Translations under genes and position numbers: made by a program
In this document: piece after piece, positions 1 to 48,986 of the stretch
How the letters are laid out: each line of letters begins with the position of its first letter
Numbering within the stretch: position 1 is the first letter of the stretch
Notes under the pieces: generated by a model
What the model was told of the DNA's origin: nothing
Database searches by the model: none
The model's input: the letters and a program-made list of their open reading frames with translations, nothing else
Assembly (NCBI GenBank): GCA_021824345.1
Contig: JAKAKW010000010.1
Span: 1 to 48,986 of the forward strand
DNA length: 48,986 bases
Source of the DNA: a bacterium
GTDB taxonomy: Bacteria > Patescibacteriota > Minisyncoccia > Phycocordibacterales > UBA9973
Direction of reading: 5' to 3'

Positions 1-58
1 ATATTGTACCTGCGACATAATATTGCAAGGTTATTTCTGCTAAAAGCTCGACTGTTAC

Positions 59-87
59 AGTATAGGTGAACGCTCGTTCACTGTCAA
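59..87 (-). promoter_or_regulatory. sigma70-type promoter with palindromic operator in the spacer
   Basis: Minus strand TTGACA (87-82), 17 nt spacer, TATACT (64-59); spacer holds GTGAACG-CT-CGTTCAC (66-81). Confidence 0.7.
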
Positions 88-106
88 GAAAAGGCTGTGG
101 AAAACC

Positions 107-685
107 CTAAAAGCCGATCCTTTGCGGCTTCGTTTCTTCTTTAAGCATTTGATGTATCGCTTGAAAGACGATCTTGAATTTCTTGTCATACTTTTTCTCC
201 AACTCTTCGATTTTTTCACGAAGTTCCCTATTGCCGGTAATCATTTCTCTGATTTTAGTGAAGGTGCGCATAATTTGGATATTTACTTGAATGGCCTGTT
301 CGCTTCGCAGAACGCTTGAAAGCATAGCAATGCCCTGCTCGGTGAAAACATGCGGGGCATAACGTTGCCCGCCCCAGCTTGAGGTCACAATTTGTGACCT
401 CAAGTTTTTTATATTATTTAGGTTACTAATTGAGTACTTTGAACTTGAGGTGTCAAATTGACACCTCAAGTTTTCCCACATTTTTATTTCCTGTTTGCTG
501 AGCTTAAACATAAAATCCTCGGGAAATCTTGCCCTGTTTCTGCTTACGGCTCGGTTCAAAATTTTTGTTTCCACCCCATAGAGCCCCGCCAAGTCGCGAT
601 CAAACATAACCTTTCGGCTCCTTATTAGATAAATTTTGTTTTGAATGACTTCTATGGGAGTCGTAATAATAATTTTTTCTTTCAT
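107..685 (-). CDS. ORF6N (KilA-N-like) domain DNA-binding protein
   Basis: KIYLIRSRKVMFDRDLAGLYGVETKILNRAVSRNRARFPEDFMF, FTEQGIAMLSSVLRS, C-terminal coiled coil ending RIGF. Confidence 0.9.
   Translation of the reverse strand: MKEKIIITTPIEVIQNKIYLIRSRKVMFDRDLAGLYGVETKILNRAVSRNRARFPEDFMFKLSKQEIKMWENLRCQFDTSSSKYSISNLNNIKNLRSQIVTSSWGGQRYAPHVFTEQGIAMLSSVLRSEQAIQVNIQIMRTFTKIREMITGNRELREKIEELEKKYDKKFKIVFQAIHQMLKEETKPQRIGF
378..404. repeat. perfect palindrome within ORF6N gene
   Basis: CTTGAGGTCACAA-T-TTGTGACCTCAAG. Confidence 0.95.
442..472. repeat. second perfect palindrome within ORF6N gene
   Basis: AACTTGAGGTGTCAA-A-TTGACACCTCAAGTT. Confidence 0.95.
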
Positions 686-715
686 GGCAATAATGTTGTG
701 ATTAATAACAATATG

Positions 716-754
716 CGGCGGATAACACGCGCGTTCTTCGCGTGTTATCCGCCG
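716..754. repeat. 16-bp stem-loop overlapping comM stop codon (possible terminator or 3' stabiliser)
   Basis: CGGCGGATAACACGCG-7 nt-CGCGTGTTATCCGCCG; no clear U-tract. Confidence 0.7.
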
Positions 755-2274
755 AACTTCGGCCTGTATTGCAGAGCTTCCAGAACATGTTCTGGACTGA
801 CCTCGGCATCTCCGCGGAGATCTGCGATGGTGCGCGCGACTTTGATCACCCGATGATATGCCCGGGCAGACAAAGCCAGGCGTTCGGCGCTCTGATTCAG
901 CAGTCCTAAAGCCGGCGCACTTATCCGGGACAGCTTTAAAATATCTTTTGCTTTTATATCAGAGTTCAGCCTTATTCCAGGTTCCGCTTTTTCAAACCTT
1001 TTCCGCTGAGTCTCTCTGGCCGAAAGCACCCTCGCTTTGATTGAACCGCTTTCTTCCCCGTTCTTTCCTTCTCCGAGCTTTTCATAATCAATTTTTCCGA
1101 CCGAGACCCACAGATCAATGCGATCAATAATCGGCCCGGAAATTTTTTTATTGTATCTCACCAGATCAAGAGGACTGCATCGGCATATTGATTCGTCTGA
1201 AAGATAGTTTCCGCACGGGCATGGATTCATGGCTGCCACTAAGATGAAGTTGGAAGGAAATATTGCCGTTTTTCTTGCCCTGGTGATGGAAATGAAATTT
1301 TCCTCCATGGGTTCTCGCAAGGCTTCAATGGAACGCTGTTCAAATTCAGGAAATTCATCCAAGAAAAGCACTCCGCGGTGGGCCAGCGTAACTTCTCCCG
1401 GCTTCGGATAAGCTCCCCCTCCCACTAATGAAACATATGAGGCGGTATGATGCGGGGATCGAAACGGCGGACAGGTGACAATCTTGCCCGCGCCTATGCC
1501 TGCAATGGAGTGAATCCCCGTCACTTCCAACGATTCTTCCATGGATAAATCAGGCAGGATGCCGGAAAACGCCCGGGCAAGCATGGTCTTTCCTGTACCG
1601 GGCGGTCCATACATGGCGATGTTGTGCCCGCCGGCCGCCGCAATCTCCAACCCTCTTTTCGCGCTTTCTTGCCCCTTTATATCAACGAAATCTTCCAAGG
1701 CGCCCGACAAACCATCCCGCTTTGGAACGGTCAGCGGGCAAGCCGGAATTTTTTTCTCTCCTGATAAGTGGTCCAACACTTCCCTTAAACTGCCGGATCC
1801 AAACACACTTATGCCGCATAAGAGCGCGGCTTCTTCGGCATTCTCTTCGGGCAGGAAAATTTCCGTGAAGCCCCTGCGGCGCGCTTCCTCCGCGAGAGGA
1901 AGCGCGCCGCGCACCGGCCGCAATGTTCCGTCCAACCCCAATTCTCCTAAAAATATTTTTTTCTCCGGCAAAAAATGCGCGGCCTCCGCCGCCAGAAGAT
2001 ACGAAAGAGCGATAGGCAGGTCAAAAAGCGATCCCTCCTTGCGCAGATCCGCCGGAGAAAGCGACACAGTGATTTTTTGGTTCTTTGATTTTGGGGAATC
2101 AAAACCGGAATTTTTAACTGCCGAGCTTACTCTGTCTTTGGCCTCATCCACTGCCTTTCCCGGCAAGCCAACCATGGAAAAAGAATGCAGTCCTCTGGAG
2201 AGATCCGTTTCTACGGACACAATTGTTCCGGAGAGAAGATTGATTTGGGCGGAATATACTTTTGCGAAGCTCAT
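745..2274 (-). CDS. comM: YifB/ComM Mg-chelatase-like AAA+ ATPase
   Basis: MVGLPGKAVDEAKDRV, GPPGTGKT Walker A, FRSPHHTAS, LFLDEFPEF, AAMNPCPCG, LSARAYHRVIKVARTIADL. Confidence 0.95.
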   Translation of the reverse strand: MSFAKVYSAQINLLSGTIVSVETDLSRGLHSFSMVGLPGKAVDEAKDRVSSAVKNSGFDSPKSKNQKITVSLSPADLRKEGSLFDLPIALSYLLAAEAAHFLPEKKIFLGELGLDGTLRPVRGALPLAEEARRRGFTEIFLPEENAEEAALLCGISVFGSGSLREVLDHLSGEKKIPACPLTVPKRDGLSGALEDFVDIKGQESAKRGLEIAAAGGHNIAMYGPPGTGKTMLARAFSGILPDLSMEESLEVTGIHSIAGIGAGKIVTCPPFRSPHHTASYVSLVGGGAYPKPGEVTLAHRGVLFLDEFPEFEQRSIEALREPMEENFISITRARKTAIFPSNFILVAAMNPCPCGNYLSDESICRCSPLDLVRYNKKISGPIIDRIDLWVSVGKIDYEKLGEGKNGEESGSIKARVLSARETQRKRFEKAEPGIRLNSDIKAKDILKLSRISAPALGLLNQSAERLALSARAYHRVIKVARTIADLRGDAEVSPEHVLEALQYRPKFGG

Positions 2275-2280
2275 GCCAAT

Positions 2281-2310
2281 AAAAAAAGCGAATGACTTTT
2301 AATCATCCGC
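2281..2310 (-). terminator. intrinsic terminator immediately upstream of comM
   Basis: Minus strand GCGGATGATT-AAA-AGTCATTCGC followed by T7, 6 nt before the ATG. Confidence 0.65.
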
Positions 2311-2337
2311 TCCAGGCGGTAAGAAAACACAGTTGTC

Positions 2338-2370
2338 CGGCAGGGCGGAGGGTTACCCTCCGCCCTGCCG
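2338..2370. repeat. 15-bp GC-rich perfect hairpin after dksA-like gene
   Basis: CGGCAGGGCGGAGGG-TTA-CCCTCCGCCCTGCCG. Confidence 0.85.
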
Positions 2371-2375
2371 CCTAT

Positions 2376-2735
2376 TTATGCCTTATTCATATGCTTCTTG
2401 CAGGTTTCCGCGGCGGGATTGGCTTTCAGCCGATCCATCTCAATCTCCTTTCCGCACACCGCGCATTTGCCGAAGGATTCTTTCCTAATATCCTTCAGCG
2501 CCTTTTCCACCAGCTTCAGCCTCTCCTCTAATACCTTTACCGTGGAACTCCTTGATTCAAAATCTTCAAAACGATCCGCCATGGCGTTAGAATCGGACTC
2601 CGGCGAGTCTTGCTCTTCGGGAAAGGCCTCCCATTCGTCTGTTTCCTTGTTAAAACGGCCGATCTCTTTGAGCTGGTCCGTAAGGTCGGCTTTCTCTTTT
2701 TCCAGATCTTCTTTTATCTTGTCTTTATCCAACAT
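2376..2735 (-). CDS. TraR/DksA family zinc-finger transcription factor
   Basis: Coiled coil with acidic tip, FGKCAVCGKEIEMDRLKANPAAETCKKH. Confidence 0.85.
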   Translation of the reverse strand: MLDKDKIKEDLEKEKADLTDQLKEIGRFNKETDEWEAFPEEQDSPESDSNAMADRFEDFESRSSTVKVLEERLKLVEKALKDIRKESFGKCAVCGKEIEMDRLKANPAAETCKKHMNKA

Positions 2736-2808
2736 GCCAAGATACTAGCATAAAAGTTGCGCAAGGCCTAGACTTGCCTAATGCGCGTTTTCGTTGTGTT
2801 TTGGAATG

Positions 2809-3660
2809 CTACTTCGCCACCTTGGCACCGGAGAGCCTGGACAGAACCTCGTCTACCGCTGAAATACCGTTCGTTATAATCACAGAGTTGTCGTCGGCAA
2901 ATACATACATTAGAACGATATTGCCATTATTGTCATAGAGCACTCGAGCATTTTTGTTTTCTATGATGCCGTCTTGAAAATTTTCCGTAAGGAGATACTT
3001 ATTTTCCGCAGTTATGTTAATCCCGAACATTCCGGATAAATCTGAAAGCATTGTGCCTTCCCAAGCGCGCATGGATCCGAAAATATCGTCAAGTGAACTG
3101 ACTTTCAGAAGAACCAGCGGATCCTTGCCGGACGTTCCGTTATATACTCCGATCAAAAAATCGGTTATGGAAGAGACTCCGCTTGAAGGGAAACCCCATT
3201 TAAGAATGGAATTCAAATTGCCGAATGAAATGTTTCGTCCGTTGTTCGTCAAAAAAATTCCTTCTATGCCTCCGGCCTTTACGTCCGCTTCTGATATTTT
3301 TGCGTTCAAGAGCGAAGAGGTGTCCTTGGCGGACAGGTCTTTGGTTTCGTTGAATGAATTTTTGTCGACAAAAATAGCTGTCCCAAACGGAGCCTGGAGG
3401 GGTACTATGCCGGCTTTCTCGCCGAGGAATGTGGCAAACACCATGGCCCCCAGCGCCAATACGAGCAGAACCATTCCCGCTATCATGAAAATTCTGTTTC
3501 GGAGGCTTTCGGGAGAAAGATTCTTTTTTTGCCTTTCCCTTTCTTCTTCCTCCTGGATTATCTTCTTTATCGTACTTCCTTTGTCGCTCTCCAAAACCTT
3601 CACCATGTCATCGGTGTAGGTTTCAACGCTCTTTATTTTTGGCTGTTCTTCCTGTTCCAT
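2809..3660 (-). CDS. hypothetical single-pass membrane protein
   Basis: Likely start MEQEEQ at 3660; one TM helix (IFMIAGMVLLVLALGAMVFATFL) then extracytoplasmic domain. Confidence 0.7.
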   Translation of the reverse strand: MEQEEQPKIKSVETYTDDMVKVLESDKGSTIKKIIQEEEERERQKKNLSPESLRNRIFMIAGMVLLVLALGAMVFATFLGEKAGIVPLQAPFGTAIFVDKNSFNETKDLSAKDTSSLLNAKISEADVKAGGIEGIFLTNNGRNISFGNLNSILKWGFPSSGVSSITDFLIGVYNGTSGKDPLVLLKVSSLDDIFGSMRAWEGTMLSDLSGMFGINITAENKYLLTENFQDGIIENKNARVLYDNNGNIVLMYVFADDNSVIITNGISAVDEVLSRLSGAKVAK

Positions 3661-3714
3661 GTTTAGAATGGCGAGAAAAAAACCAGAGGGGAAGAATATC
3701 AATCGGATATGCGG

Positions 3715-5862
3715 CTATTTTCCGGAATCGGAGCTCGGCAAGGGTTTGAAAAAATCCTTGTCAGCCGCTTTTATGGACAGCGCAACTTTTCCTTGTTCCG
3801 GATCTACTCGGAGCACCTTTACCGGCACAATCATCCCCACTTTCAGTATATCGCTAACCCGTTCAACGCGAAAGGGAGCTATTTCGGATATATGCACCAT
3901 GCCGTCGGTGAATTCATTCAACCGCACAAAAGCGCCAAAGTCGGCAATACGCACCACTTCCCCTTTCAGAGATTCTCCGGGCTTCCATTCATGAGTCATG
4001 CTTCCGATGATTTCCTTGGCTTTTTCGGGGGCCTCGCCCTTGCCGGTAAGGTATACGGTGCCGTCATCTTCAATGGTAATTTCCGCGCCGGTTTTTTCCT
4101 TGATCTCTTTCACCGTTTTTCCGCCGCTGCCGATTACCATGCCTATCTGATCGGGCGTGATGGACATGATCAAAATCTTCGGAGCATTCGGAGAAATTTC
4201 TTTCCTCGGGGAAGGTATTTCTTTTTCTATCTGATCCAGTATGGCCAGGCGCGCTTTTTTCGATTGGATCATGGCTTCGTACAATATTTTTACCGGCACC
4301 CCTTCAACTTTTACGTCAAGTTGAATGGCGGTAACTCCGTCTCTTGTACCGGCAATTTTGAAATCCATATCTCCGTGATGATCTTCCGGTCCCTGAATAT
4401 CCGTCAACACTTTGTATTTTTCGTCGCTTTCATACATTAGCCCCATGGCAATGCCGGCGACCGGAGCTTTGATCGGAACTCCGCCATCCATAAGAGCCAA
4501 TGTGCTTGCGCAGATTGACGCTTGAGAAGTGGAACCGTTGGAGGCCATTGATTCGGAAACAATGCGGATGGTATACGGAAACTCTTCCAATCTTGGAAGA
4601 ATCATGGCCAGAGCTTTTTCCGCCAGCGCTCCGTGCCCCACCTCCCGGCGGTTGGTAAACCCCGCCCGGCCCGTTTCTCCGGCGGAATACGGCGGGAAAT
4701 TGTAGTGATGCATGAATCTGCGCTCCACTTTTTCTTCCATTCCGTCTACCAAAAATCTGTCCTCCGGCCCGCCCAATGTAAGCGCTGAAAATACGTGAGT
4801 GCCTCCGCGATAGAAAATCCCGGAACCGTGCAAGATGGAAGAAACGCCCCCGGCCTGGACATATAGGCCTCTAAGCTCATCCATTCCCCTGCCGTCAGCG
4901 CGCTTCCCTTCTTCTATCGCCTTTTTATGAATTATCTCATTTTCAGTTTCGTCAAAAAGATCGTCCTCTCGAGAGAAGTCGGATTTGTTCGGATCTTTTT
5001 CCTTCCAATATTCCCGGATAGTTTTGTTCCATTCAGTGTGCAATTCGTCTATCTCTTTTTTACCGGGTCCGGCAAATATTGCGTCTTCCATTTTGGATAG
5101 AATTTTTTCTTCAAAAACTTTTTTGGATTCATCAGACAAGGGCTCCTTCTCCAGTTTTCTTTTCTCTCGTCCGATTTCCTTCACGATTTTTTTCTGAAAA
5201 TCCTCCAACTTTCCGATTTCTTCACTGGCAGAAGACAAGGCTTCCTTAAGCCCATCCTCGGACTCTTCATGCGCCGAGGCTTCAATCATATTTATGTTTC
5301 CGTTTTTCCCGCAAACGGTAAGGTCAAATTTGTACATCCAGTCTTCGGCGCGAAGCTTGCGGGAAGCGTTGATTTTAAGCGCCTCATCGTCATATTTGCC
5401 TATGCGCACGGATCCTACCGGCCCGTTCCAGGGTATGTCGGAAACGGACAACGCCAAAGAAGCGGCATTTACTCCCAGCGTCACGGGGTCATTGTCTTCG
5501 TCTACGGAAATTACCGTCACAATCACCTGTACCGCGTGCCGGATAGTCTGATCGAAAAGCGGGCGCAGGGTCCGGTCTATTACGCGGGCCGCTAAAATCG
5601 CTTCCTGGGACGGCTTCCCTTCCCGGCGCACAAAACGAGAACCGAGAATTTTTCCGGAGGCGTAGAATTTTTCCATATAATCAACGGTCAAGTTGAAATA
5701 GCCTTTTGAGGCTTCAGCTTCCTTGGACATGCAAGCGGTTGCCAGCACGATAGTTTCTCCGTATTTAAGCAATACGGATCCTGAGGCCTGTTCGGCCAAA
5801 TCAGTGAAGATGGCAGTCATGGTTTTTCCGCCTATCTCCACGGAATATTCTTTCTTTTGCAT
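3715..5862 (-). CDS. pnp: polyribonucleotide nucleotidyltransferase (PNPase)
   Basis: RVIDRTLRPLF, FMHHYNFPPYS, RREVGHGALAE, SNGSTSQAS, GDMDFKIAGT, KH and S1 domains. Confidence 0.98.
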   Translation of the reverse strand: MQKKEYSVEIGGKTMTAIFTDLAEQASGSVLLKYGETIVLATACMSKEAEASKGYFNLTVDYMEKFYASGKILGSRFVRREGKPSQEAILAARVIDRTLRPLFDQTIRHAVQVIVTVISVDEDNDPVTLGVNAASLALSVSDIPWNGPVGSVRIGKYDDEALKINASRKLRAEDWMYKFDLTVCGKNGNINMIEASAHEESEDGLKEALSSASEEIGKLEDFQKKIVKEIGREKRKLEKEPLSDESKKVFEEKILSKMEDAIFAGPGKKEIDELHTEWNKTIREYWKEKDPNKSDFSREDDLFDETENEIIHKKAIEEGKRADGRGMDELRGLYVQAGGVSSILHGSGIFYRGGTHVFSALTLGGPEDRFLVDGMEEKVERRFMHHYNFPPYSAGETGRAGFTNRREVGHGALAEKALAMILPRLEEFPYTIRIVSESMASNGSTSQASICASTLALMDGGVPIKAPVAGIAMGLMYESDEKYKVLTDIQGPEDHHGDMDFKIAGTRDGVTAIQLDVKVEGVPVKILYEAMIQSKKARLAILDQIEKEIPSPRKEISPNAPKILIMSITPDQIGMVIGSGGKTVKEIKEKTGAEITIEDDGTVYLTGKGEAPEKAKEIIGSMTHEWKPGESLKGEVVRIADFGAFVRLNEFTDGMVHISEIAPFRVERVSDILKVGMIVPVKVLRVDPEQGKVALSIKAADKDFFKPLPSSDSGK

Positions 5863-5874
5863 TTTTGTTTCTCT

Positions 5875-5990
5875 GCCCCGCAGGAATCCGGCGCAAACGC
5901 GCCAAATTCCTGCGGGGCCTTAGTTCTTCTTCAGACTAAAGTATTGTTCCGGCATCTATCGGGAACACTACTATCTGTCTGAAGACGAAC
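5875..5990. promoter_or_regulatory. two stem-loops in the pnp 5' leader
   Basis: GCCCCGCAGGAAT...ATTCCTGCGGGGC (5875-5918) and TCTTCAGAC...GTCTGAAGA with inner TGTTCC/GGAACA (5923-5990). Confidence 0.6.
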
Positions 5991-6037
5991 CGGTTAACTT
6001 ATAATTTGTTTTCATACTAGCACCGAGGGAACAAAAT

Positions 6038-6200
6038 GCAAGCAGGAGCAAGCGTTTAGCCTTCTCGCTTTCCTCGCCGCCCCAGCGAGGCGGCTCAGGG
6101 GTCTCGCCCCCGCTCTCTCGTTCGCCTGCCGGCGAACTCGAACCGTGCCCGCTCGGGCTCGCAACCCGCTGCGAAGGCAAACGCTTGCTCCTGCTATTGC
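6038..6200. repeat. long GC-rich branched palindromic element
   Basis: 17-bp arms AGCAGGAGCAAGCGTTT (6041-6057)/AAACGCTTGCTCCTGCT (6179-6195) enclosing smaller hairpins. Confidence 0.85.
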
Positions 6201-6206
6201 CCTGTT

Positions 6207-6725
6207 TTAGTGCCGTCCGTTTCCCATTAAAAACTTTTTGGGGTTTTCGGAGAGATCCAGAAAGTCGTCCGCGGCTTCCTTGAGCTGCATGGAGGTGGAT
6301 TTGCCGAATGACGCCACTTCCACCAGCACTCCGGCGTAATTCTGCAGATATTCCACCAAAGGTATGAAATCCCCGTCCCCGGAGCAAATCACTACGGAGT
6401 CAAGCCGGCTGGCCATGCGCATTACATCCACGGTTAATCCTACGTCCCAGTCCGCCTTTTTCTCGCCGGAACGGAAAATCTGCAAGTTCTTCGTTTTAGT
6501 TTCAATTCCAATCTTGGTCAAAGCCTCAAAAAAATTCTTTTCGTCTCCGGCTTCAGTGGTTATCACATAGGCGATCGCCCGCACCAATTTCCGGCCGTTT
6601 ACCGCTTCCTTTAGTACCGCGCCAAAATTCACTCGCGCTTTATACAGATTGCGAGCGGAGTGGTACAAGTTTTGGGCGTCAATAAAAACGCCCACTCTCT
6701 GTTCTTTATGTTTTATTATTGCCAT
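6207..6725 (-). CDS. NYN (LabA/DUF88) PIN-like ribonuclease domain protein
   Basis: VFIDAQNL, KKADWDV, SGDGDFIPLVEYL, ADDFLDL. Confidence 0.92.
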   Translation of the reverse strand: MAIIKHKEQRVGVFIDAQNLYHSARNLYKARVNFGAVLKEAVNGRKLVRAIAYVITTEAGDEKNFFEALTKIGIETKTKNLQIFRSGEKKADWDVGLTVDVMRMASRLDSVVICSGDGDFIPLVEYLQNYAGVLVEVASFGKSTSMQLKEAADDFLDLSENPKKFLMGNGRH

Positions 6726-6742
6726 TTGGGAGCCCGGTTGAG

Positions 6743-7006
6743 TTACACCAGGTCTATTTTCTTTACCAGCGCATTATAGCGAGTTTTGTTTTTTCTCTCA
6801 AGATATTTGAGGTGCGCGCGCCGGTCCGCAACCATCTTGATCAATCCCCGGCGGGAGCTGTTATCTTTTTTGTGTTTCTTTAAGTGCTTGGCAAGTTCGT
6901 CAATCTGAGCTGAAAGTATTGCCACCTGCACTTCCGAAGAACCGGTGTCCTTCTCGTGGACCCGGCTTTTCTTGATAACAGTCTGTTTCTTTTTGGTATC
7001 TAACAT
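6743..7006 (-). CDS. rpsO: 30S ribosomal protein S15
   Basis: DTGSSEVQVAILS, HKKDNSSRRGLIKMV; start at MLDTKKK. Confidence 0.97.
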   Translation of the reverse strand: MLDTKKKQTVIKKSRVHEKDTGSSEVQVAILSAQIDELAKHLKKHKKDNSSRRGLIKMVADRRAHLKYLERKNKTRYNALVKKIDLV

Positions 7007-7081
7007 GCGTTTATCGTAGCATATATAAGGATAAATTGCAAATATATTGTGCGACATTAATGAAATGGTAGAATATAAAGC

Positions 7082-8035
7082 ATGGCGGAGGACATAGAAG
7101 AAGAAAACACAAAAAAGCCGAAAACCGACATTGAAAAAAAGAAAAGGGAATTTTTGGAGTATTTGGAACTGGAAAAAGGGTCCAGTTTGAAGACGATTGA
7201 GAATTATGACCGTTATCTTTCCCGCTTTTTTGATTTTGCGGGCATAAAAAAAGCCGGCGATATCAGCGATGAAAATATCCGCGAGTTTCGACTGTATCTA
7301 AACAGGCAGAAAGGAAACAAAGTGCGCGGCCAAACGGAAGCCACCATGAAAAAAAACACTCAGAATTATTATCTGATCGCTTTGCGCGTATTTCTGAAAT
7401 ATTTGATGAAGCGGGACACTCCCGCCCTCTCCCCTGATCGCATAGAGTTGGCAAAAATCAAAGAGAGGGGCTTGGATTTGATTTCCCCGGAGGAGCTTTC
7501 CCGTCTATTGGACAGTCCGGAAGGAAAAGAATTGGGAGACATGCGCGATAAGGCGATTCTTGAGCTTTTCTTTTCCACCGGTTTGCGCGTTTCGGAACTT
7601 GCTTCACTCAACCGGGATTTGGATTTGTCCAAAGACGAGTTCTCCGTCCGGGGAAAGGGAGAAAAAGTGCGAGTGGTTTTTTTATCAGACAGCGCAAAGC
7701 GCGCCATAAAGGAATATTTGGCAAAACGCAAAGATATGGAAGAAGCCATGTTTGTAAATTTGCCGAAACAAGAGAAGGCTCCCGTTTCGCGCTTGACCAC
7801 GCGTTCAATTCAGAGGATCGTGAAACATTACGCAACCAAGGCTGGAATATCAAAGAAGGTAACTCCCCATATCCTGCGCCATTCTTTTGCTACCGATCTT
7901 CTGCGAAACGGAGCCGATATCCGGAGCGTGCAGATGATGCTGGGGCACGCAAACATATCTACCACTCAGATATATACTCATGTAACGGATAAACAATTAT
8001 TGGAGGTTCACAAGAAGTTTCACAGCAGGAAGTAA
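7082..8035 (+). CDS. XerC/XerD-family tyrosine recombinase
   Basis: STGLRVSEL, GKGEKVR, HILRHSFATDLL, LGHANISTTQIY catalytic residues. Confidence 0.93.
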   Translation: MAEDIEEENTKKPKTDIEKKKREFLEYLELEKGSSLKTIENYDRYLSRFFDFAGIKKAGDISDENIREFRLYLNRQKGNKVRGQTEATMKKNTQNYYLIALRVFLKYLMKRDTPALSPDRIELAKIKERGLDLISPEELSRLLDSPEGKELGDMRDKAILELFFSTGLRVSELASLNRDLDLSKDEFSVRGKGEKVRVVFLSDSAKRAIKEYLAKRKDMEEAMFVNLPKQEKAPVSRLTTRSIQRIVKHYATKAGISKKVTPHILRHSFATDLLRNGADIRSVQMMLGHANISTTQIYTHVTDKQLLEVHKKFHSRK

Positions 8036-8157
8036 GCACAGAGGGCAAGATATGTTCTTCTTCGGGTACGGGATTTTTCTTGCTAGAAAAATCCCTGAAG
8101 TTCTCGCGCCGTCGCGCTCGAAACCCCCTGCGAAAAACATGTCTTGCCCTCTGTGCT
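8035..8157. repeat. long branched palindromic element between xer and xth
   Basis: 22-bp arms AGCACAGAGGGCAAGATATGTT/AACATGTCTTGCCCTCTGTGCT (one G-T), inner GGGATTTTTCT/AGAAAAATCCC. Confidence 0.85.
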
Positions 8158-8168
8158 ACAATTTACTT

Positions 8169-8963
8169 ATGCGAATAATTTCCTGGAACGTAAACGGCAT
8201 ACGGGCGGTGCATAAAAAAGGATTGTTTTTGCCGTTTGTAAAAAAATACAAGCCGGATATTCTTTGCCTGCAGGAAACCAAAGCGGAGCAGAATCAGAGC
8301 CCGATTGACTTGCCTGATTACGAAGAGTATTGGAACTCGGCCGAGCGCAAAGGATACAGCGGGACAGCCATCTTCACCCGCGTGAAACCTAAAAAAATCA
8401 TGCTCGGTTTGCCGGAGGGGATAGAGAAAAAATACGATCTGGCTGATGATTATGGAGATCCGAACAAGGAGGGCAGGGTAATCGCTGCAGAATATGAAAA
8501 ATTTTTTGTGGTTTCCGTTTATACGCCAAACGCCAAAGATGATCTTTCTCGCCTTCCTCTTCGCCATAAGCAATGGGATCCGGCCTTTCTCGAATATATG
8601 AGATCACTGGACAAGAAAAAACCGGTAATATTTTGCGGGGATTTGAATGTCGCCCATACTCCGGACGATCTTGCTCATCCTAAAGCAAATGAAGGGAAGA
8701 AAGGTTTCACGAAGGAAGAGCGCGAAGGAATTGACAGAATTATCTCGGCCGGTTTCACGGATACGTTTCGCCTGTTTACAAAAGGCAACGGACACTACAG
8801 CTGGTGGAGCCATTTCGCCAACTCCCGCGCCCGGAACGTCGGCTGGCGCATAGACTACATTTTTGCGAGCATACGTTTGTCAAAAAAAGTGAAACAGGCG
8901 AAAATTTTGCCGGAAGTAATGGGCTCCGACCATTGCCCGGTGATGATTGAGATTTCGGAATAA
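8169..8963 (+). CDS. xth: exodeoxyribonuclease III / AP endonuclease
   Basis: ISWNVNGIRA, LCLQETK, GDLNVAH, GWRIDY, GSDHCP; start moved to MRIIS. Confidence 0.96.
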   Translation: MRIISWNVNGIRAVHKKGLFLPFVKKYKPDILCLQETKAEQNQSPIDLPDYEEYWNSAERKGYSGTAIFTRVKPKKIMLGLPEGIEKKYDLADDYGDPNKEGRVIAAEYEKFFVVSVYTPNAKDDLSRLPLRHKQWDPAFLEYMRSLDKKKPVIFCGDLNVAHTPDDLAHPKANEGKKGFTKEEREGIDRIISAGFTDTFRLFTKGNGHYSWWSHFANSRARNVGWRIDYIFASIRLSKKVKQAKILPEVMGSDHCPVMIEISE

Positions 8964-8990
8964 AATGATAGAATAGCGAAGCGAAAGCAT

Positions 8991-9072
8991 GCCGCGGTGG
9001 TGAAATTGGTAGACACGTACGCTTCAGGTGCGTATGGAGCAATCCATGGGAGTTCGAGTCTCCCCCGCGGCA
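8991..9072 (+). tRNA. tRNA-Leu(CAG)
   Basis: GCCGCGG acceptor stem, anticodon loop TTCAGGT, long variable arm, GTTCGAGTC T-arm; CCA not encoded. Confidence 0.95.
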
Positions 9073-9078
9073 CAAGGT

Positions 9079-9558
9079 CTACCCGTTTATTTTTACATTC
9101 AGTGAAATATCGGATTTTTTCTCTAAGGATCCATCGGGTCTTTTTTCTGATATCTTGTATGTGTAGACACCCGGTTTCGTTGCCGCAAAGACGTTTAAGG
9201 TAATTATGATTCGCAATCTACTTTTCCCGGTTTCAAATTTTATCTGATTTTCACTTGGGATCAATACTTTGTTTTCGGAGTCAATTATTTCAATAACTAG
9301 GGTTGAAATAAATTCATCCTCTGTCTCAGAAATATTCCTCTCAAGTAAAACAACAAGCGAATGTTCGAAGGGAACTAAAATCTTGTCCTGGGAATGACCG
9401 GTTTCTTGCCCGGGTAGCGCAGAACTTTGGGTTTTATTGATGGAAACTTCCTCAAGAACATTAAATATGCTCAATTGATTAGTTTGTTGATCCACAGAAG
9501 CGTTTTTGCATATTATTGACCAGAGCGCTTTAAAATGATTTTTTGTTTTCTTGTCCAT
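9079..9558 (-). CDS. hypothetical beta-rich protein (DUF6941-like)
   Basis: [22 protein letters not shown]-terminus, PGVYTYKI; third gene of a low-GC operon. Confidence 0.6.
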
Positions 9559-9563
9559 AATAA

Positions 9564-9947
9564 TTATTTATGCGTTAAGACACTAAACCGGGAAGAGGAT
9601 GAATCAGACTTGCTAACTGTGCAATATGGTGAGAGCATTTCCCTATCGTTAATTATCTCCAATCTCTCAGTTCCTTCCCTATTTTCCATAAAACCGAATT
9701 TTGGAAAAAGAAAATCGGTTTTAATCGCTTTGGCAATCTTATAAAGAAATTCAATGCTTGCGATCATTTTTCCATTTTCTGCTCTTGCCACACTCGGCTG
9801 CTGAGTCCCAATTTTTTCAGCAAGCTCCGCTTGAGACAAACCTGAGTGAATTCTGGCAGCGGTAATAAGTCCTCCTACCTTTATAGCAATTATTTCCTTA
9901 TCAGATAAATTGACACTATTCTCTTTAAAGTATTTCTTGAAGTCCAT
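9564..9947 (-). CDS. XRE/HigA-like HTH antitoxin with C-terminal extension
   Basis: ARIHSGLSQAELAEKIGTQQPSVARAENG. Confidence 0.85.
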   Translation of the reverse strand: MDFKKYFKENSVNLSDKEIIAIKVGGLITAARIHSGLSQAELAEKIGTQQPSVARAENGKMIASIEFLYKIAKAIKTDFLFPKFGFMENREGTERLEIINDREMLSPYCTVSKSDSSSSRFSVLTHK

Positions 9948-10338
9948 TTTGGTTATTTAAATAATTAATAAATTCCGCTACTCGCCCCCGTGCCGCATCC
10001 CTATGCCTATTTTTTATGCATTGTTCCTTCTTTTTGAAAGCGTATAAAGCATAAAAAGTGTGAAATCCGTCTTCTCTGATTAAGCAACCTAAAAACCTTA
10101 TCTCATTTTTCCGGTAAAGATGAAATTTTAATTCCCACATATTCCTTTCACTCTTTACCTTCTCTAGATCACCTAGAGCTTGTACGCGGGTTATTGCCTC
10201 TTGGACATATTTTTTCATTTTTTCTTCTAATGAAGCGAAAAGAAATTTATCCTTCCTGTTCATTGTTTTCAATAAGTCTCTTTCTACCCGGCAAATTCTA
10301 TCTTCGGTAATCCAAAGGTCTATTGACCACTTTTCCAT
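9925..10338 (-). CDS. RelE/ParE superfamily (HigB/Gp49-like) toxin
   Basis: MWELKF...EIRFLG...LYAFKKKEQ; overlaps the downstream HTH gene. Confidence 0.75.
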   Translation of the reverse strand: MEKWSIDLWITEDRICRVERDLLKTMNRKDKFLFASLEEKMKKYVQEAITRVQALGDLEKVKSERNMWELKFHLYRKNEIRFLGCLIREDGFHTFYALYAFKKKEQCIKNRHRDAARGRVAEFINYLNNQNGLQEIL

Positions 10339-10418
10339 TTGATATTTTCGACCTTAATAATAACATATAAGGTATATATACCAAATCCGTTATATAAATG
10401 CAATATTGACTACAAAGT

Positions 10419-11222
10419 CTAGGTATGATGTAAAAAAATTCGAATAATCCGAGTTTTTTCCAAAAACCATTTGGCGGAAAGTTTTTTTACGTTGGCGGTG
10501 ATGTCGGTCACTAAAATTTTTGCGGTGCTCTTTTGGGAAAGCTTGCCGGATATTTGGGAGTGCAGACGAAGATATTCTTTCAATTTCCGCGGGACTATCT
10601 CGTCTTGGGAAATTATTTTCACTTTCTTGCCGGCGATCCGGCGTATTTGCGATTTAAAAAAAGGATAATGGGTGCATCCGAGCACTATCGCTTCCGGTTT
10701 TTTGGCAAGGAGCGGTTTCAAGTATTTGCCGATAAATTTTTCCGCCAGTTTTTTTTCTCCTTCCTCGGCCAAAGGCACCAGCATCGGAGCGGGGTTTTGA
10801 AAAACTTCCGCTTTTCGGTTTTTCTTCAAAATTTCTCTGGAAAAACTGCCGGAAGCCACGGTGCCGGCGGTGGCCAATACTCCGATCCGCGAGTATTTTG
10901 CCGCCTCTTCGGCGGCGGGAATGAGAACGCCCAAAATTTTCCGGCCTGGAAAATTTTGGGCCAGGTATTCCTTCTGCAATTTTCGCAATGCTCTGGCAGA
11001 AGCGGTATTGCAGGCCACGATTACGACGGCGCAATTTTCTTTCCGGAATAGATAGTCCACGCATTCTCGGGCAAATTCATATACCGCATCATGGGAACGG
11101 TTCCCGTATGGCACTCTTTTGGTATCGCCCAAATACGCGTAGTCATATTTAGGCATTTCCCGGCGTATGGCTTTGGCTATAATCAGTCCGCCCAGCCCCG
11201 AATCAAAAATTCCTATCTTCAT
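10419..11222 (-). CDS. murI: glutamate racemase
   Basis: IGIFDSGLGGL, VPYGNRS, VACNTAS, LGCTHYP. Confidence 0.97.
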   Translation of the reverse strand: MKIGIFDSGLGGLIIAKAIRREMPKYDYAYLGDTKRVPYGNRSHDAVYEFARECVDYLFRKENCAVVIVACNTASARALRKLQKEYLAQNFPGRKILGVLIPAAEEAAKYSRIGVLATAGTVASGSFSREILKKNRKAEVFQNPAPMLVPLAEEGEKKLAEKFIGKYLKPLLAKKPEAIVLGCTHYPFFKSQIRRIAGKKVKIISQDEIVPRKLKEYLRLHSQISGKLSQKSTAKILVTDITANVKKLSAKWFLEKTRIIRIFLHHT

Positions 11223-11400
11223 GAGTTTAATATTAGCACACCTTGCAAATCGCCTTATCGTTTTTATTAAAAAACTTGACATTATCTTTACACAGTTATA
11301 CTATTAATAGTGTAATTAATTTCTACCTGCCCGGCAGTTCAGATCGGATACTCACGCATAATGGGCCCTCCCGAGTCCAAATAAATCGGGACAAAGAGCT

Positions 11401-11709
11401 ATGCATAAACGTATCGAGTGCGGAATGGCCGGAAAATCAATAAGGTTTGATTATCTTTTATGGGTCAAAAAACTGGCTGACCGCTACGGCCTTTCCGGCA
11501 TCGCTTTCATTAAGGAAGACGGAAGCATAAAAGTGGTGGCGGAAGGAGAAGAAAAACCGCTTTATAAGTTTGCTTGCAAGCTTAACAAAGGGCACCTATG
11601 GCATGATATCGAGAATTTTTACATTGACTGGTCGGATGCCAGCGGAGAATTCCCGGATTTCCGGGTAGTGGAAGGAGAGGAAGCGGAAAAATTTGAAGAC
11701 ATGATGTAA
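11401..11709 (+). CDS. acylphosphatase-fold protein (catalytic motifs degenerate)
   Basis: GLSG...DGSIKVVAEG pattern, ~100 aa. Confidence 0.7.
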   Translation: MHKRIECGMAGKSIRFDYLLWVKKLADRYGLSGIAFIKEDGSIKVVAEGEEKPLYKFACKLNKGHLWHDIENFYIDWSDASGEFPDFRVVEGEEAEKFEDMM

Positions 11710-11740
11710 AAAGGGAAACACTGGAGTTTCCTTTTTTTAT
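11708..11740 (+). terminator. intrinsic terminator candidate
   Basis: AAAAGGGAAAC-ACTGGA-GTTTCCTTTTTTT. Confidence 0.55.
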
Positions 11741-11756
11741 TTCCTAAAATATAACT

Positions 11757-13433
11757 GTGCAAAAAACCTGCCAAAACTGCGGAAAAAATTTTGAAATCCC
11801 GAAAAAGGATCAGGACTTTTACGAACGGGTAAGCTCCCCCGCCCCGAATTACTGCCCCGATTGCCGAATGCAGAGGCGCCTATCTTTCCGCAACGAGCGC
11901 ACCTTGTACAAAAGGCCTTGCAGTATGTGCAAAAAATCGATTGTTTCCCTGTATCCTGAGAACACAGAGTTTCCGGTATACTGCCACGACTGCTGGTGGA
12001 GCGACAAATGGGACGGCCGGGATTCCGCCTTGGACTATGACTCGTCCAAGCCGTTTTTTGATCAATTCGCGGAACTCATTAAAAAAGTGCCTCGCCTGGC
12101 CCTGAATGTGATCACTAGCACAAACAGCGAATACACCAACAATTCCGGAGACAACAAGAACTGCTATTTGATTTTCGCAGCTGAACAAAACGAAGATTGC
12201 ATGTACGGCCGGCTTATACAGCATTGCAAAGGTTCCGTAGACTGCGCTTTCCTATATGATTCCGAATTGTGCTACGAGTGTCTGGACTGCCGGGGACTTT
12301 ACAATTCCATGTACTGCGAACGATGCCAGTCCAGCACGGATCTATGCTTCTGTTTTGACATGCGAGACTCCAACAACTGCCTTTTCTGCTCGGGCGGACG
12401 GCATATGGCCAATTCCGTCTTTAACAAAAAAGTTTCCAAGGAGGAATTTCTGGAAAAGAAAAGGGAAATCTTTTCTTCACATGAGAAGCTTGAAGAAGCG
12501 AAGAAAAAGTTCAAAGAGCTGAAAGGCAAGTCTTTGGTAAAATACGCTTATGCCACAAAGTGCAATGACGCTACCGGCGATTACATGTTTAACTGCCATG
12601 AGGCAAGACGGCTATTTGACGCTTCAAATGCAAAGGCATGCGCGTATTTGGCGGACGCTGAAGATCCTATAGATACTTATGACGGGAATAATATATATTA
12701 CAAACCGGAACTCTGCTATGACTTAATGGGCATATTGCAATGTTACAGCGTTAAACATTCTTCCTACGTTTTTTACTGCAATAATATTGAATATTGCGAC
12801 AGCTCCTACAACCTCGCGAACTGTTTCGGTTGCAACGGACTGAAAAAGGGAGAATATATGATTCTAAACAAACAATACGGAAAGGAAGAATATGAAAAAA
12901 TAAAATCAGAAATAGTGGAAAGCATGAAAAAGGAAAAAACATATGGAGATTTCTTCCCTCCCCGCTTAAGCCCGTTCGGTTACAATGAAACCTTGGCCAA
13001 AGAATACTTCCCGATGGAAGAAAAAGAAGCTGAAGAGAAAAAATTCAACTGGCAGAAGAACGCGACGGGTACCTACGGCAAGGAGACGATAAAAGAAATT
13101 CCGAAAACTATTGAAGAAGTGGGAGAAAATGCGCTGAAGGAAGTATTTGCCTGCGAAGAATGCAAGAAGAACTTCCGTCTGACAAAATCCGAGCTTGATT
13201 TCTACAAGCGCATGGGCATTCCCCTTCCGCACAAAGACTTTGAGTGCCGGCACCATGAACGGATGTCGGAGCGCAATCCCCGCAAGCTTTGGCATCGACA
13301 GTGCATGTGCGACAAAACCGGCCACCCGGGACACTCCGGCAGAAAATGCGGAAACGAATTTGAAACCAGCTACTCCCTCGACCGTCCGGAAACGGTCTAC
13401 TGTGAAGAATGCTATCAGCAAGAGGTATCGTAA
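11757..13433 (+). CDS. Cys-rich multi-zinc-ribbon protein (family common in CPR)
   Basis: CQNC, CPDC..RRLSFRNERTLYKR, CHDCWWSD, central Cys-rich short repeats, C-terminal CEEC and VYCEECY. Confidence 0.8.
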   Translation: MQKTCQNCGKNFEIPKKDQDFYERVSSPAPNYCPDCRMQRRLSFRNERTLYKRPCSMCKKSIVSLYPENTEFPVYCHDCWWSDKWDGRDSALDYDSSKPFFDQFAELIKKVPRLALNVITSTNSEYTNNSGDNKNCYLIFAAEQNEDCMYGRLIQHCKGSVDCAFLYDSELCYECLDCRGLYNSMYCERCQSSTDLCFCFDMRDSNNCLFCSGGRHMANSVFNKKVSKEEFLEKKREIFSSHEKLEEAKKKFKELKGKSLVKYAYATKCNDATGDYMFNCHEARRLFDASNAKACAYLADAEDPIDTYDGNNIYYKPELCYDLMGILQCYSVKHSSYVFYCNNIEYCDSSYNLANCFGCNGLKKGEYMILNKQYGKEEYEKIKSEIVESMKKEKTYGDFFPPRLSPFGYNETLAKEYFPMEEKEAEEKKFNWQKNATGTYGKETIKEIPKTIEEVGENALKEVFACEECKKNFRLTKSELDFYKRMGIPLPHKDFECRHHERMSERNPRKLWHRQCMCDKTGHPGHSGRKCGNEFETSYSLDRPETVYCEECYQQEVS

Positions 13434-13486
13434 GATTTATTAATTACACCACACAAATAATTTCCGACGTGGCAGGTCGAAATTTT

Positions 13487-14920
13487 CTATTTTCGTCCTT
13501 CGTTTAGGTTTTTAGCTTCTTCTACTTCGGAAAAAAGCGCCGAATCCACCCAGCCGAACCCGTTCCATCTGGAATATACTGAGTGGGCAACATAGTTGTA
13601 TTCCTGCCTAGCTTTTCCAGGTTTTCTCACCTTCACGACAGGAGAATTCTCGGTTTCAGTAAGATTATGAATTATTGTCCTTTCACTTTTCCCTGATAGT
13701 TTCGCAGCATCTTTCACAAATTCCAGAAAAACAGACTCCGGGCACGCACCGTCTAGCCTTGTGCGCGCAGTGACAAATTTGACTACATTATAAGTATAAT
13801 GGTCCATCTTTCCCGTCTCGTTTTTGTTGTCGGGCGCAACCAATTGAATTTCAAATTGTCTGGCGGACTGAGCCAAAGTTATGAATTTCCCATCTTTCTC
13901 CACGGGCTGAAGAATGCCTTTTATCAAAAGCGCCTCAAAGTCTCCCATAGAAGTGGGGTTTGAATCTCCCTCCTCCATCATAAATTCATTTTTTGAAAGA
14001 ACCTCTGATAGATATTCCCCAAGTTTCGCCTTTTGTTCTTCCGATAAGAATGATTTATTTTCAACCGTAATAAAACCGGCTTTCATGGAACCGGTAAGCC
14101 ACTTGGCAAGGATTGGCGCAAGTTCTACCGCCTTGTCTCTGTCTATTGTAATTCTGGAAGCAATACCATCTTTCAAGGCAGTGGCTGCGTTAGCTTCCAC
14201 TCTGGTAATATAACGAAGCATCGCCCTTTCCAAATCTTTTCCTCTTGAGGCGATTGATCCTCTCAGCCCGCCATGAGAAGCAGCGTAGAATTTTTTGCCC
14301 TCGGAATCCTCCTTGGTAAGCACAAGTGGAGTATCTTCCTTTTTGCGAACGACGGAAACAGGCGCTACCATGCTATTCTCAAACACCGCAGTAGCTTCCT
14401 TCAGAACTTCAGCATCATTTTTCAATGTTTCGTAGGCCACTATGGTCGCTTTTACCAAACGGCAGTATAGCAATGACCTGCTTAGCCCCTTCTGCCCGTT
14501 CACTAAAACAGTCTTTTTCATTAAATCAAAAATATCTTTCTTGGAAGTTATAGATGCAGGCCCTATATTAATTTCCTCGTCTTTATATTTAAGAGTATCT
14601 TTCAAAAAATTCTTGCCCTGTTGATATGCATAATCCAGTACTTTGTAAACATCTTTTGATTCCGGGGAATCTCCGTTTTTTAGAATCATTTCAGGATCAA
14701 TATCCAGCTCCCTGTTTATCCATTTCAAAAAATCTTCCTCAGCAGACCCTTCCCTCAGCCCCTGAAAATCAATTGCTGTCGGCCTTTTCTCCGGATCTAT
14801 ATCGTCAAACTGGCCCTTCAACAGGAAAAGCATCCAATCATACTTGCGCAAGGTGACTTCCATACCCTGTTCCGGAGGCAATATTCTTTTTTCTGGAATC
14901 GCTTCAAGCTTCATGCTCAT
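13487..14920 (-). CDS. hypothetical protein with RelA/SpoT-like nucleotidyltransferase motifs
   Basis: SRGKDLERAMLRY, KDGIASRI, FEIQLV in the order of synthetase motifs. Confidence 0.5.
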   Translation of the reverse strand: MSMKLEAIPEKRILPPEQGMEVTLRKYDWMLFLLKGQFDDIDPEKRPTAIDFQGLREGSAEEDFLKWINRELDIDPEMILKNGDSPESKDVYKVLDYAYQQGKNFLKDTLKYKDEEINIGPASITSKKDIFDLMKKTVLVNGQKGLSRSLLYCRLVKATIVAYETLKNDAEVLKEATAVFENSMVAPVSVVRKKEDTPLVLTKEDSEGKKFYAASHGGLRGSIASRGKDLERAMLRYITRVEANAATALKDGIASRITIDRDKAVELAPILAKWLTGSMKAGFITVENKSFLSEEQKAKLGEYLSEVLSKNEFMMEEGDSNPTSMGDFEALLIKGILQPVEKDGKFITLAQSARQFEIQLVAPDNKNETGKMDHYTYNVVKFVTARTRLDGACPESVFLEFVKDAAKLSGKSERTIIHNLTETENSPVVKVRKPGKARQEYNYVAHSVYSRWNGFGWVDSALFSEVEEAKNLNEGRK

Positions 14921-14999
14921 ACATTATTCCACGCAATTTATATTACGCAACTGTCTCCCCTGTATGAAAGCTATCCTGTTTTTGTGCTAAAATCTCGGC

Positions 15000-15590
15000 A
15001 TGGCGGATTACAAAACATACCTCGGCATTCTGTCCGTAGCCCTTCAGCTCATAAGTTATTCAATATACTTCACCGGAATTTGGAAAGGCAGGACCAAGCC
15101 CCATGCTTTCACTTGGATGGTATGGGGATTTATCAGCGTCATCGCTTTTACGGCTATTATCTCCGCCGGCGGAGGTGCCGGAGCGTGGGTACTTGGAATA
15201 AACGCCTTGCTCTGCTTGACCATTTCAGCCATAGGGTTTAAGCAAAAGAGAGTTACCTACGACCTGTATGACTGGCTGGCTCTGATTGGAGGTCTGCTAG
15301 GCGTGTTTTTATGGTGGCAGACAAAGGACCCGCTTTACGCCGTGATATTGGTGGCTCTTTCAGACTCAACTTCCGCCATACCTACTTTCCGTAAAGCATA
15401 TCGCCTGCCGTTTGAAGAAAACGCCCTGGCCTTCTCTATAGGAATCGTCAATTACCCGATAGCAATTCTGGCTTTGAGAACTTTGAATATAACCACATGG
15501 CTCTACCCCGCCACTATCGTGCTCGTTGATGCCATTATCGTGGCAATAATATTCTTCCGCAGAAGGCAACTGGGCAAAAAACCAATGTAA
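15000..15590 (+). CDS. multi-pass membrane protein with internally repeated PQ-loop-like halves
   Basis: ~7 hydrophobic segments; YFTGIWKGRTKPH and IPTFRKAYRLP loops. Confidence 0.7.
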   Translation: MADYKTYLGILSVALQLISYSIYFTGIWKGRTKPHAFTWMVWGFISVIAFTAIISAGGGAGAWVLGINALLCLTISAIGFKQKRVTYDLYDWLALIGGLLGVFLWWQTKDPLYAVILVALSDSTSAIPTFRKAYRLPFEENALAFSIGIVNYPIAILALRTLNITTWLYPATIVLVDAIIVAIIFFRRRQLGKKPM

Positions 15591-15611
15591 AGTTATCCAC
15601 ACATCTTTAAC

Positions 15612-17105
15612 TTATTCTACGCCGTGCTTTTTGTGGAGCTGGGAGATTTCTTTTTCTTCCAGCTCTTCTTTTTTTTCTTTTCCTCTCTCCCCCATCGTTT
15701 CAAGCGCATCATCGGGAAGCATATCCAAGGATTTTACAAGGGCGGAAAGATGTTCAACAGTATTTTTACTAGGATCGTCCAGCACCTCCTCCAAGAGCGC
15801 GTGCAAGATCCAGCCCATGCGCGGACCCGGCTTAACGCCGAGTTCTTTCATCATGAAATTGCCGTCAATTTTTAATTGGCCGACGGAAATGGGATCGCGC
15901 AGAGCTTCCTCAATCATGGCGAAGTACTTGCGAAGACGGTAAGGGGTTTCCTTTTTCTTCATTCCTACCCTGTCTGCTTCCCGTACATTCATAAGCGTCC
16001 AAATATTTTCTTTTCCAACCTTGGTTATAATCCGACGAACGGCAGAAAGGGTAATTTTTTCCGTATCGGAGAAAAACATATGGTTTCGCACCAGTTTTTC
16101 CACCAGTTCAATGTCTTTTCGGGGGAATTTCAGACGTTCCATTATTTTCTTTGCCATTCTGGCGCCGATAACTTCGTGCCCATAGAAAGTATATTTCCCT
16201 TTTCCATTGCCTTTTGTACTATCAAACCGTCTGGACCTGGGTTTGCCAATATCGTGAAACAGGGCCGCCATTCTGATCTCAAAAGGTAGACCTTTGTCCG
16301 CGGAATGCTGGACGGCATGAAGCAAATGGTTCCACACGTCGTATATATGCTCCCCTAATTGTTCACAACCCACTCCCTCCTCAAGTTCCGGAATGATATT
16401 TTTCAGCAATCCGGACTTATGTAACATCGTTATCCCTACAGCAGGGAAAGGCGACATCATTATCTTTACAAACTCATCACGGATCCTTTCGGCTGATATT
16501 TTCTTTATTAAATCGGCGTTTTTAATAATACTTTCCATGGTTTCATGCGAAACAGTGAAGCCAAGCTGTACAGAAAAACGCACCGCTCGCAGCATTCTTA
16601 ACGCATCTTCCTTGAATCTTTCGTCCGGCTTCCCTACTGTCCTTATTGTCTTTTTCTCAATGTCCTTTATACCATCAAACATGTCCGTTAGATGTCCTTT
16701 TGAATCTAAAGCCAAAGCATTCATGGTAAAATCCCTGCGTCTCAAATCGTCCTCGAGTTTGTCGCTGAATTTGACTTCGTCCGGATGGCGAAAATCGCTG
16801 TATTTTGCTTCTATCCGATAAGGAGTGATTTCAATTTGCCGGAGAGTTTCATCTTTGACATTTTCATTTATTACAAGTACGGTGCCGAAGTCATTTTCGT
16901 ATACAGTTTTCTCAAACAGGGGCATTATTTCCTCCGGCTTTGCGTTGGTGGCAATATCCCAATCTTTAGGCTTATTTTCTAAGACCAAATCCCTAACACA
17001 TCCTCCGACCATGTATGCCTCAAAACCCGCTTTTTCAAGCTTATTTATTTCATTCAGCACCCCTTTGGGAACTTTCTTTATCAGATCTTTATATTCCTTT
17101 GGCAT
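15612..17105 (-). CDS. cca: CCA tRNA nucleotidyltransferase (class II, HD domain)
   Basis: VGGCVRD, DWDIAT, RRDFTMNA, EDALRMLRAVRF, FHDIGKP; real start MPKEY because the longer ORF overlaps a tRNA. Confidence 0.92.
   Translation of the reverse strand: MPKEYKDLIKKVPKGVLNEINKLEKAGFEAYMVGGCVRDLVLENKPKDWDIATNAKPEEIMPLFEKTVYENDFGTVLVINENVKDETLRQIEITPYRIEAKYSDFRHPDEVKFSDKLEDDLRRRDFTMNALALDSKGHLTDMFDGIKDIEKKTIRTVGKPDERFKEDALRMLRAVRFSVQLGFTVSHETMESIIKNADLIKKISAERIRDEFVKIMMSPFPAVGITMLHKSGLLKNIIPELEEGVGCEQLGEHIYDVWNHLLHAVQHSADKGLPFEIRMAALFHDIGKPRSRRFDSTKGNGKGKYTFYGHEVIGARMAKKIMERLKFPRKDIELVEKLVRNHMFFSDTEKITLSAVRRIITKVGKENIWTLMNVREADRVGMKKKETPYRLRKYFAMIEEALRDPISVGQLKIDGNFMMKELGVKPGPRMGWILHALLEEVLDDPSKNTVEHLSALVKSLDMLPDDALETMGERGKEKKEELEEKEISQLHKKHGVE
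16539..16554. promoter_or_regulatory. parS-like site within cca
   Basis: GGTTTCATGCGAAACA, 13/16 match to TGTTTCACGTGAAACA. Confidence 0.55.
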
Positions 17106-17116
17106 AATATCTTTTG

Positions 17117-17188
17117 TGCACCCGGAGGGATTCGAACCCCCACTAACGGTTCCGAAGACCGTTGTGATATCCATTTCACTACGGGTGC
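17117..17188 (-). tRNA. tRNA-Arg(TCG)
   Basis: GCACCCG/CGGGTGC acceptor, ACGGT-CTTCGGA-ACCGT anticodon arm, GGTTCGAATCC. Confidence 0.95.
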
Positions 17189-17297
17189 CTGTTAATTTGT
17201 AATGCAAATAGTATACACTTTTTGCGGGCAAGATTGCACTTCGAGATCGGATCAATTATAATATTCGCGGGAAAGTTTCTTGATTTGACATCCGTTT

Positions 17298-17368
17298 GCG
17301 GTCATGGTTTAGTGGTAGAACACGTCCTTGCCAAGGATGAGACGGGAGTCCGATTCTCCCTGGCCGCA
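17298..17368 (+). tRNA. tRNA-Gly(GCC)
   Basis: GCGGTCA/TGGCCGC acceptor, CGTCC-TTGCCAA-GGATG; T-loop TCCGATT. Confidence 0.93.
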
Positions 17369-17445
17369 CAGAGATTTTTAAAGTCCATAATCGACATTTT
17401 TTATGTCCTTTATGCGGCTTTTTAATGTCTTTAACTATTAAGTCT

Positions 17446-17466
17446 TTATTCACAATCTGTGGATAA
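17446..17466. promoter_or_regulatory. inverted pair of DnaA-box-like sites
   Basis: TTATTCACA (17446-17454) and TGTGGATAA (17458-17466). Confidence 0.6.
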
Positions 17467-17583
17467 CTATGTGAGTATTGTTTATAAAGGACGTCTTTTA
17501 TGATGTCTTTTTGAAGTGACTTTTATAAGAAATAGCTTGACAAATAAGAATATTTTTGTAAAAGTCATTAAAAATCCTTATTT

Positions 17584-17626
17584 AGTTTCACGTGATAGAA
17601 TTTTAATAATTGTTTCGTATGAAACT
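17584..17626. promoter_or_regulatory. two parS-like sites upstream of yraN
   Basis: AGTTTCACGTGATAGA (13/16) and TGTTTCGTATGAAACT (12/16). Confidence 0.55.
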
Positions 17627-17653
17627 TTCATTAATTTACAAAATTTATAAAAT

Positions 17654-18067
17654 ATGCCAAAGGTTTTTACATCTAAAAAACAAAAAATCGGAGAGGTGGG
17701 AGAGAATATTGCTACACGGTTTCTTATGAAACATGGGTTTAAAATTATAGAAAGAAACTACACAAAACCATGTGGGGAAATAGATATTGTCGCTATAAAG
17801 TCAGGTAAGCTGTTCTTTGTCGAGGTAAAATCAATTTCTACTTTTGTATTTGGTCGCAACGAGAAACATGGTGCATGCGACAGTTATCGGCCAGAGGAGA
17901 ATATACACCCGCTCAAAATGCGTCGCATGGCCCGCACTGTCCAAACATATCTTTTACAAAGGCACGTTTCATGCGAAACTGAATGGCAAGTGGATTTAAT
18001 TGTAATATTTATGAATTTCAAGGACAGGATAGCAAGAATAAAAGTGGTAAAGGACATAATCTTATGA
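17654..18067 (+). CDS. yraN: YraN family (UPF0102) nuclease
   Basis: GEVGENIA..FL..GFKIIERNY...GEIDIVA...FFVEVK. Confidence 0.93.
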   Translation: MPKVFTSKKQKIGEVGENIATRFLMKHGFKIIERNYTKPCGEIDIVAIKSGKLFFVEVKSISTFVFGRNEKHGACDSYRPEENIHPLKMRRMARTVQTYLLQRHVSCETEWQVDLIVIFMNFKDRIARIKVVKDIIL

Positions 18068-18098
18068 TAGAATCAGAAAGCTTTTCGGGGGATTGGAC

Positions 18099-18169
18099 CG
18101 GGGTATAGTGTAATGGTAGCACGAGTCCTTTGGGAGGATTTAGTCTCGGTTCAAATCCGAGTACCCCGA
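18099..18169 (+). tRNA. tRNA-Pro(TGG)
   Basis: CGGGGTA/TACCCCG acceptor, loop TTTGGGA, GGTTCAAATCC. Confidence 0.95.
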
Positions 18170-18173
18170 CATT

Positions 18174-18244
18174 GCGGGATTAGTTTATCGGTAAAATGAC
18201 AGTTTTCCAAACTGTAGTGACCGGTCCGACTCCGGTATCCCGCA
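18174..18244 (+). tRNA. tRNA-Gly(TCC)
   Basis: GCGGGAT/ATCCCGC acceptor, ACAGT-TTTCCAA-ACTGT; T-loop TCCGACT. Confidence 0.93.
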
Positions 18245-18311
18245 CAAAACTTTCTGATAGCAAACAAGTATTGCGACTCTCAACGCTTGACAGGAGTAGT
18301 AAAATAAAAAT

Positions 18312-19058
18312 ATGCCCATAATAATCCTGATAAGCATCGCCACTTTCGCCTCCACCTTGCTTGGAGGGCTTTTTGCACTGAAATTTAAAGACAAGCTTCA
18401 TCTGATCCTTGGTTTTTCAGCAGGCGCAATTATTGGAGTGGCTTTTTTTGATCTTCTGCCTGAATCAATCAGCCTGGGAAGCGGAAGATATGACGTGGCG
18501 GCAATTACTTCCATCACCGCTTTGGGCTTTGTTGCTTACACCATTTTAGACAGATTCGTTTTTTTTCATTCCCACAGCAATGATGAGCACGATCATGGAG
18601 AGGAAATAAAAAATCACGTCACAAGAAGAGGAATACTCGGAGCTGGCAGCTTGTCCACACACAGTTTTCTTGATGGCGCCGCAATCGGTTTGGCTTTTCA
18701 AGTATCCGCCATGGTTGGAGCAATAGTGGCGGTGGCCGTATTGGTGCATGATTTTTCCGACGGAATAAATACGGTTAATTTGGTACTGAAAAATTACGGA
18801 ACAAAAAACCAGGCATTCAGATGGCTTTTAGCGGACGCGATAGCGCCTGTTTTAGGAGTAATTTCGACTTTGTTCTTCACGGTACCTGAATCTGTTTTAG
18901 GCATTATTTTAGCGGTATTTGCGGGATTCTTCCTATATATTGGCGCTTCGGATTTGTTGCCGGAAAGCCATCATAGTCATCCGACTGCATGGACTACCTT
19001 TGCAACTGTCATTGGAGTGACGGTGCTTTATGGCGCGATAAGACTGGCAGGGGTGTAA
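18312..19058 (+). CDS. ZIP family metal transporter (ZupT-like)
   Basis: GFSAG..FFDLLPES, His-rich loop HSHSNDEHDH, HSFLDG, HDFSDG, FLYIGASDLLPE. Confidence 0.92.
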   Translation: MPIIILISIATFASTLLGGLFALKFKDKLHLILGFSAGAIIGVAFFDLLPESISLGSGRYDVAAITSITALGFVAYTILDRFVFFHSHSNDEHDHGEEIKNHVTRRGILGAGSLSTHSFLDGAAIGLAFQVSAMVGAIVAVAVLVHDFSDGINTVNLVLKNYGTKNQAFRWLLADAIAPVLGVISTLFFTVPESVLGIILAVFAGFFLYIGASDLLPESHHSHPTAWTTFATVIGVTVLYGAIRLAGV

Positions 19059-19066
19059 TACACAGA

Positions 19067-19116
19067 ACAATAAAAGGGAGCAATTTGCCTGTTGTCAAAT
19101 TGCTCCCTTTTATTGT
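19067..19116. terminator. bidirectional terminator between convergent genes
   Basis: 21-bp arms ACAATAAAAGGGAGCAATTTG/CAAATTGCTCCCTTTTATTGT. Confidence 0.85.
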
Positions 19117-19135
19117 ATTTCAAAAACAAAAATAT

Positions 19136-20251
19136 TTATTTCTTCCAGGAAGCGTCAACGCCCGGGTTTCTGGCACCATGCACTTCAAAGTGCAGATGGG
19201 GTCCGGTAGAGTGGCCGGTAGATCCGATATATCCTATGATCTGCCCTTGAGAAACTTCCTCGCCCCAGCGAGCCACTATTCTTGATTGGTGCGCATACAA
19301 AGTTTGGGTGCCGTTTGGATGGTCAATGATTACCAAATTGCCGAACCCTCCGTTCCAACCTGTCCTGGAGAACGAAACCCGGCCGGCGGCTGCAGCATAG
19401 ATCGGAGTGCCCGTGGGCGCCGCAAGATCCACTCCATTGTTGGCGTGCAATCCTTGAGTCAGCACATATCCCGGAACCGGATTCACATAATATCCTGAAA
19501 GATTGGGCAGGGAAGAGTGCGATTGATAGTATTTAATATCTTGGGCAAGACTTTGGTTTAGATTTTTTGCAGGAGTACCGCCACCTTCATCCATCATTTG
19601 TCCATTCGGAATTATCAATTGATTGCCTACGGAAAGCTTTGCGCTATCGGCCAGGCTGTTGTATTGCAAGATGTCTTGGACATCCGCTTTATATTTTTTT
19701 GCAATACTCTGAAGAGTATCTCCTTTCTTGACCGTGTATTCAATTCCATTCACCGGTAAAATCAAAAGGACGTCACCGGGTTTAATGGTGGCGCCTTTTT
19801 TCATATCGTTGGCCCAAAGAATAGTGTTTGTGGAAACGTCATACATGTCGGCTATCTGAGACAAAGTGTCTCCATTGCGTACAACATAAACGCTTATTTG
19901 GCCGGGCGAGAAGGTTTGGTCTTGGGTAGCGCTTGTTTGGTCTTGGGGATTATTTGGGACCAGGGCGTTGTTGTCCACTATGTTGTTTGAGGTACTGGAA
20001 GACACCGGATCTGCTGGACTTTTACTTCCATTGGCGTAGGCCAAAATCTGAATAGGAGACAAGCTGTTTTCCAAAATATCCATATTTTGGGAGGTCATAT
20101 CCGTCCCTTGCCCCCCCGTGGTTTCGGCAGATACCTTGGGCCCGAAAATAGTGGAAAAAATACTGGCATTTGTCGTCTCGGGTACCAAAAACATCCCTAT
20201 AGATAGGGAAATGGCTAGAAAAAGACTCAGTATTTTAAAATTAGGCTTTAT
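19136..20251 (-). CDS. secreted 2xLysM + M23 peptidoglycan endopeptidase
   Basis: YVVRNGDTLSQIA, YTVKKGDTLQSIA, HANNGVD, STGPHLHFEV; first ATG at 20194, but frame is open to ATA at 20251, completing a signal peptide. Confidence 0.9.
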   Translation of the reverse strand: MKPNFKILSLFLAISLSIGMFLVPETTNASIFSTIFGPKVSAETTGGQGTDMTSQNMDILENSLSPIQILAYANGSKSPADPVSSSTSNNIVDNNALVPNNPQDQTSATQDQTFSPGQISVYVVRNGDTLSQIADMYDVSTNTILWANDMKKGATIKPGDVLLILPVNGIEYTVKKGDTLQSIAKKYKADVQDILQYNSLADSAKLSVGNQLIIPNGQMMDEGGGTPAKNLNQSLAQDIKYYQSHSSLPNLSGYYVNPVPGYVLTQGLHANNGVDLAAPTGTPIYAAAAGRVSFSRTGWNGGFGNLVIIDHPNGTQTLYAHQSRIVARWGEEVSQGQIIGYIGSTGHSTGPHLHFEVHGARNPGVDASWKK

Positions 20252-20261
20252 AAATCAAGCG

Positions 20262-20414
20262 AATATCGCTGAATACCCTTGGCGTGCGACCTGTCCCGGA
20301 TAGGCCGGGAAACTCCCCCTAGGGAGAAAATGTAGCTCTAAATAAGGGTTTTCTAGCGAAATTACTGTCGTTTCAAGCGTTTCAGCCGTATATTCCTGCT
20401 ATCGTTCAGCGCTA
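20262..20414 (-). ncRNA. candidate structured cis-regulatory leader RNA
   Basis: Long closing helix ATTTCGCTAGAAAACCCTT/AAGGGTATTCAGCGATAT enclosing hairpins CTCCC/GGGAG and TCCCGG/CCGGGA. Confidence 0.55.
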
Positions 20415-20553
20415 TCCATAAGGGTAGCACAAAAGGGGGTCAAGTCAATCATTTGAGGGGAAAACGCACGTGGAAAAAAATTGACAATTTTAAAAAAAAT
20501 TAGCCTTATTTTTAACAAAAAAATGCGAAAAAATGTGTTAGTATATAAATCTG

Positions 20554-22575
20554 ATGGACCATTTATCGGAATTAAACGACAGGCAGAAAGAGGCGGCGCT
20601 TCATACGAAGGGGCCGCTTTTAATCGTGGCTGGAGCGGGAGCGGGCAAGACCAAAACCATCACCCATCGCATAATTAACCTTATAAAACAGGGCATTCCG
20701 CCGGAAAAGATCCTGGCAGTGACTTTTACCAACAAGGCGGCAAGGGAAATGCGGGAAAGGATTTTATCCGAGATAGAAAAAAACGCGAAAGGACAAGACT
20801 CTTTCCCGTTTGTCAGCACCTTCCATGCGCTCGGCGTTTTCATCATAAAGGAAAATGCCCGCCTTCTGGGCCTTACCAGGCATTTCAGCATCCTGGATGA
20901 GGCAGATTCCACCGCTATGATCAAGGAATCTATCAAAGAAATAAATCTTGATCCGAAAGAATACGAACCGCGCCGAATAAAAGGTATCATCAGCCGAGAA
21001 AAAGGAAACTTTACCGACCTGGAAGAATATAAGGAGCGCCAAGACCATATGGCGAAGATCGCCGGCCGAGTATGGGAGCTTTACGAAGAAAAAAAGAAAA
21101 AAGAGAACGCCCTGGATTTTGACGATTTGCTCTTAAAGACGGTCAAACTTCTGAAGGAAAACAAAATTGTAAGAAAAAAATATCAGAACAAATGGGAATA
21201 CTTGCATATAGACGAATACCAGGACACGAACGAAGTGCAATATAGACTCTCGCTCCTCCTTGCGGAAGGACATGGAAACATCTGCGTAGTGGGAGACGCG
21301 GATCAAAATGTGTACAGCTGGCGGGGGGCAAACCTGAAAAATATTTTGCATTTTGAAAAAGATTATCCCGGCACAAAAGTGGTCTTGCTCGAACAAAACT
21401 ATCGTTCCACCCAAAATATCCTTGAAGCGGCCAATGTGGTTATCAAAAAAAACAAATTCCGGCCGGAGAAGAATCTTTTCACCAAAAATGAAGAAGGCGA
21501 TAGGATTTCCCTGTACGAAGCTCTGGATGAAACAGATGAAGCGGATTTTGTGGCAACGAAGATTTTGGAGATTTTAGACGGAGGAGGGATCAGTAAAATT
21601 TTCTCGGGTCCTCGGGTCGGCCGCACCTCGAAAATGCGAATCAGCGGCCTCAACCAGACCGCTCGAAAATTTTCTGATCTCCCCTCCGTCAATCTCTCCG
21701 AGGTTGCCGTCCTGTACCGCACCAATTTCCAGTCGCGCGCGCTGGAAGAAGCGATGCTCCGATACAATATTCAATACCAGGTGCTCGGGATAAAATTCTT
21801 TGAAAGAAGAGAGGTGAAGGATACTCTCGCTTACTTGCGGGCCGCTCTGAATCCGGACAGCCTTTCGGACATAAGGCGGATAATAAATTTTCCGAAAAGG
21901 GGAGTGGGCAAGGTTACTTTGGCCAAGCTTTTCGCGGGGGAAGAAAAATCATTACCGGCCGGCATGAGAGTAAAAATATCCATCTTTTACAAGGTTTTAG
22001 AGGAAATCGCGGAAAAAATCCGCACGGAAAAAGCAAGCGCCGCCATTAAATTTGCGGTAAAAAAATCCGGCATAGAAACAGAGCTATCCAGCGGCACAGA
22101 AGAAGATTCAGAGCGATTGGAAAACATAAAAGAGCTGGCTACGCTCGCTCTAAAATATGATCAAATGCCTCCCGGAGAGGGAATAGAAAAACTGCTGGAA
22201 GACGCTGCTTTAGCCGGCGAACAGGACAGCTTAAGCAATAAAAAAGAGAATGAAAACAAAAATGCCGTGAAGCTCATGACGGTACACGCCGCAAAAGGTT
22301 TGGAGTTTGAATACGTGTTTGTCGTCGGGTTGGAAGAAGGACTCTTCCCAAATGAACGCGAGGGTGAAGTAAAGTCAGCAGAAGACTCGGAAGAGGAGCG
22401 CCGCCTGTTTTATGTGGCGCTTACCCGCGCGAAGAAAAAACTTTTTTTGTCTTATGCCAATTACCGCACTATTTTCGGCTCTCGTTCCATCAACGCTCCG
22501 TCAGAATTCATATACGACATTCCGGGCGATCTTCTGGAACACGAAGGGGAGAAAATCAAAACAATCTATTTATGA
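20554..22575 (+). CDS. pcrA: UvrD/PcrA SF1 DNA helicase
   Basis: AGAGAGKT, TFTNKAAREM, DEYQDTN, QNYRS, MTVHAAKGLEF, EERRLFYVALTRA. Confidence 0.96.
   Translation: MDHLSELNDRQKEAALHTKGPLLIVAGAGAGKTKTITHRIINLIKQGIPPEKILAVTFTNKAAREMRERILSEIEKNAKGQDSFPFVSTFHALGVFIIKENARLLGLTRHFSILDEADSTAMIKESIKEINLDPKEYEPRRIKGIISREKGNFTDLEEYKERQDHMAKIAGRVWELYEEKKKKENALDFDDLLLKTVKLLKENKIVRKKYQNKWEYLHIDEYQDTNEVQYRLSLLLAEGHGNICVVGDADQNVYSWRGANLKNILHFEKDYPGTKVVLLEQNYRSTQNILEAANVVIKKNKFRPEKNLFTKNEEGDRISLYEALDETDEADFVATKILEILDGGGISKIFSGPRVGRTSKMRISGLNQTARKFSDLPSVNLSEVAVLYRTNFQSRALEEAMLRYNIQYQVLGIKFFERREVKDTLAYLRAALNPDSLSDIRRIINFPKRGVGKVTLAKLFAGEEKSLPAGMRVKISIFYKVLEEIAEKIRTEKASAAIKFAVKKSGIETELSSGTEEDSERLENIKELATLALKYDQMPPGEGIEKLLEDAALAGEQDSLSNKKENENKNAVKLMTVHAAKGLEFEYVFVVGLEEGLFPNEREGEVKSAEDSEEERRLFYVALTRAKKKLFLSYANYRTIFGSRSINAPSEFIYDIPGDLLEHEGEKIKTIYL
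21577..21690. repeat. in-frame 114-bp palindromic insertion in pcrA
   Basis: GACGGAGGAGGGATCAGTAAAATTTTC...GAAAATTTTCTGATCTCCCCTCCGTC. Confidence 0.85.
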
Positions 22576-23354
22576 TGCATCGCGCAAAAAAATCACTCGG
22601 GCAGAATTTTTTGAAATCACAATCGGCTTTGGAAAAGATAGCCGAGGCGGGAGAGCTTTCTCCGGCAGATACAGTGCTTGAAATCGGTCCCGGGCTCGGC
22701 GCCCTTACTGAAAGGCTCTTGGAGCGAGCCGGAAAGGTTATTGCGGTGGAAAAAGACCGCGAACTTTTCGCCATGCTAAGCGAAAAGTTCGCGCCGCAAA
22801 TTACTGCAAACAAATTGCTTCTTTTGGAAGGGGACATTCTGGATTTTGATCCGGCAAAGTATCCGGAAACGGCCGAAAAATACAAAATCGTCGCCAATAT
22901 CCCATACAATATCACCGGCGCTATCCTGAAAAAATTTTTAACCGCTGAAAAACAGCCGAACCGCATGGTGCTTCTGGTCCAGAAGGAGGTGGCGGACAGA
23001 ATCATGGCTCGCGATGGGAAGGAAAGCATCTTGTCCATATCGGTAAAGGCGTACGGCGCGCCGAAGATAGAGGGGAAAATACCGGCCGGAAGCTTCTCTC
23101 CGGCTCCAAAAGTGGATTCGGCGATCATAATAATCGGCAATATATCCAGGAAATTCTTCACGGAAAAGAAAATCGGCGAAGAAGCGTTTTGGCGCCTTAT
23201 AAGACTTTCCTTTGCCCATAAAAGGAAAAAACTGGCGGGTAATTTGCGCGGAAAAGACTCCGATTTCCCGCTTATTCCGAAGGAATTTAGAGACAAAAGG
23301 GCGGAGGATTTGTCGCTGTCCGATTGGACTCGGTTTTTTCACCAAAAAAGCTAG
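22572..23354 (+). CDS. rsmA: 16S rRNA m6,2A dimethyltransferase
   Basis: KKSLGQNFL, LEIGPGLGALT, VANIPYNIT, FSPAPKVDS. Confidence 0.97.
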   Translation: MMHRAKKSLGQNFLKSQSALEKIAEAGELSPADTVLEIGPGLGALTERLLERAGKVIAVEKDRELFAMLSEKFAPQITANKLLLLEGDILDFDPAKYPETAEKYKIVANIPYNITGAILKKFLTAEKQPNRMVLLVQKEVADRIMARDGKESILSISVKAYGAPKIEGKIPAGSFSPAPKVDSAIIIIGNISRKFFTEKKIGEEAFWRLIRLSFAHKRKKLAGNLRGKDSDFPLIPKEFRDKRAEDLSLSDWTRFFHQKS

Positions 23355-23386
23355 TAAATAAAACACCCAACTGATATAATATACGC

Positions 23387-23818
23387 ATGAAAAAAGGCAT
23401 TCTTGTCATTCTGCCGATAGTTTTTTGCGTATTCTTCTTTTCCGCACGCATGGCTGATGCTTCATATGGATTCAGCGGATTTTTTGGAGGAAGAATAACC
23501 AGCATCGAAGCAAAATCCGTGAAGGAAAAAGAAAATTCCGGATATCAGTGCATGGTGCCGGGAACTTCCATAACCATTAATCCTATCGGATCTCCGCCGG
23601 GCACTCCCACGGATTATTTAATACCATACTATGCATCCTATAGAACATCTTCGACCCCGGGGGAGGGCAAGCTGATTCTCGGAGCGTACTCCGGGATATC
23701 TCTGATAATCTGTTACATGGTAAATCCTCCGTATACTCCCGATGCGGTAGTGCTTCCAACCATAACAATTTTTGGAACCTCCGGCGGAACTTCCTTGCTC
23801 GGCAATTTACCGTCATAA
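23387..23818 (+). CDS. hypothetical secreted protein
   Basis: Signal peptide ending ADA, FGGRIT, two mature Cys, IFGTS. Confidence 0.7.
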   Translation: MKKGILVILPIVFCVFFFSARMADASYGFSGFFGGRITSIEAKSVKEKENSGYQCMVPGTSITINPIGSPPGTPTDYLIPYYASYRTSSTPGEGKLILGAYSGISLIICYMVNPPYTPDAVVLPTITIFGTSGGTSLLGNLPS

Positions 23819-23827
23819 AAATAACTG

Positions 23828-24847
23828 ATGAAAGAAAATTTTTTACATAACAAAACTTCAAGATACTCAAAATATCTGCCCAGCAGGAAATTTTCCATCA
23901 TTATGGGATCGGTCATTGGCGCGGCAATCGTAATATTTATAATATCTTCAATATTTTCCGGAAAAGTGTCTTTTATTTCCGACAAGGCGAAAAACGACAG
24001 CGGCTTATCCGTGCAAAACAAAACCTTGGCTGACTTGATTCAGGCCGATTCGGACGGCGACGGCGTGCCGGATTGGGAAGAAGCGCTGTGGGGAACAGAT
24101 CCTCACAAGAAAGCGACCTTCAACGGCGTACCTGACGCGGAATATATTGCAAACAAAAAGAAAGAATTAAACATTGAGCAGAATAATATGCAAGACGAAC
24201 AGAACATGACCGAAACGCAGAAATTTGCGCAGGAATTTTTCACCAGCTTCGCCGCACTAAAGGCATCGGGGCAGGTGGACGCCAGCACTATCAACAATTT
24301 TTCAAACGCTTTGGGCCAGAAAGTGGTAGACGCCAATTTGCCTGATCAATATGCGGAAAAAGACGCGAAACTTGCCTCTACGGACGATGTTATGACCCAG
24401 GCAAAATATTATTCAACGATCAAATCCTTGTTTGACAAACACAAGCAAGACGGTCTGGGAAACGAGCTTGGTATAGTGAGCGGAGGTCTAGCTGTCTCAG
24501 GTGTGCCCTCCGATATTACATCCAACCAGGGCAAGGACATAACTGCTTCGGAAACAATTTCTAATATCCCTTCTTCAACCCCTGACAGCTATAATGAACT
24601 TTTAGTGATAGGGCAGTCATATCAAGATTTTGCCAAACAAGTTATGGAAACTAACGTACCAAAAGGTCTTCTACCATATCATCTGGCCATAGCAAATAGC
24701 GCTTATAACACCGGGGTAGCCGTAATAGGGATGCAAAAAATGATTGATGATCCGATAGTAGGACTTTCCGGACTTTCTCAATATCAGAAATACAGCGGCC
24801 AATTAATTACCGCAGTAACAAAGTTACAAGAGGCATTAATGAGATAA
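23828..24847 (+). CDS. membrane-anchored protein with a thrombospondin type-3-like Ca-binding motif
   Basis: N-terminal TM; DSDGDGVPDWEEALWGTDP. Confidence 0.75.
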   Translation: MKENFLHNKTSRYSKYLPSRKFSIIMGSVIGAAIVIFIISSIFSGKVSFISDKAKNDSGLSVQNKTLADLIQADSDGDGVPDWEEALWGTDPHKKATFNGVPDAEYIANKKKELNIEQNNMQDEQNMTETQKFAQEFFTSFAALKASGQVDASTINNFSNALGQKVVDANLPDQYAEKDAKLASTDDVMTQAKYYSTIKSLFDKHKQDGLGNELGIVSGGLAVSGVPSDITSNQGKDITASETISNIPSSTPDSYNELLVIGQSYQDFAKQVMETNVPKGLLPYHLAIANSAYNTGVAVIGMQKMIDDPIVGLSGLSQYQKYSGQLITAVTKLQEALMR

Positions 24848-24884
24848 CAATGTTAAAATGGGAATAATTGTCACTATTTAGAAA

Positions 24885-27800
24885 ATGCGCAAAATAATTC
24901 CGAACAAAAAAATAATCTCCATTATTTTGGTTGTTACTACCATAACTATGCCGTTTGCCTTAATACCTACAGATACTGCAAAAGCGCAAGCTTTAAACAC
25001 AGGGGATTATGTGGCAGGAGCAGCCGGAGCAATAGGAATGCTTCCTTTGTGTAAAGACAAATTAAATAATGCCATATCTTCCCTTTTTGAGAGTTCAGCT
25101 TCATCAATAATATCCAGTCAATTCAGCCAACAGGCAAATGGTTCCCTTCCGAGCAACATAGATGCCAGTATTAATGGAGCCTCCGGGATGTCCGACTCTT
25201 TTTATGCCCAAGCTCAGAAAGAGCTTGGAACGAATACTCTTGAGAGCAAATTACAGAGCCTCGGAAATGAATACAGCAATATCGCCAATTCGGTTCAAAC
25301 TAATGACCCGAACGCAAATGCAAAATTGAAAGATATTCAAAAGAAAATAGACATAATAAAAAATGCAACTGATTCATTAAACACCAACGATACTTGCTTG
25401 CAATCAATCGGACGTCTGCTCATAAAAATACTTCTGCAAAAAATCACCCTGTCCACTGTGGATTGGATCAATCATGGATTCAACGGAGGCCCCGCCTTTG
25501 TGCAGAACCCCAGCCAGTTTTTCAAAGACATCGCCAGGGACCAAATACTTGAATTCGGATCGGAAATAAATAATCCGACTTTGTATCCTTTCGGACAGGC
25601 TTTTATGCAAAATCAAGCTGAGGCCTTCAAAAATCAGTTTGCGGTCAATGCGCAATATTCGCTGGACAGCCTTATTCAAAGCACCACTCCCCAATATACA
25701 GCCCAAGATTTTAATAATGATTTCAGCCAGGGGGGCTGGGATGCCTGGTCTTATATGACCCAGATACCGGCAAATAACCCTCTGGGCTTCCAGCTGATGG
25801 CCGCAAACGAATTGCAACGGAGAATCTCGGAAAGCCAGCAACAGACGCAGAATCAATTAATGGAATCCGGCGGGTTTCTGGGAGACATGCGCTGTGTTGA
25901 TCCATCCACCGGCAAACCGAACAACATAACCCAAGCAGACAGAAAGACCTCGCTGGACGCAAATCAACCAGACCCGTGCATAGCCAGCGGCAGCCAATGG
26001 GAATACGTAACCCCGGGCAAACTGATTGCCACGGCTGCCACCAGCGCGCTTGAATATCCGAACAACAACTTGCTGAAGGCGAGCGACCTGAACGATGCAA
26101 TTGCCGCCATACTGGATGCAGTCATCAATCACTTCACCAGCCAATGGCAGACAAACGGATTTGCCAATTTGAGTTCTCAGGGAGCAAATGGACAGCTGAT
26201 TTTCAGTTCCGGATATATCAATTCCACTCCGCAGGCTCAAAAAGACTTTACTCCGGCACAGCTTACGAGTTCCTGGCTTGCAAACAACCCGAATTTCAAT
26301 ATTCGCTCTGACTTGACCCAGGCGCTCGTAGATGAACAAAGAACATACGTGGAAAAACTGCAAAAGCAGGACGAAGAATTAATGTCCACCACCGACGGCA
26401 GAAACTATCGTGAAAACAGCAACGGCTCTACAAATGCGGCTTACAGCCTTATCCCGGCCATCTACCAGCTTGATTATTGCGTGCCCGGACCGCATCCGGG
26501 ATGGGAATATGACTCGCAGAGAGTGCTTTCCGCCGTGATAAATAATATTGTTTCCCCATCCGAAGACGAATTGAAAAACGGTTTTAACAAAAACGCCCTG
26601 CAACAGACCGCAAACGTGCTGGGGCAGACTATCGCAACAACCATTGCCGCTACTTTAAGTTCTCAAAATTCTTCCATCGGATTCATCTCAACCCTGGGCC
26701 CGGTGGCGGGAATCGCCGCCACCGTACTGGCAAAATTCCTCAGCGGTATTCTCGGCAACTTGTTTGACCAATCCAATGAGTTGGACAATAACATAAGGAC
26801 ATATTACAGCGCGCAGTTGGCGGCAATAACCGGATTAAATCCCGCAGATCATGTGGCAGATTACAACATGAGCGCTGACCCGCGCTCAATAAATATGGAA
26901 AACAAGCAGGGAGTGGCAAATGTGCTTTACACTGTCCTGAACAGGTACGCAAAGATAATGAACGAGACTTATGAAGCGGATGGGTCAATGACCGCGGATT
27001 TGGCGGCGGTGAAACAGGAATCCGACGCGGAATTCAATAAGTTGGACGGTTACAAGCAGATGATAACCCAAAACCAGGCAAAAATAGCGGAGATGGAAGG
27101 GGTAATAACCCAACTGGAAAATATTAAAAGCGATATAGATGGGCTAAATGAAAAACTGAAAAAAAAGCAATTCACGGATAGTTCAGGCATGCCACTTGCG
27201 ACAGATGAGGATCAAAATAACGCATATGAAGAGGCTTTGCAGCCCGAGATAGACGCGTTTGCCAGAGTATCTTCAAAGATGGTGAACGAAAACGACATAG
27301 CCTCGGTGGATAGCATATTAAAACAGATAACGGACGAAAGAGATTATGTTTACAACCAGCTTTTGAAAGGCCCCCATGGATGCGAACATATCCTGCAGAC
27401 TGAACCTCAACCGCACTTCCAGTGGCCGGGCGGCACGCCGGAATTTGACAGCCATCTTTGGAGCAACTTCAATGTTGATTCTGTGCAAAGAATGACTTAT
27501 CCCTCCGTCTTTCCGATATTCTACGACTACAATAAAATCCCGCCGGGGGCCGCCATTACTATTAACAATCCGGCGGAAAGCGATTCCGCAGTTTGGTCTT
27601 CATATTGCACTTCCAATGCTTCTTCTTCCGACAAATCATGCGGTGAGTCAAGTTACATGAAAACCTATATGCCTGACGCCAGCATGATATCCCCGCTGGG
27701 TTCTACCGTAAAATTACTCAATGGCAATAGTTACGAATTCGGCCCGGGATTCTTGAGCTTCATTCTATTCGGAAACAACCCGGGTGAAGATACTTCCTAT

Positions 27801-28049
27801 TCTGTAACAGACACATTGCGTGGCAGCCATACAGAAACAATAAGAGGCTGTCCGGGCACAAACGGAGTATCGTTTATAGTAGGCTGCCGAGAAGGGCCGG
27901 AGCGTTTAAAAACCAGCGATCTCATACACCCGGGAGATAATCCGGGATCAAAATACAGGGCTGTGGGGGCCGTAGAGGGCACAACCAACCAGAAAATTGA
28001 AGGAGATTATTACAGCGGACAGTTTGAAACGACAATAGGCATATATTAA
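24885..28049 (+). CDS. large secreted helical/coiled-coil protein of the T4SS-like locus
   Basis: Signal peptide ending AKA, VDWINHGFNGGPAFVQNP, internal hydrophobic hairpin, coiled coil. Confidence 0.7.
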   Translation: MRKIIPNKKIISIILVVTTITMPFALIPTDTAKAQALNTGDYVAGAAGAIGMLPLCKDKLNNAISSLFESSASSIISSQFSQQANGSLPSNIDASINGASGMSDSFYAQAQKELGTNTLESKLQSLGNEYSNIANSVQTNDPNANAKLKDIQKKIDIIKNATDSLNTNDTCLQSIGRLLIKILLQKITLSTVDWINHGFNGGPAFVQNPSQFFKDIARDQILEFGSEINNPTLYPFGQAFMQNQAEAFKNQFAVNAQYSLDSLIQSTTPQYTAQDFNNDFSQGGWDAWSYMTQIPANNPLGFQLMAANELQRRISESQQQTQNQLMESGGFLGDMRCVDPSTGKPNNITQADRKTSLDANQPDPCIASGSQWEYVTPGKLIATAATSALEYPNNNLLKASDLNDAIAAILDAVINHFTSQWQTNGFANLSSQGANGQLIFSSGYINSTPQAQKDFTPAQLTSSWLANNPNFNIRSDLTQALVDEQRTYVEKLQKQDEELMSTTDGRNYRENSNGSTNAAYSLIPAIYQLDYCVPGPHPGWEYDSQRVLSAVINNIVSPSEDELKNGFNKNALQQTANVLGQTIATTIAATLSSQNSSIGFISTLGPVAGIAATVLAKFLSGILGNLFDQSNELDNNIRTYYSAQLAAITGLNPADHVADYNMSADPRSINMENKQGVANVLYTVLNRYAKIMNETYEADGSMTADLAAVKQESDAEFNKLDGYKQMITQNQAKIAEMEGVITQLENIKSDIDGLNEKLKKKQFTDSSGMPLATDEDQNNAYEEALQPEIDAFARVSSKMVNENDIASVDSILKQITDERDYVYNQLLKGPHGCEHILQTEPQPHFQWPGGTPEFDSHLWSNFNVDSVQRMTYPSVFPIFYDYNKIPPGAAITINNPAESDSAVWSSYCTSNASSSDKSCGESSYMKTYMPDASMISPLGSTVKLLNGNSYEFGPGFLSFILFGNNPGEDTSYSVTDTLRGSHTETIRGCPGTNGVSFIVGCREGPERLKTSDLIHPGDNPGSKYRAVGAVEGTTNQKIEGDYYSGQFETTIGIY

Positions 28050-28051
28050 AA

Positions 28052-31000
28052 ATGGGGGATAAAAATCTTAAAATTATGGCAGGGATTCAGCGCGGAGGAA
28101 CGCGTATTCTTGCGGTTGCCGCGATGGTTATGTTCGTGTTTTTCTTTTTTGCGGGAACAGCCAAGGCTGATACCGGATTAGCGGTTACGCCATACGCGGT
28201 CGGTCAGAACTCCAACATAACTATTACCGGCTGGAATTATTCGGCGCCATATGCGCAATACAACCTGGAACTTACGCAGAGCGGAGTGCTTATAAGCAAC
28301 ATCGCCGACGTACAAGCAGACTCAAACGGATTTATAAAATACATATGGAATGTGGGAACTTCCACACTGGGGGACAACTACGCTGTTTTAATGACGAGTA
28401 AAAAGGACAGTTCCCAAATGTATTCCAACGCATTTTCAATAAGCGGAAATCCTCCTCCGATCTGCGCATCGGGTTTTATTTACGACCCAACATCCCAAAC
28501 TTGCAAGGCTATATGTTTTGCCACCCCGACTGACCCGATGGGGGCAAATTGTACAGGAAGCGGGGGTATTGTAATAACGTTGCCCAGCGGCGGGGGCGGA
28601 GGAGACAATACGCCGATTCCAGAATATATCTCGCACCTTTACGTCAAGACCTGTCCGGACAGCGCGGCAAGCGACCCGAATTGCCAAAAATCGGCAAAGA
28701 CGGATATCGGAATGAAGGTCACGGATACCAAAGCCATACTATGGGGAGAAGGAGGGCCGGATTCGGAATTGACTCCGTCTCTTCATACCACGGGATATTT
28801 CAGGTACTCTCCCATGACCATACCCCCGATATTTTGCAATGATATTTATGGCCCCGGCATGCACTCCACCGATGACTTTGATCTTGGAGACGGCACGGGA
28901 GGGGTGCGCCTTTTCAATAAACAAGTAACGGATTTGGCGCCCGACACCACATATTATTATTGCGCGGTGGTTTCAAACGCAAAAAGCATTGTTTACGGAG
29001 CGGTTAAAAGTTTTCATACCGCACAATGCATAAGTTGTCAGCAGACTAAGGTTACCACGGACAATCCGATGGTGCTCGGGCCAAATTCAGTTTCCTTAAA
29101 GGGATATTTCAGCGCCGTCCATGACGTGACTTCATATTTCCAATACAGAAAAACTCCCACAGATACAATCGCCATTCCGGAAGGAAACACGCCCTGGATT
29201 ACCGCAACGGGAAGCATCAAGAACAACCCGACCAGCTCATACACCGCAAACGGTTTTGCCAATTCCAGCGGATATCCCATGTATACTCTTTCGGGACTTG
29301 ATCCTTCCACGGATTATCAAGCCCGCCTGGTTGCCTGCGTGTCCCCCATGACTATGGACAGCAACGGAGAATGCGTCAGGCCGCAAGGAACCTCCGGGGG
29401 AGGAGAAGAAGTGGCGGGGAATATAAAGAATTTTACTACTAAGGCGGCTCCTCCTTCAGGCGGGAACGGAAACATAATCTGCCAGCAGACGGGAAACTGT
29501 CCGCCGGATCTTGTTGCGAGCGCGGTTTCTCCTTCTTCCGCCGTAGTCGGAACCACAACTGCTTTTTCAGCAACCATAACAAACCAGGGAGATCAATCTA
29601 CTGTCATTAATTTCCCGTATCTTTTCCAGAAGGAGCAGATAGTGGCCGGAGCGAGTCCGACGATAATAGACATTCCGGCTGAAAAAGCACTGGCTCTTGC
29701 CAAGGGAAGCAGGGAAACAGTTTCTTCCGCCATGTACTTCGATGCTCAAGGCACCTGGCAGGTGCGCGCTTGCGCGGACAAGACCAGCGCGTCGGACCAG
29801 TATGGGGTGGTGGACGAAGGGCCGAACCACGCGGGAGAAAGCAACAACTGCGGACCGTGGACCACGGTCACCGTTTCCAACAGGCCTATAAGCCAATACT
29901 GCTTGGATCACCCGAATGATACAAATATGTGCCCGCCGGATTTGACCGCCGGACCGGTTACTCCGAATTTTGCAAATGCGGGAACACCGGCAACATTTTC
30001 TTCAATAATAAGCAACATCGGTTCTTCTTCCGTAGAGCTTCCGTTCAAGAACCTTTTCCAACTCGACAACGACAGCAACCATGCAAACGGGGTGGCTGAT
30101 ATAGGCACTTCTACCGCTCAACCCATCGGCGCGGGAAAATCAACATCAGTGTCTATAAGTTACACGCTGCCGGCGGGAACATTCTACGTACGCGCCTGCG
30201 CGGACATGGCAAACGCAAACGACACCTATGGCTCGGTGGATGAAGGACCGGATCGCAAAGGAGAAAACAACAATTGCGGTTCGTGGACCAAGGTTACGGT
30301 ATATCCTGCTCCGCCAACTCCGCCGATGACTCCAGATCTGATCGCCGGACAAGTCAGTCCGAACGCGGTAAGCGCCGGGGTTCTGACTACTTTCTCCGCT
30401 TCAATCATAAACCAAGGCACCGCCTCCACTCGCACCGATTTCCCGTATCTTTTCCAAAAACAGCAAGTGATAGCCGGGGCAGCTCCCGTAATAACTGATG
30501 TGTATTTCGGCAGGACTTCCACCCTTGATGCAGGAACAAGCCGGACTGTTTCCGCCCCGATATCTTTGCCTTCAACAGGCACTTGGCAGGTGCGCGCTTG
30601 CGCGGACAAAGCTGGCGCAAACAATAGCGGGTTTATTAAAGAATCAAACGAGAATAACAACTGCGGACCGTGGTCAAACATCGCAGTTGCCACTCCTCCT
30701 TCCCCGGGTCCCGATCTTACGGCCAGCGTCGTTTACAGCGATAATTCTCCGGTTTCTGGTCAAAATATCACCTATCAAGCCACAATTACAAACCAGGGAA
30801 CCGCCTCTACTGGCACCGATTTCTTCAACCAGTTTCAAGTAGCGGATGCGGCAGGCGGGAAAGGGACGATTACAAAGGCTCCTTCCCAAAAAATGTCCGC
30901 CCTCCCTGCGGGAGAAAGCGGTACTATCGAATATTCATTCCTTCCTCCTTCGACCGGAACCTGGAGCATAAGAGTTTGCGCAGATGTTAATGGAGACGTT

Positions 31001-31915
31001 ACTGAAACAAATGAGAACAATAACTGCGGTTCGTGGGCAAATATTTACATCCGAACTCCATATTCTCCGCCTGGCCCTCCGAATTGGGGCGGTACAAATT
31101 GGAACGGATATTGGACAAGCCCGGATGGCACCGACTATTGGAATACAAATCCTTTCGGTAATGGAACTTTCTCCGGGTGGACGTGGCATGGAAATGACGG
31201 AAGCACTTGGCAGGGAGGCACGGTGGACAACGGGAACTTCAATGGAGGCATTTGGACTGGTCCGGATGGGCAAATATGGGATGGAGGGACACTGAACAAT
31301 GGTACTTGGAGCGGGGGAAGTTGGACGACAAGAGGAGGAAAATGGAGCGGGGGAAGTTGGAATAACGGCGTATGGAGCGGAGGAACTTGGACCGACGGAA
31401 CCAATACTTGGACCGGGGGAACTTGGAGTAACGGCACATGGTTCGGCGGTAATTGGAACGGGCAAACCGGCGGAAGCGGACAAGGGGGCGGAGGACAGAA
31501 TGGCGGGCAGGGTGGCGGACAAGGGAGCGGAGGACAGGGAACTCAAATCGGCCAGCATGCCATTCCGCCTTCGGATGCTATCGTGCGATATCACGAAGGC
31601 ATAGAAACCGTATTCGCAAGGCAAATTGTAAACCGCGCGGACTTGGCCGCCAAGCTCGGATACAAAGACGGAATGAATCTACAGCAATTCGCCTGGACCG
31701 TTGCGGACAATCTGGCTCGACACTCTTTCGCCTACATCAGCCCGCAAGGAGTGGAGGTGCGAGTCAGCTACCCGGACGTCGCGGCTTACGAACTTCGCCT
31801 TTCCGGAGACACTCTGCTGGTGTATGAATATTACAATGATGTGATCGTGGATATTCGCAATACCACTACCGTGTTCAAAAACAAATCGTATTACGAATAT
31901 TATTTCCAAAAATAA
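28052..31915 (+). CDS. surface adhesin-like protein: FN3-like, 4x CARDB-like, Trp/Gly repeats
   Basis: LAPDTTYYYCAV, LDPSTDYQARL, 4x PDL...NQG...VRACAD...ENNNC, W-x-x-G repeats. Confidence 0.8.
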   Translation: MGDKNLKIMAGIQRGGTRILAVAAMVMFVFFFFAGTAKADTGLAVTPYAVGQNSNITITGWNYSAPYAQYNLELTQSGVLISNIADVQADSNGFIKYIWNVGTSTLGDNYAVLMTSKKDSSQMYSNAFSISGNPPPICASGFIYDPTSQTCKAICFATPTDPMGANCTGSGGIVITLPSGGGGGDNTPIPEYISHLYVKTCPDSAASDPNCQKSAKTDIGMKVTDTKAILWGEGGPDSELTPSLHTTGYFRYSPMTIPPIFCNDIYGPGMHSTDDFDLGDGTGGVRLFNKQVTDLAPDTTYYYCAVVSNAKSIVYGAVKSFHTAQCISCQQTKVTTDNPMVLGPNSVSLKGYFSAVHDVTSYFQYRKTPTDTIAIPEGNTPWITATGSIKNNPTSSYTANGFANSSGYPMYTLSGLDPSTDYQARLVACVSPMTMDSNGECVRPQGTSGGGEEVAGNIKNFTTKAAPPSGGNGNIICQQTGNCPPDLVASAVSPSSAVVGTTTAFSATITNQGDQSTVINFPYLFQKEQIVAGASPTIIDIPAEKALALAKGSRETVSSAMYFDAQGTWQVRACADKTSASDQYGVVDEGPNHAGESNNCGPWTTVTVSNRPISQYCLDHPNDTNMCPPDLTAGPVTPNFANAGTPATFSSIISNIGSSSVELPFKNLFQLDNDSNHANGVADIGTSTAQPIGAGKSTSVSISYTLPAGTFYVRACADMANANDTYGSVDEGPDRKGENNNCGSWTKVTVYPAPPTPPMTPDLIAGQVSPNAVSAGVLTTFSASIINQGTASTRTDFPYLFQKQQVIAGAAPVITDVYFGRTSTLDAGTSRTVSAPISLPSTGTWQVRACADKAGANNSGFIKESNENNNCGPWSNIAVATPPSPGPDLTASVVYSDNSPVSGQNITYQATITNQGTASTGTDFFNQFQVADAAGGKGTITKAPSQKMSALPAGESGTIEYSFLPPSTGTWSIRVCADVNGDVTETNENNNCGSWANIYIRTPYSPPGPPNWGGTNWNGYWTSPDGTDYWNTNPFGNGTFSGWTWHGNDGSTWQGGTVDNGNFNGGIWTGPDGQIWDGGTLNNGTWSGGSWTTRGGKWSGGSWNNGVWSGGTWTDGTNTWTGGTWSNGTWFGGNWNGQTGGSGQGGGGQNGGQGGGQGSGGQGTQIGQHAIPPSDAIVRYHEGIETVFARQIVNRADLAAKLGYKDGMNLQQFAWTVADNLARHSFAYISPQGVEVRVSYPDVAAYELRLSGDTLLVYEYYNDVIVDIRNTTTVFKNKSYYEYYFQK
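29501..31050 (+). repeat. four tandem CARDB-like domain repeats
   Basis: Units start near 29501, 29932, 30329, 30707; TGGCAGGTGCGCGCTTGCGCGGACAA shared by units 1 and 3. Confidence 0.85.
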
Positions 31916-32007
31916 CGTAAAAGGGAAGAAAAAAGCGGAACAATAGGATAAAATATAAGTGCAGGTGAAGGAGAAAGAGAACGAAAATAAAATTTAAGGA
32001 AAAATAA

Positions 32008-34725
32008 ATGAAGTTCCCGCTGAAAAAAACAATAGTATCCATCCTGGCCGCGGCGATATTGCTTGCGCCGGTTTCGCCGGTAATTCAAATAGACGAAAGC
32101 AAGCCTGCAGAATTTTCTGTGGCATTCAAAGAAAACAAGGCATCAGCGCAAGCACAATTGTTGGTCAGCGCCTTCAATAAAAGTACGTTAAAGATTGATT
32201 CCAAAAACTCCAACTCTGCAATTTTTTCCGGGACAATAATAGCCAGCGATACTGACAGTTGCCCGGACTGCACATCAATCGCTCCCAGCAAACACTTAAA
32301 AATATATGACCAGATTGCATTGCCTTCTGATTCAAACAAGGACCCGGGCACAGGCATATTTTTTGTTGTACAACAAAATTCAAATGAAATCGCCAGATTG
32401 CCTTTTTCGGGCGCAAAAGGGCTGGGATGGAATTTTGTGTCTAGCGCAACAGAAAACGATTTTCAAAGAAACACGTTGGATTTCGTAAAACTATCTCCGA
32501 ATACTACTTACACAATTCACATTGAAATAAAACTTTTTATGTACCACGGTCTGCTTGTCGGCTCTGATTATGCCACATATGACAGCGATCCTGTGTCATT
32601 TACCACTGACTCATATAACCCAAACGATCCTACTACAACCCCCTATAACGGAAACACAAGTACTACATCAAGGGGAGGGAGCTCCGACATCATAGGAGCC
32701 TGTATGACAACTACTAATATCGGTATTGCCAATGTTCCATCAGGACTGAATATTCCCAACTGTATTGCCTGGACTACATATACGATTTGGGAAGCAACTT
32801 CGCTAATTGCCAGACTGGCCGCCGAAATACTTGATTTCTTCGTCTATTATTCTACTAACAGCACTTCCTACAACAATACTTTTATCAGCAAGGGGTGGGG
32901 AGCTGTGCGCGATGTGGCAAACATACTATTCATCATCATACTGTTATACATAGCGATTGAAACGGTATTGGGGCTAAACGCGGCCCATAACAAAAGACTT
33001 ATTGCAATGGTAATAGTGGTGGCGCTGGTAATAAACTTCAGCTTGTTCGCCACCCAGCTGGTCATTGATTCCACAAACATTCTGGCAAAAGTGTTCTACA
33101 ACGGTATGAATTCAGTAAATGCAGAAGGAGGAAGCCTGGCAACGGGCGTAGAAGGACAGAAAAAAATATCCGAAGGAATAATAAGCAAATATGATCCGCA
33201 GAAGATAATAACTGATACCGCCACATATGACAGCAATAAGGGCACATTCATTCTGATAACTATAATTCTGATTGCAGTAACCCTCTATACCGCATGGATC
33301 TTCTTTGCCGTGGCATTTCTTTTCGTCGGGAGAGTGGTCTCTCTTTGGATAGCAATGGTATTTTCTCCGTTCGCTTTTGCGTCCTTTGCGCTGCCCTTCG
33401 ATATTCCCGGCGTAGGACATAAAGAATGGTGGAAAAGATTATCCGAAAATGCCCTTTTGGCTCCTTTGTTTATCTTCTTCCTTTATCTAATAGTGATGTT
33501 CACGGGTTTTCTTAACCAGGTGATCAGTTATCAAAACACCACAAACTTGGGTACGTGGGAAAATCTGATGCAACACTTGATGGCGACAATAATACCCTTC
33601 CTTATCATCGTCGGTTTGCTCAGAGAAGCAAAGAAACTGGCTGTAAAATATTCCGGAGAATTCGGTGAAGCTCTGCACAAGGCCGGCTCCGCAGTGGGAG
33701 GATTGGTGGTTGGCGGAACAATTGCGGCTGTGTCTGGTGGAACCGCATTGGCCTTGCGCGGTACGGTCGGAAAGGTAGGTTCAGCAATGCAAAATTCAGA
33801 ATATCTGGCAGGTATAGAAGAAAAAGGCGGAGCAAAAGGCTGGATGGCGGCTAGGTTAAGAGATGCGGGAAAATATACAGGCACTCGAACGTTTGACGCT
33901 AGAAATGTTAAGGTTGCCGGTAAGAGCTTGCCTTCTGGCGGACCTAAGTTCTTAAGCCAAGTGAGAGAAGGTGGTAATGAAGGAGCCATAAAGAGAAAAA
34001 CGGAAAAGAGACAAAAGAGGGCGGAAGAATTAGCGACAGTTTCATCTAGAAAAGAAAAGAAGGAACTGCATGAAGCGGAAATTGCCTTGCAAGGCATTCT
34101 GAGTAAATTCTCGCATGACCTGGCCCAGCTTGATAAGAAAATAACATCCACAGGGGCAAAATCTACTGACGCATCAAGACGGGCGAAAGATCTAAATGCT
34201 TCTGCTAAGGTTGTGGAGAAGAAAGCGCAGGAAGCAGAAGAGTATCAAAAGATCCACGATACTGATCGAGTCGCGTTCATGAATATGAAAAACGCACAGA
34301 TACAAGCCAAGAAAGCCCGAGAGGCTGCAGATAAAGCACAGGAAGAAGCTAGTCTTCTCTCTGAAAAACTAAAAGAATACAAAGACCATAAGGATGCAAT
34401 AAGAAAAGGGGAGAAATTTACTGCTACGCTTACGGAAGGTGGCCAAAAATATAATTACAGCGGCGAGGATGAACAAGAAGATGAGATAAGTAAAAATTCC
34501 AGATTCTCATATAAAGGAAGAAGCGAAACAATTGACAGCTTCCAGAGCGAAAGAATTCCTGAATATGAACATGAACTTGAAAAAGCAAGACGTGAAGCAA
34601 AAACTGATTATGCGGAAAGCATATTAAAACACTGGTGGGGAAACAACATGAATAAAGCAGACAAGGATGCGCACTACAATATAATTATGGACGTAAAATT
34701 GGATGATAAGGGCGGGCATAAATAG
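32008..34725 (+). CDS. VirB6/TrbL-like polytopic membrane protein with N-terminal surface domain and C-terminal coiled coil
   Basis: GWGAVRDVANILFIIILLYIAI, LVINFSLFATQLVIDSTN, GRVVSLWIAMVFSPFAF, WWKRL. Confidence 0.75.
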   Translation: MKFPLKKTIVSILAAAILLAPVSPVIQIDESKPAEFSVAFKENKASAQAQLLVSAFNKSTLKIDSKNSNSAIFSGTIIASDTDSCPDCTSIAPSKHLKIYDQIALPSDSNKDPGTGIFFVVQQNSNEIARLPFSGAKGLGWNFVSSATENDFQRNTLDFVKLSPNTTYTIHIEIKLFMYHGLLVGSDYATYDSDPVSFTTDSYNPNDPTTTPYNGNTSTTSRGGSSDIIGACMTTTNIGIANVPSGLNIPNCIAWTTYTIWEATSLIARLAAEILDFFVYYSTNSTSYNNTFISKGWGAVRDVANILFIIILLYIAIETVLGLNAAHNKRLIAMVIVVALVINFSLFATQLVIDSTNILAKVFYNGMNSVNAEGGSLATGVEGQKKISEGIISKYDPQKIITDTATYDSNKGTFILITIILIAVTLYTAWIFFAVAFLFVGRVVSLWIAMVFSPFAFASFALPFDIPGVGHKEWWKRLSENALLAPLFIFFLYLIVMFTGFLNQVISYQNTTNLGTWENLMQHLMATIIPFLIIVGLLREAKKLAVKYSGEFGEALHKAGSAVGGLVVGGTIAAVSGGTALALRGTVGKVGSAMQNSEYLAGIEEKGGAKGWMAARLRDAGKYTGTRTFDARNVKVAGKSLPSGGPKFLSQVREGGNEGAIKRKTEKRQKRAEELATVSSRKEKKELHEAEIALQGILSKFSHDLAQLDKKITSTGAKSTDASRRAKDLNASAKVVEKKAQEAEEYQKIHDTDRVAFMNMKNAQIQAKKAREAADKAQEEASLLSEKLKEYKDHKDAIRKGEKFTATLTEGGQKYNYSGEDEQEDEISKNSRFSYKGRSETIDSFQSERIPEYEHELEKARREAKTDYAESILKHWWGNNMNKADKDAHYNIIMDVKLDDKGGHK

Positions 34726-34729
34726 GCTT

Positions 34730-35287
34730 AATATGAATATAAAAGCGGAAAAAAATATACAGGATAAAATTAAAAAACTTCCAAAGGAAACAGGAGAGGC
34801 AATTAACGCTTTTGATTGGGAAAAAACAACGGGGGACATAGGGAAAGAGTATATTCATGACGATATTGGCATAAGTATTTTAGAGGCGTTGGTCGGAATG
34901 GTGCTTGCCGGAATTGATTATGCTTACGCTTTACCTTACAACATTGAACGCGAAATAGGAATCACAGAAGAAGAAGCAAAAAAAATTTATGCAGAGCTAG
35001 ACCAAAAAGTTTTCAAGCCAATATATGAAATTATGGTTCAAAAAATCAAAGCCGGATTGAAAGACAAAAAAACGACTTGGCTGCAAAATGTTGAGTTTGT
35101 TCTCTCTGGCGGAGATTACACTGTCTTTCAAGAAGAACCGGAAATGCCGGAAATAAATATGAAAAACAGCGCCAAGGGCGAGCTTCCTGTCAACCCGTCA
35201 GCTGCCGCGCAAAATAATCAAACTCCGAAGGTAAACACGGATTTCATCTCAAAAAAAGATGACCTTAGAAGCAAATTTAAGATATAA
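34730..35287 (+). CDS. hypothetical protein (paralogue of the next gene)
   Basis: LPKETGEAINAFDWEK...KVFKPIYE. Confidence 0.7.
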   Translation, partial: NMNIKAEKNIQDKIKKLPKETGEAINAFDWEKTTGDIGKEYIHDDIGISILEALVGMVLAGIDYAYALPYNIEREIGITEEEAKKIYAELDQKVFKPIYEIMVQKIKAGLKDKKTTWLQNVEFVLSGGDYTVFQEEPEMPEINMKNSAKGELPVNPSAAAQNNQTPKVNTDFISKKDDLRSKFKI

Positions 35288-35307
35288 TAGTAAAACGAAA
35301 AAATATT

Positions 35308-36096
35308 ATGGACAATGACACGCCAATCGACCTCTTGCAGGTGAAAATAGAGAAAGCCAAGGAAAATCTTTCGGAAGATACTCTGCAGGCCATCAGCGCG
35401 GTGGATTGGAAAAAAACCATTCTGGATATGCGCGCGAGCAGGGGTTACAGCTTCACCCAGCTTGAAGATTTGGAGCTGGAAACGGAACTGCTTCTATGCG
35501 GACTGACAAGCCCCGACGATTATCCGAAGGAAGTGGAAAAACGCCTGGGCCTTTCCAAACCGCAAACTTCAGACTTGATCAACTATCTGAACGAGAATAT
35601 ATTCAAAAAGATCAGGGAAGAGTTTATTAAAATTACGGACAAAAAGAAGCAGGGAGACACGGCAGAAAGCGAGGCTGAAACCCCGAGCCAATTAAAGCAG
35701 AGGCTTATTAGAACAGGCCCCGGCGCAAAAACTGAAGAAGAGGCAAGACAAAAAACGGAATCTGTTAAGCCTGCTGAACAGTCCAGCAACGTATCTGCCG
35801 GAGCGGCCGGCCCCGCAATGCCCCCCGAAACCCCGGAAAAGATACTGCAAACGTTAGAGAGCGAAGAAGAATTGCCATCTCCCGCGGAATCGGAGAAAAA
35901 AGAGGCAAAACCGGTTTTTGCCCAAAAACTTTCCGGCTCCTGGAAAGCGCCGGTCAATAGCACTGAATACACCTTGGGTAATCTTTCAAAAGAAGCAGGA
36001 GCGGAACATGTTTCCATTAAAGCATCCGCATTGCCGCCAACGAAGGATGCCGACGGGAAGCCGAAAGCGGACCCTTACAGGGAGGAAATACTCTAG
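35308..36096 (+). CDS. hypothetical protein with disordered tail ending DPYRE
   Basis: LSEDTLQAISAVDWKK...NIFKKIRE; Pro/Glu-rich linker; ADPYREEIL. Confidence 0.75.
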   Translation: MDNDTPIDLLQVKIEKAKENLSEDTLQAISAVDWKKTILDMRASRGYSFTQLEDLELETELLLCGLTSPDDYPKEVEKRLGLSKPQTSDLINYLNENIFKKIREEFIKITDKKKQGDTAESEAETPSQLKQRLIRTGPGAKTEEEARQKTESVKPAEQSSNVSAGAAGPAMPPETPEKILQTLESEEELPSPAESEKKEAKPVFAQKLSGSWKAPVNSTEYTLGNLSKEAGAEHVSIKASALPPTKDADGKPKADPYREEIL

Positions 36097-36139
36097 AAAA
36101 TAGCTTAAAAATCTGCATAAATGCTATAATAAATACGAT

Positions 36140-36568
36140 ATGCAGTTCAAAGTCCCGCAATTTTTGGACATAGAAGACAAGATATTCGGGCCATTCACTT
36201 TCCGGCAGTTCGTGTATCTGGCGGGAGGCGCCGGCCTTTGTTATTTATTGTACAAGGTCTTGGGCCTATTGCTTGGCGTCATCCCGATGATCATTATCGC
36301 CGGCCTGTCGCTGGCCCTCGCTTTCTATAAACCGAACGGAAAGCCTTTTATAAACATGCTGGAAGCCGGATTCAAATATATCACCCGAAGCAAGCTGTAT
36401 ATATGGCAAGAGAGGAGGGGGGAGACTGCCAAGGAAAAAGCGATGCAACAGGCAGCTTCTCAGGCTCAGGCCGCGGCCGCGGCGGGAAGAAACATTCAGA
36501 AACTTTCCGGCAGCAAGCTGAAGGATTTGGCGTGGTCGTTGGACGTGCTTGATAACAAGAAACAATAG
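36140..36568 (+). CDS. PrgI family (VirB3-like) membrane protein
   Basis: MQFKVPQFLDIEDKIFGPFTFRQF, two TM helices, KLYIW. Confidence 0.88.
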   Translation: MQFKVPQFLDIEDKIFGPFTFRQFVYLAGGAGLCYLLYKVLGLLLGVIPMIIIAGLSLALAFYKPNGKPFINMLEAGFKYITRSKLYIWQERRGETAKEKAMQQAASQAQAAAAAGRNIQKLSGSKLKDLAWSLDVLDNKKQ

Positions 36569-36570
36569 TC

Positions 36571-37215
36571 ATGGCGCTTAAAGCAAGAGCAACTCAAGAG
36601 TTTGTTCCGATTAAAGAAGTCCGAGACGGGATAGTAGTCCTGAAGGACGGCGATTTGCGGGCCATAGTGCTGGCCAATTCCGTCAATCTTTCCCTGAAAT
36701 CGGAAGAAGAACAGCGGGCGGTTATATTCCAATTTCAAGGCTTTCTTAATACTCTGGATTTTCCGATCCAAATATCGGTGCAATCCAGAAAACTGGACAT
36801 AAGGCCGTATATACTTACTCTTGAAAATCGCATGAAGGCGCAAACCGAGCCCTTGCTTAAATTGCAGACAAAAGAGTATATAGATTTCATTAAAAATTTC
36901 ACCGACACGGTCAGCATTATGACAAAGAATTTTTTTGTGGTAGTGCCTTTTACCAACACTTTTCTAAAAGAAGCGAACGAAAACTTCCTCGGCAAACTTT
37001 TTTCAAGAAAAAGCAAACAGGAAAAAATGGCCCAGGAAGAGCTTGATTTTGAAGAAAAGAGGTCCCAATTGGACGAAAGAGTGGGGGTAATTCAGCAAGG
37101 GCTTGCCCGATGCGGAATAAAGAGCGCTCAGTTGGGCACTGAAGAAGTGGTGGAAGTGTTCTATAAAGTATTCAACCCCGGAGAGACGGAGGGTAAAATA
37201 AGGACGGAACAATAA
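36571..37215 (+). CDS. VirB4/TraC N-terminal-like T4SS-associated protein
   Basis: TQEFVPIKEVRDGIVVLKDG, NLSLKSEEEQ, FLNTLDFPIQI; lies between PrgI and the ATPase. Confidence 0.7.
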   Translation: MALKARATQEFVPIKEVRDGIVVLKDGDLRAIVLANSVNLSLKSEEEQRAVIFQFQGFLNTLDFPIQISVQSRKLDIRPYILTLENRMKAQTEPLLKLQTKEYIDFIKNFTDTVSIMTKNFFVVVPFTNTFLKEANENFLGKLFSRKSKQEKMAQEELDFEEKRSQLDERVGVIQQGLARCGIKSAQLGTEEVVEVFYKVFNPGETEGKIRTEQ

Positions 37216-37219
37216 AAAA

Positions 37220-39064
37220 ATGTCAATTTTGGATTCATTTTTAAGCAGAAACAAGAAGGGGGAAGAACCGAAAGGAACGGCGGATGTTTCCATCATGCCT
37301 GTACTGCCCGAGGAAATATACGAGTCCGCCAAGCTGGAATTGCAGGACATAGTGGCTCCCTCCGCTTTAAAGATCGAGCCTAAATCCATAAACCTTGGAG
37401 ACAAAATCGCCCGCACTTTCTTCATTATTTCCTACCCGCGCTATCTGACCGACAATTGGTTCTCGCCCATAATTAATTTGGACAAGGTGTTTGACGTATC
37501 AATATTCATTGAACCGGTGGACACTTCCATGGCCCTGCGGCAATTTCAGAAGAAAGTGGCCGAGGTGGAAAGCCAGATCAACACCCGCGCGGCCCGCGGA
37601 ATGGTCCGCGATCCCATGCTGGACACCGCTTATCAGGACCTTGAATCCCTGCGGGATAACCTGATTCAAGCGCAAGAAAAGCTGTTTGACGTTTCCGTAT
37701 ATATAACGGTGTACGCCGACAGCGATATGGAGCTTTTCAAAATAGAAAACGAAATAAAATCAATCCTCGAATCAAAGCTGATTTACATAAAACCGGCTCT
37801 TTTCCAGCAGGATACCGGCTTTAAGAGCGTGATACCGATAGGTAATGACGACCTCAAGGTGTATCAAAAGCTTAATTCCGAGCCCCTGTCCAGCATTTTC
37901 CCCTTTATTTCCCTGGACCTGACTTCGGACAAGGGAATATTGTACGGGGTAAACCGGCAAAATTCTTCTTTGGTAATCTTCGACCGTTTTTCCTTGGAAA
38001 ACTACAATTCCGTCACTTTCGCCAAATCCGGATCCGGAAAAAGCTACGCCACGAAGCTGGAGATTCTTCGCTCCCTCATGTTTGACGTGGACGTTATCGT
38101 GATAGACCCGGAAAAAGAATATGAATATCTGGCGGACGCGGTGGGAGGAAGATATTTCAACATCTCTCTTTCCTCGGAACACCATATAAATCCGTTCGAT
38201 CTTCCCATACCGCACGAAGACGAGTCGGCCGAAGACGTATTGCGCTCTAACATCATCAACCTGGTCGGCCTCTTCCGCCTGATGCTCGGAGGGCTTACTC
38301 CTGAAGAGGACGCTCTGGTGGACCGCGCCATTTCCGAGACTTACGCTTTAAAAGATATCACCCCCGATTCGGATTTTTCAAATATCGAGCCTCCGCTTCT
38401 GTCGGATTTTGAAATGGTGCTCGGCGGAATGGAAGGCACCGATTCCGTAATGCAAAGATTGGTTAAATACACAAAGGGTTCGTGGTCCACATTCCTCAAC
38501 AAGCCTTCAAATGTGGATATCAACAAAAAATTCGTGGTGTTTTCCGTAAGAGATATGGAAGACGAGCTGAAACCCGTTGCCATGTACATCGTTATGCACT
38601 ATATTTGGACCGCTGTCCGAAGAAATCTCAAGAAACGCCTTCTGGTGGTGGACGAGGCTTGGTGGATGATGAAATCCGAAGATACCGCCTCTTTTTTGTA
38701 CGGCATCGCAAAACGCGGGCGCAAATATTACCTTGGCTTGGCCACCATTACCCAGGACGTGGCGGACTTTATGCGTTCTCCGTACGGCGTGCCTATCGTT
38801 ACCAACTCCTCAATCCAGCTTTTGTTAAAACAATCTCCATCCACCATAGACGTGGTGGTAAAAACTTTCAACCTAACCGATGAAGAAAAGTATCTTCTGC
38901 TTGAATCAGGCATCGGGGAAGGAATATTTTTCGCCGGGCTCAAGCACGTGGCCATAAAGATCATTTCCTCCTATACCGAAGACCAGATTATAACTTCCGA
39001 TCCGTCCCAGATTCTGTCCATAAAGAAAGCGAAGGAAGAAATGGAAGAGGCGGAAAACAAGTGA
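37220..39064 (+). CDS. VirB4-like T4SS ATPase
   Basis: AKSGSGKS Walker A, VIDPEKEY, INPFD, LLVVDEAW Walker B, KRGRKY, ITQDVADF. Confidence 0.92.
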   Translation: MSILDSFLSRNKKGEEPKGTADVSIMPVLPEEIYESAKLELQDIVAPSALKIEPKSINLGDKIARTFFIISYPRYLTDNWFSPIINLDKVFDVSIFIEPVDTSMALRQFQKKVAEVESQINTRAARGMVRDPMLDTAYQDLESLRDNLIQAQEKLFDVSVYITVYADSDMELFKIENEIKSILESKLIYIKPALFQQDTGFKSVIPIGNDDLKVYQKLNSEPLSSIFPFISLDLTSDKGILYGVNRQNSSLVIFDRFSLENYNSVTFAKSGSGKSYATKLEILRSLMFDVDVIVIDPEKEYEYLADAVGGRYFNISLSSEHHINPFDLPIPHEDESAEDVLRSNIINLVGLFRLMLGGLTPEEDALVDRAISETYALKDITPDSDFSNIEPPLLSDFEMVLGGMEGTDSVMQRLVKYTKGSWSTFLNKPSNVDINKKFVVFSVRDMEDELKPVAMYIVMHYIWTAVRRNLKKRLLVVDEAWWMMKSEDTASFLYGIAKRGRKYYLGLATITQDVADFMRSPYGVPIVTNSSIQLLLKQSPSTIDVVVKTFNLTDEEKYLLLESGIGEGIFFAGLKHVAIKIISSYTEDQIITSDPSQILSIKKAKEEMEEAENK

Positions 39065-39087
39065 TATACTTGTAAAACAAAGGGAAA

Positions 39088-40068
39088 ATGAAAAAAACAC
39101 TGCCAATCATAATTCTCTTCTTGACCGTATTTTTCACCGGGACGGCCGCCCGAGCCCAGGTGCAAAACACGGACATATCCCTGGAAATCACTCCGGCCTA
39201 CCCGGCCCCGAACCAGGATGTCACAGCCGTACTTTCCAGCCAAGCCCTTGATTTGGACAAGGCGCTTATCACCTGGTCGCAGGACGGACAGGATAAACTG
39301 AGCGGAATAGGGAAAAAACAGTTTCAATTCAATACGGGAAGTTTCGGTTCGCCCACTAATATTTCGGCCTCCATAGACACAGTCGGAGGAAACAGCCTGA
39401 TAAAAAGCGTTACCGTCTGGCCGGCGGAAGTGGATATGCTTTATGAAGCCCCGGACGCTTTTGTTCCTCCCTTCTATGAGGGTCTCGCCTTGCCTGCAAG
39501 CCAGAGCCGAATAAAAGTGGTGGCAATCCCGTTCCTTTCCTCCGGAAACGGGCAGACCGGCGGAAGCAATCTGTCTTATACGTGGTCCAAGGACGGCAGG
39601 GGACAGTCTCAAGCCTCCGGCTGGGGAAACAGTTCGTTCACTTTCAACAACAGCTACTTGGATAACGGAAATGCTATTTCCGTGCAAGTATCCGATATAA
39701 CCGGAAACTCCACTGCGGGTGGAACCATAAATATCCAAACAGTCAATCCAAAAATAATCTTCTATTCGAGAGACGAGGTTTTGGGAACGGATTGGCAGGA
39801 AGCGCTGTCGGACGGATTTTCCGTACCTTCCGGAGGCGCCACAATTACCGCAGCCCCGTATTTCTTTTCCGGACCGAACCCCGACTCCTCAAACCTGTCA
39901 TATGCGTGGACATTGAACGGCCAGGCGATTGACACGCCTAGTCCGAAAAATATCCTGTCAGTCAAACCGCAGAGCGGAACCAGCGGAACCGCGGATATCA
40001 AACTGACCATTAATAACATTGGCACGCTTTTCCAAACCATTAGCAAAACTTTAACCGTAAACTTTTAA
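39088..40068 (+). CDS. secreted Ig/PKD-like beta-rich protein
   Basis: Signal peptide ending ARA; repeated LSYTW/LSYAW strands; VPPFYEG. Confidence 0.7.
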   Translation: MKKTLPIIILFLTVFFTGTAARAQVQNTDISLEITPAYPAPNQDVTAVLSSQALDLDKALITWSQDGQDKLSGIGKKQFQFNTGSFGSPTNISASIDTVGGNSLIKSVTVWPAEVDMLYEAPDAFVPPFYEGLALPASQSRIKVVAIPFLSSGNGQTGGSNLSYTWSKDGRGQSQASGWGNSSFTFNNSYLDNGNAISVQVSDITGNSTAGGTINIQTVNPKIIFYSRDEVLGTDWQEALSDGFSVPSGGATITAAPYFFSGPNPDSSNLSYAWTLNGQAIDTPSPKNILSVKPQSGTSGTADIKLTINNIGTLFQTISKTLTVNF

Positions 40069-41952
40069 ATGAAAAAGGCATTTAAAAAAATCTTCGCCTC
40101 CGCTATTTTGCTTCTTCTGGCCACCGGCATGCTTTTGCCGGCAAATTATGCGTTAGCGCAGGATGTATCGCATCCTCTCATAATATCTGCTGGAAAATCC
40201 GGTAATGATATATACGTAACGGCAAAAACTTACAATCTCGGAAATAAATCAATCGTTTTTTCAGCTATTCCATCTACTGGTGTTTCTTTCACTTCCGCAG
40301 ACGGAACAAACCAGCCGTTGTGGGGAAAATGTCAAACTGGAGATACCACTCCAAGCAATTATGTCACTTCTTGTTCCGTATATTTGAAGATCAACAACTC
40401 CGGTACATACAGCGTATCCGCTTCCACAAACTATAATGGCACATTGGATTCAAATACAATCAACGTAGCGATGGGCGCCGACGGCACTGTTACAATAAAT
40501 AATTGTTCCACAGGTGAAACGCCGGATAAAAACGGAGTCTGTGTCCCAGCCACCAGCAAAGGCGTGGCGCTATCTGCCGTGTTGCCAAACAAGGGAACCA
40601 CCCTTGCCCCTGGGCTGGGAGCGACCGTAACAGCCGCTCTTGTGTCAACAGACGGAGAAGCGAAAACTTTCAAATTTTTTACGAATGGAAACGGAACATT
40701 CCAACCTGCAACTTGCGATGTGCCAGCGGTTAAATCAGGACAATCCCAGTCTTGCTCTGTCGTATTCGGGTCAATGGATGAGGGAACATACATGCTTAAT
40801 GCCAATGTATATAAAAAAGGAGACCTCACCGCAAACGGAGCTCTTGGTTATCCTTCGCATGGAGTGGAAGTAACAGTAAAGAGCCCTTATGCAGTAAATA
40901 TAAATGGCTCAACCGCAAGCCCGGAAAGTTGCGCAAGAATGAGTCCGCCGAAAGCTTATGACAGCGCCACAAATCAGTGCGTGGCGACCACAAATATGAC
41001 TTACACCCCGCTGGTCGGCTTGCCCGGCATGCCGGCGGGACAGCCGTATGACACCAGCCAGAAATGTGCGTTCGGCGACTACTTCAATATTGTATTCAAG
41101 GCGATAATAGGCCTTTGCGCAGTATTGGCAATGGTTATGCTGGTGTATGGCGGTATAGAATATATGACCGGGGGAACTATTTCTGAAAAAGAGAACGGCA
41201 AAGGGACGATCACTAACGCCATCCTTGGCCTTCTTATTGTTCTTGGAAGTTACGCCCTGCTTAACACCTTAAATCCCCAGCTCTTGAATGTATGCTTACA
41301 GTTACAACAGCAGACCGTAGTAGTAACGCCCATTCAAGAATTTGAAATAACAGGAGCCCAAAGTTCTTCTTTCAATGCCGCGCCGATCAAAATAAACTTT
41401 GACAAAGACGCTTATCCTGCAGCAAAAGCCGCTTCATTAAAAACCGGAGTAAAAATATCTCTTATACTGGCAATATTCCAACAAGAAACAAACTACGGAA
41501 AAAACGTAGGCGGTTGCAGATATAATGATGTAGCGGCCCAAATGAAACCTACAGAGCAGACCATCTTCGAAAGAATTATGAAAGACATGGGAAAAAATCC
41601 AACTGACGTACCGGTATCTTGCGCCCTAAAATCAGGCGGGGGGTATGCAGGGCACGGAGGAGCAATGGGGCTTGCCCAGGCTCTACCTTCAACCTGGCAG
41701 CAGTATGAAACTGAAGCAAAATCAAATCTTGGAAAATCTGCTCTAGACCCGTGGAATCCGAATGATGCATTGATGTTTATTGGAGTATTTATGAAACATA
41801 ACGGTGGTCTTGAAAGTCCGTACAACGGCGCGTGTAAATACTTCGGGCAATGCAGTTTTGGCGGAGTAGATTACGCTTCACAGGTGGTAGGAAAAATGGC
41901 CAGCCTTGATCAACAAATTGCTGATGAAATCAAAAAAGGGCAAATTAATTAA
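40069..41952 (+). CDS. VirB2/TrbC-like pilin fused to a lytic transglycosylase, with N-terminal Ig-like domains
   Basis: LAMVMLVYGGIEYM...GKGTITNAILGLLIVLGSYALLNTLNP; AIFQQET, GGAMGLAQALPSTW, DPWNPNDA. Confidence 0.8.
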   Translation: MKKAFKKIFASAILLLLATGMLLPANYALAQDVSHPLIISAGKSGNDIYVTAKTYNLGNKSIVFSAIPSTGVSFTSADGTNQPLWGKCQTGDTTPSNYVTSCSVYLKINNSGTYSVSASTNYNGTLDSNTINVAMGADGTVTINNCSTGETPDKNGVCVPATSKGVALSAVLPNKGTTLAPGLGATVTAALVSTDGEAKTFKFFTNGNGTFQPATCDVPAVKSGQSQSCSVVFGSMDEGTYMLNANVYKKGDLTANGALGYPSHGVEVTVKSPYAVNINGSTASPESCARMSPPKAYDSATNQCVATTNMTYTPLVGLPGMPAGQPYDTSQKCAFGDYFNIVFKAIIGLCAVLAMVMLVYGGIEYMTGGTISEKENGKGTITNAILGLLIVLGSYALLNTLNPQLLNVCLQLQQQTVVVTPIQEFEITGAQSSSFNAAPIKINFDKDAYPAAKAASLKTGVKISLILAIFQQETNYGKNVGGCRYNDVAAQMKPTEQTIFERIMKDMGKNPTDVPVSCALKSGGGYAGHGGAMGLAQALPSTWQQYETEAKSNLGKSALDPWNPNDALMFIGVFMKHNGGLESPYNGACKYFGQCSFGGVDYASQVVGKMASLDQQIADEIKKGQIN

Positions 41953-41955
41953 TCC

Positions 41956-43224
41956 ATGAAAACCCGAAACATAATCTTATTGGTAATAGTGCTGGTGCTG
42001 GTCGCCGCGGGGGTGTGGGGATTTCTGCTTTCCCGCCGGCCGAGCGCGAGCCCTTCTTCTTCGGCCGGAGAAAATTTTGTTTCCACTCTTTGGCCGTTTG
42101 GTAATACGAGCCAGAACGCTCCTCAATCCGCGCAAACTCCTCCGGCAAACGTATCCGGATATCAGCCTCCGTCGGGAGGGCAAAACGCTCCGGCGGTAAG
42201 CTTGCGGCAAATATCCAGCATGCCGATTGCCGGCTATGGAGTTTTTATGAAACAGCGCTATGGAGCGGCCGGGACGGAAAATGCGCCATACGTGCGCTAC
42301 GCGGACAGAACAAACGGAAATATTTATCAGACTTTTGCCGATAATATACAAGAGCGCCAATTTTCTCAGACTGAAGTGCCGGGTTTGCATGAAGCTTTGT
42401 TCGGAGGGAGCGGGGAAGACGTAATAATGCGCTACCTGAAAAGCGATCAAGCAACCATAGAAACGTACGACGGAACCGTTCCGTCGGAAGTGTTGGGGGG
42501 AGATACTTCGGCGGCGAACAATCAGCTTACGGGAACCTTTCTGCCGGAAAATATTTCAGAAGTTTCCGTTTCTCCTGACTTTTCAAATATTTTTTATATA
42601 GTTCCTTCCGGTAATGGAGCTGCGGGGGTAACCGCAAGCATGTCGGGAGGTTCAAAAACTCAGATTTTTTCTTCATCCTTCACCGAATGGATGCCCCAAT
42701 GGCCGAACAAAAGAATGATAACGCTGACAACCAAGGCCTCCGGCACGGCAAACGGATATATGTATTCAATAGACCCGTTGACGAAGGATTTTGAAAAAAT
42801 TATTGGGGGAATAAGCGGACTGACCACCCTCACGAGTCCGAGCGGGAGGTTGGTGCTTTATGCGGACAATAATCTTTCCCTTAAAGTATACAATCGAGAT
42901 ACCGGACAGAGCGTATCCATGGGAGTCAATACTTTGCCTGAAAAATGCGTTTGGGGCGGCGCTAATGACGCAATTTACTGCGCTGTGCCGAAGTACGTGC
43001 AAAACGGTTTATACCCGGATGATTGGTACCAGGGAACCGTATCCTTTTCCGATTCAATTTGGAAGCTTGATCCATCAAACGGAAGCACAACCATGATAGC
43101 TGATCCGGGAACGGTGGCGGGGGTAGGGGATGTGGATGCTGTAAATTTAAAGCTTGATCAGAGCGAAAATTATCTTTTCTTCATGGACAAAAAAAGCTCG
43201 TATCTATACGAGCTGGCGCTATAA
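41956..43224 (+). CDS. membrane-anchored beta-propeller-like protein
   Basis: N-terminal TM; VSVSPD, LTSPSG, TLPEKCVW, PDDWYQG...FSDSIW. Confidence 0.7.
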   Translation: MKTRNIILLVIVLVLVAAGVWGFLLSRRPSASPSSSAGENFVSTLWPFGNTSQNAPQSAQTPPANVSGYQPPSGGQNAPAVSLRQISSMPIAGYGVFMKQRYGAAGTENAPYVRYADRTNGNIYQTFADNIQERQFSQTEVPGLHEALFGGSGEDVIMRYLKSDQATIETYDGTVPSEVLGGDTSAANNQLTGTFLPENISEVSVSPDFSNIFYIVPSGNGAAGVTASMSGGSKTQIFSSSFTEWMPQWPNKRMITLTTKASGTANGYMYSIDPLTKDFEKIIGGISGLTTLTSPSGRLVLYADNNLSLKVYNRDTGQSVSMGVNTLPEKCVWGGANDAIYCAVPKYVQNGLYPDDWYQGTVSFSDSIWKLDPSNGSTTMIADPGTVAGVGDVDAVNLKLDQSENYLFFMDKKSSYLYELAL

Positions 43225-43234
43225 ACATATATAA

Positions 43235-43342
43235 AGACCCCGGAACATTTCCGAGCGGGGTGTCTCGCAGGCCGGCGGGCCGAGAGGCAGCGCTGGGCCA
43301 GCAGGCCCAGACAGCGACCCCGCGAGGGAAGTTCCGGGGTCT
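43235..43342. repeat. branched palindromic element between convergent operons
   Basis: AGACCCCGGAAC/GTTCCGGGGTCT arms with inner hairpins. Confidence 0.85.
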
Positions 43343-43356
43343 GTATATTAATTTTT

Positions 43357-43875
43357 TTACAATTCCCCGATATACTTGATCACCACCCGGCGTTCCCGGC
43401 CGGCTCCTTCAGACTCGGTTTTCAAATCCGTCGCGTCTGAAAGAAATTCATGAATCACCCTGCGCTCAAAAGCCGGCATCGGATCCACTTCAATGTTTGA
43501 TTTGAAATATCTGGCCCTTTCCGCCATCATGTGAGCAACAGAGCGCACGTTTTCCACTCTTCTCTTTTGAAATCCGTTTATGTCTATTACTATTCCATAA
43601 TTAGAATTCCCTTCATTTTCGCTTTCTTCTTTTTCTGCGCCTTCCTCCTCCGAAGCTTTTTTCTCCGTTTTTGCGTCTATCATTTTTCGAATCAAATGAT
43701 TAAGAGCGAACACCGCCTCTCCGCTTCTGTCAAAAAAAGGCTTGGGGTTTTCAACTTCCACCGAAAACCAGGTTGCTTTGGACCCGTCCTGCTCTTCCAA
43801 AGATACTCCCGATAGAGGCACGGAAAGCTTTTCAAAAAATTCCCTTATTAAGCTTTGAACATCATTTTTTTCCAT
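43357..43875 (-). CDS. jag: Jag/KhpB (EloR)-like KH+R3H RNA-binding protein
   Basis: IDINGF, PMPAFERRVIHEFL, TESEGAGRERRVVI; downstream of yidC. Confidence 0.88.
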   Translation of the reverse strand: MEKNDVQSLIREFFEKLSVPLSGVSLEEQDGSKATWFSVEVENPKPFFDRSGEAVFALNHLIRKMIDAKTEKKASEEEGAEKEESENEGNSNYGIVIDINGFQKRRVENVRSVAHMMAERARYFKSNIEVDPMPAFERRVIHEFLSDATDLKTESEGAGRERRVVIKYIGEL

Positions 43876-44635
43876 CTTTTTCGCTTTGTTCTTTCAGTCC
43901 CTCATTCCGCGCTTTGTTTTCCGCGTATATTTGCTGGCCTATGATGAAGATATTACTCGTAATCCAGTATAATGCAACCGCGCCGGAAACGCTGTAAGCG
44001 ATAAAGGCCACAACCAAGGGAAAAATGTATTTCATCTGCATGTTCATGCTCTTGGATAGATTTTCTTGAAATGATTTCTTTCCGTCCGGAGATGGTTGGC
44101 TTCCTGCCGGCGAGAGCACCGCGGATTTGGGCATGAAGTGCGCCTGAAAATACTGGGAAACGCCGGCCAAAATGGCCAGAGACAAACTTTTTCCGCCGAT
44201 GTCCGCAATGCCGAGAAAATTAAGGCTGGTATGGGCGGGAGCGTGAACGAAAGGATAAAGGATGGAGCTGTCAAAATTTATTCCTTTTAAAAACACGTAA
44301 TAAAGGGCGAAAATTATGGGCAGTTGAATCAATGTGACCAAGCATCCGGAAAGCGGGTTCACTTTCTTTTCCTTGTAAAGCTCCATGGTCAGCCGGGCTT
44401 GTTCTTCTTTTGATTTTCCGCTTTGTTTTATTTTATTTATTTCCGGCTCCAGCTTCTTCATCTTGATCTGGCTTTCTATGGAGTGCTGGGCGAAGGGAAA
44501 CAGAATAAGCTTTACTATTATAGTAAGCGCAATAATGGCGATTCCGACGTCCGCGCCGGGAATCACTGAAACTAAAAAGGCCAAAGCGTTCAGTAATGGC
44601 CTATACAATACATCATTCCATATTGCCGAGAACAT
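43862..44635 (-). CDS. yidC: YidC/Oxa1 membrane protein insertase
   Basis: AIIALTIIVKLILFP, NPLSGCL..LIQLPI, ALYWITSN. Confidence 0.96.
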   Translation of the reverse strand: MFSAIWNDVLYRPLLNALAFLVSVIPGADVGIAIIALTIIVKLILFPFAQHSIESQIKMKKLEPEINKIKQSGKSKEEQARLTMELYKEKKVNPLSGCLVTLIQLPIIFALYYVFLKGINFDSSILYPFVHAPAHTSLNFLGIADIGGKSLSLAILAGVSQYFQAHFMPKSAVLSPAGSQPSPDGKKSFQENLSKSMNMQMKYIFPLVVAFIAYSVSGAVALYWITSNIFIIGQQIYAENKARNEGLKEQSEKDGKK

Positions 44636-44704
44636 TTCCTTATTCTATACGAAAACGCTGAAAAATCAAAGCTTTATGAATAAAACGCCGTGTTCTGTAT
44701 TTTT

Positions 44705-44914
44705 TTATTTGACTGGGTCTATGCGGTTCTTCTGCCACGGATGGCAGCGCATGATTCGCCAAACTGACTTTAAAGATCCTTTTGCGGGCCCGTATTTTCT
44801 TATTGCCTCCTTTGCGTATTCAGAACAAGTTGGATAAAAAACGCAGGAAGGTTTTTTAAGCGGGCTGATGTATTTTTGATATAAATTTATAAGGCTTATC
44901 AAAAATTTTTTCAT
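44705..44914 (-). CDS. yidD: membrane protein insertion efficiency factor
   Basis: YQKYISP, CVFYPTCSEY, RIMRCHPW. Confidence 0.95.
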   Translation of the reverse strand: MKKFLISLINLYQKYISPLKKPSCVFYPTCSEYAKEAIRKYGPAKGSLKSVWRIMRCHPWQKNRIDPVK

Positions 44915-45234
44915 TTTATTTTTTTCAGGAGAGAATTGATTTCTTTTTCCATGTCTAATTTCGATTTCTTTATCATAAACACCCCCCTGAAACCGTCGGG
45001 GAACAGGGGAAGAAGCTTTCGGGCAGCTGAATATCCTCTTCTTCTCAATAGATTCCGCTCTGTCGCTTTTTTGAAGGCAGATTTGGGCGCTACAAATGAA
45101 ACAGAAATCCCGGAAGCGCGTTTTCCGGGTTCAAATAAATATTTCAAGGACAGGTTGGCGGAACCGGCGAACTTTCCGGCGGAAAATATCTTTTCTACGG
45201 TCTTCCGATCCGCCCGCTGTCGCTTTTGTAGCAT
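44911..45234 (-). CDS. rnpA: ribonuclease P protein component
   Basis: KKATERNLLRRR motif; synteny rpmH-rnpA-yidD-yidC. Confidence 0.88.
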   Translation of the reverse strand: MLQKRQRADRKTVEKIFSAGKFAGSANLSLKYLFEPGKRASGISVSFVAPKSAFKKATERNLLRRRGYSAARKLLPLFPDGFRGVFMIKKSKLDMEKEINSLLKKIK

Positions 45235-45235
45235 T

Positions 45236-45373
45236 TTAAACGGTGGTTGTTTTAGCTCGGCCCTTCCTTCTCCTTCTTTGAATTACTCTCTTTCCATTCT
45301 TCGTCTTTGATCTGGAAAGGAAGCCGTGGGCCTTAGCTCTTTTTCTTTTTTTGGGTTGATATGTCTGCGACAT
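45236..45373 (-). CDS. rpmH: 50S ribosomal protein L34 (not in ORF track)
   Basis: Manual translation [45 protein letters not shown]. Confidence 0.96.
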
Positions 45374-45509
45374 GGGACGAGTATACCATGTTATCAACAG
45401 CTTTTCAACAGAGTTAATAAGTTTTGCTGAATTTTACTAAAAATTTCATTGTAGTATAATCCTTCTTTGAAAGCGAAAGAAAGTTACTAATCTTAACAAT
45501 CCCAAGAGG

Positions 45510-46853
45510 ATGGATACGAAACAATTTTGGAAAAAATGTTTGGCTGAGATAGAAACCGATTTATCAAAGGCTAATTTCAGTACCTGGTTCAAACATACCT
45601 CCATTCTGAAAGAAGAGGGGGGGACGGTGTATCTGGGCGTTCCAAACGAATTCGTTCGGGATTGGCTTAAAAATAAATATCATAAACTCATCACCAGGAC
45701 CATAGCGGAAGGCTTTGAAAATATGCGGGCGGTAGAATATGTGATTACAAAGACCGAACCGCAAAAGGAAGGCGAAGCGATAGGAAAAGAGGTTTTTGTA
45801 AACAGGGAGCTTCCCCTTAAAGACCTGTATATAAACCCCGAGGATAATTTGAACCCGCGCTATCGTTTTGACTCTTTTATCGTCGGATCCTTTAATGAGT
45901 TGGCGCATGCCGCCTCCCAAGCAATCATTGATAATCCCGGCACCAAATACAACCCTTTTTTCGTATACGGAGACACCGGCCTCGGTAAAACGCACCTTCT
46001 TCAGGCCATCGGAAACGCAATAAAGGAAAAGTATCAGAATAAAAAGGTTTATTACATGACGTTGGAAAAGTTTGCCACTGATTTTGTAAATGCCATGCAA
46101 AACAACCGGGCCAATTCATTTAAAGAAAAGCACCGGAAGTACGATCTTTTGATCATAGATGACATCCAATTCATAGATAAGATGGAAAAGATACAGGAAG
46201 AATTGTTCCACACCTTTAATACCTTCCATGAAAGCAGCAAGCAGATAATATTTTCCTCGGACAAGCATCCAAATTTCATTCCGGGTTTGGCGGACCGTTT
46301 AAAATCAAGGTTTTCTGCCGGCATGATAGTGGATATATCCAGGCCGGATTATGAGTCCAGGCTGGCCATATTGAAGATGAGGGCTAAAGAAAGCGGTTTG
46401 CCATTGGAAGAACCGGTACTGAAATACATAGCCGAATCCATAGAAGGGAATGTCAGAGAGCTTGAAGGAAACTTAAACGCTGTGGTGTGCCAATATCAGC
46501 TTAAAAACAAGCCTATCTCCCTCCTGGAAGCCAAAAACCTCATTAAAAACAACATTAGGCCAAAAAAGAACGTGGCAGTAAAGGATGTGGTAAAGGTCGT
46601 AAGCGAACACTACAACTTGGATGAAGCGTCCATTTACGACAAAACCAGAAGAAAAGAAATTGTCCGGGCAAGGCAGGTTGTGATGTATTTATTAAGAGAG
46701 GATTTTAACGTTTCCTACCCGATGATAGGCCAGAAGCTCGGGGGAAAAGATCACACTACGGTTATCCATTCTTATGAAAAAATAAAAAAGGACTTGAAAG
46801 AAGACGCCCAGCTTTTGCAAGAAATAGAAAACATAAGAGTGATGTTTAAATAG
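45510..46853 (+). CDS. dnaA: chromosomal replication initiator DnaA
   Basis: LNPRYRFDSFIVG, GDTGLGKTHL, IDDIQF, RLKSRF, GKDHTTVIH. Confidence 0.98.
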   Translation: MDTKQFWKKCLAEIETDLSKANFSTWFKHTSILKEEGGTVYLGVPNEFVRDWLKNKYHKLITRTIAEGFENMRAVEYVITKTEPQKEGEAIGKEVFVNRELPLKDLYINPEDNLNPRYRFDSFIVGSFNELAHAASQAIIDNPGTKYNPFFVYGDTGLGKTHLLQAIGNAIKEKYQNKKVYYMTLEKFATDFVNAMQNNRANSFKEKHRKYDLLIIDDIQFIDKMEKIQEELFHTFNTFHESSKQIIFSSDKHPNFIPGLADRLKSRFSAGMIVDISRPDYESRLAILKMRAKESGLPLEEPVLKYIAESIEGNVRELEGNLNAVVCQYQLKNKPISLLEAKNLIKNNIRPKKNVAVKDVVKVVSEHYNLDEASIYDKTRRKEIVRARQVVMYLLREDFNVSYPMIGQKLGGKDHTTVIHSYEKIKKDLKEDAQLLQEIENIRVMFK

Positions 46854-47095
46854 TGTTCATATCGCTGTTGAAAAACGACAAGAAAAGGATTGATAACTTG
46901 GTTATAAAACGAACAAAAAATTTATTGTAAAGAAAAAGTTGAATTTTAAACACATCATAAAAATAGTTATCAATAGATAATTAAAACGAGTTTTTCCAAA
47001 ATACCCTTTTAAAATAAACATTATCAAACGATATCCACATATCCACACACTTAATAATATTAATAGAATTTTATAAATATAAATTATAAACAACT
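46854..47095. other. probable oriC (dnaA-dnaN intergenic region)
   Basis: Very AT-rich; tandem ATATCCACA (47032-47048), TTATCAAT/TTATCAAA-type degenerate boxes; TTATCAACA also upstream of dnaA (45391). Confidence 0.7.
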
Positions 47096-48193
47096 ATGAA
47101 AACAGAATGCGGGGTGGAAAAAATAAGAAACGCGGTTTTTCAAGCAGAAAGGATTACCGGTAAAAATCTAACCCTGCCGGTTTTGAGTTCCATTCTCCTT
47201 ATCGCTTCCGGAAAATCTTTAAAAATAAGAGCGACCAATTTAAGCCTTGGTATTGAAATAGAAATACCGGCCAAAATAGAAAAAGAAGGAGTTGTCGCGG
47301 TAAACGGATCGGTAATGGGGGGAATATTTTCAAACATAATACAGAATGAAAATGTTGAAATAGATGGAGAGGGAGGAAATATAACCGTAAAAACCAAAAA
47401 AAATAAAATAAAGATAAAAGGCCAGCCCTCCGATGATTTTCCAACTATCCCGGCCGTTTCTGGAACTTCTTTTGAAATAAGCTCAAAAAAACTGGCGGAC
47501 GGAATAAAATCCGTATACTACAGCTCTTCCGTTTCAGACATAAAACCGGAAATTTCCAGCGTATATATATATTCAAACGGAGACAACCTGGTATTTGTTT
47601 CCACTGATTCGTTCCGCTTGGCTGAAAAAAAGATAAAACTGAAAACAGTTCCGGAGGTTCCGGGAATAATGATTCCGTTTAAAAACATACCTGAAATACT
47701 GCGCGTTTTAGGGGAGACGGACGAGGAAGCGAGGGTTTGTTTTAATAAGAATCAGATTTCTTTCTCCTTTGACGGAGTATATCTGACCTCTCGGGTGATA
47801 GACGGAGCCTTTCCGGATTACCGCCAGATAATTCCAAAGGAATATGAGACCTCCGCGGTGGTTTTGAAACAAGATTTATTAAATGCCCTGAAACTGTCAA
47901 ATATTTTTTCAGACAAATTCAATCAAATAAATCTTGAAATATATCCAAAAGAGAAAAAGTTTGAACTTTCTTCGGCAAACAGCGACGTGGGAGAAAACAG
48001 AACCGCCCTTGATGCCGCCCTTGAAGGAGAAAAAGCGGAATTAAGCTTTAATTACAAGTATTTTTTGGATTGTTTTCAGTCTCTTTCCACCGACAGCGTA
48101 TCCATAAAAGTGAAAGATTCATCTCGCCCAATGCTTGTTTCAGGGGTTTCGGATACATCCTTTCTGTATTTGATAATGCCCATGAACAGGTAG
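47096..48193 (+). CDS. dnaN: DNA polymerase III beta clamp
   Basis: LPVLSSILL, DDFP, STDSFRLAE, SRVIDGAFPDY, YLIMPM. Confidence 0.97.
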   Translation: MKTECGVEKIRNAVFQAERITGKNLTLPVLSSILLIASGKSLKIRATNLSLGIEIEIPAKIEKEGVVAVNGSVMGGIFSNIIQNENVEIDGEGGNITVKTKKNKIKIKGQPSDDFPTIPAVSGTSFEISSKKLADGIKSVYYSSSVSDIKPEISSVYIYSNGDNLVFVSTDSFRLAEKKIKLKTVPEVPGIMIPFKNIPEILRVLGETDEEARVCFNKNQISFSFDGVYLTSRVIDGAFPDYRQIIPKEYETSAVVLKQDLLNALKLSNIFSDKFNQINLEIYPKEKKFELSSANSDVGENRTALDAALEGEKAELSFNYKYFLDCFQSLSTDSVSIKVKDSSRPMLVSGVSDTSFLYLIMPMNR

Positions 48194-48215
48194 GGATTTG
48201 TTTCAAAGCCGCACA

Positions 48216-48473
48216 ATGATAGAAATTAAAGACCTTCTGGCCAAATATGACAAACTCCTTTTTTTCGAGGAAAACAAGCGTATGGCGGTTTCCAGGGCCG
48301 TCTCCGAAGCTCTTTCAGTGCATGTGGATCCTAAAAAAATTAGAATAAAAAACGGAACGGTTTACATTGATCTTAAACCGATATATAAAAACGAGATTCT
48401 GATGAAAAAAAATAAAATTTTAAAAGCGCTGGAGAAAGAAAATAACGGGAAGCAATTTGAAGACCTGAGATAA
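48216..48473 (+). CDS. small hypothetical protein, possibly DciA/DUF721-like
   Basis: IKNGTVYI...PIYKNEILMKKNKILKAL pattern; directly after dnaN. Confidence 0.5.
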   Translation: MIEIKDLLAKYDKLLFFEENKRMAVSRAVSEALSVHVDPKKIRIKNGTVYIDLKPIYKNEILMKKNKILKALEKENNGKQFEDLR

Positions 48474-48477
48474 TATA

Positions 48478-48986
48478 TTACTGGCCGGAGGGGGCTGAAG
48501 AAGAAGCTGAGGGAGAAGGTTGCTCCACTTTAAAGGTGGTACTGCTCTCCCCGTGGTTGTACACGCTATCGGTAAAAAGCAATTTTAAGGTGTTTACGCT
48601 CCCGAGATTTTCAAGGCCGGACGGGATGAAAGAGAAACTGAAAGGCATTCCTGAACTGCCCAAATAAGAATTATTCACAAAAACGTCCACTTTTCTGAGC
48701 GGGAAGCGGCCGGCGCTTTGTATAGCCACATCGATCTTTTGGTTTGACTGATAAACCTTGTCTTCTCTTGGGCTTTCAATGATAACAGAGGGGCTGTTGG
48801 CCGGAGTATGGATATCGTCGCTTAAGGCCGGTTTTTGGCCTTGTGTAACGACCGGATACTTATAACCGTTATTTTGCCACCAATTCTGTACCGGCACTTC
48901 CCAAAGAGAGAACTGAGGATCGCTCGCCGGATTAGAAGGCGGCGGGCCGGTAATATCGTTTTTGTTTATCCAATACAATATGTTGT
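48478..48986 (-). CDS. 3' end of a gene (truncated by window) with an Ig-like C-terminus, probably a class A penicillin-binding protein
   Basis: DPQFSLWEVPVQNW, PSVIIESP, KVDVFVNNSYLG; product assignment is inference. Confidence 0.55.
   Translation of the reverse strand, partial: NILYWINKNDITGPPPSNPASDPQFSLWEVPVQNWWQNNGYKYPVVTQGQKPALSDDIHTPANSPSVIIESPREDKVYQSNQKIDVAIQSAGRFPLRKVDVFVNNSYLGSSGMPFSFSFIPSGLENLGSVNTLKLLFTDSVYNHGESSTTFKVEQPSPSASSSAPSGQ

Follow-up and report, generated by a model that had tools for sequence, protein, structure and literature searches.

The ORF6N gene and its palindromes

The window, by which we mean the whole 48,986 nt stretch of DNA under analysis, opens with a gene whose product belongs to the ORF6N family (Table 1). 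The protein matches the Pfam ORF6N profile (PF10543) with an E-value of 8e-34 and a score of 116.2 bits, the cut-off being 27.8. Positions 1–86 of the profile fall on residues 16–125 of the protein, a region approximately 24 residues longer than the profile, and at the genome level the match of this gene splits into two parts that cover profile positions 1–65 and 50–86. As the match is both over-long and split in two, the segment that carries the palindromes represents part of the domain duplicated in tandem and in frame.

The same protein is matched by PADLOC HMMs for PDC-S05 (PDLC04856, E = 6.2e-56; PDLC04869, 5.3e-55; PDLC04849, 2.3e-36) and by PHROG anti-repressor families (E = 2.7e-29), and no NCBIfam family matches it. 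A sequence search found no ORF6N structure in the PDB, and a Foldseek comparison with the PDB gave no match at E ≤ 0.001. Structural neighbours proposed by VIA-align (best Z 5.7; Dachshund/Ski, Z 4.7–4.8; the DNA-binding domain of pSK1 Par, Z 4.3) were all rejected as too weak. The AlphaFold model of the protein includes a long C-terminal helix spanning residues 129–182.

Table 1. Features of the ORF6N locus in the window (positions of the forward strand).
Feature	Position	Strand	Description
ORF6N-domain gene	107–685	minus	192 aa; C-terminal helical (coiled-coil-like) tail; first gene of the window; carries the palindromic units
Unit C	378–404	minus	Perfect palindrome; 13 nt arms 378–390/392–404; 1 nt centre; encodes NLRSQIVTSS
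Decayed middle unit	417–443 (approx.)	minus	7 of 12 arm pairs; encodes about SKYSISNLN; sense position 255, same frame
Unit A	442–472	minus	Perfect palindrome; 15 nt arms 442–456/458–472; 1 nt centre; encodes NLRCQFDTSS
GC-rich stem-loop	716–754	minus	16 bp stem, 7 nt loop; situated where the Mg-chelatase/ComM-like gene upstream ends; context only

A first-pass annotation of this DNA had pointed to two perfect inverted repeats inside the gene, and a repeat search recovers both of them, with arms of 15 nt and 13 nt, within the ORF. Inspection of the sequence bears out the accompanying observation that the outer arms are common to the two units and that the inner bases differ in a compensatory manner, each palindrome remaining perfect. 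When the window was searched for CTTGAGGT-N11-ACCTCAAG with up to two mismatches, two occurrences were found compared with 0.00 expected from 100 shuffles, and the 833 kb genome holds no further occurrence. A covariance model built from 82 units of the family (see below) matches unit A with an E-value of 2e-8 and unit C, which is the commonest unit type of the ORF6N family, with an E-value of 1e-9. At E ≤ 1 it finds only these two in-gene units in the 833 kb genome. The window contains one other perfect palindrome with arms of at least 13 nt and a 1 nt centre, which is GC-rich and intergenic (2338–2370). The stem-loop listed in Table 1 lies 31–69 nt before the ORF6N start and is not a unit of the family.

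Units A and C are spaced 66 nt, or 22 codons, apart. At the site of the decayed middle unit, homologues carry an intact unit (e.g. ...SKYQI...). The window gene contains two intact units and one decayed unit produced by in-frame tandem duplication. The predicted fold of the sense strand consists of separate hairpins of 14 bp (unit A) and 12 bp with 3 nt loops, and the folding energy of the hairpin pair is −41.8 kcal/mol as RNA (z −6.7) and −28.5 kcal/mol as DNA (z −9.4). A long helix joining both units through 29 nt arms that are 86% complementary was considered and rejected, as it is not the predicted fold and each unit folds locally.

Assembly contigs from four DNA runs of one study, which may be the source of the window, break at 378–407, and a spike in depth at 353–440 reflects contigs of other organisms in the same metagenome that share just the unit C stretch. 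The proposal that the palindromes form a hypervariable cassette found no support, as no indel or variant was found in the units among the contigs of the four runs, where rare variants are invisible, and the unit is stable across phyla. A covariance-model search of relatives detected units in 4 of 24 congeneric genomes and in none of 16 further genomes of the order, with one to five matches, both strands counted, in each related genome that bears them. This patchy occurrence among relatives indicates that the ORF6N gene is accessory.

A palindrome at one fixed site in ORF6N genes

A search with the window protein yields at least 8000 relatives at E ≤ 0.001, and the best 120 of these carry one to four copies of the peptide motif L-[RK]-x-Q-[IF]-x-T-S before a conserved GG-R-Y...FTE block. 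Loci were collected from species-representative genomes by seeding on six peptides that exclude the palindrome motif. This gave 605 stretches, 579 of them relatives, from which the best 80 loci were taken; they derive from Omnitrophota, Desulfobacterota, Saccharibacteria, Planctomycetota, Bacteroidota, Nitrospirota and other phyla. Pairing was scored as the number of Watson–Crick pairs on 12 nt arms around a 3 nt centre, a measure that we preferred to a perfect-stem statistic, which is too strict for units with one mismatch.

In all 81 genes (the best 80 plus that of the window) the homologous site is occupied by a unit in which no fewer than 9 of the 12 pairs form. Twelve pairs are present in 38 genes, 11 in 34, 10 in seven and nine in two, so that 72 of the 81 have at least 11. 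Mean pairing at this site is 11.33 of 12, compared with 5.18 of 12 after synonymous recoding with each locus's own codon usage. In 69 of the 81 genes the observed pairing is reached by at most 1 of 1000 recodings; 76 genes fall within 10 of 1000 and 80 within 50 of 1000, the exception being locus L054, where 153 of 1000 recodings reach it. When the maximum over the whole gene was used as the test, the observed value was never reached in 200 trials for 57 of the 81 genes and was reached at most twice for 69.

A second scan, seeded with the protein of locus L063, added 80 loci and brought the combined set to 165. These carry 169 distinct ORF6N-family ORFs, of which 159 have at least 10 of 12 pairs (75 with 12, 65 with 11 and 19 with 10). 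The 10 ORFs below this value are mostly gene fragments without the region, together with a plasmid gene of Legionella oakridgensis. Nine of 12 plasmid homologues with 30–53% identity have at least 10 of 12 pairs, as do all eight viral-contig homologues that cover the site. Viral collections rarely contain the gene, which turned up in 5 of 50,697 phage records and at nine loci in IMG/VR. In some of the plasmid homologues, such as a Treponema gene located between hsdM and hsdS and those of two small Segatella plasmids, the core differs and its C-G pair, constant elsewhere, is swapped for A-T on both sides. The longest perfect arms extend up to 19 nt, and the number of units per gene in homologues ranges from one to four.

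The palindromes of the window are copies of a 27–35 bp hairpin-forming element that lies at one fixed place in ORF6N-domain genes throughout Bacteria. Its arms are 12–17 bp, its centre is A/T-rich and 1–3 nt long, and its usual core is TCACA-N3-TGTGA. The palindromes are thus real, far beyond chance expectation and more general than a single window.

Nucleotide pairing underlies the conserved peptide

Covariation was examined in a gap-free alignment of 82 rows by 33 nt, comprising one unit per locus plus the two window units, with five references corrected by hand. Across a 15-pair helix, 87.0% of cells pair, compared with 70.4 ± 0.7 in shuffles; because the aligned units were picked by score and position, their choice leans to paired units, not to any particular type of pair. 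Changes on both sides occur in 12 of the 15 pairs, and there are 199 double-change cells where shuffles give 69.4 ± 6.0 (none of 500 shuffles reaches the observed number). Sliding the partner by one to three columns lowers the covariation score from 0.443 to at most 0.102, and shuffles give 0.151. Several pairs use three or four Watson–Crick types; pair 13/21, for example, is AU in 34 units, CG in 32, GC in 10 and UA in two.

The pairing leaves its trace in the protein. Residues x3 and x6 of the encoded peptide covary (S-V, S-A, F-G, F-E, Y-G, C-D and C-G), and these are the combinations to be expected of a codon 3 and a codon 6 that are reverse complements with the reading displaced by one base. 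Codon choice in the unit departs from that in the rest of the same genes for leucine (TTG, 81% in the unit vs 17%), arginine (AGG/AGA, 98% vs 41%), glutamine (CAA, 94% vs 47%), serine (TCA, 76–80% vs 18%) and threonine (ACC, 73% vs 31%). Moreover, about 19 of the 169 ORFs read the TCACA-N3-TGTGA core one base out of frame, and in these E-[LV]-V-[TI]-N-C-D-[RHN]-[FL] takes the place of L-R-S-Q-I-V-T-S. In AlphaFold models the encoded region is a coil of low confidence, both in the window protein (residues 82–111, pLDDT 52–60) and in a homologue with a single unit (residues 72–88, pLDDT 63–68).

Given the forced codons, the use of a second reading frame and the low-confidence loop, we conclude that the nucleotide element is what is conserved and that the encoded peptide L-R/K-x-Q-I/F-x-T-S follows from it. 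The earlier suggestion that selection, or some mechanism, acts on nucleic-acid structure instead of on the peptide is strongly supported for the whole family by the recoding null, the covariation, the codon usage and the second frame. The first-pass annotation had named, as the outcome that would speak against it, homologues that keep the peptide and lose the symmetry; the symmetry of homologues instead exceeds the codon-expected background by a wide margin.

Copies outside the reading frame

Counting distinct palindromes in which 11 or all 12 pairs form, the 165 loci have 185, and 154 of these lie inside ORF6N-family ORFs. About half of the 31 found outside such ORFs are GC-rich and terminator-like, and approximately 15, judged by eye, have the core of the family. 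Ten units in nine loci are situated 25–166 nt upstream of the domain start. In four loci (L003, L079, L143 and L086) the upstream unit ends just before a Shine–Dalgarno sequence, and other upstream units precede hexamers that resemble promoter elements by eye. Units also occur just after the stop codon (L085, L172, L314 and L315). Some genes are surrounded by several copies: the gene of L301 has an internal unit, two more on its upstream side and a further one downstream, and that of L244 has three internal units, one upstream and, after its stop codon, a non-coding array of six units with a 51 nt period.

Upstream units agree with the internal unit of the locus to which they belong at 18 of 24 arm positions, compared with 15.2 for the units of other loci, a difference reached in 3 of 5000 permutations. 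The resemblance is driven by 5 of 14 upstream units, the other nine being no closer than average.

An exact 19-mer of the commonest core occurs in at least 122 places in the genome collection. Among 85 occurrences in the 80 loci fetched, 58 are inside ORF6N-family ORFs, 10 are beside one and 17 are orphans, defined as having no ORF6N-family ORF within 700 nt. The orphan units are intergenic and lie beside genes such as those for NADAR and KptA, HicA, RhuM and a type I restriction subunit, or beside the 3′ end of a Mg-chelatase/ComM-like gene. Four of five orphan-unit genomes that were checked carry ORF6N genes elsewhere, with different arms. Most loci, including that of the window's genome, have no copy outside the gene, and looping between copies therefore cannot be a general mechanism.

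Known classes of element

No Rfam family matches positions 1–1000 of the window at the gathering score. With E-values up to 10 allowed, the best hit was a spurious miRNA model that scored 27 bits against a threshold of 80. Likewise, five loci with upstream units gave no matches at the gathering thresholds. An intrinsic terminator was rejected, as there is no U-run on the sense strand, the 3′ flank reads GCTGGGG, the only T-run at 376–406 is on the antisense (plus) strand and the flanks of the 82 aligned units are not T-rich. The element is also not a dispersed repeat of the REP/RAYT or MITE type, with just two units, both in the gene, in the 833 kb genome, nor a CRISPR array, which has near-identical direct repeats and unique spacers outside genes: compensatory changes set the units apart, and they are read in frame as part of a Pfam domain. 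Tyrosine recombinases require a core with a spacer of 6–8 bp and serine recombinases an even (2 bp) centre. All 82 aligned units have a centre of 1 nt, effectively 3 nt, and both kinds of recombinase core were rejected.

Action as DNA or as RNA

A helix selected in a single RNA strand is expected to tolerate G·U far better than A·C. Among 300 distinct coding units we counted 53 G:T, 53 A:C and 71 other mismatches, and a first sample had given 23, 24 and 35, respectively. The corresponding numbers are 12, 13 and 22 in 52 non-coding units, which were oriented by the neighbouring gene and some of which may lie in undetected gene fragments. Neither coding nor non-coding units thus show the excess of G·U over A·C that marks a helix in sense-strand RNA. 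The loops AAT and ATT, which are reverse complements (encoding Ile and Phe), occur 123 and 106 times in the 300 coding units and 25 and 20 times in the 52 non-coding ones, in sets that derive partly from the search with the exact 19-mer, whose match dictates both the centre and the inner pairs and biases the non-coding set to that core and centre. With such a centre in most units (229 of 300 and 45 of 52), the sequence is palindromic through its middle, a property that a hairpin loop does not require. No indels are present in the 82 aligned units. The lack of a G·U excess, the strand-symmetric loops and the absence of indels together favour a strand-symmetric constraint, in which the element would act at the level of DNA and not as sense RNA.

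We regard it as unlikely, while giving it more weight than the other competing explanations considered below, that the element instead functions as an mRNA hairpin, copies in untranslated regions included, that controls translation, ribosome pausing, RNase processing or mRNA stability and is perhaps bound by the ORF6N protein as a translational autoregulator. Such a hairpin would account for the strong covariation of the stem, and about a quarter of coding units do have a free 3 nt loop. The two window units fold as separate stable hairpins, four upstream units abut a Shine–Dalgarno sequence, copies upstream, inside and downstream of a gene would share one transcript, and the arms hold GAGG and CCTC, which resemble Shine–Dalgarno and anti-Shine–Dalgarno sequences. 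The equal numbers of G·U and A·C mismatches and the strand-symmetric, self-complementary centres argue against this explanation, as do the missing bulges and length changes, the upstream units that appear to precede promoter-like hexamers and the want of an Rfam match.

A predicted binding site of the ORF6N protein

Our preferred interpretation, to which we give somewhat less than an even chance, is that the element acts as DNA and that the ORF6N protein recognizes it, as a palindrome or a cruciform, as its own cognate site, with a role in autoregulation or cooperative binding. The reading as a cognate DNA site draws on the association of the element with the gene of a predicted DNA-binding protein, on its location inside, before and after that gene and in arrays, on its strand symmetry and on its conserved apex, the lower stem having only to pair. 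Among the three functions put forward in the first-pass annotation, which were a self-encoded operator, a hypervariable cassette and a recombination site, the operator appears to fit best.

According to this model, the ORF6N protein, probably dimeric through its C-terminal helices, would read the conserved apical core of a palindrome that is either bound as double-stranded DNA or has been extruded into a cruciform or hairpin. Autoregulation or cooperative binding and assembly would then come from the copy inside the gene, acting with any copies upstream or downstream of it. Template switching between the arms during replication probably helps to keep them perfect.

The outer parts of the arms have features of their own. 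Complementarity extends over 12–19 bp per arm with covariation even at the outermost positions, and the outer arms differ among units around one gene (L301, L244 and L053). Pairing that is so extensive, in outer arms that vary within a locus, exceeds what a classical operator needs, and this points to a folded hairpin or cruciform, or else to a purely mutational process. A folded form may matter, template switching may keep the arms perfect, or both may hold. Nor are the arms of 9 of 14 upstream units close to those of the internal unit of the same locus, which weighs against the preferred interpretation.

In its pure form, the mutational process would yield a functionless quasi-palindrome that perpetuates itself. 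Intrastrand template switching or conversion of one arm by the other would keep it perfect, and the loop in which it lies would accommodate the amino-acid changes that follow. It would explain arms that are perfect up to 19 nt, equal G:T and A:C mismatches, the frequency of double transversions (at pair 13, AU 34, CG 32 and GC 10) and the position of the encoded peptide in a low-confidence loop, and a template-switch mechanism is discussed in PMC6649704. In seven close gene pairs, arm changes were paired twice and never one-sided, a sample too small to weigh. A process of this kind does not readily explain why one site is kept through 30–60% protein divergence and in many phyla with few losses among intact genes, why the core is kept in a second reading frame, or why extra copies with the same core, regular arrays among them, occur specifically in non-coding DNA by these genes. 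Other genes of the same loci do not accumulate palindromes, the strong ones being concentrated in ORF6N-family ORFs (154 of 185). We consider a functionless palindrome rather improbable.

It is a little less probable again that the element is a site of recombination or rearrangement, at which a breakpoint or crossover duplicates units, swaps the N- and C-terminal halves of ORF6N genes or mobilizes the gene. The varying number of units (one to four) would fit such a site. Gene fragments begin or end at a unit in six loci (L092, L113, L047, L078, L055 and L007), near-identical twin units flank the N-terminal half of the gene in L086 (Butyrivibrio proteoclasticus B316 pCY186, one unit upstream and one internal) and its C-terminal part in L172, and close relatives of the window genome show a scattered occurrence of the gene (units in 4 of 24 genomes of the genus and none of 16 others of the order). 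Tyrosine integrases adjoin three of the six plasmid loci first examined and account for 3 of 139 neighbouring ORFs. Conversely, the centre is just 1–3 nt long, the neighbours are mostly unrelated housekeeping or defence genes, no variant forms are present in the contigs of the four runs, and breakpoints at palindromes may be a side effect of their fragility. For the earlier idea of a recombination site that diversifies the protein there are only hints, namely the fragments that break at a unit and the twin units flanking half a gene.

A more speculative extension, and in our estimation a long shot, is that the loop peptide encoded by the palindrome itself reads the palindrome, forming a self-referential recognition module. 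Site and reader would then both be altered by a single paired change in the arms (S-V, F-G, C-D and the like), for which template switching is one conceivable source. If true, such a module could create new private protein–site pairs in a single step and would explain why the inner base pairs differ across the paralogues and tandem units of one genome.

Relation to known systems

Palindromic cis-acting sites within coding sequence are known from parS inside parB/spo0J and from the internal operators gal OI and lac O2. The parS site belongs to the coding sequence of its own binding protein, with additional copies close by. The ORF6N element is similar to these sites in being a palindrome inside coding sequence, where binding by the ORF6N protein is a prediction made here. 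It is different from them in being longer (27–35 bp) with covariation at every arm position, and in being universal at one codon position of a domain family, where it dictates a conserved peptide.

Short palindromic units are also tied to the gene of a DNA-binding protein in the REP elements with RAYT transposase genes and in the sopC-type centromere array by sopB. Like these, ORF6N units flank the gene and can form regular arrays, as in L244 with its six units and 51 nt period. Unlike them, they are present in very low copy number (two in the window genome, both in the gene), are associated with neither an HUH nor a ParB domain, and have as their defining copy an in-frame coding sequence. Rickettsia palindromic elements are selfish in-frame insertions into many unrelated genes, and they decay. 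They share with the ORF6N palindrome an in-frame reading and a peptide placed in a tolerant part of the protein; the ORF6N unit, in contrast, is tied to ORF6N genes (of the 85 occurrences of the 19-mer, 58 are inside and 10 beside one) and is maintained.

The nearest phenomenon found in print is that of the coding palindromes in the mitochondria of Nematomorpha, for whose maintenance template switching has been proposed (PMC6649704). As described there, these are likewise perfect inverted repeats within genes with both arms coding and with pairing kept through codon degeneracy. They are, however, scattered, with gains and losses from gene to gene and species to species, and can be as long as 284 bp (PMC6649704), whereas the ORF6N element is one short element at one homologous site in one bacterial gene family across phyla, with adjacent non-coding copies. 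The coding element of ORF6N genes itself appears to be undescribed in the freely accessible full-text literature searched. Neither the core DNA string nor the peptide strings gave a match in this literature, and among the matches listed the term 'ORF6N' occurs in no title or abstract.

With regard to the biological setting, the 139 ORFs that flank the genes are diverse, including hsdM/hsdS, integrases, Cas, Fic, RhuM, PIN, transposases and many housekeeping genes. Some ORF6N homologues occupy the interval between hsdM and hsdS, and others have genes for Cas, Fic, RhuM or toxins in their vicinity. PDC-S05 is a candidate single-gene defence system that the window protein matches by HMM. A preprint reports that E. 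coli is protected from T7, T5 and T4 by one PDC-S05 representative, described there as a RhuM-domain protein, and it contains nothing on the palindrome (10.1101/2024.09.26.614923).

Implications

ORF6N proteins form a widespread but unstudied family of more than 8000 relatives, and the signature motif of this family appears to be conserved for its DNA and not for the protein. It follows that covariation of amino acids in an alignment can be the shadow of base pairing, with consequences for contact prediction, domain models and dN/dS analyses. There are practical consequences as well, in that the units break short-read assemblies and multi-unit arrays could pass for CRISPR-like repeats. If the protein does bind the palindrome of its own gene, bacteria would provide a clear example of nucleotides that fix a cis element and a protein motif together across phyla. 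The palindrome gives a direct handle on the function of ORF6N proteins, many of which are encoded in defence islands and restriction-modification operons.

Units in disrupted and duplicated ORF6N genes

ORF6N pseudogenes and fragments occur in several of the loci fetched from other genomes and plasmids (L007:892-1483, L092, L113 and L065). In L007, the adjoining ORF6N copy at 892-1483 is split into two ORFs and lacks exactly the segment that carries the unit, corresponding to profile positions 67-83. The unit is the point at which the fragments in L092 and L113 begin. In L065 the reading frame is interrupted by a stop codon located 10 codons ahead of the unit, at the residue following the DFMF-type anchor. 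Two or three consecutive ORF6N paralogues are found in tandem in L032, L074, L014, L033 and L052, and each of these paralogues carries the unit with differing inner base pairs.

The units of the window (378-404 and 442-472) have GAGG in the 5′ arm and CCTC in the 3′ arm, tetramers that are Shine-Dalgarno-like and anti-Shine-Dalgarno-like respectively. At several loci, a non-coding copy of the unit directly precedes a real Shine-Dalgarno sequence.

Assembly breaks at a window unit

When four sequencing runs of one study (X1-X4) were compared as assembled contigs, these were found to be broken at the 378-407 palindrome, and summed depth rose more than tenfold across 353-440 because contigs of many other organisms have only this unit of approximately 35 nt in common with the window. 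The window contig itself ends 106 nt past the ORF6N gene, and one run contig extends approximately 2.9 kb beyond this end.

Genomic neighbourhood and other palindromes

In three genomes unrelated to one another (those of the window, L098 and L252), a Mg-chelatase/ComM-like gene is closely followed on its 3′ side by an ORF6N gene or a lone unit, an adjacency that may reflect an insertion hot spot or chance. In the window, a GC-rich palindrome is found at each end of the Mg-chelatase/ComM-like gene. The first, which is not a family unit, overlaps the stop of that gene at a distance of 31-69 nt before the ORF6N start, and was scored as terminator-like on the minus strand by a consensus scan. The second, located between the start of the ComM-like gene and the end of the zinc-finger ORF, is probably a terminator.

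Features of the window and of other loci
Feature	Location	Strand	Description
GC-rich stem-loop	window 716-754		perfect 16-bp stem, 7-nt loop
Mg-chelatase/ComM-like gene	window 745-2274	minus
Perfect GC-rich palindrome	window 2338-2370		16-nt arms, 1-nt centre
Zinc-finger ORF	window 2376-2735	minus	DksA/TraR type, 119 aa
Palindromic array	L244:1150-1440		six units, non-coding, regular 51-nt period
Segatella copri plasmid	L088		4,140 bp
Segatella copri plasmid	L174		2,955 bp

A unit array and small plasmids

The array of L244 is situated immediately 3′ of an ORF6N stop codon, and the ORF6N gene concerned has three further units within it and one upstream. The spacers of the array also resemble one another, and the whole is reminiscent of a centromere, of an iteron array or of a false CRISPR.

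Apart from a replication initiator, the only feature annotated on each of the Segatella copri plasmids is an ORF6N gene, and the palindrome inside each of these two genes has a different core. This hints at a function in maintaining the plasmid or controlling its copy number.

Follow-up and report, generated by a model that had tools for sequence, protein, structure and literature searches.

Among the closest described systems are the Rickettsia palindromic elements (RPEs), a "selfish DNA" reported as palindromic repeats of ~100-150 bp that form several families in a reduced genome, have no known transposase and in many cases lie in frame in unrelated housekeeping genes, where they are read as a conserved peptide (PMC10969869). 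The elements of the window analyzed here, a stretch of 48,986 nucleotides, and of the genome around it are likewise palindromic, reside in a tiny genome and occur in frame in essential or housekeeping genes as a conserved peptide. They differ from RPEs in lineage and in sequence, in having the apex as the most conserved part and an outer stem that is private to each copy, and in that several families, in both orientations, make use of one and the same protein loop. The host is a Patescibacterium, and the relation to RPEs is probably best taken as one of analogy rather than membership. With MITEs, the elements share small size, lack of coding content, multiple copies and inverted-repeat arms, and one family (D) even has long shared arms and flanking direct repeats in one genome, whereas the arms are common here only to 8-16 nt, a parent IS or DDE transposase was not found in searches of five genomes for DDE_Tnp_1 and rve, and D loci of other genomes are without direct repeats beyond chance at their outer arm ends. 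In REPs, the palindromes are short, and both their stems and a flanking tag are conserved. The resemblance to REP/REPIN-RAYT systems lies in hairpin-forming intergenic repeats placed after genes and in palindrome-flanked RAYT-like genes that are common in the order; unlike REPs, the elements here measure 100-160 nt, have a conserved branched apex, are often intragenic and sit in a genome without RAYT.

A last point of comparison is a mutational process: template switching between inverted repeats is documented as homogenizing arms and inverting the spacer, also inside coding DNA (PMC8604942), and is reported elsewhere as creating and maintaining hairpins or perfect stems (PMC8794818). Such quasipalindrome mutagenesis matches the perfectly paired private arms and flipped cores seen here, but it is a process and not an element, and it leaves the conserved cores and their spread unexplained. 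We found no published description of the elements themselves. On balance, and with confidence only a little above even, we favor the reading that the hairpins represent four related families (A-D) of non-autonomous palindromic DNA elements, RPE- or MITE-like in character, that are specific to Patescibacteria and chiefly found in Paceibacteria.

Four hairpins and their families

All four hairpins are real, with fold z-scores of -5.5 to -11 (200 shuffles per element, of which 0/200 folded as well for any element). When the sequence was read, the elements and the junction strings quoted for them in the initial annotation were found where it had placed them, with the qualification that element 4, given there as 43235-43342, pairs slightly further out (Table 1). 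Element 1 (-87.2 kcal/mol, z -5.87), whose GC-rich core comprises four hairpins and is closed by a stem of ~20 bp, lies between an NYN-domain gene and a PNPase gene. The core of element 2 (-66.6 kcal/mol, z -11.03) is a three-way junction closed by a near-perfect stem of 22 bp, and the first base of this element is the last base of the stop codon of the recombinase gene, which is context only for the elements. Element 3 (-57.7 kcal/mol, z -7.00) has a translation free of stops. Element 4 (minus strand, -67.8 kcal/mol, z -5.52; plus strand, z -8.70) consists of a T-shaped two-hairpin core, at 43253-43328 in our covariance model R1 (89.9 bits), and is situated between convergent genes. The opposite strand of elements 2-4 folds as well, and more stably by 5-10 kcal/mol. 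The D covariance model also gives a weak full-length match on element 2, a member of family A.

Table 1. Coordinates of the palindromic elements and of a neighboring and a host gene in the window
Feature	Coordinates	Strand	Description
Element 1	6038..6200	.	Family B copy; CTCG-rich strand +
Xer-like tyrosine recombinase gene	7082..8035	+	Pfam Phage_integrase 6.8e-45; directly upstream of element 2
Element 2	8035..8157	.	Family A copy; CTCG-rich strand +
UvrD/PcrA-type helicase gene, host of element 3	20554..22575	+	Pfam UvrD-helicase 2.1e-87, UvrD_C 7.9e-65
Element 3	21577..21690	.	Family C copy, 114 nt = 38 codons, in frame within the UvrD helicase gene
Element 4	43229..43348	.	Family D copy; CTCG-rich strand -

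The hairpins had initially been annotated as one dispersed family with unrelated stems. Searches with the cores (blastn) instead place the four elements in four different multi-copy families, with 9 (A), 7 (B), 7 (C) and 5 (D) copies in the 833-kb genome, where E has 2, and with copies spread over 10 contigs; family A was also detected in 11 of 40 relatives. Further copies, which the annotation had proposed to look for, are thus many, both in the genome itself and in relatives and across Patescibacteria, so that the condition it had set for its own refutation does not hold, and its picture of dispersed, structure-conserved hairpins with copy-specific outer stems is supported. We resolve three layers in each element: a GC-rich branched apical core of ~65-110 nt, which is very strongly conserved; an inner arm of ~8-16 nt, which is family-specific, pyrimidine-rich on its 5' side and purine-rich on its 3' side; and an outer arm of 5-17 bp, which differs from copy to copy. 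The stems are therefore unrelated in their outer part, as annotated, while the inner 8-16 nt are conserved within a family and are the only arm sequence that family copies share in this genome. Two of its D copies illustrate the point, as their cores are 98.7% identical and have genome-specific variants in common, and their outer arms (12-17 bp) are unrelated. This pattern fits arms made at insertion equally well as later extension.

Most family A copies directly follow genes, and 5 of the 9 palindromes end within 2 nt of the neighboring gene's stop codon. At least 8 of the 30 copies in the genome lie within long ORFs, in either orientation, including 6 of the 7 C copies, one B and one D. Integron attC sites were considered and rejected, since the copies are not arrayed by cassettes and an integrase but are dispersed on 10 contigs, also within genes. 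The tyrosine recombinases of the genome are two Xer-like genes only.

Elsewhere in the genome, we observe ~40 simple, unique hairpins, mostly with stems of 17-24 bp and without a conserved core, and an SbcD search that was positive in 13 of 14 reference genomes returned zero matches in this one. Both observations would suit a reading in which all of the hairpins are pure by-products of replication error, template switching having formed them de novo without any unit that moves or functions. The cores are, however, near-identical among dozens of loci and genomes, which contradicts this reading for the cores and leaves it only as an origin of the outer stems; as a full account, it is very improbable.

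Core conservation and reuse of protein loops

The D core occurs at no fewer than 119 places in species-representative genomes, nearly all of which are labelled Patescibacteria, and model R1 detects it in 21 of the 151 genomes of the order, with 1-13 copies in each carrier. Across 44 cores, 96.9% of cells are paired, compared to 81.2% in shuffles, with 160 double-change cells versus 41, and pairing drops to 29-48% when partners are slid. Core identity is ~95% between genomes with ~30% protein divergence. This degree of conservation exceeds what is expected of a decaying selfish resident and so counts against the reading we favor; to account for it, one would have to invoke gene conversion, fast turnover or a function at the level of the host.

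Copies of D occupy, in frame, permissive loops of the housekeeping genes for TsaD, a class I tRNA synthetase, a formyltransferase, TGT, an HD protein and UvrD, with the same loops reused in both orientations. In every in-frame copy whose translation was read, sense D uses one reading frame and antisense D one. The peptide that D contributes is the same across the six gene families. A wider scan gives sense versus antisense counts of 4 versus 7 in UvrD, 10 versus 4 in TGT and 8 versus 4 in TsaD. Of 17 UvrD loci examined within the genus, 15 are filled at the position of element 3. Three families are involved, with D in sense (4), D in antisense (4), C (4) and an A variant (2), besides another type (1), the eight D assignments being confirmed by the covariance model. 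One of the four C-filled loci has an additional A-variant copy in tandem. In the order's other families, the site is empty in 12 of 12 genomes, which show a plain loop of 7-8 residues. Among close strains, we found no filled/empty pair that would show insertion or arm copying directly, a point against the reading we favor.

These placements bear on the initial proposal of an undescribed structured RNA, in which the elements would serve a cis function for the host, such as 3'-end stabilizer, processing site or terminator, with the three-way junction as the functional part. The strong covariation of the core helices, the position of 3 of the 4 window copies and of most family A copies directly after genes, and the arm mismatches of the CGAG-rich strand of D, which are mostly of the wobble or purine-purine type tolerated by RNA helices, are all consistent with an RNA. 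The same sites are nonetheless filled in both orientations, as at UvrD, intergenic copies are divided between ~13 co-oriented and ~9 anti-oriented by a hand tally, copies are translated in frame, and the covarying D core helices contain few wobble pairs (9 of roughly 570 cells). At gathering thresholds, Rfam reports four tRNAs only in the window, and at E<=1 it has zero matches on all four elements. A simple scan for intrinsic terminators (short GC-rich hairpin, small loop, then T run) flags none of elements 1, 2 and 4, whose apices are branched cores of 70-120 nt, unlike small terminator loops. An RNA of this kind appears improbable in light of these observations.

We hold it equally improbable that the elements are immobile host DNA sites under purifying selection, that is, cruciforms or hairpins bound by a protein that structures the chromosome or serves in replication or uptake. 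Such sites would account for a core that is extremely conserved at orthologous positions across the whole class and for the indifference to orientation. Each hot-spot group also has its own inner-arm subtype, which suggests vertical descent. The distribution within the order is on the other hand patchy, with 0-13 copies per genome, families replace one another at a single site in sister species, a burst in one genome comes with putative target duplications, and no candidate binding protein has come to light.

Junction asymmetry, arms and the mobilizing enzyme

The shared junction described initially corresponds to mismatches in the inner arm, where CTCG faces CTCG. The motif is above chance: the four elements contain 16 CTCG compared to 6.8 +/- 2.2 (maximum 13) in 300 dinucleotide-preserving shuffles, and the 30 elements of the genome contain 88 compared to 41.2 +/- 5.5 (maximum 61). 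CTCG is also the most strand-asymmetric tetramer, with 88 occurrences versus 19 of CGAG in the 30 elements, whereas the whole genome has 2103 versus 2150. The asymmetry extends to mismatches, which in family D comprise 70 A.C versus 22 G.T and 68 pyrimidine-pyrimidine versus 13 purine-purine, with 44 versus 6 in family A, 12 versus 0 in C and 4 versus 1 in B, although these counts are not independent, many mismatches being shared by descent. No such asymmetry is expected if template switching acts symmetrically on duplex DNA, and this counts against the reading we favor. The mismatches point to a structure read on one strand, which makes a single-stranded DNA intermediate, and hence an HUH-type enzyme, possible.

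The arms show strong compensatory change. In 72 of 80 D loci analyzed, pairing within a locus extends over a median of 27.5 nt (score 18), compared to ~7 nt (score 2.2) when arms are paired across loci. Among orthologous copies, 605 positions have both arms changed yet paired, relative to a rough expectation of ~126 under independent change, the 605 being pairwise and not independent counts. Between two close relatives, the only differences in the arm are two compensating pairs, and these changes are all synonymous.

One genome of the same order departs from the rule of private stems. Of its ~13 D copies, ~10 have full 29-bp arms in common, 4-5 of the 7 copies read are flanked by direct repeats of 9-11 bp, and solo arms away from cores are absent. 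Here, D behaves as a MITE burst does, contrary to the initial view that the elements are unlike a recent MITE. At the outer arm ends of the 72 D loci of other genomes, such repeats are at background (2 loci reach a score of 8 versus 1.4% of controls), which counts against the reading we favor.

The initial annotation had named, as one of two options, a REP-like substrate of an HUH transposase, and had suggested looking for a Y1/RAYT gene flanked by the motif. In the fuller form of this idea, the elements are hairpins of single-stranded DNA moved by a Y1 (RAYT-like) transposase, the core and junction mismatches form a recognition structure on one strand, and the transposase has been lost from this genome. 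Strand-asymmetric mismatches in the junction and arms are expected if one strand is read, and Y1_Tnp genes are present in 90 of the 151 genomes of the order, with up to 13 per genome. Moreover, the only burst of near-identical D copies sits in a genome with three Y1 genes, two of which clearly have a palindrome of their own that is repeated on their flanks and also occurs inside the gene region, while the third has a single palindrome nearby. These palindromes are, however, small and unrelated to the A-D cores, and the D copies lie elsewhere on the Y1-gene contigs or on other contigs. Y1 genes are no more common in genomes that carry D (12 of 20) than in the background, and a Y1_Tnp (PF01797) search that was positive in 6 reference genomes gave 0 matches and 0 candidates in this genome, which is 99.97% complete. 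Many copies are intragenic, and the burst copies have flanking direct repeats, which transposition of the IS200/IS605 type is not known to make. Taken in the form proposed, the REP-like explanation is not supported, and we regard even its fuller version as unlikely.

Other enzymes were sought as well. Reverse transcriptase (RVT_1) is absent from this genome, and DDE_Tnp_1 (PF01609) and rve (PF00665) are absent from five genomes, including this one and that with the burst. That these searches gave no mobilizing enzyme counts against the reading we favor; with the putative enzyme apparently absent here, the local copies are probably residents rather than active elements.

Possible routes of spread and stem formation

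If the hairpins are non-autonomous DNA elements, as we favor, they would spread as DNA by means of an enzyme acting in trans, and their private outer stems would arise after insertion. The hairpin may promote intrastrand template switching, in which one arm serves as template for its partner; such copying would keep the arms perfectly paired, flip the core and extend pairing into neighboring DNA up to constrained sequence. Pairing of the arms would then be kept by compensatory or templated change. Hairpins of this length are presumably tolerated because the genome is without an SbcD-type hairpin nuclease.

A more speculative variant, which we consider unlikely though worth stating, is a cap-and-copy scheme in which the mobile, heritable unit comprises no more than the apical cap with a few base pairs next to it, and the long closing stem is rebuilt from local DNA. 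At each new site, the cap, folded on one particular strand, would prime fold-back (snap-back) synthesis. Such a scheme would jointly explain why near-identical cores have private, perfect stems, why mismatches are strand-asymmetric and why the same protein loops are reused. If true, it would constitute a mode of transposition that leaves an inverted, rather than a direct, target duplication.

Four hairpin families with a common architecture

The four stretches described in the initial annotation, together with the junction strings quoted for them, are present as described, and all fold far better than shuffled sequence, with 0/200 shuffles folding as well as the element in each case. For elements 2-4, the strand opposite to the one originally picked is 5-10 kcal/mol more stable, and the pairing of element 4 reaches slightly further out than first drawn, to 43229-43348. 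The genome that contains them spans 833 kb in 16 contigs and is rated 99.97% complete.

Hairpin elements of the window, Y1 loci of the burst genome (a Nomurabacteria-labelled relative from the same order) and sites recurrently occupied by family D. Fold z-scores are against 200 shuffles; site counts are among the 80 D loci listed.
Feature	Position	Setting or description	Fold or count
Element 1	6038-6200	between NYN-domain gene and polynucleotide phosphorylase gene	-87.2 kcal/mol, z -5.87
Element 2	8035-8157	starts at last base of tyrosine recombinase stop codon; ends 11 nt before ExoIII-like gene	z -11.03
Element 3	21577-21690	inside UvrD helicase gene; 114 nt = 38 codons, stop-free	z -7.00
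Element 4	43229-43348	between two convergent genes	z -5.52 (minus strand)
L204	1940-2754	IS200-like Y1 transposase gene (247-260 aa in L204-L206)	
L205	2507-3368	IS200-like Y1 transposase gene	
L206	2590-3260	IS200-like Y1 transposase gene	
UvrD site		family D hot spot	4 and 7 (two orientations)
TGT site		family D hot spot	10 and 4 (two orientations)
TsaD site		family D hot spot	8 and 4 (two orientations)
Class I tRNA synthetase site		family D hot spot	4
Formyltransferase site		family D hot spot	3

A genome-wide scan yields 126 inverted repeats with arms of at least 14 nt, and on reading these, every window element has relatives with a common centre and differing ends. The proposal of a single dispersed family is not borne out by blastn of the centres, which instead places elements 1-4 in four separate multi-copy families: A (element 2; 9 copies), B (element 1; 7), C (element 3; 7) and D (element 4; 5), with a fifth type present twice. 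In all, the genome holds at least 30 elements, totalling ~3.9 kb. Within a family, the branched, GC-rich core and an inner arm of 8-16 nt are conserved, and only the outer 5-17 bp vary; the earlier description of the stems as unrelated therefore stands for the copy-specific outer part but not for the inner arm. Families A and D have a hairpin module with an identical loop in common, and a covariance model built from D alone matches the family A element at window 8056-8133 over its full length (25 bits, E 1.2e-4), indicating that the families share an architecture. The weak RNAalifold signal on our first family A alignment resulted from a register shift in that alignment. In one family A copy (G000:C10:144747-144884, on another contig of this genome), the second inner hairpin ends in an additional nested palindrome, perfect over 22 nt, which looks like growth of the hairpin from its apex. 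The possibility that the three-way junction of family A is hammerhead-like was rejected, as reading of the sequence goes against it and Rfam returns no match.

The shared junction motif, in which CTCG stands opposite CTCG in the stem to give a tandem mismatch of pyrimidines (CGAG opposite CGAG on the other strand), proved real. It occurs 16 times in the four window elements versus 6.8 +/- 2.2 in dinucleotide shuffles, and 88 times in 30 oriented elements versus 41.2 +/- 5.5 (maximum 61). These 30 elements contain only 19 CGAG, whereas CTCG and CGAG are balanced across the whole genome (2103 vs 2150). Mismatches in the family D arms are likewise skewed (A.C 70 vs G.T 22; pyrimidine-pyrimidine 68 vs purine-purine 13), and the bias runs in the same direction in A (44 vs 6), C (12 vs 0) and B (4 vs 1), although orientation between families was set by the junction motif, making this agreement partly a matter of construction, and many arm mismatches are shared by descent. 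Despite both cautions, the asymmetry within each family is real, and it hints that the recognised object is one folded strand.

Several other features of the window and genome were observed. The cumulative GC skew reaches its minimum at ~16-17 kb of the window, where gene strand changes from mostly minus to mostly plus, and the kilobase at 17-18 kb has the lowest GC (0.368, tied with 47-48 kb) and four tRNA genes; the region 16000-18300 may be the replication origin. At G000:C10:66690-66975, an 11-bp hairpin comes directly after a tRNA-Arg gene and uses the 3' end of that tRNA as its left arm; next come a structured insert of ~100 nt and a direct repeat, 47 bp long, that comprises the tRNA end and the hairpin. 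A 14-bp inverted repeat around 106 nt (29558-29691), inside a 1287-aa ORF at 28052-31915, folds weakly (z -3.0), has no related copies and is probably due to chance.

Distribution and occupied sites

The family A core is matched in 11/40 relatives (10/24 from the same genus and 1/16 from other families of the order). The A loci shown in these relatives each have their own long stem, except for two without a cleanly folding closing stem, and the inner hairpin covaries among them. For family D, an exact pattern of the core matches at least 119 stretches in species-representative genomes, nearly all labelled as Patescibacterial lineages; the one alphaproteobacterial match is without the remainder of the core. 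A covariance model of 44 D cores recovers the same 5 copies in this genome and bears out the expectation of further ones, with 1-13 each in 20/150 other genomes of the order. In the 44 cores, 96.9% of cells are paired, compared with 81.2% when shuffled and 29-48% when partners are slid, and double-change cells number 160 versus 41 in shuffles, the two blocks used as search pattern being necessarily invariant. Few wobble pairs occur (9 of ~570 variable cells), and the cores are near-invariant across a whole class. Among 2.9 million viral contigs, there are no exact matches to the D and A core patterns, and in the open-access articles searched we found no account of such elements for Patescibacteria, Parcubacteria or CPR.

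Copies inside long ORFs of this genome include 6/7 of family C, one B and one D, in either orientation, and a hand tally of the genome's copies reveals no clear rule for how they are oriented with respect to the genes beside them. The site of element 3 in UvrD was compared across 17 same-genus loci (one truncated locus was left out, and one genome had no match), and it is occupied at the identical point in 15 of them: by D in sense (4) or antisense (4), C (4), an A variant (2) or another type (1), with one C locus also holding an A-variant copy in tandem. The D calls are confirmed by the D covariance model. The two remaining loci have a short loop only or are empty, and in 12/12 genomes from other families of the order, the site is a plain loop of 7-8 residues. 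Most forks of the UvrD-flank tree are unresolved (12/14), leaving one usable, well-supported sister pair, in which D lies at this site in opposite orientations with different stems.

Such recurrence extends beyond UvrD: among the 80 listed of at least 119 D loci, 44 fall in five sites in both orientations. Additional hosts are an HD-domain protein and a UvrB-like fragment, the latter named by reading alone with no Pfam match. In all in-frame copies whose translation was read, D uses one reading frame for sense and one for antisense.

Private stems and mobility

Beyond the core, a median of 27.5 nt of the D arm is paired within a locus (score 18; 72 of the 80 listed loci, eight being left out because one was not a homologue, four had short or masked flanks and three lacked the left half), compared with only ~7 nt (score 2.2) when left and right arms are taken from different loci. 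In orthologous copies, 605 positions at which both arms changed are still paired and 172 are broken, with 502 changed on one side; the 605 compares with ~126 roughly expected under independent change, these pairwise counts being non-independent. At the formyltransferase site, the arms of two close relatives (flanks ~18% different) differ by exactly two compensating pairs, and the four changes are synonymous. By alignment reading, the outermost pairs at the TGT site use codons of a conserved host motif and change together with their partners. At the UvrD site of one genome, the host codons on the left read as repeated in inverted form ahead of the true downstream host motif.

Five of the 9 family A palindromes in this genome end no more than 2 nt from the stop codon of a neighbouring gene. 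The idea that private stems come solely from insertion into terminator hairpins already in place was rejected because in-gene copies also have such stems. The genome further contains ~40 unique, near-perfect hairpins with stems of 14-24 bp (most at least 17 bp) and short loops, including one in the window at 19067-19116 (z -9.2), so that long perfect stems are a genome-wide habit independent of the A-D cores. In other parts of the genome, two small apex hairpins are likewise conserved and found repeatedly on private arms.

In the burst genome, ~ten of ~13 D copies have the entire 29-bp arm in common, direct repeats of 9-11 bp flank 4-5 of 7 copies read, and extra outer pairing is absent. The shared arms and flanking repeats indicate that the hairpin can move in its entirety, and private outer stems are best read as later growth or fast compensatory drift. 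Two D copies in the present genome, however, have cores that are 98.7% identical, with genome-specific variants in common, and unrelated outer arms of 12-17 bp, a pair explained equally well by gene conversion limited to the core or by arms that form at insertion. At the outer arm ends of 72 D loci from other genomes, direct repeats do not exceed chance. A search for the empty site of one burst copy in 5 other Nomurabacteria-labelled genomes matched the core and not the flanks. The stretch is present in four public DNA runs, all from one study, and in no listed RNA run. Contigs from these four contain no joint skipping an element over 5500-22500; they end within the cores of elements 1 and 2, bridge element 3 and are uninformative on empty sites. 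On one short public contig (L105, 1-358), a left flank resembling UvrD and a right flank resembling TGT meet at a D core, probably as an assembly chimera formed at the repeat.

The initial annotation also raised a REP-like substrate of an HUH transposase, and here the enzyme content argues against it. Neither Y1_Tnp nor RVT_1 has a match in this genome. Of the 151 genomes of the order, 90 have Y1 genes (as many as 13 each), and these are no commoner in D carriers (12/20); of the three in the burst genome, two are clearly flanked by their own small-palindrome repeats and none by D. The two tyrosine recombinases of this genome are Xer-like, one lying just upstream of element 2, and DDE_Tnp_1 and rve are absent from five genomes tested. 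The Y1_Tnp load is itself striking given genome sizes of 0.5-1.2 Mb in the order. At L204 and L205, copies of a 29-39 nt palindrome particular to each gene lie on either side of it, and one more copy lies between these two sides (in L204, within the reading frame); the surroundings of the L206 gene contain one palindrome and one inverted repeat of wider span. These loci are a RAYT/REP-like arrangement. Among the open-access articles listed for CPR lineages, none mentions RAYT or REPIN. SbcD has no match in this genome, with a control search positive in 13/14 reference genomes, and the SbcC model gives only weak, below-cut-off matches to one 744-aa ORF.

Palindromes in streamlined genomes

The behaviour of the elements is that of DNA palindromes and not of RNA genes, as judged by their occurrence in both orientations, in-frame translation, patchiness, family replacement at one site and the burst in one genome. 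The suggested structured RNA class is disfavoured by the first two of these properties and by Rfam, in which elements 1-4 have no match even at E<=1. In their way of working, the elements are like the Rickettsia palindromic elements (PMC10969869). Template switching between inverted repeats is documented to homogenise arms and invert spacers, coding DNA included (PMC8604942), and is reported to make and maintain perfect stems (PMC8794818). Such switching would account for outer stems that are private and perfectly paired, and for the flipping of cores.

Patescibacteria genomes are among the smallest and most streamlined of bacteria, yet this one holds at least 30 elements, some of them translated inside a DNA-repair helicase, and the same loops of TsaD, TGT (tRNA modification), a class I tRNA synthetase, a formyltransferase and UvrD are repeatedly occupied across the group. 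If true, selfish DNA in protein-coding genes would have a second case, independent of the first and much more widespread, and the elements would be a source of protein-loop innovation. In metagenome bins, they also cause breaks in the assembly and, probably, chimeric contigs. Finally, the system may be a natural test bed for hairpin-driven templated mutation in cells without the SbcCD hairpin nuclease.

Follow-up and report, generated by a model that had tools for sequence, protein, structure and literature searches.

The window, as we term the whole 48,986-nt stretch of DNA that was analysed, carries a low-GC cassette of three closely packed minus-strand ORFs, an arrangement that the initial annotation had proposed from the letters alone and that our analysis upheld. 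The first gene (9925-10338, minus strand, 137 aa) encodes a predicted Gp49/HigB1-type mRNA interferase of the RelE superfamily, and its ORF overlaps the start of the antitoxin gene (9564-9947, minus strand, 127 aa) by 23 nt. The antitoxin is made up of an N-terminal segment with an XRE-type HTH (residues 1-79, 9711-9947, minus strand) and a C-terminal tail (residues 80-127 with the stop codon, 9564-9710, minus strand) that is a candidate partner-binding element. Five nucleotides separate the antitoxin stop from the start of the third gene (9079-9558, minus strand, 159 aa), which is predicted to encode a DUF6941-like, all-beta Ig-like sandwich. The islet is bounded by a convergent tRNA-Leu(CAG) gene (8991-9073, plus strand), which was located using ARAGORN 5 nt from the third-gene stop codon, as the annotation had indicated. 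The low GC content described there was also borne out, at 0.32-0.38 over 9050-10400 compared with 0.45-0.50 in the flanks. In a genome of the same genus (G256), the exoIII-like and murI-like flanking genes lie 2 nt apart, with neither tRNA nor cassette between them. The source genome is that of an uncultured, tiny-genome bacterium and is 99.97% complete. Among sequencing datasets listed as containing the islet there were no RNA sets, and the four DNA sets came from a single study, which may be the source of this DNA.

Taken singly, the toxin falls under the Pfam cut-off for Gp49 (PF05973; E 1.8e-4, 21.9 bits against 23.9 bits), and the assignment becomes secure only at the level of profiles of its relatives. 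A toxin profile built from 18 syntenic orthologues matched the solved HigB structure 6af3 (E 1.5e-15) and HigB1 of M. tuberculosis, the toxin of a toxin-antitoxin-chaperone (TAC) system (7nbu/7awk, E about 4e-10), which supports the earlier call of a RelE/HigB-like toxin. The Gp49 cut-off was exceeded by all four same-phylum syntenic orthologues. Of the 14 orthologues recovered by scanning species genomes for a third-gene motif, 11 matched at E<=1e-3, including one (L030, 21.7 bits) that did not reach the cut-off. The sub-threshold score of the toxin would fit a remnant that is decaying or inactive and no longer functions, as would the clear degradation of one related locus (L065). We nevertheless consider such a remnant very improbable: none of the three ORFs is broken and their junctions are coupled; the toxin retains R81, the sole invariant alignment column, together with the ELK/R..F.KK pattern seen in its 17 orthologues; and a predicted operator pair and promoter-like site are in place.

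The predicted operator centres on the palindrome GGTATATATACC (10371-10382), which had been put forward as a possible binding site. This exact word occurs once in the window, where 0.02 occurrences are expected, and perfect 12-nt palindromes are not rare as a class, with 22 in the window. The palindrome gains meaning because it forms the centre of a 34-nt pair of 16-bp sites whose motif is conserved upstream of related operons. The pair (10360-10393) is an imperfect inverted repeat of 17+17 nt and reads as a candidate double operator of two ATANC-N6-GNTAT sites. Of the 18 tripartite loci, on which the motif was also defined post hoc, 14 have it in the 120 nt preceding the toxin start; 1000 shuffles gave 0.09 such loci on average and never more than 2. 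That conservation strengthens the operator proposal. A promoter-like site, TTGGTA-16-TATTAT with a TG (10357-10384, minus strand), overlaps the operator and agrees with the consensus at 9 of 12 positions in a consensus scan alone.

In the antitoxin, HTH_3 (PF01381) matched residues 30-79 at E 6.7e-13 (48.9 bits against a cut-off of 23 bits), and NCBIfam returned weak matches to HipB/Y4mF-type antitoxins. A long Ser-rich tail had been described beyond the HTH; the Ser-rich stretch is present, but by the HTH model the tail runs to 48 residues and not to about 40. It also contains aromatic and beta-prone segments. Tails of 38 to 72 aa (median 53.5) were found in 18 tripartite antitoxins, and of 38 to 80 aa in 17 tripartite antitoxins from metagenome contigs. 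In 29 bipartite Gp49-HTH control loci of the same phylum, all of which lack the third gene, the tails measured 4 to 29 aa (median 6), so that the tripartite and bipartite ranges do not overlap. Two other Gp49-HTH pairs in the source genome likewise have short antitoxins and no third gene. When the tails were aligned, a subset was seen to begin with a P[KR]F.F[ML]E-like motif, and the sequence was variable otherwise.

The third protein, when searched alone, scored below the 27-bit Pfam cut-off for DUF6941 (PF22091; E 3e-4, 21.6 bits). This assignment, too, becomes secure only through profiles of relatives, and judged by profile comparison the protein is a remote DUF6941 homologue. A word-index search recovered the query alone, and an exhaustive search was needed to find its relatives, yielding 577 representative clusters at E<=1e-3. 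PF22091 was matched at E<=0.01 by 68 of 97 aligned relatives, and hhalign aligned 134 columns of the family profile with 21 canonical DUF6941 members at 98.5% (E 3.7e-15). A DUF6941 family search of the source genome gave no match at E<=0.1. A single-sequence fold was poor (pLDDT 53) and was set aside; the AF2 model has nine strands and a pLDDT of 90.2, and an Atlas structure match to a DUF6941 cluster has a TM of 0.71. The model and the hhalign result together agree with the annotation of this gene as beta-rich and DUF6941-like.

The best Foldseek matches were RhoGDI and PDE6D (TM about 0.45, identity about 8-10%), which share an Ig-like sandwich with Unc119 and which shelter the C-terminal tail of a partner. 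These matches are weak, generic Ig-like sandwiches scored equally well in an exhaustive structure aligner (Z 9.7 and below), and no homology is claimed. The family profile retrieved nothing significant from PDB sequences. A SecB-like identity was considered and rejected: no SecB model of Pfam or NCBIfam matched, the predicted structure is a nine-strand beta-sandwich, and SecB chains were absent among the matches listed by Foldseek and by the exhaustive aligner. SecB (PF02556) was not found anywhere in the source genome. A survey of longer fused forms, which is weak evidence, returned one methyltransferase fusion and no fusion to an HTH or toxin. An apparent 520-aa fusion (L107) was discarded, since the DNA there is GC-rich and the ORF lies in the wrong frame.

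The cassette is not confined to this genome. Among 401 genomes of the same phylum, five contain a match to the third gene, and all five have the order Gp49-like toxin, tailed HTH_3 antitoxin, third gene. The same order was observed at 14 of 60 confirmed family loci in the motif scan and at 17 of 76 confirmed family loci from metagenome contigs, the toxin model being matched in 12 of the latter 17. Both sets of loci were gathered with a degenerate DNA pattern for a motif near the N terminus of the third protein, which reaches just those family members that retain the motif, and the species-genome scan looked at the third gene alone. Neighbouring ORFs were called with a custom longest-ORF script. 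Because sampled loci are related and some recur in more than one collection, locus counts should not be read as independent events. Hosts of the tripartite loci are Patescibacteria, Chloroflexota and one gammaproteobacterial MAG. Third genes of the family also follow three other TA pairs, at one locus each: HicA-HicB (tail of about 65 aa), HigB_toxin PF09907-HTH (about 120 aa) and DUF4258-DUF2283 (about 53 aa). A quick tree is compatible with either one or several origins of the TA-linked third genes.

Recurrence of the order, with a tail that tracks the third gene, supports the proposal that the architecture mirrors TAC systems with a non-SecB third gene. The related expectation that third-gene homologues would be linked to TA pairs held for the near subfamily and was contradicted only in part by the wider family, which lies mostly elsewhere. 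Most sampled members have no recognisable adjacent TA pair. In another phylum, 20 of 21 family loci lack one, six of these following mnmE and others adjoining BipA, AI-2E transporter or FolB genes, and two near relatives (L017 and L023) stand alone. Such settings, including the dnaK/dnaJ neighbourhood described below, would suit a functionally separate passenger of the TA lineage with a general role, for example that of a stress protein or holdase acting alone. We think this quite unlikely for the TA-linked form, whose exact order is kept, with short or overlapping junctions, in all five same-phylum matches and 31 further sampled loci. Moreover, among the loci compared, long tails occur only where the third gene is present, and the gene recurs with the three other TA families.

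The commonest setting in both samples was a different three-gene cluster (class II), in which a CHAP-like enzyme and a helical tailed protein accompany the third gene (35 of the 60 loci and 43 of the 76). It is often found in Planctomycetota, Thermodesulfobacteriota and Chloroflexota, and a profile of its enzyme found nothing significant among PDB sequences. Canonical DUF6941 genes were present in 28 of the 401 genomes, mostly not the five with the TA-linked form. At the 27 canonical loci that were read, the gene lay between those for HSP70 (dnaK) and DnaJ five times, beside just one of the two a further two times, and directly after a ClpP-like SDH protease gene twice. The canonical and TA-linked proteins are homologous beta-sandwiches of similar size. 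They differ in that the canonical form is a separate subfamily found beside HSP70/DnaJ, ClpP-like protease or housekeeping genes and not beside TA pairs.

These neighbourhoods bear on what the third protein might do with the tail. It could be a protease adaptor or anti-antitoxin, which would bind the tail and deliver or expose the antitoxin to a Clp/Lon-type protease and so tune activation of the toxin. The association between tail and third gene fits this role equally well, and the two loci following a ClpP-like gene point the same way, as does the ClpX-associated factor PDIP38 among the weak Foldseek matches (E 7.2e-4, TM 0.38). Tails of the class II middle proteins, moreover, often end in ..AA, ..VA or ..TA, endings that resemble C-terminal degrons. 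However, the protease link comes down to two loci, the fold match is generic, and the dnaK/dnaJ neighbourhood suits a holdase better. A constitutive destabiliser of its own antitoxin would also make for a self-poisoning operon unless finely balanced, and on the whole we hold this role to be unlikely.

Comparison with known systems was used to place the cassette. Our reference set of TAC systems consisted of M. tuberculosis HigB1-HigA1-SecB-like (Rv1955-57), E. coli HigBAC, MqsRAC and CmdTAC. Like these, the cassette is one operon in the order toxin, antitoxin, third gene, and its type II TA pair has a toxin of the same Gp49/HigB1 family. The HTH antitoxin carries a variable, aromatic-bearing C-terminal extension that is missing in bipartite relatives, as would be the case for a ChAD. 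The ChAD has been described as an extension at the C terminus that is variable in sequence, bears aromatic residues and contributes additional beta-strands to the chaperone (10.1101/2024.02.24.581848), and the tail is a putative counterpart on sequence grounds. One third-gene family is joined to several unrelated TA pairs, as the literature describes for SecB-TACs. The primary difference lies in the third protein, which is a single-domain Ig-like beta-sandwich of some 150 aa belonging to DUF6941, whereas the third component was always a SecB-like chaperone in the parts of the TAC literature that were searched. Bipartite HigBA-type systems share the toxin and antitoxin families, place the toxin gene first and likewise have a palindromic operator at the promoter; they differ in that their antitoxins end shortly after the HTH, and no DUF6941-like gene lies downstream in any of the 29 controls.

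We infer from this comparison a conserved, horizontally mobile, TAC-like tripartite type II TA operon in which a beta-sandwich partner holds the antitoxin tail, a reading that we give about an even chance of being right. The toxin would act as a ribosome-dependent mRNase of the Gp49/HigB1 type, to be neutralised by the XRE-HTH antitoxin, which would also repress the promoter via the paired operators. The 48-residue tail would be held by the third protein, probably by strand addition, and this partner would substitute for the SecB-like chaperone of TAC systems, maintaining the solubility of the tailed antitoxin and/or protecting it from proteolysis. If the partner were lost or diverted, the toxin would be freed. 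Tail binding, dependence of neutralisation on the third gene and any trigger, such as phage proteins, all belong to this inferred part of the scheme. A prediction of the complex, using the full antitoxin alignment with that of the third gene and run without controls, scored 0.29 against a mark of 0.32, a value that speaks neither for nor against binding.

The toxin or the TA complex might instead be what the third protein acts on, whether to add a second means of neutralisation, to serve as a sensor subunit or to aid assembly; the tail would then have another role, such as oligomerisation or operator cooperativity. Conserved operon membership is silent on which partner the third protein touches, and two adjacent operator sites could need higher-order antitoxin assemblies that involve the tail. 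Yet members of the family also follow the unrelated HicA, PF09907 HigB, DUF4258 and CHAP-like enzyme. Common to these settings is a middle protein whose C-terminal tail is long and variable, so the tail and not the toxin is the plausible shared partner, and we rate action on the toxin or complex as improbable.

With the tail-holding partner as the preferred reading, the cassette may represent a second kind of toxin-antitoxin-chaperone system, since the layout recurs across several phyla with a non-SecB partner. A broader proposal is that DUF6941 proteins form a second family of dedicated TA chaperones, unrelated to SecB and derived from a housekeeping holdase whose gene lies within the dnaK-dnaJ operon in candidate-phyla-radiation bacteria. 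They would grip tails in at least four TA families (Gp49/HigB1-HTH, HicAB, PF09907 HigB-HTH and DUF4258-DUF2283) and likewise the tail of the middle protein in the widespread, as yet undescribed three-gene system that centres on a CHAP-like cysteine hydrolase. DUF6941 partners could also act as infection sensors, by analogy with the SecB-like chaperone, which is reported in recent work to be the TAC component that senses phage proteins. We advance this wider proposal tentatively and think it somewhat more apt to fail than to hold.

PADLOC defence models gave no match for the toxin or third gene and only generic HTH matches for the antitoxin, and literature searches found no paper on DUF6941 or DUF7689. 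Titles and abstract openings in the literature on TACs, three-gene systems, beta-sandwich and non-canonical chaperones described no such system; bioRxiv supplements and subscription journals might list the cluster in neighbourhood tables. If the proposal is true, the design of chaperone addiction has more than one origin, here with a structurally unrelated partner, and DUF6941 has, for the first time, a function that can be tested. Attention would also turn to the unexplored three-gene system that Planctomycetota, Thermodesulfobacteriota and Chloroflexota commonly carry. With three small genes, the idea is directly testable in E. coli. Further beta-sandwich chaperones are found among the PapD-type and small heat-shock proteins.

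The three ORFs called on the minus strand are packed like an operon (9079-10338) in the order toxin (137 aa, 9925-10338), antitoxin (127 aa, 9564-9947) and gene 3 (159 aa, 9079-9558). The antitoxin ORF overlaps the toxin ORF by 23 nt and gene 3 starts 5 nt past the antitoxin stop, while a tRNA-Leu(CAG) on the opposite strand (8991-9073) lies 5 nt from the gene 3 stop codon. GC content is 0.32-0.38 across the cassette versus 0.45-0.50 in both flanks. The host genome comprises 0.83 Mb in 16 contigs, is 99.97% complete and, judged by the taxa of its closest relatives, belongs to a Patescibacteria/CPR-type organism. We are highly confident that this is a genuine, conserved tripartite toxin-antitoxin (TA) operon in which a HigB1-type toxin is followed by an HTH antitoxin that autoregulates and by a third, DUF6941-like gene.

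On its own, the toxin matches the Pfam family Gp49 (PF05973) slightly under the cut-off (E 1.8e-4, 21.9 bits), and no PADLOC model matched it. A profile built from the toxin and 17 syntenic orthologues matched solved S. pneumoniae HigB (6af3, E 1.5e-15) and M. tuberculosis HigB1 (7nbu and 7awk, E near 4e-10), with a weak match to HigB-2 (E 0.012). In the published descriptions accessible to us, the classical toxin-antitoxin-chaperone (TAC) system has HigB1 as its toxin; the profile thus places the toxin in the TAC toxin family, although the single sequence falls under the Pfam cut-off.

The palindrome reported in the initial annotation at 10371-10382 is real, and inverted-repeat analysis showed it to lie at the centre of an imperfect palindrome of 34 nt (10360-10393). 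Read on the coding strand, the latter forms a candidate double operator of two 16-bp ATANC-N6-GNTAT sites, which begin 55 and 37 nt ahead of the toxin start codon and overlap a promoter-like site. At 14 of the 18 tripartite loci, the 120 nt preceding the toxin start contain the motif (1000 trials with shuffled upstream sequence gave a mean of 0.09 loci and a maximum of 2), an enrichment that is descriptive because the motif was defined after inspecting the same loci. Its conservation fits autoregulation by the orthologous HTH antitoxins. A rival reading, that the cassette is a decaying remnant, is improbable; the operator pair and the tight packing of three intact ORFs speak against it.

The insertion site was compared with one same-genus genome, G256, the other being non-syntenic here. 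The G256 flanks (recombinase, exoIII-like, murI-like and the next gene) are syntenic at 67-73% identity, and the exoIII-like and murI-like ORFs are 2 nt apart (L101, G256:C9, 1502-3069, against 8052-11282 of the window) with no tRNA-Leu between them. Relative to G256, the tRNA-Leu and the cassette thus constitute an insertion of about 1.45 kb, and the tRNA belongs to the differing segment along with the TA cassette. Two genes off the islet, an ORF of 558 aa on the plus strand (11757-13433) is rich in cysteine and has many CxxC pairs.

Gene 3 matched DUF6941 (PF22091) under the Pfam cut-off (E 3e-4, 21.6 bits) and had no matching PADLOC model. A word-index homologue search recovered the query alone; an exhaustive search returned 577 representative clusters at E<=1e-3, 104 of them at E<=1e-10. 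Lengths were 120-175 aa in 149 of the best 150 of these 577 clusters, the sole exception being a 2027-aa protein with repeated matches. PF22091 was matched at E<=0.01 by 68 of 97 aligned relatives, and profile-profile comparison of this alignment with 21 canonical DUF6941 proteins gave 98.5% probability (E 3.7e-15, 134 columns); these sequence comparisons put gene 3 in the DUF6941 superfamily as a divergent member. An alignment-based AlphaFold2 model (pLDDT 90.2, pTM 0.84) has nine strands and zero helices. RhoGDI, PDE6-delta and Unc119 ranked top in Foldseek against the PDB (E about 1e-4, TM about 0.45), and an exhaustive structure aligner returned generic Ig-like sandwiches (Z 9.7 and below). 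No SecB chain was among the matches listed by either, and SecB (PF02556) had zero matches across the host genome. The proposal of a TAC-like architecture with a non-SecB third gene holds for gene order, antitoxin tail, HigB-like toxin and absence of SecB, while its anti-phage part is an analogy. On present evidence the cassette would be TAC-like in its working, yet it lacks the SecB that defines a TAC.

Profile matches to the gene 3 family (E<=1e-5) were found in 5 of 401 same-phylum genomes, this one included, and in neither same-genus genome. At all four foreign same-phylum loci, a Gp49 gene scoring above the cut-off comes first, then an HTH_3 antitoxin and then gene 3. For wider sampling we used a degenerate DNA pattern for the N-terminal motif of gene 3, which is blind to neighbours, and grouped loci by their same-strand upstream genes. 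Species genomes yielded 62 loci, 60 with an ORF matching the family model: an HTH_3 antitoxin lay immediately upstream in 14 (preceded by Gp49 at E<=1e-3 in 11), another conserved gene pair (class II) in 35, a DUF4124 protein in 3 and HicA-HicB in 1, with 7 solitary or ambiguous. Metagenome contigs yielded 120 stretches, and 76 of the 80 listed with DNA carried a family ORF, of which 17 were of the HTH-antitoxin type (toxin model matched in 12, upstream DNA missing in 3), 43 were class II, 8 had insufficient upstream DNA and 8 had other contexts. Among these eight other contexts, one has HigB_toxin (PF09907, E 3.8e-23) and a 245-aa HTH protein upstream of gene 3, and another DUF4258 then DUF2283. 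These counts show recurrence rather than independent events, since loci are partly duplicated between the collections (for example L175 and L066, whose contigs are equally long) and mutually related. The survey bears out a recurring TA link (14/60 and 17/76), with the majority of loci elsewhere. In a quick tree, all 18 TA-linked genes fell within one half together with eight Chloroflexota class II copies and the HicAB copy, a topology compatible with one origin of the link or with several. One decayed tripartite cassette was seen (L065:1769-2812), with a toxin shortened to 75 aa, an antitoxin ending at 88 aa, right where the tail starts, and a diverged gene 3 C-terminus.

The antitoxin has the usual make-up of an XRE-HTH protein; its HTH_3 match (E 6.7e-13) covers residues 30-79, leaving 29 residues on the N-terminal side and 48 on the C-terminal side. 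Measured as residues beyond an HTH model made from tripartite antitoxins, tails span 38-72 residues (median 53.5) in 18 tripartite antitoxins and 38-80 in 17 metagenome cases. As a control we took the 30 best Gp49 loci out of 301 same-phylum genomes; 29 have a toxin ORF with an HTH antitoxin downstream, and the remaining one lacks an intact toxin ORF. Tails in these 29 bipartite loci are 4-29 aa (median 6), so the two ranges do not overlap, and none has a gene 3 match. Two bipartite Gp49-HTH pairs in the host genome itself (L001, contig 4: 1459-2149; L002, contig 11: 1459-2078) have neither tail nor gene 3, with toxins of 106 and 102 aa and short antitoxins of 113 and 68 aa. Tripartite tails are poorly conserved, with a P[KR]F.F[ML]E-like start common to a subset and scattered aromatic, strand-like segments. 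In the portion of the published work available, the chaperone-addiction (ChAD) tail varies more than any other part of TAC antitoxins, is recognised via aromatic residues and adds strands to the chaperone (10.1101/2024.02.24.581848), and the tails here are similar in being variable and in having aromatic, strand-like segments. Antitoxins of the other contexts also reach past their Pfam domain, by ~65 aa (HicAB), ~120 aa (PF09907) and ~53 aa (DUF4258), one locus each.

Because a long-tailed middle protein is common to the well-characterised contexts, whatever the first gene, our main inference is that gene 3 works through the tail: its product would be a stabilising partner of the TAC-like kind that acts on the antitoxin tail, a reading to which we give an even chance. 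A less likely rival is that the product partners the toxin or the toxin-antitoxin complex; the variety of first genes speaks against it. Gene 3 could also, with lower probability still, be a passenger gene; loci where relatives stand alone or beside housekeeping genes favour this, and the tail difference between tripartite and bipartite antitoxins speaks against it. Gene 3 is not invariably TA-linked: in the phylum of the HicAB locus, 21 of 401 genomes have a match and a TA pair adjoins the HicAB locus only. Six of the 21 (L108, L110, L111, L113, L114, L115) carry a conserved ~143-aa DUF6941-like gene just downstream of mnmE (trmE), and other loci have it beside BipA, AI-2E transporter or FolB genes. 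SecB is likewise split into housekeeping and TA-dedicated copies in the published accounts accessible to us, and the gene 3 family shares this split into housekeeping-neighboured and TA-linked copies.

PF22091 itself was matched in 28 of 401 same-phylum genomes, G154 included, and the 27 loci outside G154 were read. HSP70 (dnaK), DUF6941 and DnaJ stand in a row at five (L132, L137, L141, L147, L149), HSP70 alone is adjacent at one (L151) and DnaJ is nearby at one (L155). A ClpP-like SDH-type serine protease gene lies directly upstream at two (L144:450-1857, L148:1486-3344). These neighbours tie the superfamily to proteostasis genes and make a holdase-like activity plausible. A further, less likely rival is a protease adaptor of opposite sign to the stabilising partner, which the protease genes at two loci favour; the HSP70 and DnaJ neighbours suit a holdase better. 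At L148 an HTH_3 gene stands ahead of both the protease gene and DUF6941.

An anti-phage role of the cassette is possible by analogy. The sole hint toward it is an Abi_alpha-like gene (PF14337, E 7.8e-6, 26.5 bits, under cut-off) directly downstream of one related tripartite cassette (L005:695-1456). We found no literature naming DUF6941 and, among the papers listed and judged by title and abstract start, none on a non-SecB third partner of this kind, in a view that excluded subscription journals and preprint supplements.

Class II, found at 35 of the 60 species-genome loci (among L009-L070, e.g. L047:1315-2893, L010 and L040) and 43 of the 76 metagenome loci, is a widespread cluster of three genes, apparently undescribed, with hosts that include Planctomycetota, Thermodesulfobacteriota, Myxococcota and Chloroflexota. 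Its first gene encodes a cytoplasmic CHAP/NlpC-P60-like protein of ~170-190 aa (Pfam matches to DUF7689/CHAP are weak) with invariant C64, H117, E146 and H149 (in the numbering of the alignment's first sequence) and a YNCxG..WASRRT motif. The middle protein has a helical domain of ~125 aa and a variable tail of 45-90 aa, often terminating in ..AA, ..VA or ..TA, and the third is DUF6941-like. Class II may be a further toxin/immunity/partner system. At two metagenome loci (L219:2266-3926, L209:4-1058), a secretory-lipase/alpha-beta-hydrolase-like gene and a small unknown ORF precede the DUF6941-like gene.

Follow-up and report, generated by a model that had tools for sequence, protein, structure and literature searches.

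The region upstream of a LysM-M23 peptidoglycan hydrolase gene raises the question of whether its long leader is a riboswitch or a regulatory RNA of another kind, and of how translation of the gene behind it begins. The locus lies in a stretch of 48,986 nucleotides (the window), which is contig C13 of an 832,874-base (0.83-Mb), 99.97% complete bacterial genome. Public records of close relatives carry the names Candidatus Nomurabacteria, Paceibacterota or Patescibacteria, and the genus itself appears there as Candidatus Nomurabacteria. To our knowledge, regulation in bacteria of the candidate phyla radiation (CPR) is almost unknown, and these organisms possess few transcription factors. A sequence-only reading of the window had taken the leader for a novel riboswitch-like element with a switch between competing helices. 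Comparison among relatives bears out a structured, covarying leader without an Rfam family, whereas neither the proposed switch nor the proposed ligands found support. The two outcomes that this reading had itself named as speaking against it, namely a lack of conservation or covariation in orthologous leaders and a match to an Rfam family, did not occur.

The gene and its start comprise the following features:

19136 to 20251, minus strand: hydrolase gene encoding two LysM domains and one Peptidase_M23 domain, 371 codons from ATA (Pfam, ORF listing and N-terminus comparison)
20251 to 20165, minus strand: predicted signal peptide of the hydrolase, completed by the residues upstream of ATG 20194
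20251 to 20249, minus strand: ATA start codon at a conserved position, the frame being closed by TGA at 20257 to 20255

Pfam recognises Peptidase_M23 (1.1e-32) and LysM (1.5e-26) in the product, and the gene is divergent from a UvrD-type helicase gene (20554-22575). On its 3' side lie a ZIP zinc-transporter gene (18312-19058, plus strand) and, within 17117-18244, four tRNA genes that reach the Rfam gathering score (17117-17188, minus strand; 17298-17368, 18099-18169 and 18174-18244, plus strand). The mechanical ORF call placed the start of the hydrolase at ATG 20194 (20192-20194), which is 19 codons too late and falls within the signal peptide. The sequence-only reading, too, had missed the non-AUG start. 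It had put the end of the structure ~10 nt before the start codon; the P1 helix of the window ends 11 nt 5' of ATA 20251-20249.

A DNA similarity search with the intergenic region in 60 relatives returned A/T-rich noise and short matches near the start. Orthologues were found with the hydrolase protein, which has a match in 112 of the 121 sampled genomes of the genus (including the unpublished genome G083), and upstream DNA was taken from 110 orthologous loci, with G083 left out. A profile built from 24 leaders matches 108 of these 110 loci, both misses being cut by contig ends, and 93 of the matches are near full length. RNAalifold recovered no pairs from the 510-column alignment A1, which was too gappy; the structure was obtained on A2, a MAFFT alignment of 68 of the 93 leaders (each of at most 200 nt), by applying RNAalifold to gap-filtered columns and extending helix P3. 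The covariance model R1 (173 positions, 31 pairs) matches all 98 non-AUG-type leaders among the 100 loci given to it, and the remaining two, L039 and L048, which it does not match, belong to types that lack the junction.

Both alignments support this structure. In A2, 84.6% of the cells can pair, and sliding the partner strand lowers this to 37-51% and the covariation score from 0.203 to 0.06-0.09; double-change cells number 75, where shuffles give 38.9 ± 4.9 (0/500). In A3, the 98 leaders aligned to R1, 87.6% of the cells pair, 29 of the 31 pairs show double changes, and 168 double-change cells compare with 59.2 ± 6.4 in shuffles, counts that are inflated by the fit to the model, so that those from MAFFT are the more conservative. 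Changes on both sides affect seven of the nine pairs of P1a and all four of P1b in A3. Overall, slid controls fall to 37-57% pairing, and the compensatory variation includes G-U intermediates and makes sense on one strand only. By contrast, single-sequence folding of the window is only modestly better than shuffles (z = -0.79 for 20240-20425, with 46 of 200 shuffles as good; z = -2.56 for 20252-20366, with 5 of 200), and it is therefore the comparison among leaders that establishes the leader as a conserved structured RNA beyond chance expectation.

The family consensus consists of P1a, a helix of 9 bp (AUCGUGAGA with UCUCGCGAU), P1b of 4 bp, the hairpin P2, which carries a near-invariant GGUC in its apical loop, and the 10-bp hairpin P3, so that P2 and P3 branch from a three-way junction that P1 closes. 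Some members carry additional hairpins, and these are confined, as is usual for structured RNAs, to set positions: the 5' end, the segment after P1b and the loops of P2 and P3. Conserved bases lie outside P1 and in the apical loop, and the junction is left nearly without a conserved unpaired core. In the family P1 closes 14-16 nt 5' of the start, and the linker and the start itself are among the most conserved positions. A typical member (L134), folded alone, adopts the arrangement P0-P1-P2-P3, in which the candidate helix P0 pairs AAGACAG with UUGUUUU and covers positions -7 to -1 of the start. P0 is predicted in both the minimum-free-energy fold and the centroid of the typical member and is compatible with 79.2% of the cells, against 31-61% for slid partners, with 33 of 500 shuffles pairing as well; it shows no covariation beyond shuffles, of which 164 of 500 score as well.

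Upstream of P1 no consensus fold and no supported helix was found in the 5' domain, and a mutual-information scan of the leaders gave no other long-range pairs. A local hairpin around CUGAA in this domain was rejected, its C/U changes being uncompensated. A pseudoknot between GRCY of the 5' domain and GGUC of the P2 loop could form four pairs in 59 of the 98 leaders; its 3' side is invariant and the variation is wobble-compatible only, without true covariation, and we keep it as a weak lead. Sequestration of a Shine-Dalgarno sequence by P1b (AAGG/CCUU) was likewise discarded, the genome showing no use of Shine-Dalgarno sequences and the motif lying ~27 nt from the start. As to alternative folds, in 67% of the leaders the P1 3' strand could pair otherwise, through GUCGU/GCGAU, several purine/U-rich matches are non-specific, and no conserved alternative pairing was found beyond such promiscuous matches. 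Family members show no terminator-like hairpin with a U tract directly after the structure.

The leader of the window itself can be described as follows:

20244 to 20421, minus strand: match to covariance model R1, covering the whole leader through the start codon (61.8 bits, E 1.3e-11)
20367 to 20414, minus strand: purine-rich 5' domain with two GCUGAA motifs (20410-20405 and 20386-20381)
20362 to 20366, minus strand: AGUAA of the near-invariant AGUAAC (AGUAAU in the window), where the invariant columns of A1 and A2 fall
20362 to 20344, minus strand: P1 5' strand ATTTCGCTAGAAAACCCTT, pairing with 20280-20263, with double changes and compensation relative to L168
20326 to 20313, minus strand: hairpin 1, CUCCC-UA-GGGGGAG, in minimum-free-energy folds; window-specific, not conserved in L168
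20309 to 20295, minus strand: hairpin 2, CCCGG-CCUAU-CCGGG, in minimum-free-energy folds; L168 has another hairpin, unlike it in sequence, in this position
20287 to 20291, minus strand: GGUCG, part of the near-invariant GGUCGU, which in the family makes up the apical loop of P2 and its closing pairs
20280 to 20263, minus strand: P1 3' strand AAGGGTATTCAGCGATAT, holding UUCAGC at 20273-20268
20252 to 20262, minus strand: A/U-rich linker, in the family the 3' strand of candidate P0; five of the seven P0 pairs are possible in the window

R1 has a single significant match in the genome, the next best reaching 11.4 bits. Most members score 100-175 bits, and the window copy, at 61.8, retains the 5' motifs, AGUAA, P1 and GGUCG, while P3 is missing, P2 is ambiguous and two hairpins take the place of the family's P2 loop; it is a divergent, lineage-specific variant of the three-way junction, so that members of the family do not all share one fold. 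Its nearest relative, L168 (66% protein identity), differs from it by compensatory changes in P1. The long helix, both hairpins and the junction strands TTAGAGCTACA and CAGGTCGCACGCC described from the single sequence are all present where they had been placed, yet the two hairpins are specific to this lineage, the family consensus being P1-P2-P3. Similarly, the two GCTGAA copies and the TTCAGC at 20273-20268 exist, and the GCUGAA motifs are conserved in the family as YUGAA/GRCYGAA; the switch built on them is not supported, since UUCAG occurs in the P1 3' strand of one leader out of 98, that of the window. The window's 7-nt Watson-Crick complement to its 5' domain is the single maximum of the 98-leader set. 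We also note a terminator-like hairpin, AGCGA-UAU-UCGCU, followed by UGAUUUAU (20258-20270, minus strand), which overlaps the P1 3' strand, is window-specific and is absent from the family consensus.

The transcript would arise from a promoter with these elements:

20469 to 20477, minus strand: distal degenerate DnaA-box-like site TTTTCCACG, read from the sequence
20456 to 20464, minus strand: proximal degenerate DnaA-box-like site TTTTCCCCT, with 6/9 agreement to TTATCCACA, aligned with the conserved box of the orthologues
20448 to 20443, minus strand: -35 hexamer TTGACT, read from the sequence
20429 to 20421, minus strand: TGCTACCCT, containing the -10 box, read from the sequence
20426 to 20421, minus strand: -10 hexamer TACCCT, separated from the -35 hexamer by a 16-nt spacer

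TTGACT and TGCTACCCT, which the sequence-only reading had picked out, thus lie where it had put them. The arrangement recurs, as a -35-like hexamer, a spacer of 16-17 nt and a TAnnnT box, in 94 of the 97 leaders with enough upstream DNA, with TTGACT in 83 of these 94 and TACCCT in 44 orthologous leaders, though a consensus promoter scan did not flag TTGACT/TACCCT and had its sole hit at 20515-20487. Transcription would then start near 20414, giving a leader of ~163 nt, where the sequence-only reading had ~160 nt; this leader is conserved and folded. The motif TT[A/T]TCCACA, with at most one mismatch, stands 6 or 16 nt 5' of the -35 hexamer in 77 of the 97 leaders within the genus; we take it to be the DnaA-box consensus.

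Some further observations concern this motif. A DnaA-box-like motif also stands upstream in most loci from outside the genus, and it is degenerate in the window (20456-20477, minus strand). The genome holds 21 perfect TTATCCACA sites, against 7.5 expected, many of them in promoter-like settings and including a divergent pair at C4:53401/53417. In addition, a repeat of ~24 nt that ends in TTATCCACA occurs in three copies (G000 C10:153505, C10:160133 and C14:770), each of which adjoins a tRNA T-arm-like sequence on the other strand.

The codon aligned with window 20251-20249 is ATA in 86, ATT in 10 and ATC in one row of the 98-row alignment, one row being misaligned, and ATA in 82 and ATT in 11 of the 93 near-full-length leaders; in 73 of these 93, no in-frame ATG, GTG or TTG was found between the upstream stop and the aligned ATA/ATT codon. 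Beyond the genus, the hydrolase gene is present in all 61 sampled genomes of the order, and in 22 other genera with complete 5' ends (among L145-L167) it begins with ATT (14), ATC (4), ATA (3) or ATG (1), a tally for which the script gave 12/4/3/2 and in which L161 and L162 were corrected by eye from the sequence. Seven of these loci showed no canonical in-frame start before the hydrophobic segment. With ATT, ATC or ATA in 21 of the 22 other genera, a non-AUG start of the AUH class is an order-wide property of the hydrolase gene. Before the out-genus starts stands a conserved ...GGCUU context. The window's genome shows no Shine-Dalgarno peak ahead of 706 long ORFs and only an A/U enrichment from -12 to -1, so that initiation probably depends on an open A/U-rich landing site.

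Within the genus, several orthologues lack the junction, and most of these begin with ATG. L048, L049, L056, L057, L075, L084, L088 and L140 have ATG and a leader of the type ...GGTACCATC-ATG, L118 has ATG with a different deletion and no junction, and L039 has ATT and resembles the out-genus type. The ATG-type leaders share homology with the long ones over the 5' part of the latter, through the P1 5' strand. In a quick single-gene tree, which is poorly resolved (24 of 48 inner branches open), the four ATG-type rows with full-length genes do not form one clade, and well-supported branches force at least three changes. This points to repeated loss of the junction, or to recombination of the 5' end. 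Loss of the junction together with gain of ATG fits a functional coupling of the fold to non-AUG initiation, the events being few and possibly non-independent.

R1 matches 100 of the 121 genomes of the genus (a tally that includes the unpublished G083), once in 99 of them and twice in G118. In that genome there are two copies of the hydrolase gene (L069 and L083), with one leader before each. The 98 matches in fetched loci end at the hydrolase start, as do the nine genome-wide rows compared, and wherever the location was checked the copy lies upstream of the LysM-M23 gene, no other gene and no regulon being associated with it. Elsewhere in the order, R1 found nothing at E <= 0.01 under stricter filters in 149 genomes from 130 genera; among named public loci it matches 40 of 80. 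Rfam, at gathering score, recognised only the four tRNAs in the window and only tRNAs in 20 orthologous loci, and it found nothing in 20 out-genus loci; at E <= 10 nothing relevant appeared in 20100-20650 of the window, and only noise on the other strand in 2560-2830 of L042, a typical member. The sequence-only reading had not recognised the ydaO consensus here, and indeed neither the window nor the orthologous loci match it or any other riboswitch family of Rfam. We take RF00379 to be the ydaO/yuaA c-di-AMP riboswitch, and the lysM-TM7, lysM-Actino, lysM-Prevotella and M23 motifs to be among the Rfam 15 models. The leader is a new family of structured leaders without an Rfam match. In the literature searched, neither this leader nor a non-AUG start of a hydrolase gene from Patescibacteria is described.

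The three-way junction represents an elaboration, confined to this genus, of a leader that is older. Leaders from outside the genus (L146, L147, L153, L156, L163, L164 and others) share a hairpin, AUGGCUC-AACA-GAGCCAU, ~50-110 nt 5' of the start, which is followed by a UCUGAA/UCAGAAGA motif and has no Rfam match either. The short ATG-type leaders within the genus end in a similar, smaller hairpin, GAUGGUACCAUC.

We propose, with a probability of about 0.5, that the leader is a cis-acting translational operator coupled to a weak start codon. The stretch would comprise the promoter and the 5' untranslated leader of the mRNA for the secreted LysM-M23 peptidoglycan hydrolase, in which a rigid structure abuts the place where ribosomes land, an A/U-rich site that has no Shine-Dalgarno sequence and serves a weak AUA/AUU start. 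P0, an internal loop with AGUAAC and then P1 would form a long irregular rod capped by the junction. The balance would be shifted by a trans-acting factor with specificity for the near-invariant unpaired AGUAAC and GGUCGU, and fold and factor together would set the frequency of 30S initiation at AUA, and hence the dose of a potentially lytic enzyme. What is inferred here is that the leader acts on translation, what P0 does and what kind of effector is involved. We think a protein, or the initiation machinery itself, likelier in this role than a metabolite; a protein- or ribosome-directed operator is favoured by the narrow distribution, the single gene and the weakly conserved junction core, and the variable inner architecture also speaks against a metabolite.

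The same features have to be weighed against a metabolite riboswitch, in which the junction with AGUAAC and GGUCGU would be the aptamer, for example for a cell-wall precursor or turnover product, and the bound ligand would stabilise P1/P0 and thereby shut or open the AUA start. We regard this as possible but doubtful. A multi-stem junction with covarying stems, near-invariant unpaired nucleotides and peripheral hairpins of variable length is aptamer-like, and without a matching Rfam family it would make a new class; moreover, genes of this class are those that carry c-di-AMP riboswitches and the orphan lysM-*/M23 motifs (PMC5737381). The element is, however, confined to one genus (0/149 genomes from 130 other genera) and to a single gene without a regulon, and its junction is nearly devoid of a conserved unpaired core. 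Furthermore, the window variant does without P3 and several lineages without the whole junction, and no conserved alternative pairing was found beyond promiscuous purine/U-rich ones. Covariation-backed conserved structure, a generic riboswitch feature, is thus present, while wide distribution or association with several genes is not. As for c-di-AMP and c-di-GMP, which the sequence-only reading had put forward as ligands to be probed, they are unlikely, since searches of the window genome for DAC (PF02457) and GGDEF domains gave no hits, whereas control genomes did.

Other readings dispense with sensing altogether. The fold might serve mRNA stabilisation or processing (by protecting the 5' end or by offering an RNase site), or a separate small RNA might be made upstream, and the modest single-sequence z values (-0.79, -1.62, -2.56), the unstructured 5' domain and the lack of a proven expression platform would agree with this; we nevertheless judge it improbable, because the family structure is not followed by a terminator-like hairpin and U tract, because P1 closes so near the start with conserved linker and start codon, and because perfect association with the same gene and co-variation with the start-codon type would be unexpected for a small RNA. 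Conservation at the DNA level only, as promoter or operator sites with an incidental RNA fold, is very improbable: the conserved -35/-10 pair and the DnaA-box-like site upstream speak for it, but they lie 5' of the transcribed region, and the variation of the leader itself is compensatory in RNA terms and on one strand, with the slid controls at 37-57%. We give next to no credence to the idea that the ~100 nt between the P1 5' strand and ATA are an intron-like or bypassed element, with translation from GUG in P1. It takes its appeal from orthologues in which ...ACCATC-ATG-AGA-AC replaces ...ACCATC-GTG-AGA-AC...junction...ATA and from the homology between ATG-type and long leaders, which extends through the P1 5' strand. 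Yet only 54 of the 98 leaders retain this GUG, the remainder showing GUA, GCG or GCA in covariation with the 3' strand, and 46 of the 54 GUG leaders have an in-frame stop before ATA. The interval from GUG to the start falls into mod-3 classes of 29/37/32, and on this frame spread and the 54/98 count the leader was rejected as a uORF, coding sequence, bypassed element or intron.

The translational operator that we favour shares traits with several known systems. In infC of E. coli, a non-AUG (AUU) start codon is read against IF3, and a conserved AUH start in one gene is a hallmark of initiation-fidelity-dependent expression. The hydrolase is like infC in that an AUH start is kept over large evolutionary distances in one gene, which is a resemblance only; it differs in encoding a cell-wall hydrolase, not IF3, and in the large conserved structure before the start. 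The infC gene of the window genome has an in-frame TTG available and is therefore uninformative on an AUU start. Leaders bound by ribosomal or other proteins are alike in being gene-specific, lineage-variable structures beside the ribosome binding site, and there, as here, homologous genes of sister lineages carry different structures; in the present case, however, no binding protein is predicted, and an exported enzyme is unlikely to be its own repressor. The ydaO/yuaA riboswitch has a pseudo-symmetric fold with two junctions. The leader resembles it in its position 5' of a cell-wall hydrolase gene, and differs in having a single three-way junction, no match to the model and no DAC domain in the genome.

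The closest counterparts by gene context are the lysM-TM7, lysM-Actino, lysM-Prevotella and M23 motifs, which Weinberg et al. 2017 (PMC5737381) describe as candidate cis-regulatory 5' UTR structures, each from one lineage, and place among c-di-AMP-related candidates, with no c-di-AMP binding observed. Our leader shares with them the lysM/M23 gene context, the lineage restriction and the lack of a known ligand, and it sits directly upstream of a LysM/M23 gene, i.e. in the same 5' UTR context. It differs in its Parcubacteria/Paceibacterota-type lineage, its long P1 with a three-way junction and its non-AUG start, and it has no Rfam match, be it at gathering score or at E <= 10.

A bolder reading, spanning an entire order of Patescibacteria, would see the mRNA of the main, division-type LysM-M23 hydrolase as having a mandatory AUU/AUC/AUA start, a DnaA-box-flanked promoter and a structured leader; the junction RNA into which this leader would have grown in the Nomurabacteria-type genus would be either a new riboswitch class for a cell-envelope or cell-cycle signal or an IRES-like enhancer recruiting a Shine-Dalgarno-less ribosome to AUA. 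We consider this unlikely as a whole; if true, cell-wall cleavage would be coupled, via DnaA, to the initiation of replication and, via IF3, to the condition of the translation initiation machinery. At a nearer level, the leader is a well-supported structured RNA from the CPR, with 98 aligned examples and compensatory changes in 29 of 31 pairs, and the AUA/AUU/AUC start is conserved from the genus to the order level. Gene callers will mis-annotate such a start, and annotation pipelines are likely to truncate the LysM-M23 gene throughout the order. In an organism that lacks Shine-Dalgarno sequences, fold and start codon together offer a concrete link of mRNA structure to non-AUG initiation that can be put to the test. 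Finally, the leader adds one more lineage-specific member to the unexplained lysM/M23 set, and this set suggests a common control logic for peptidoglycan hydrolases.
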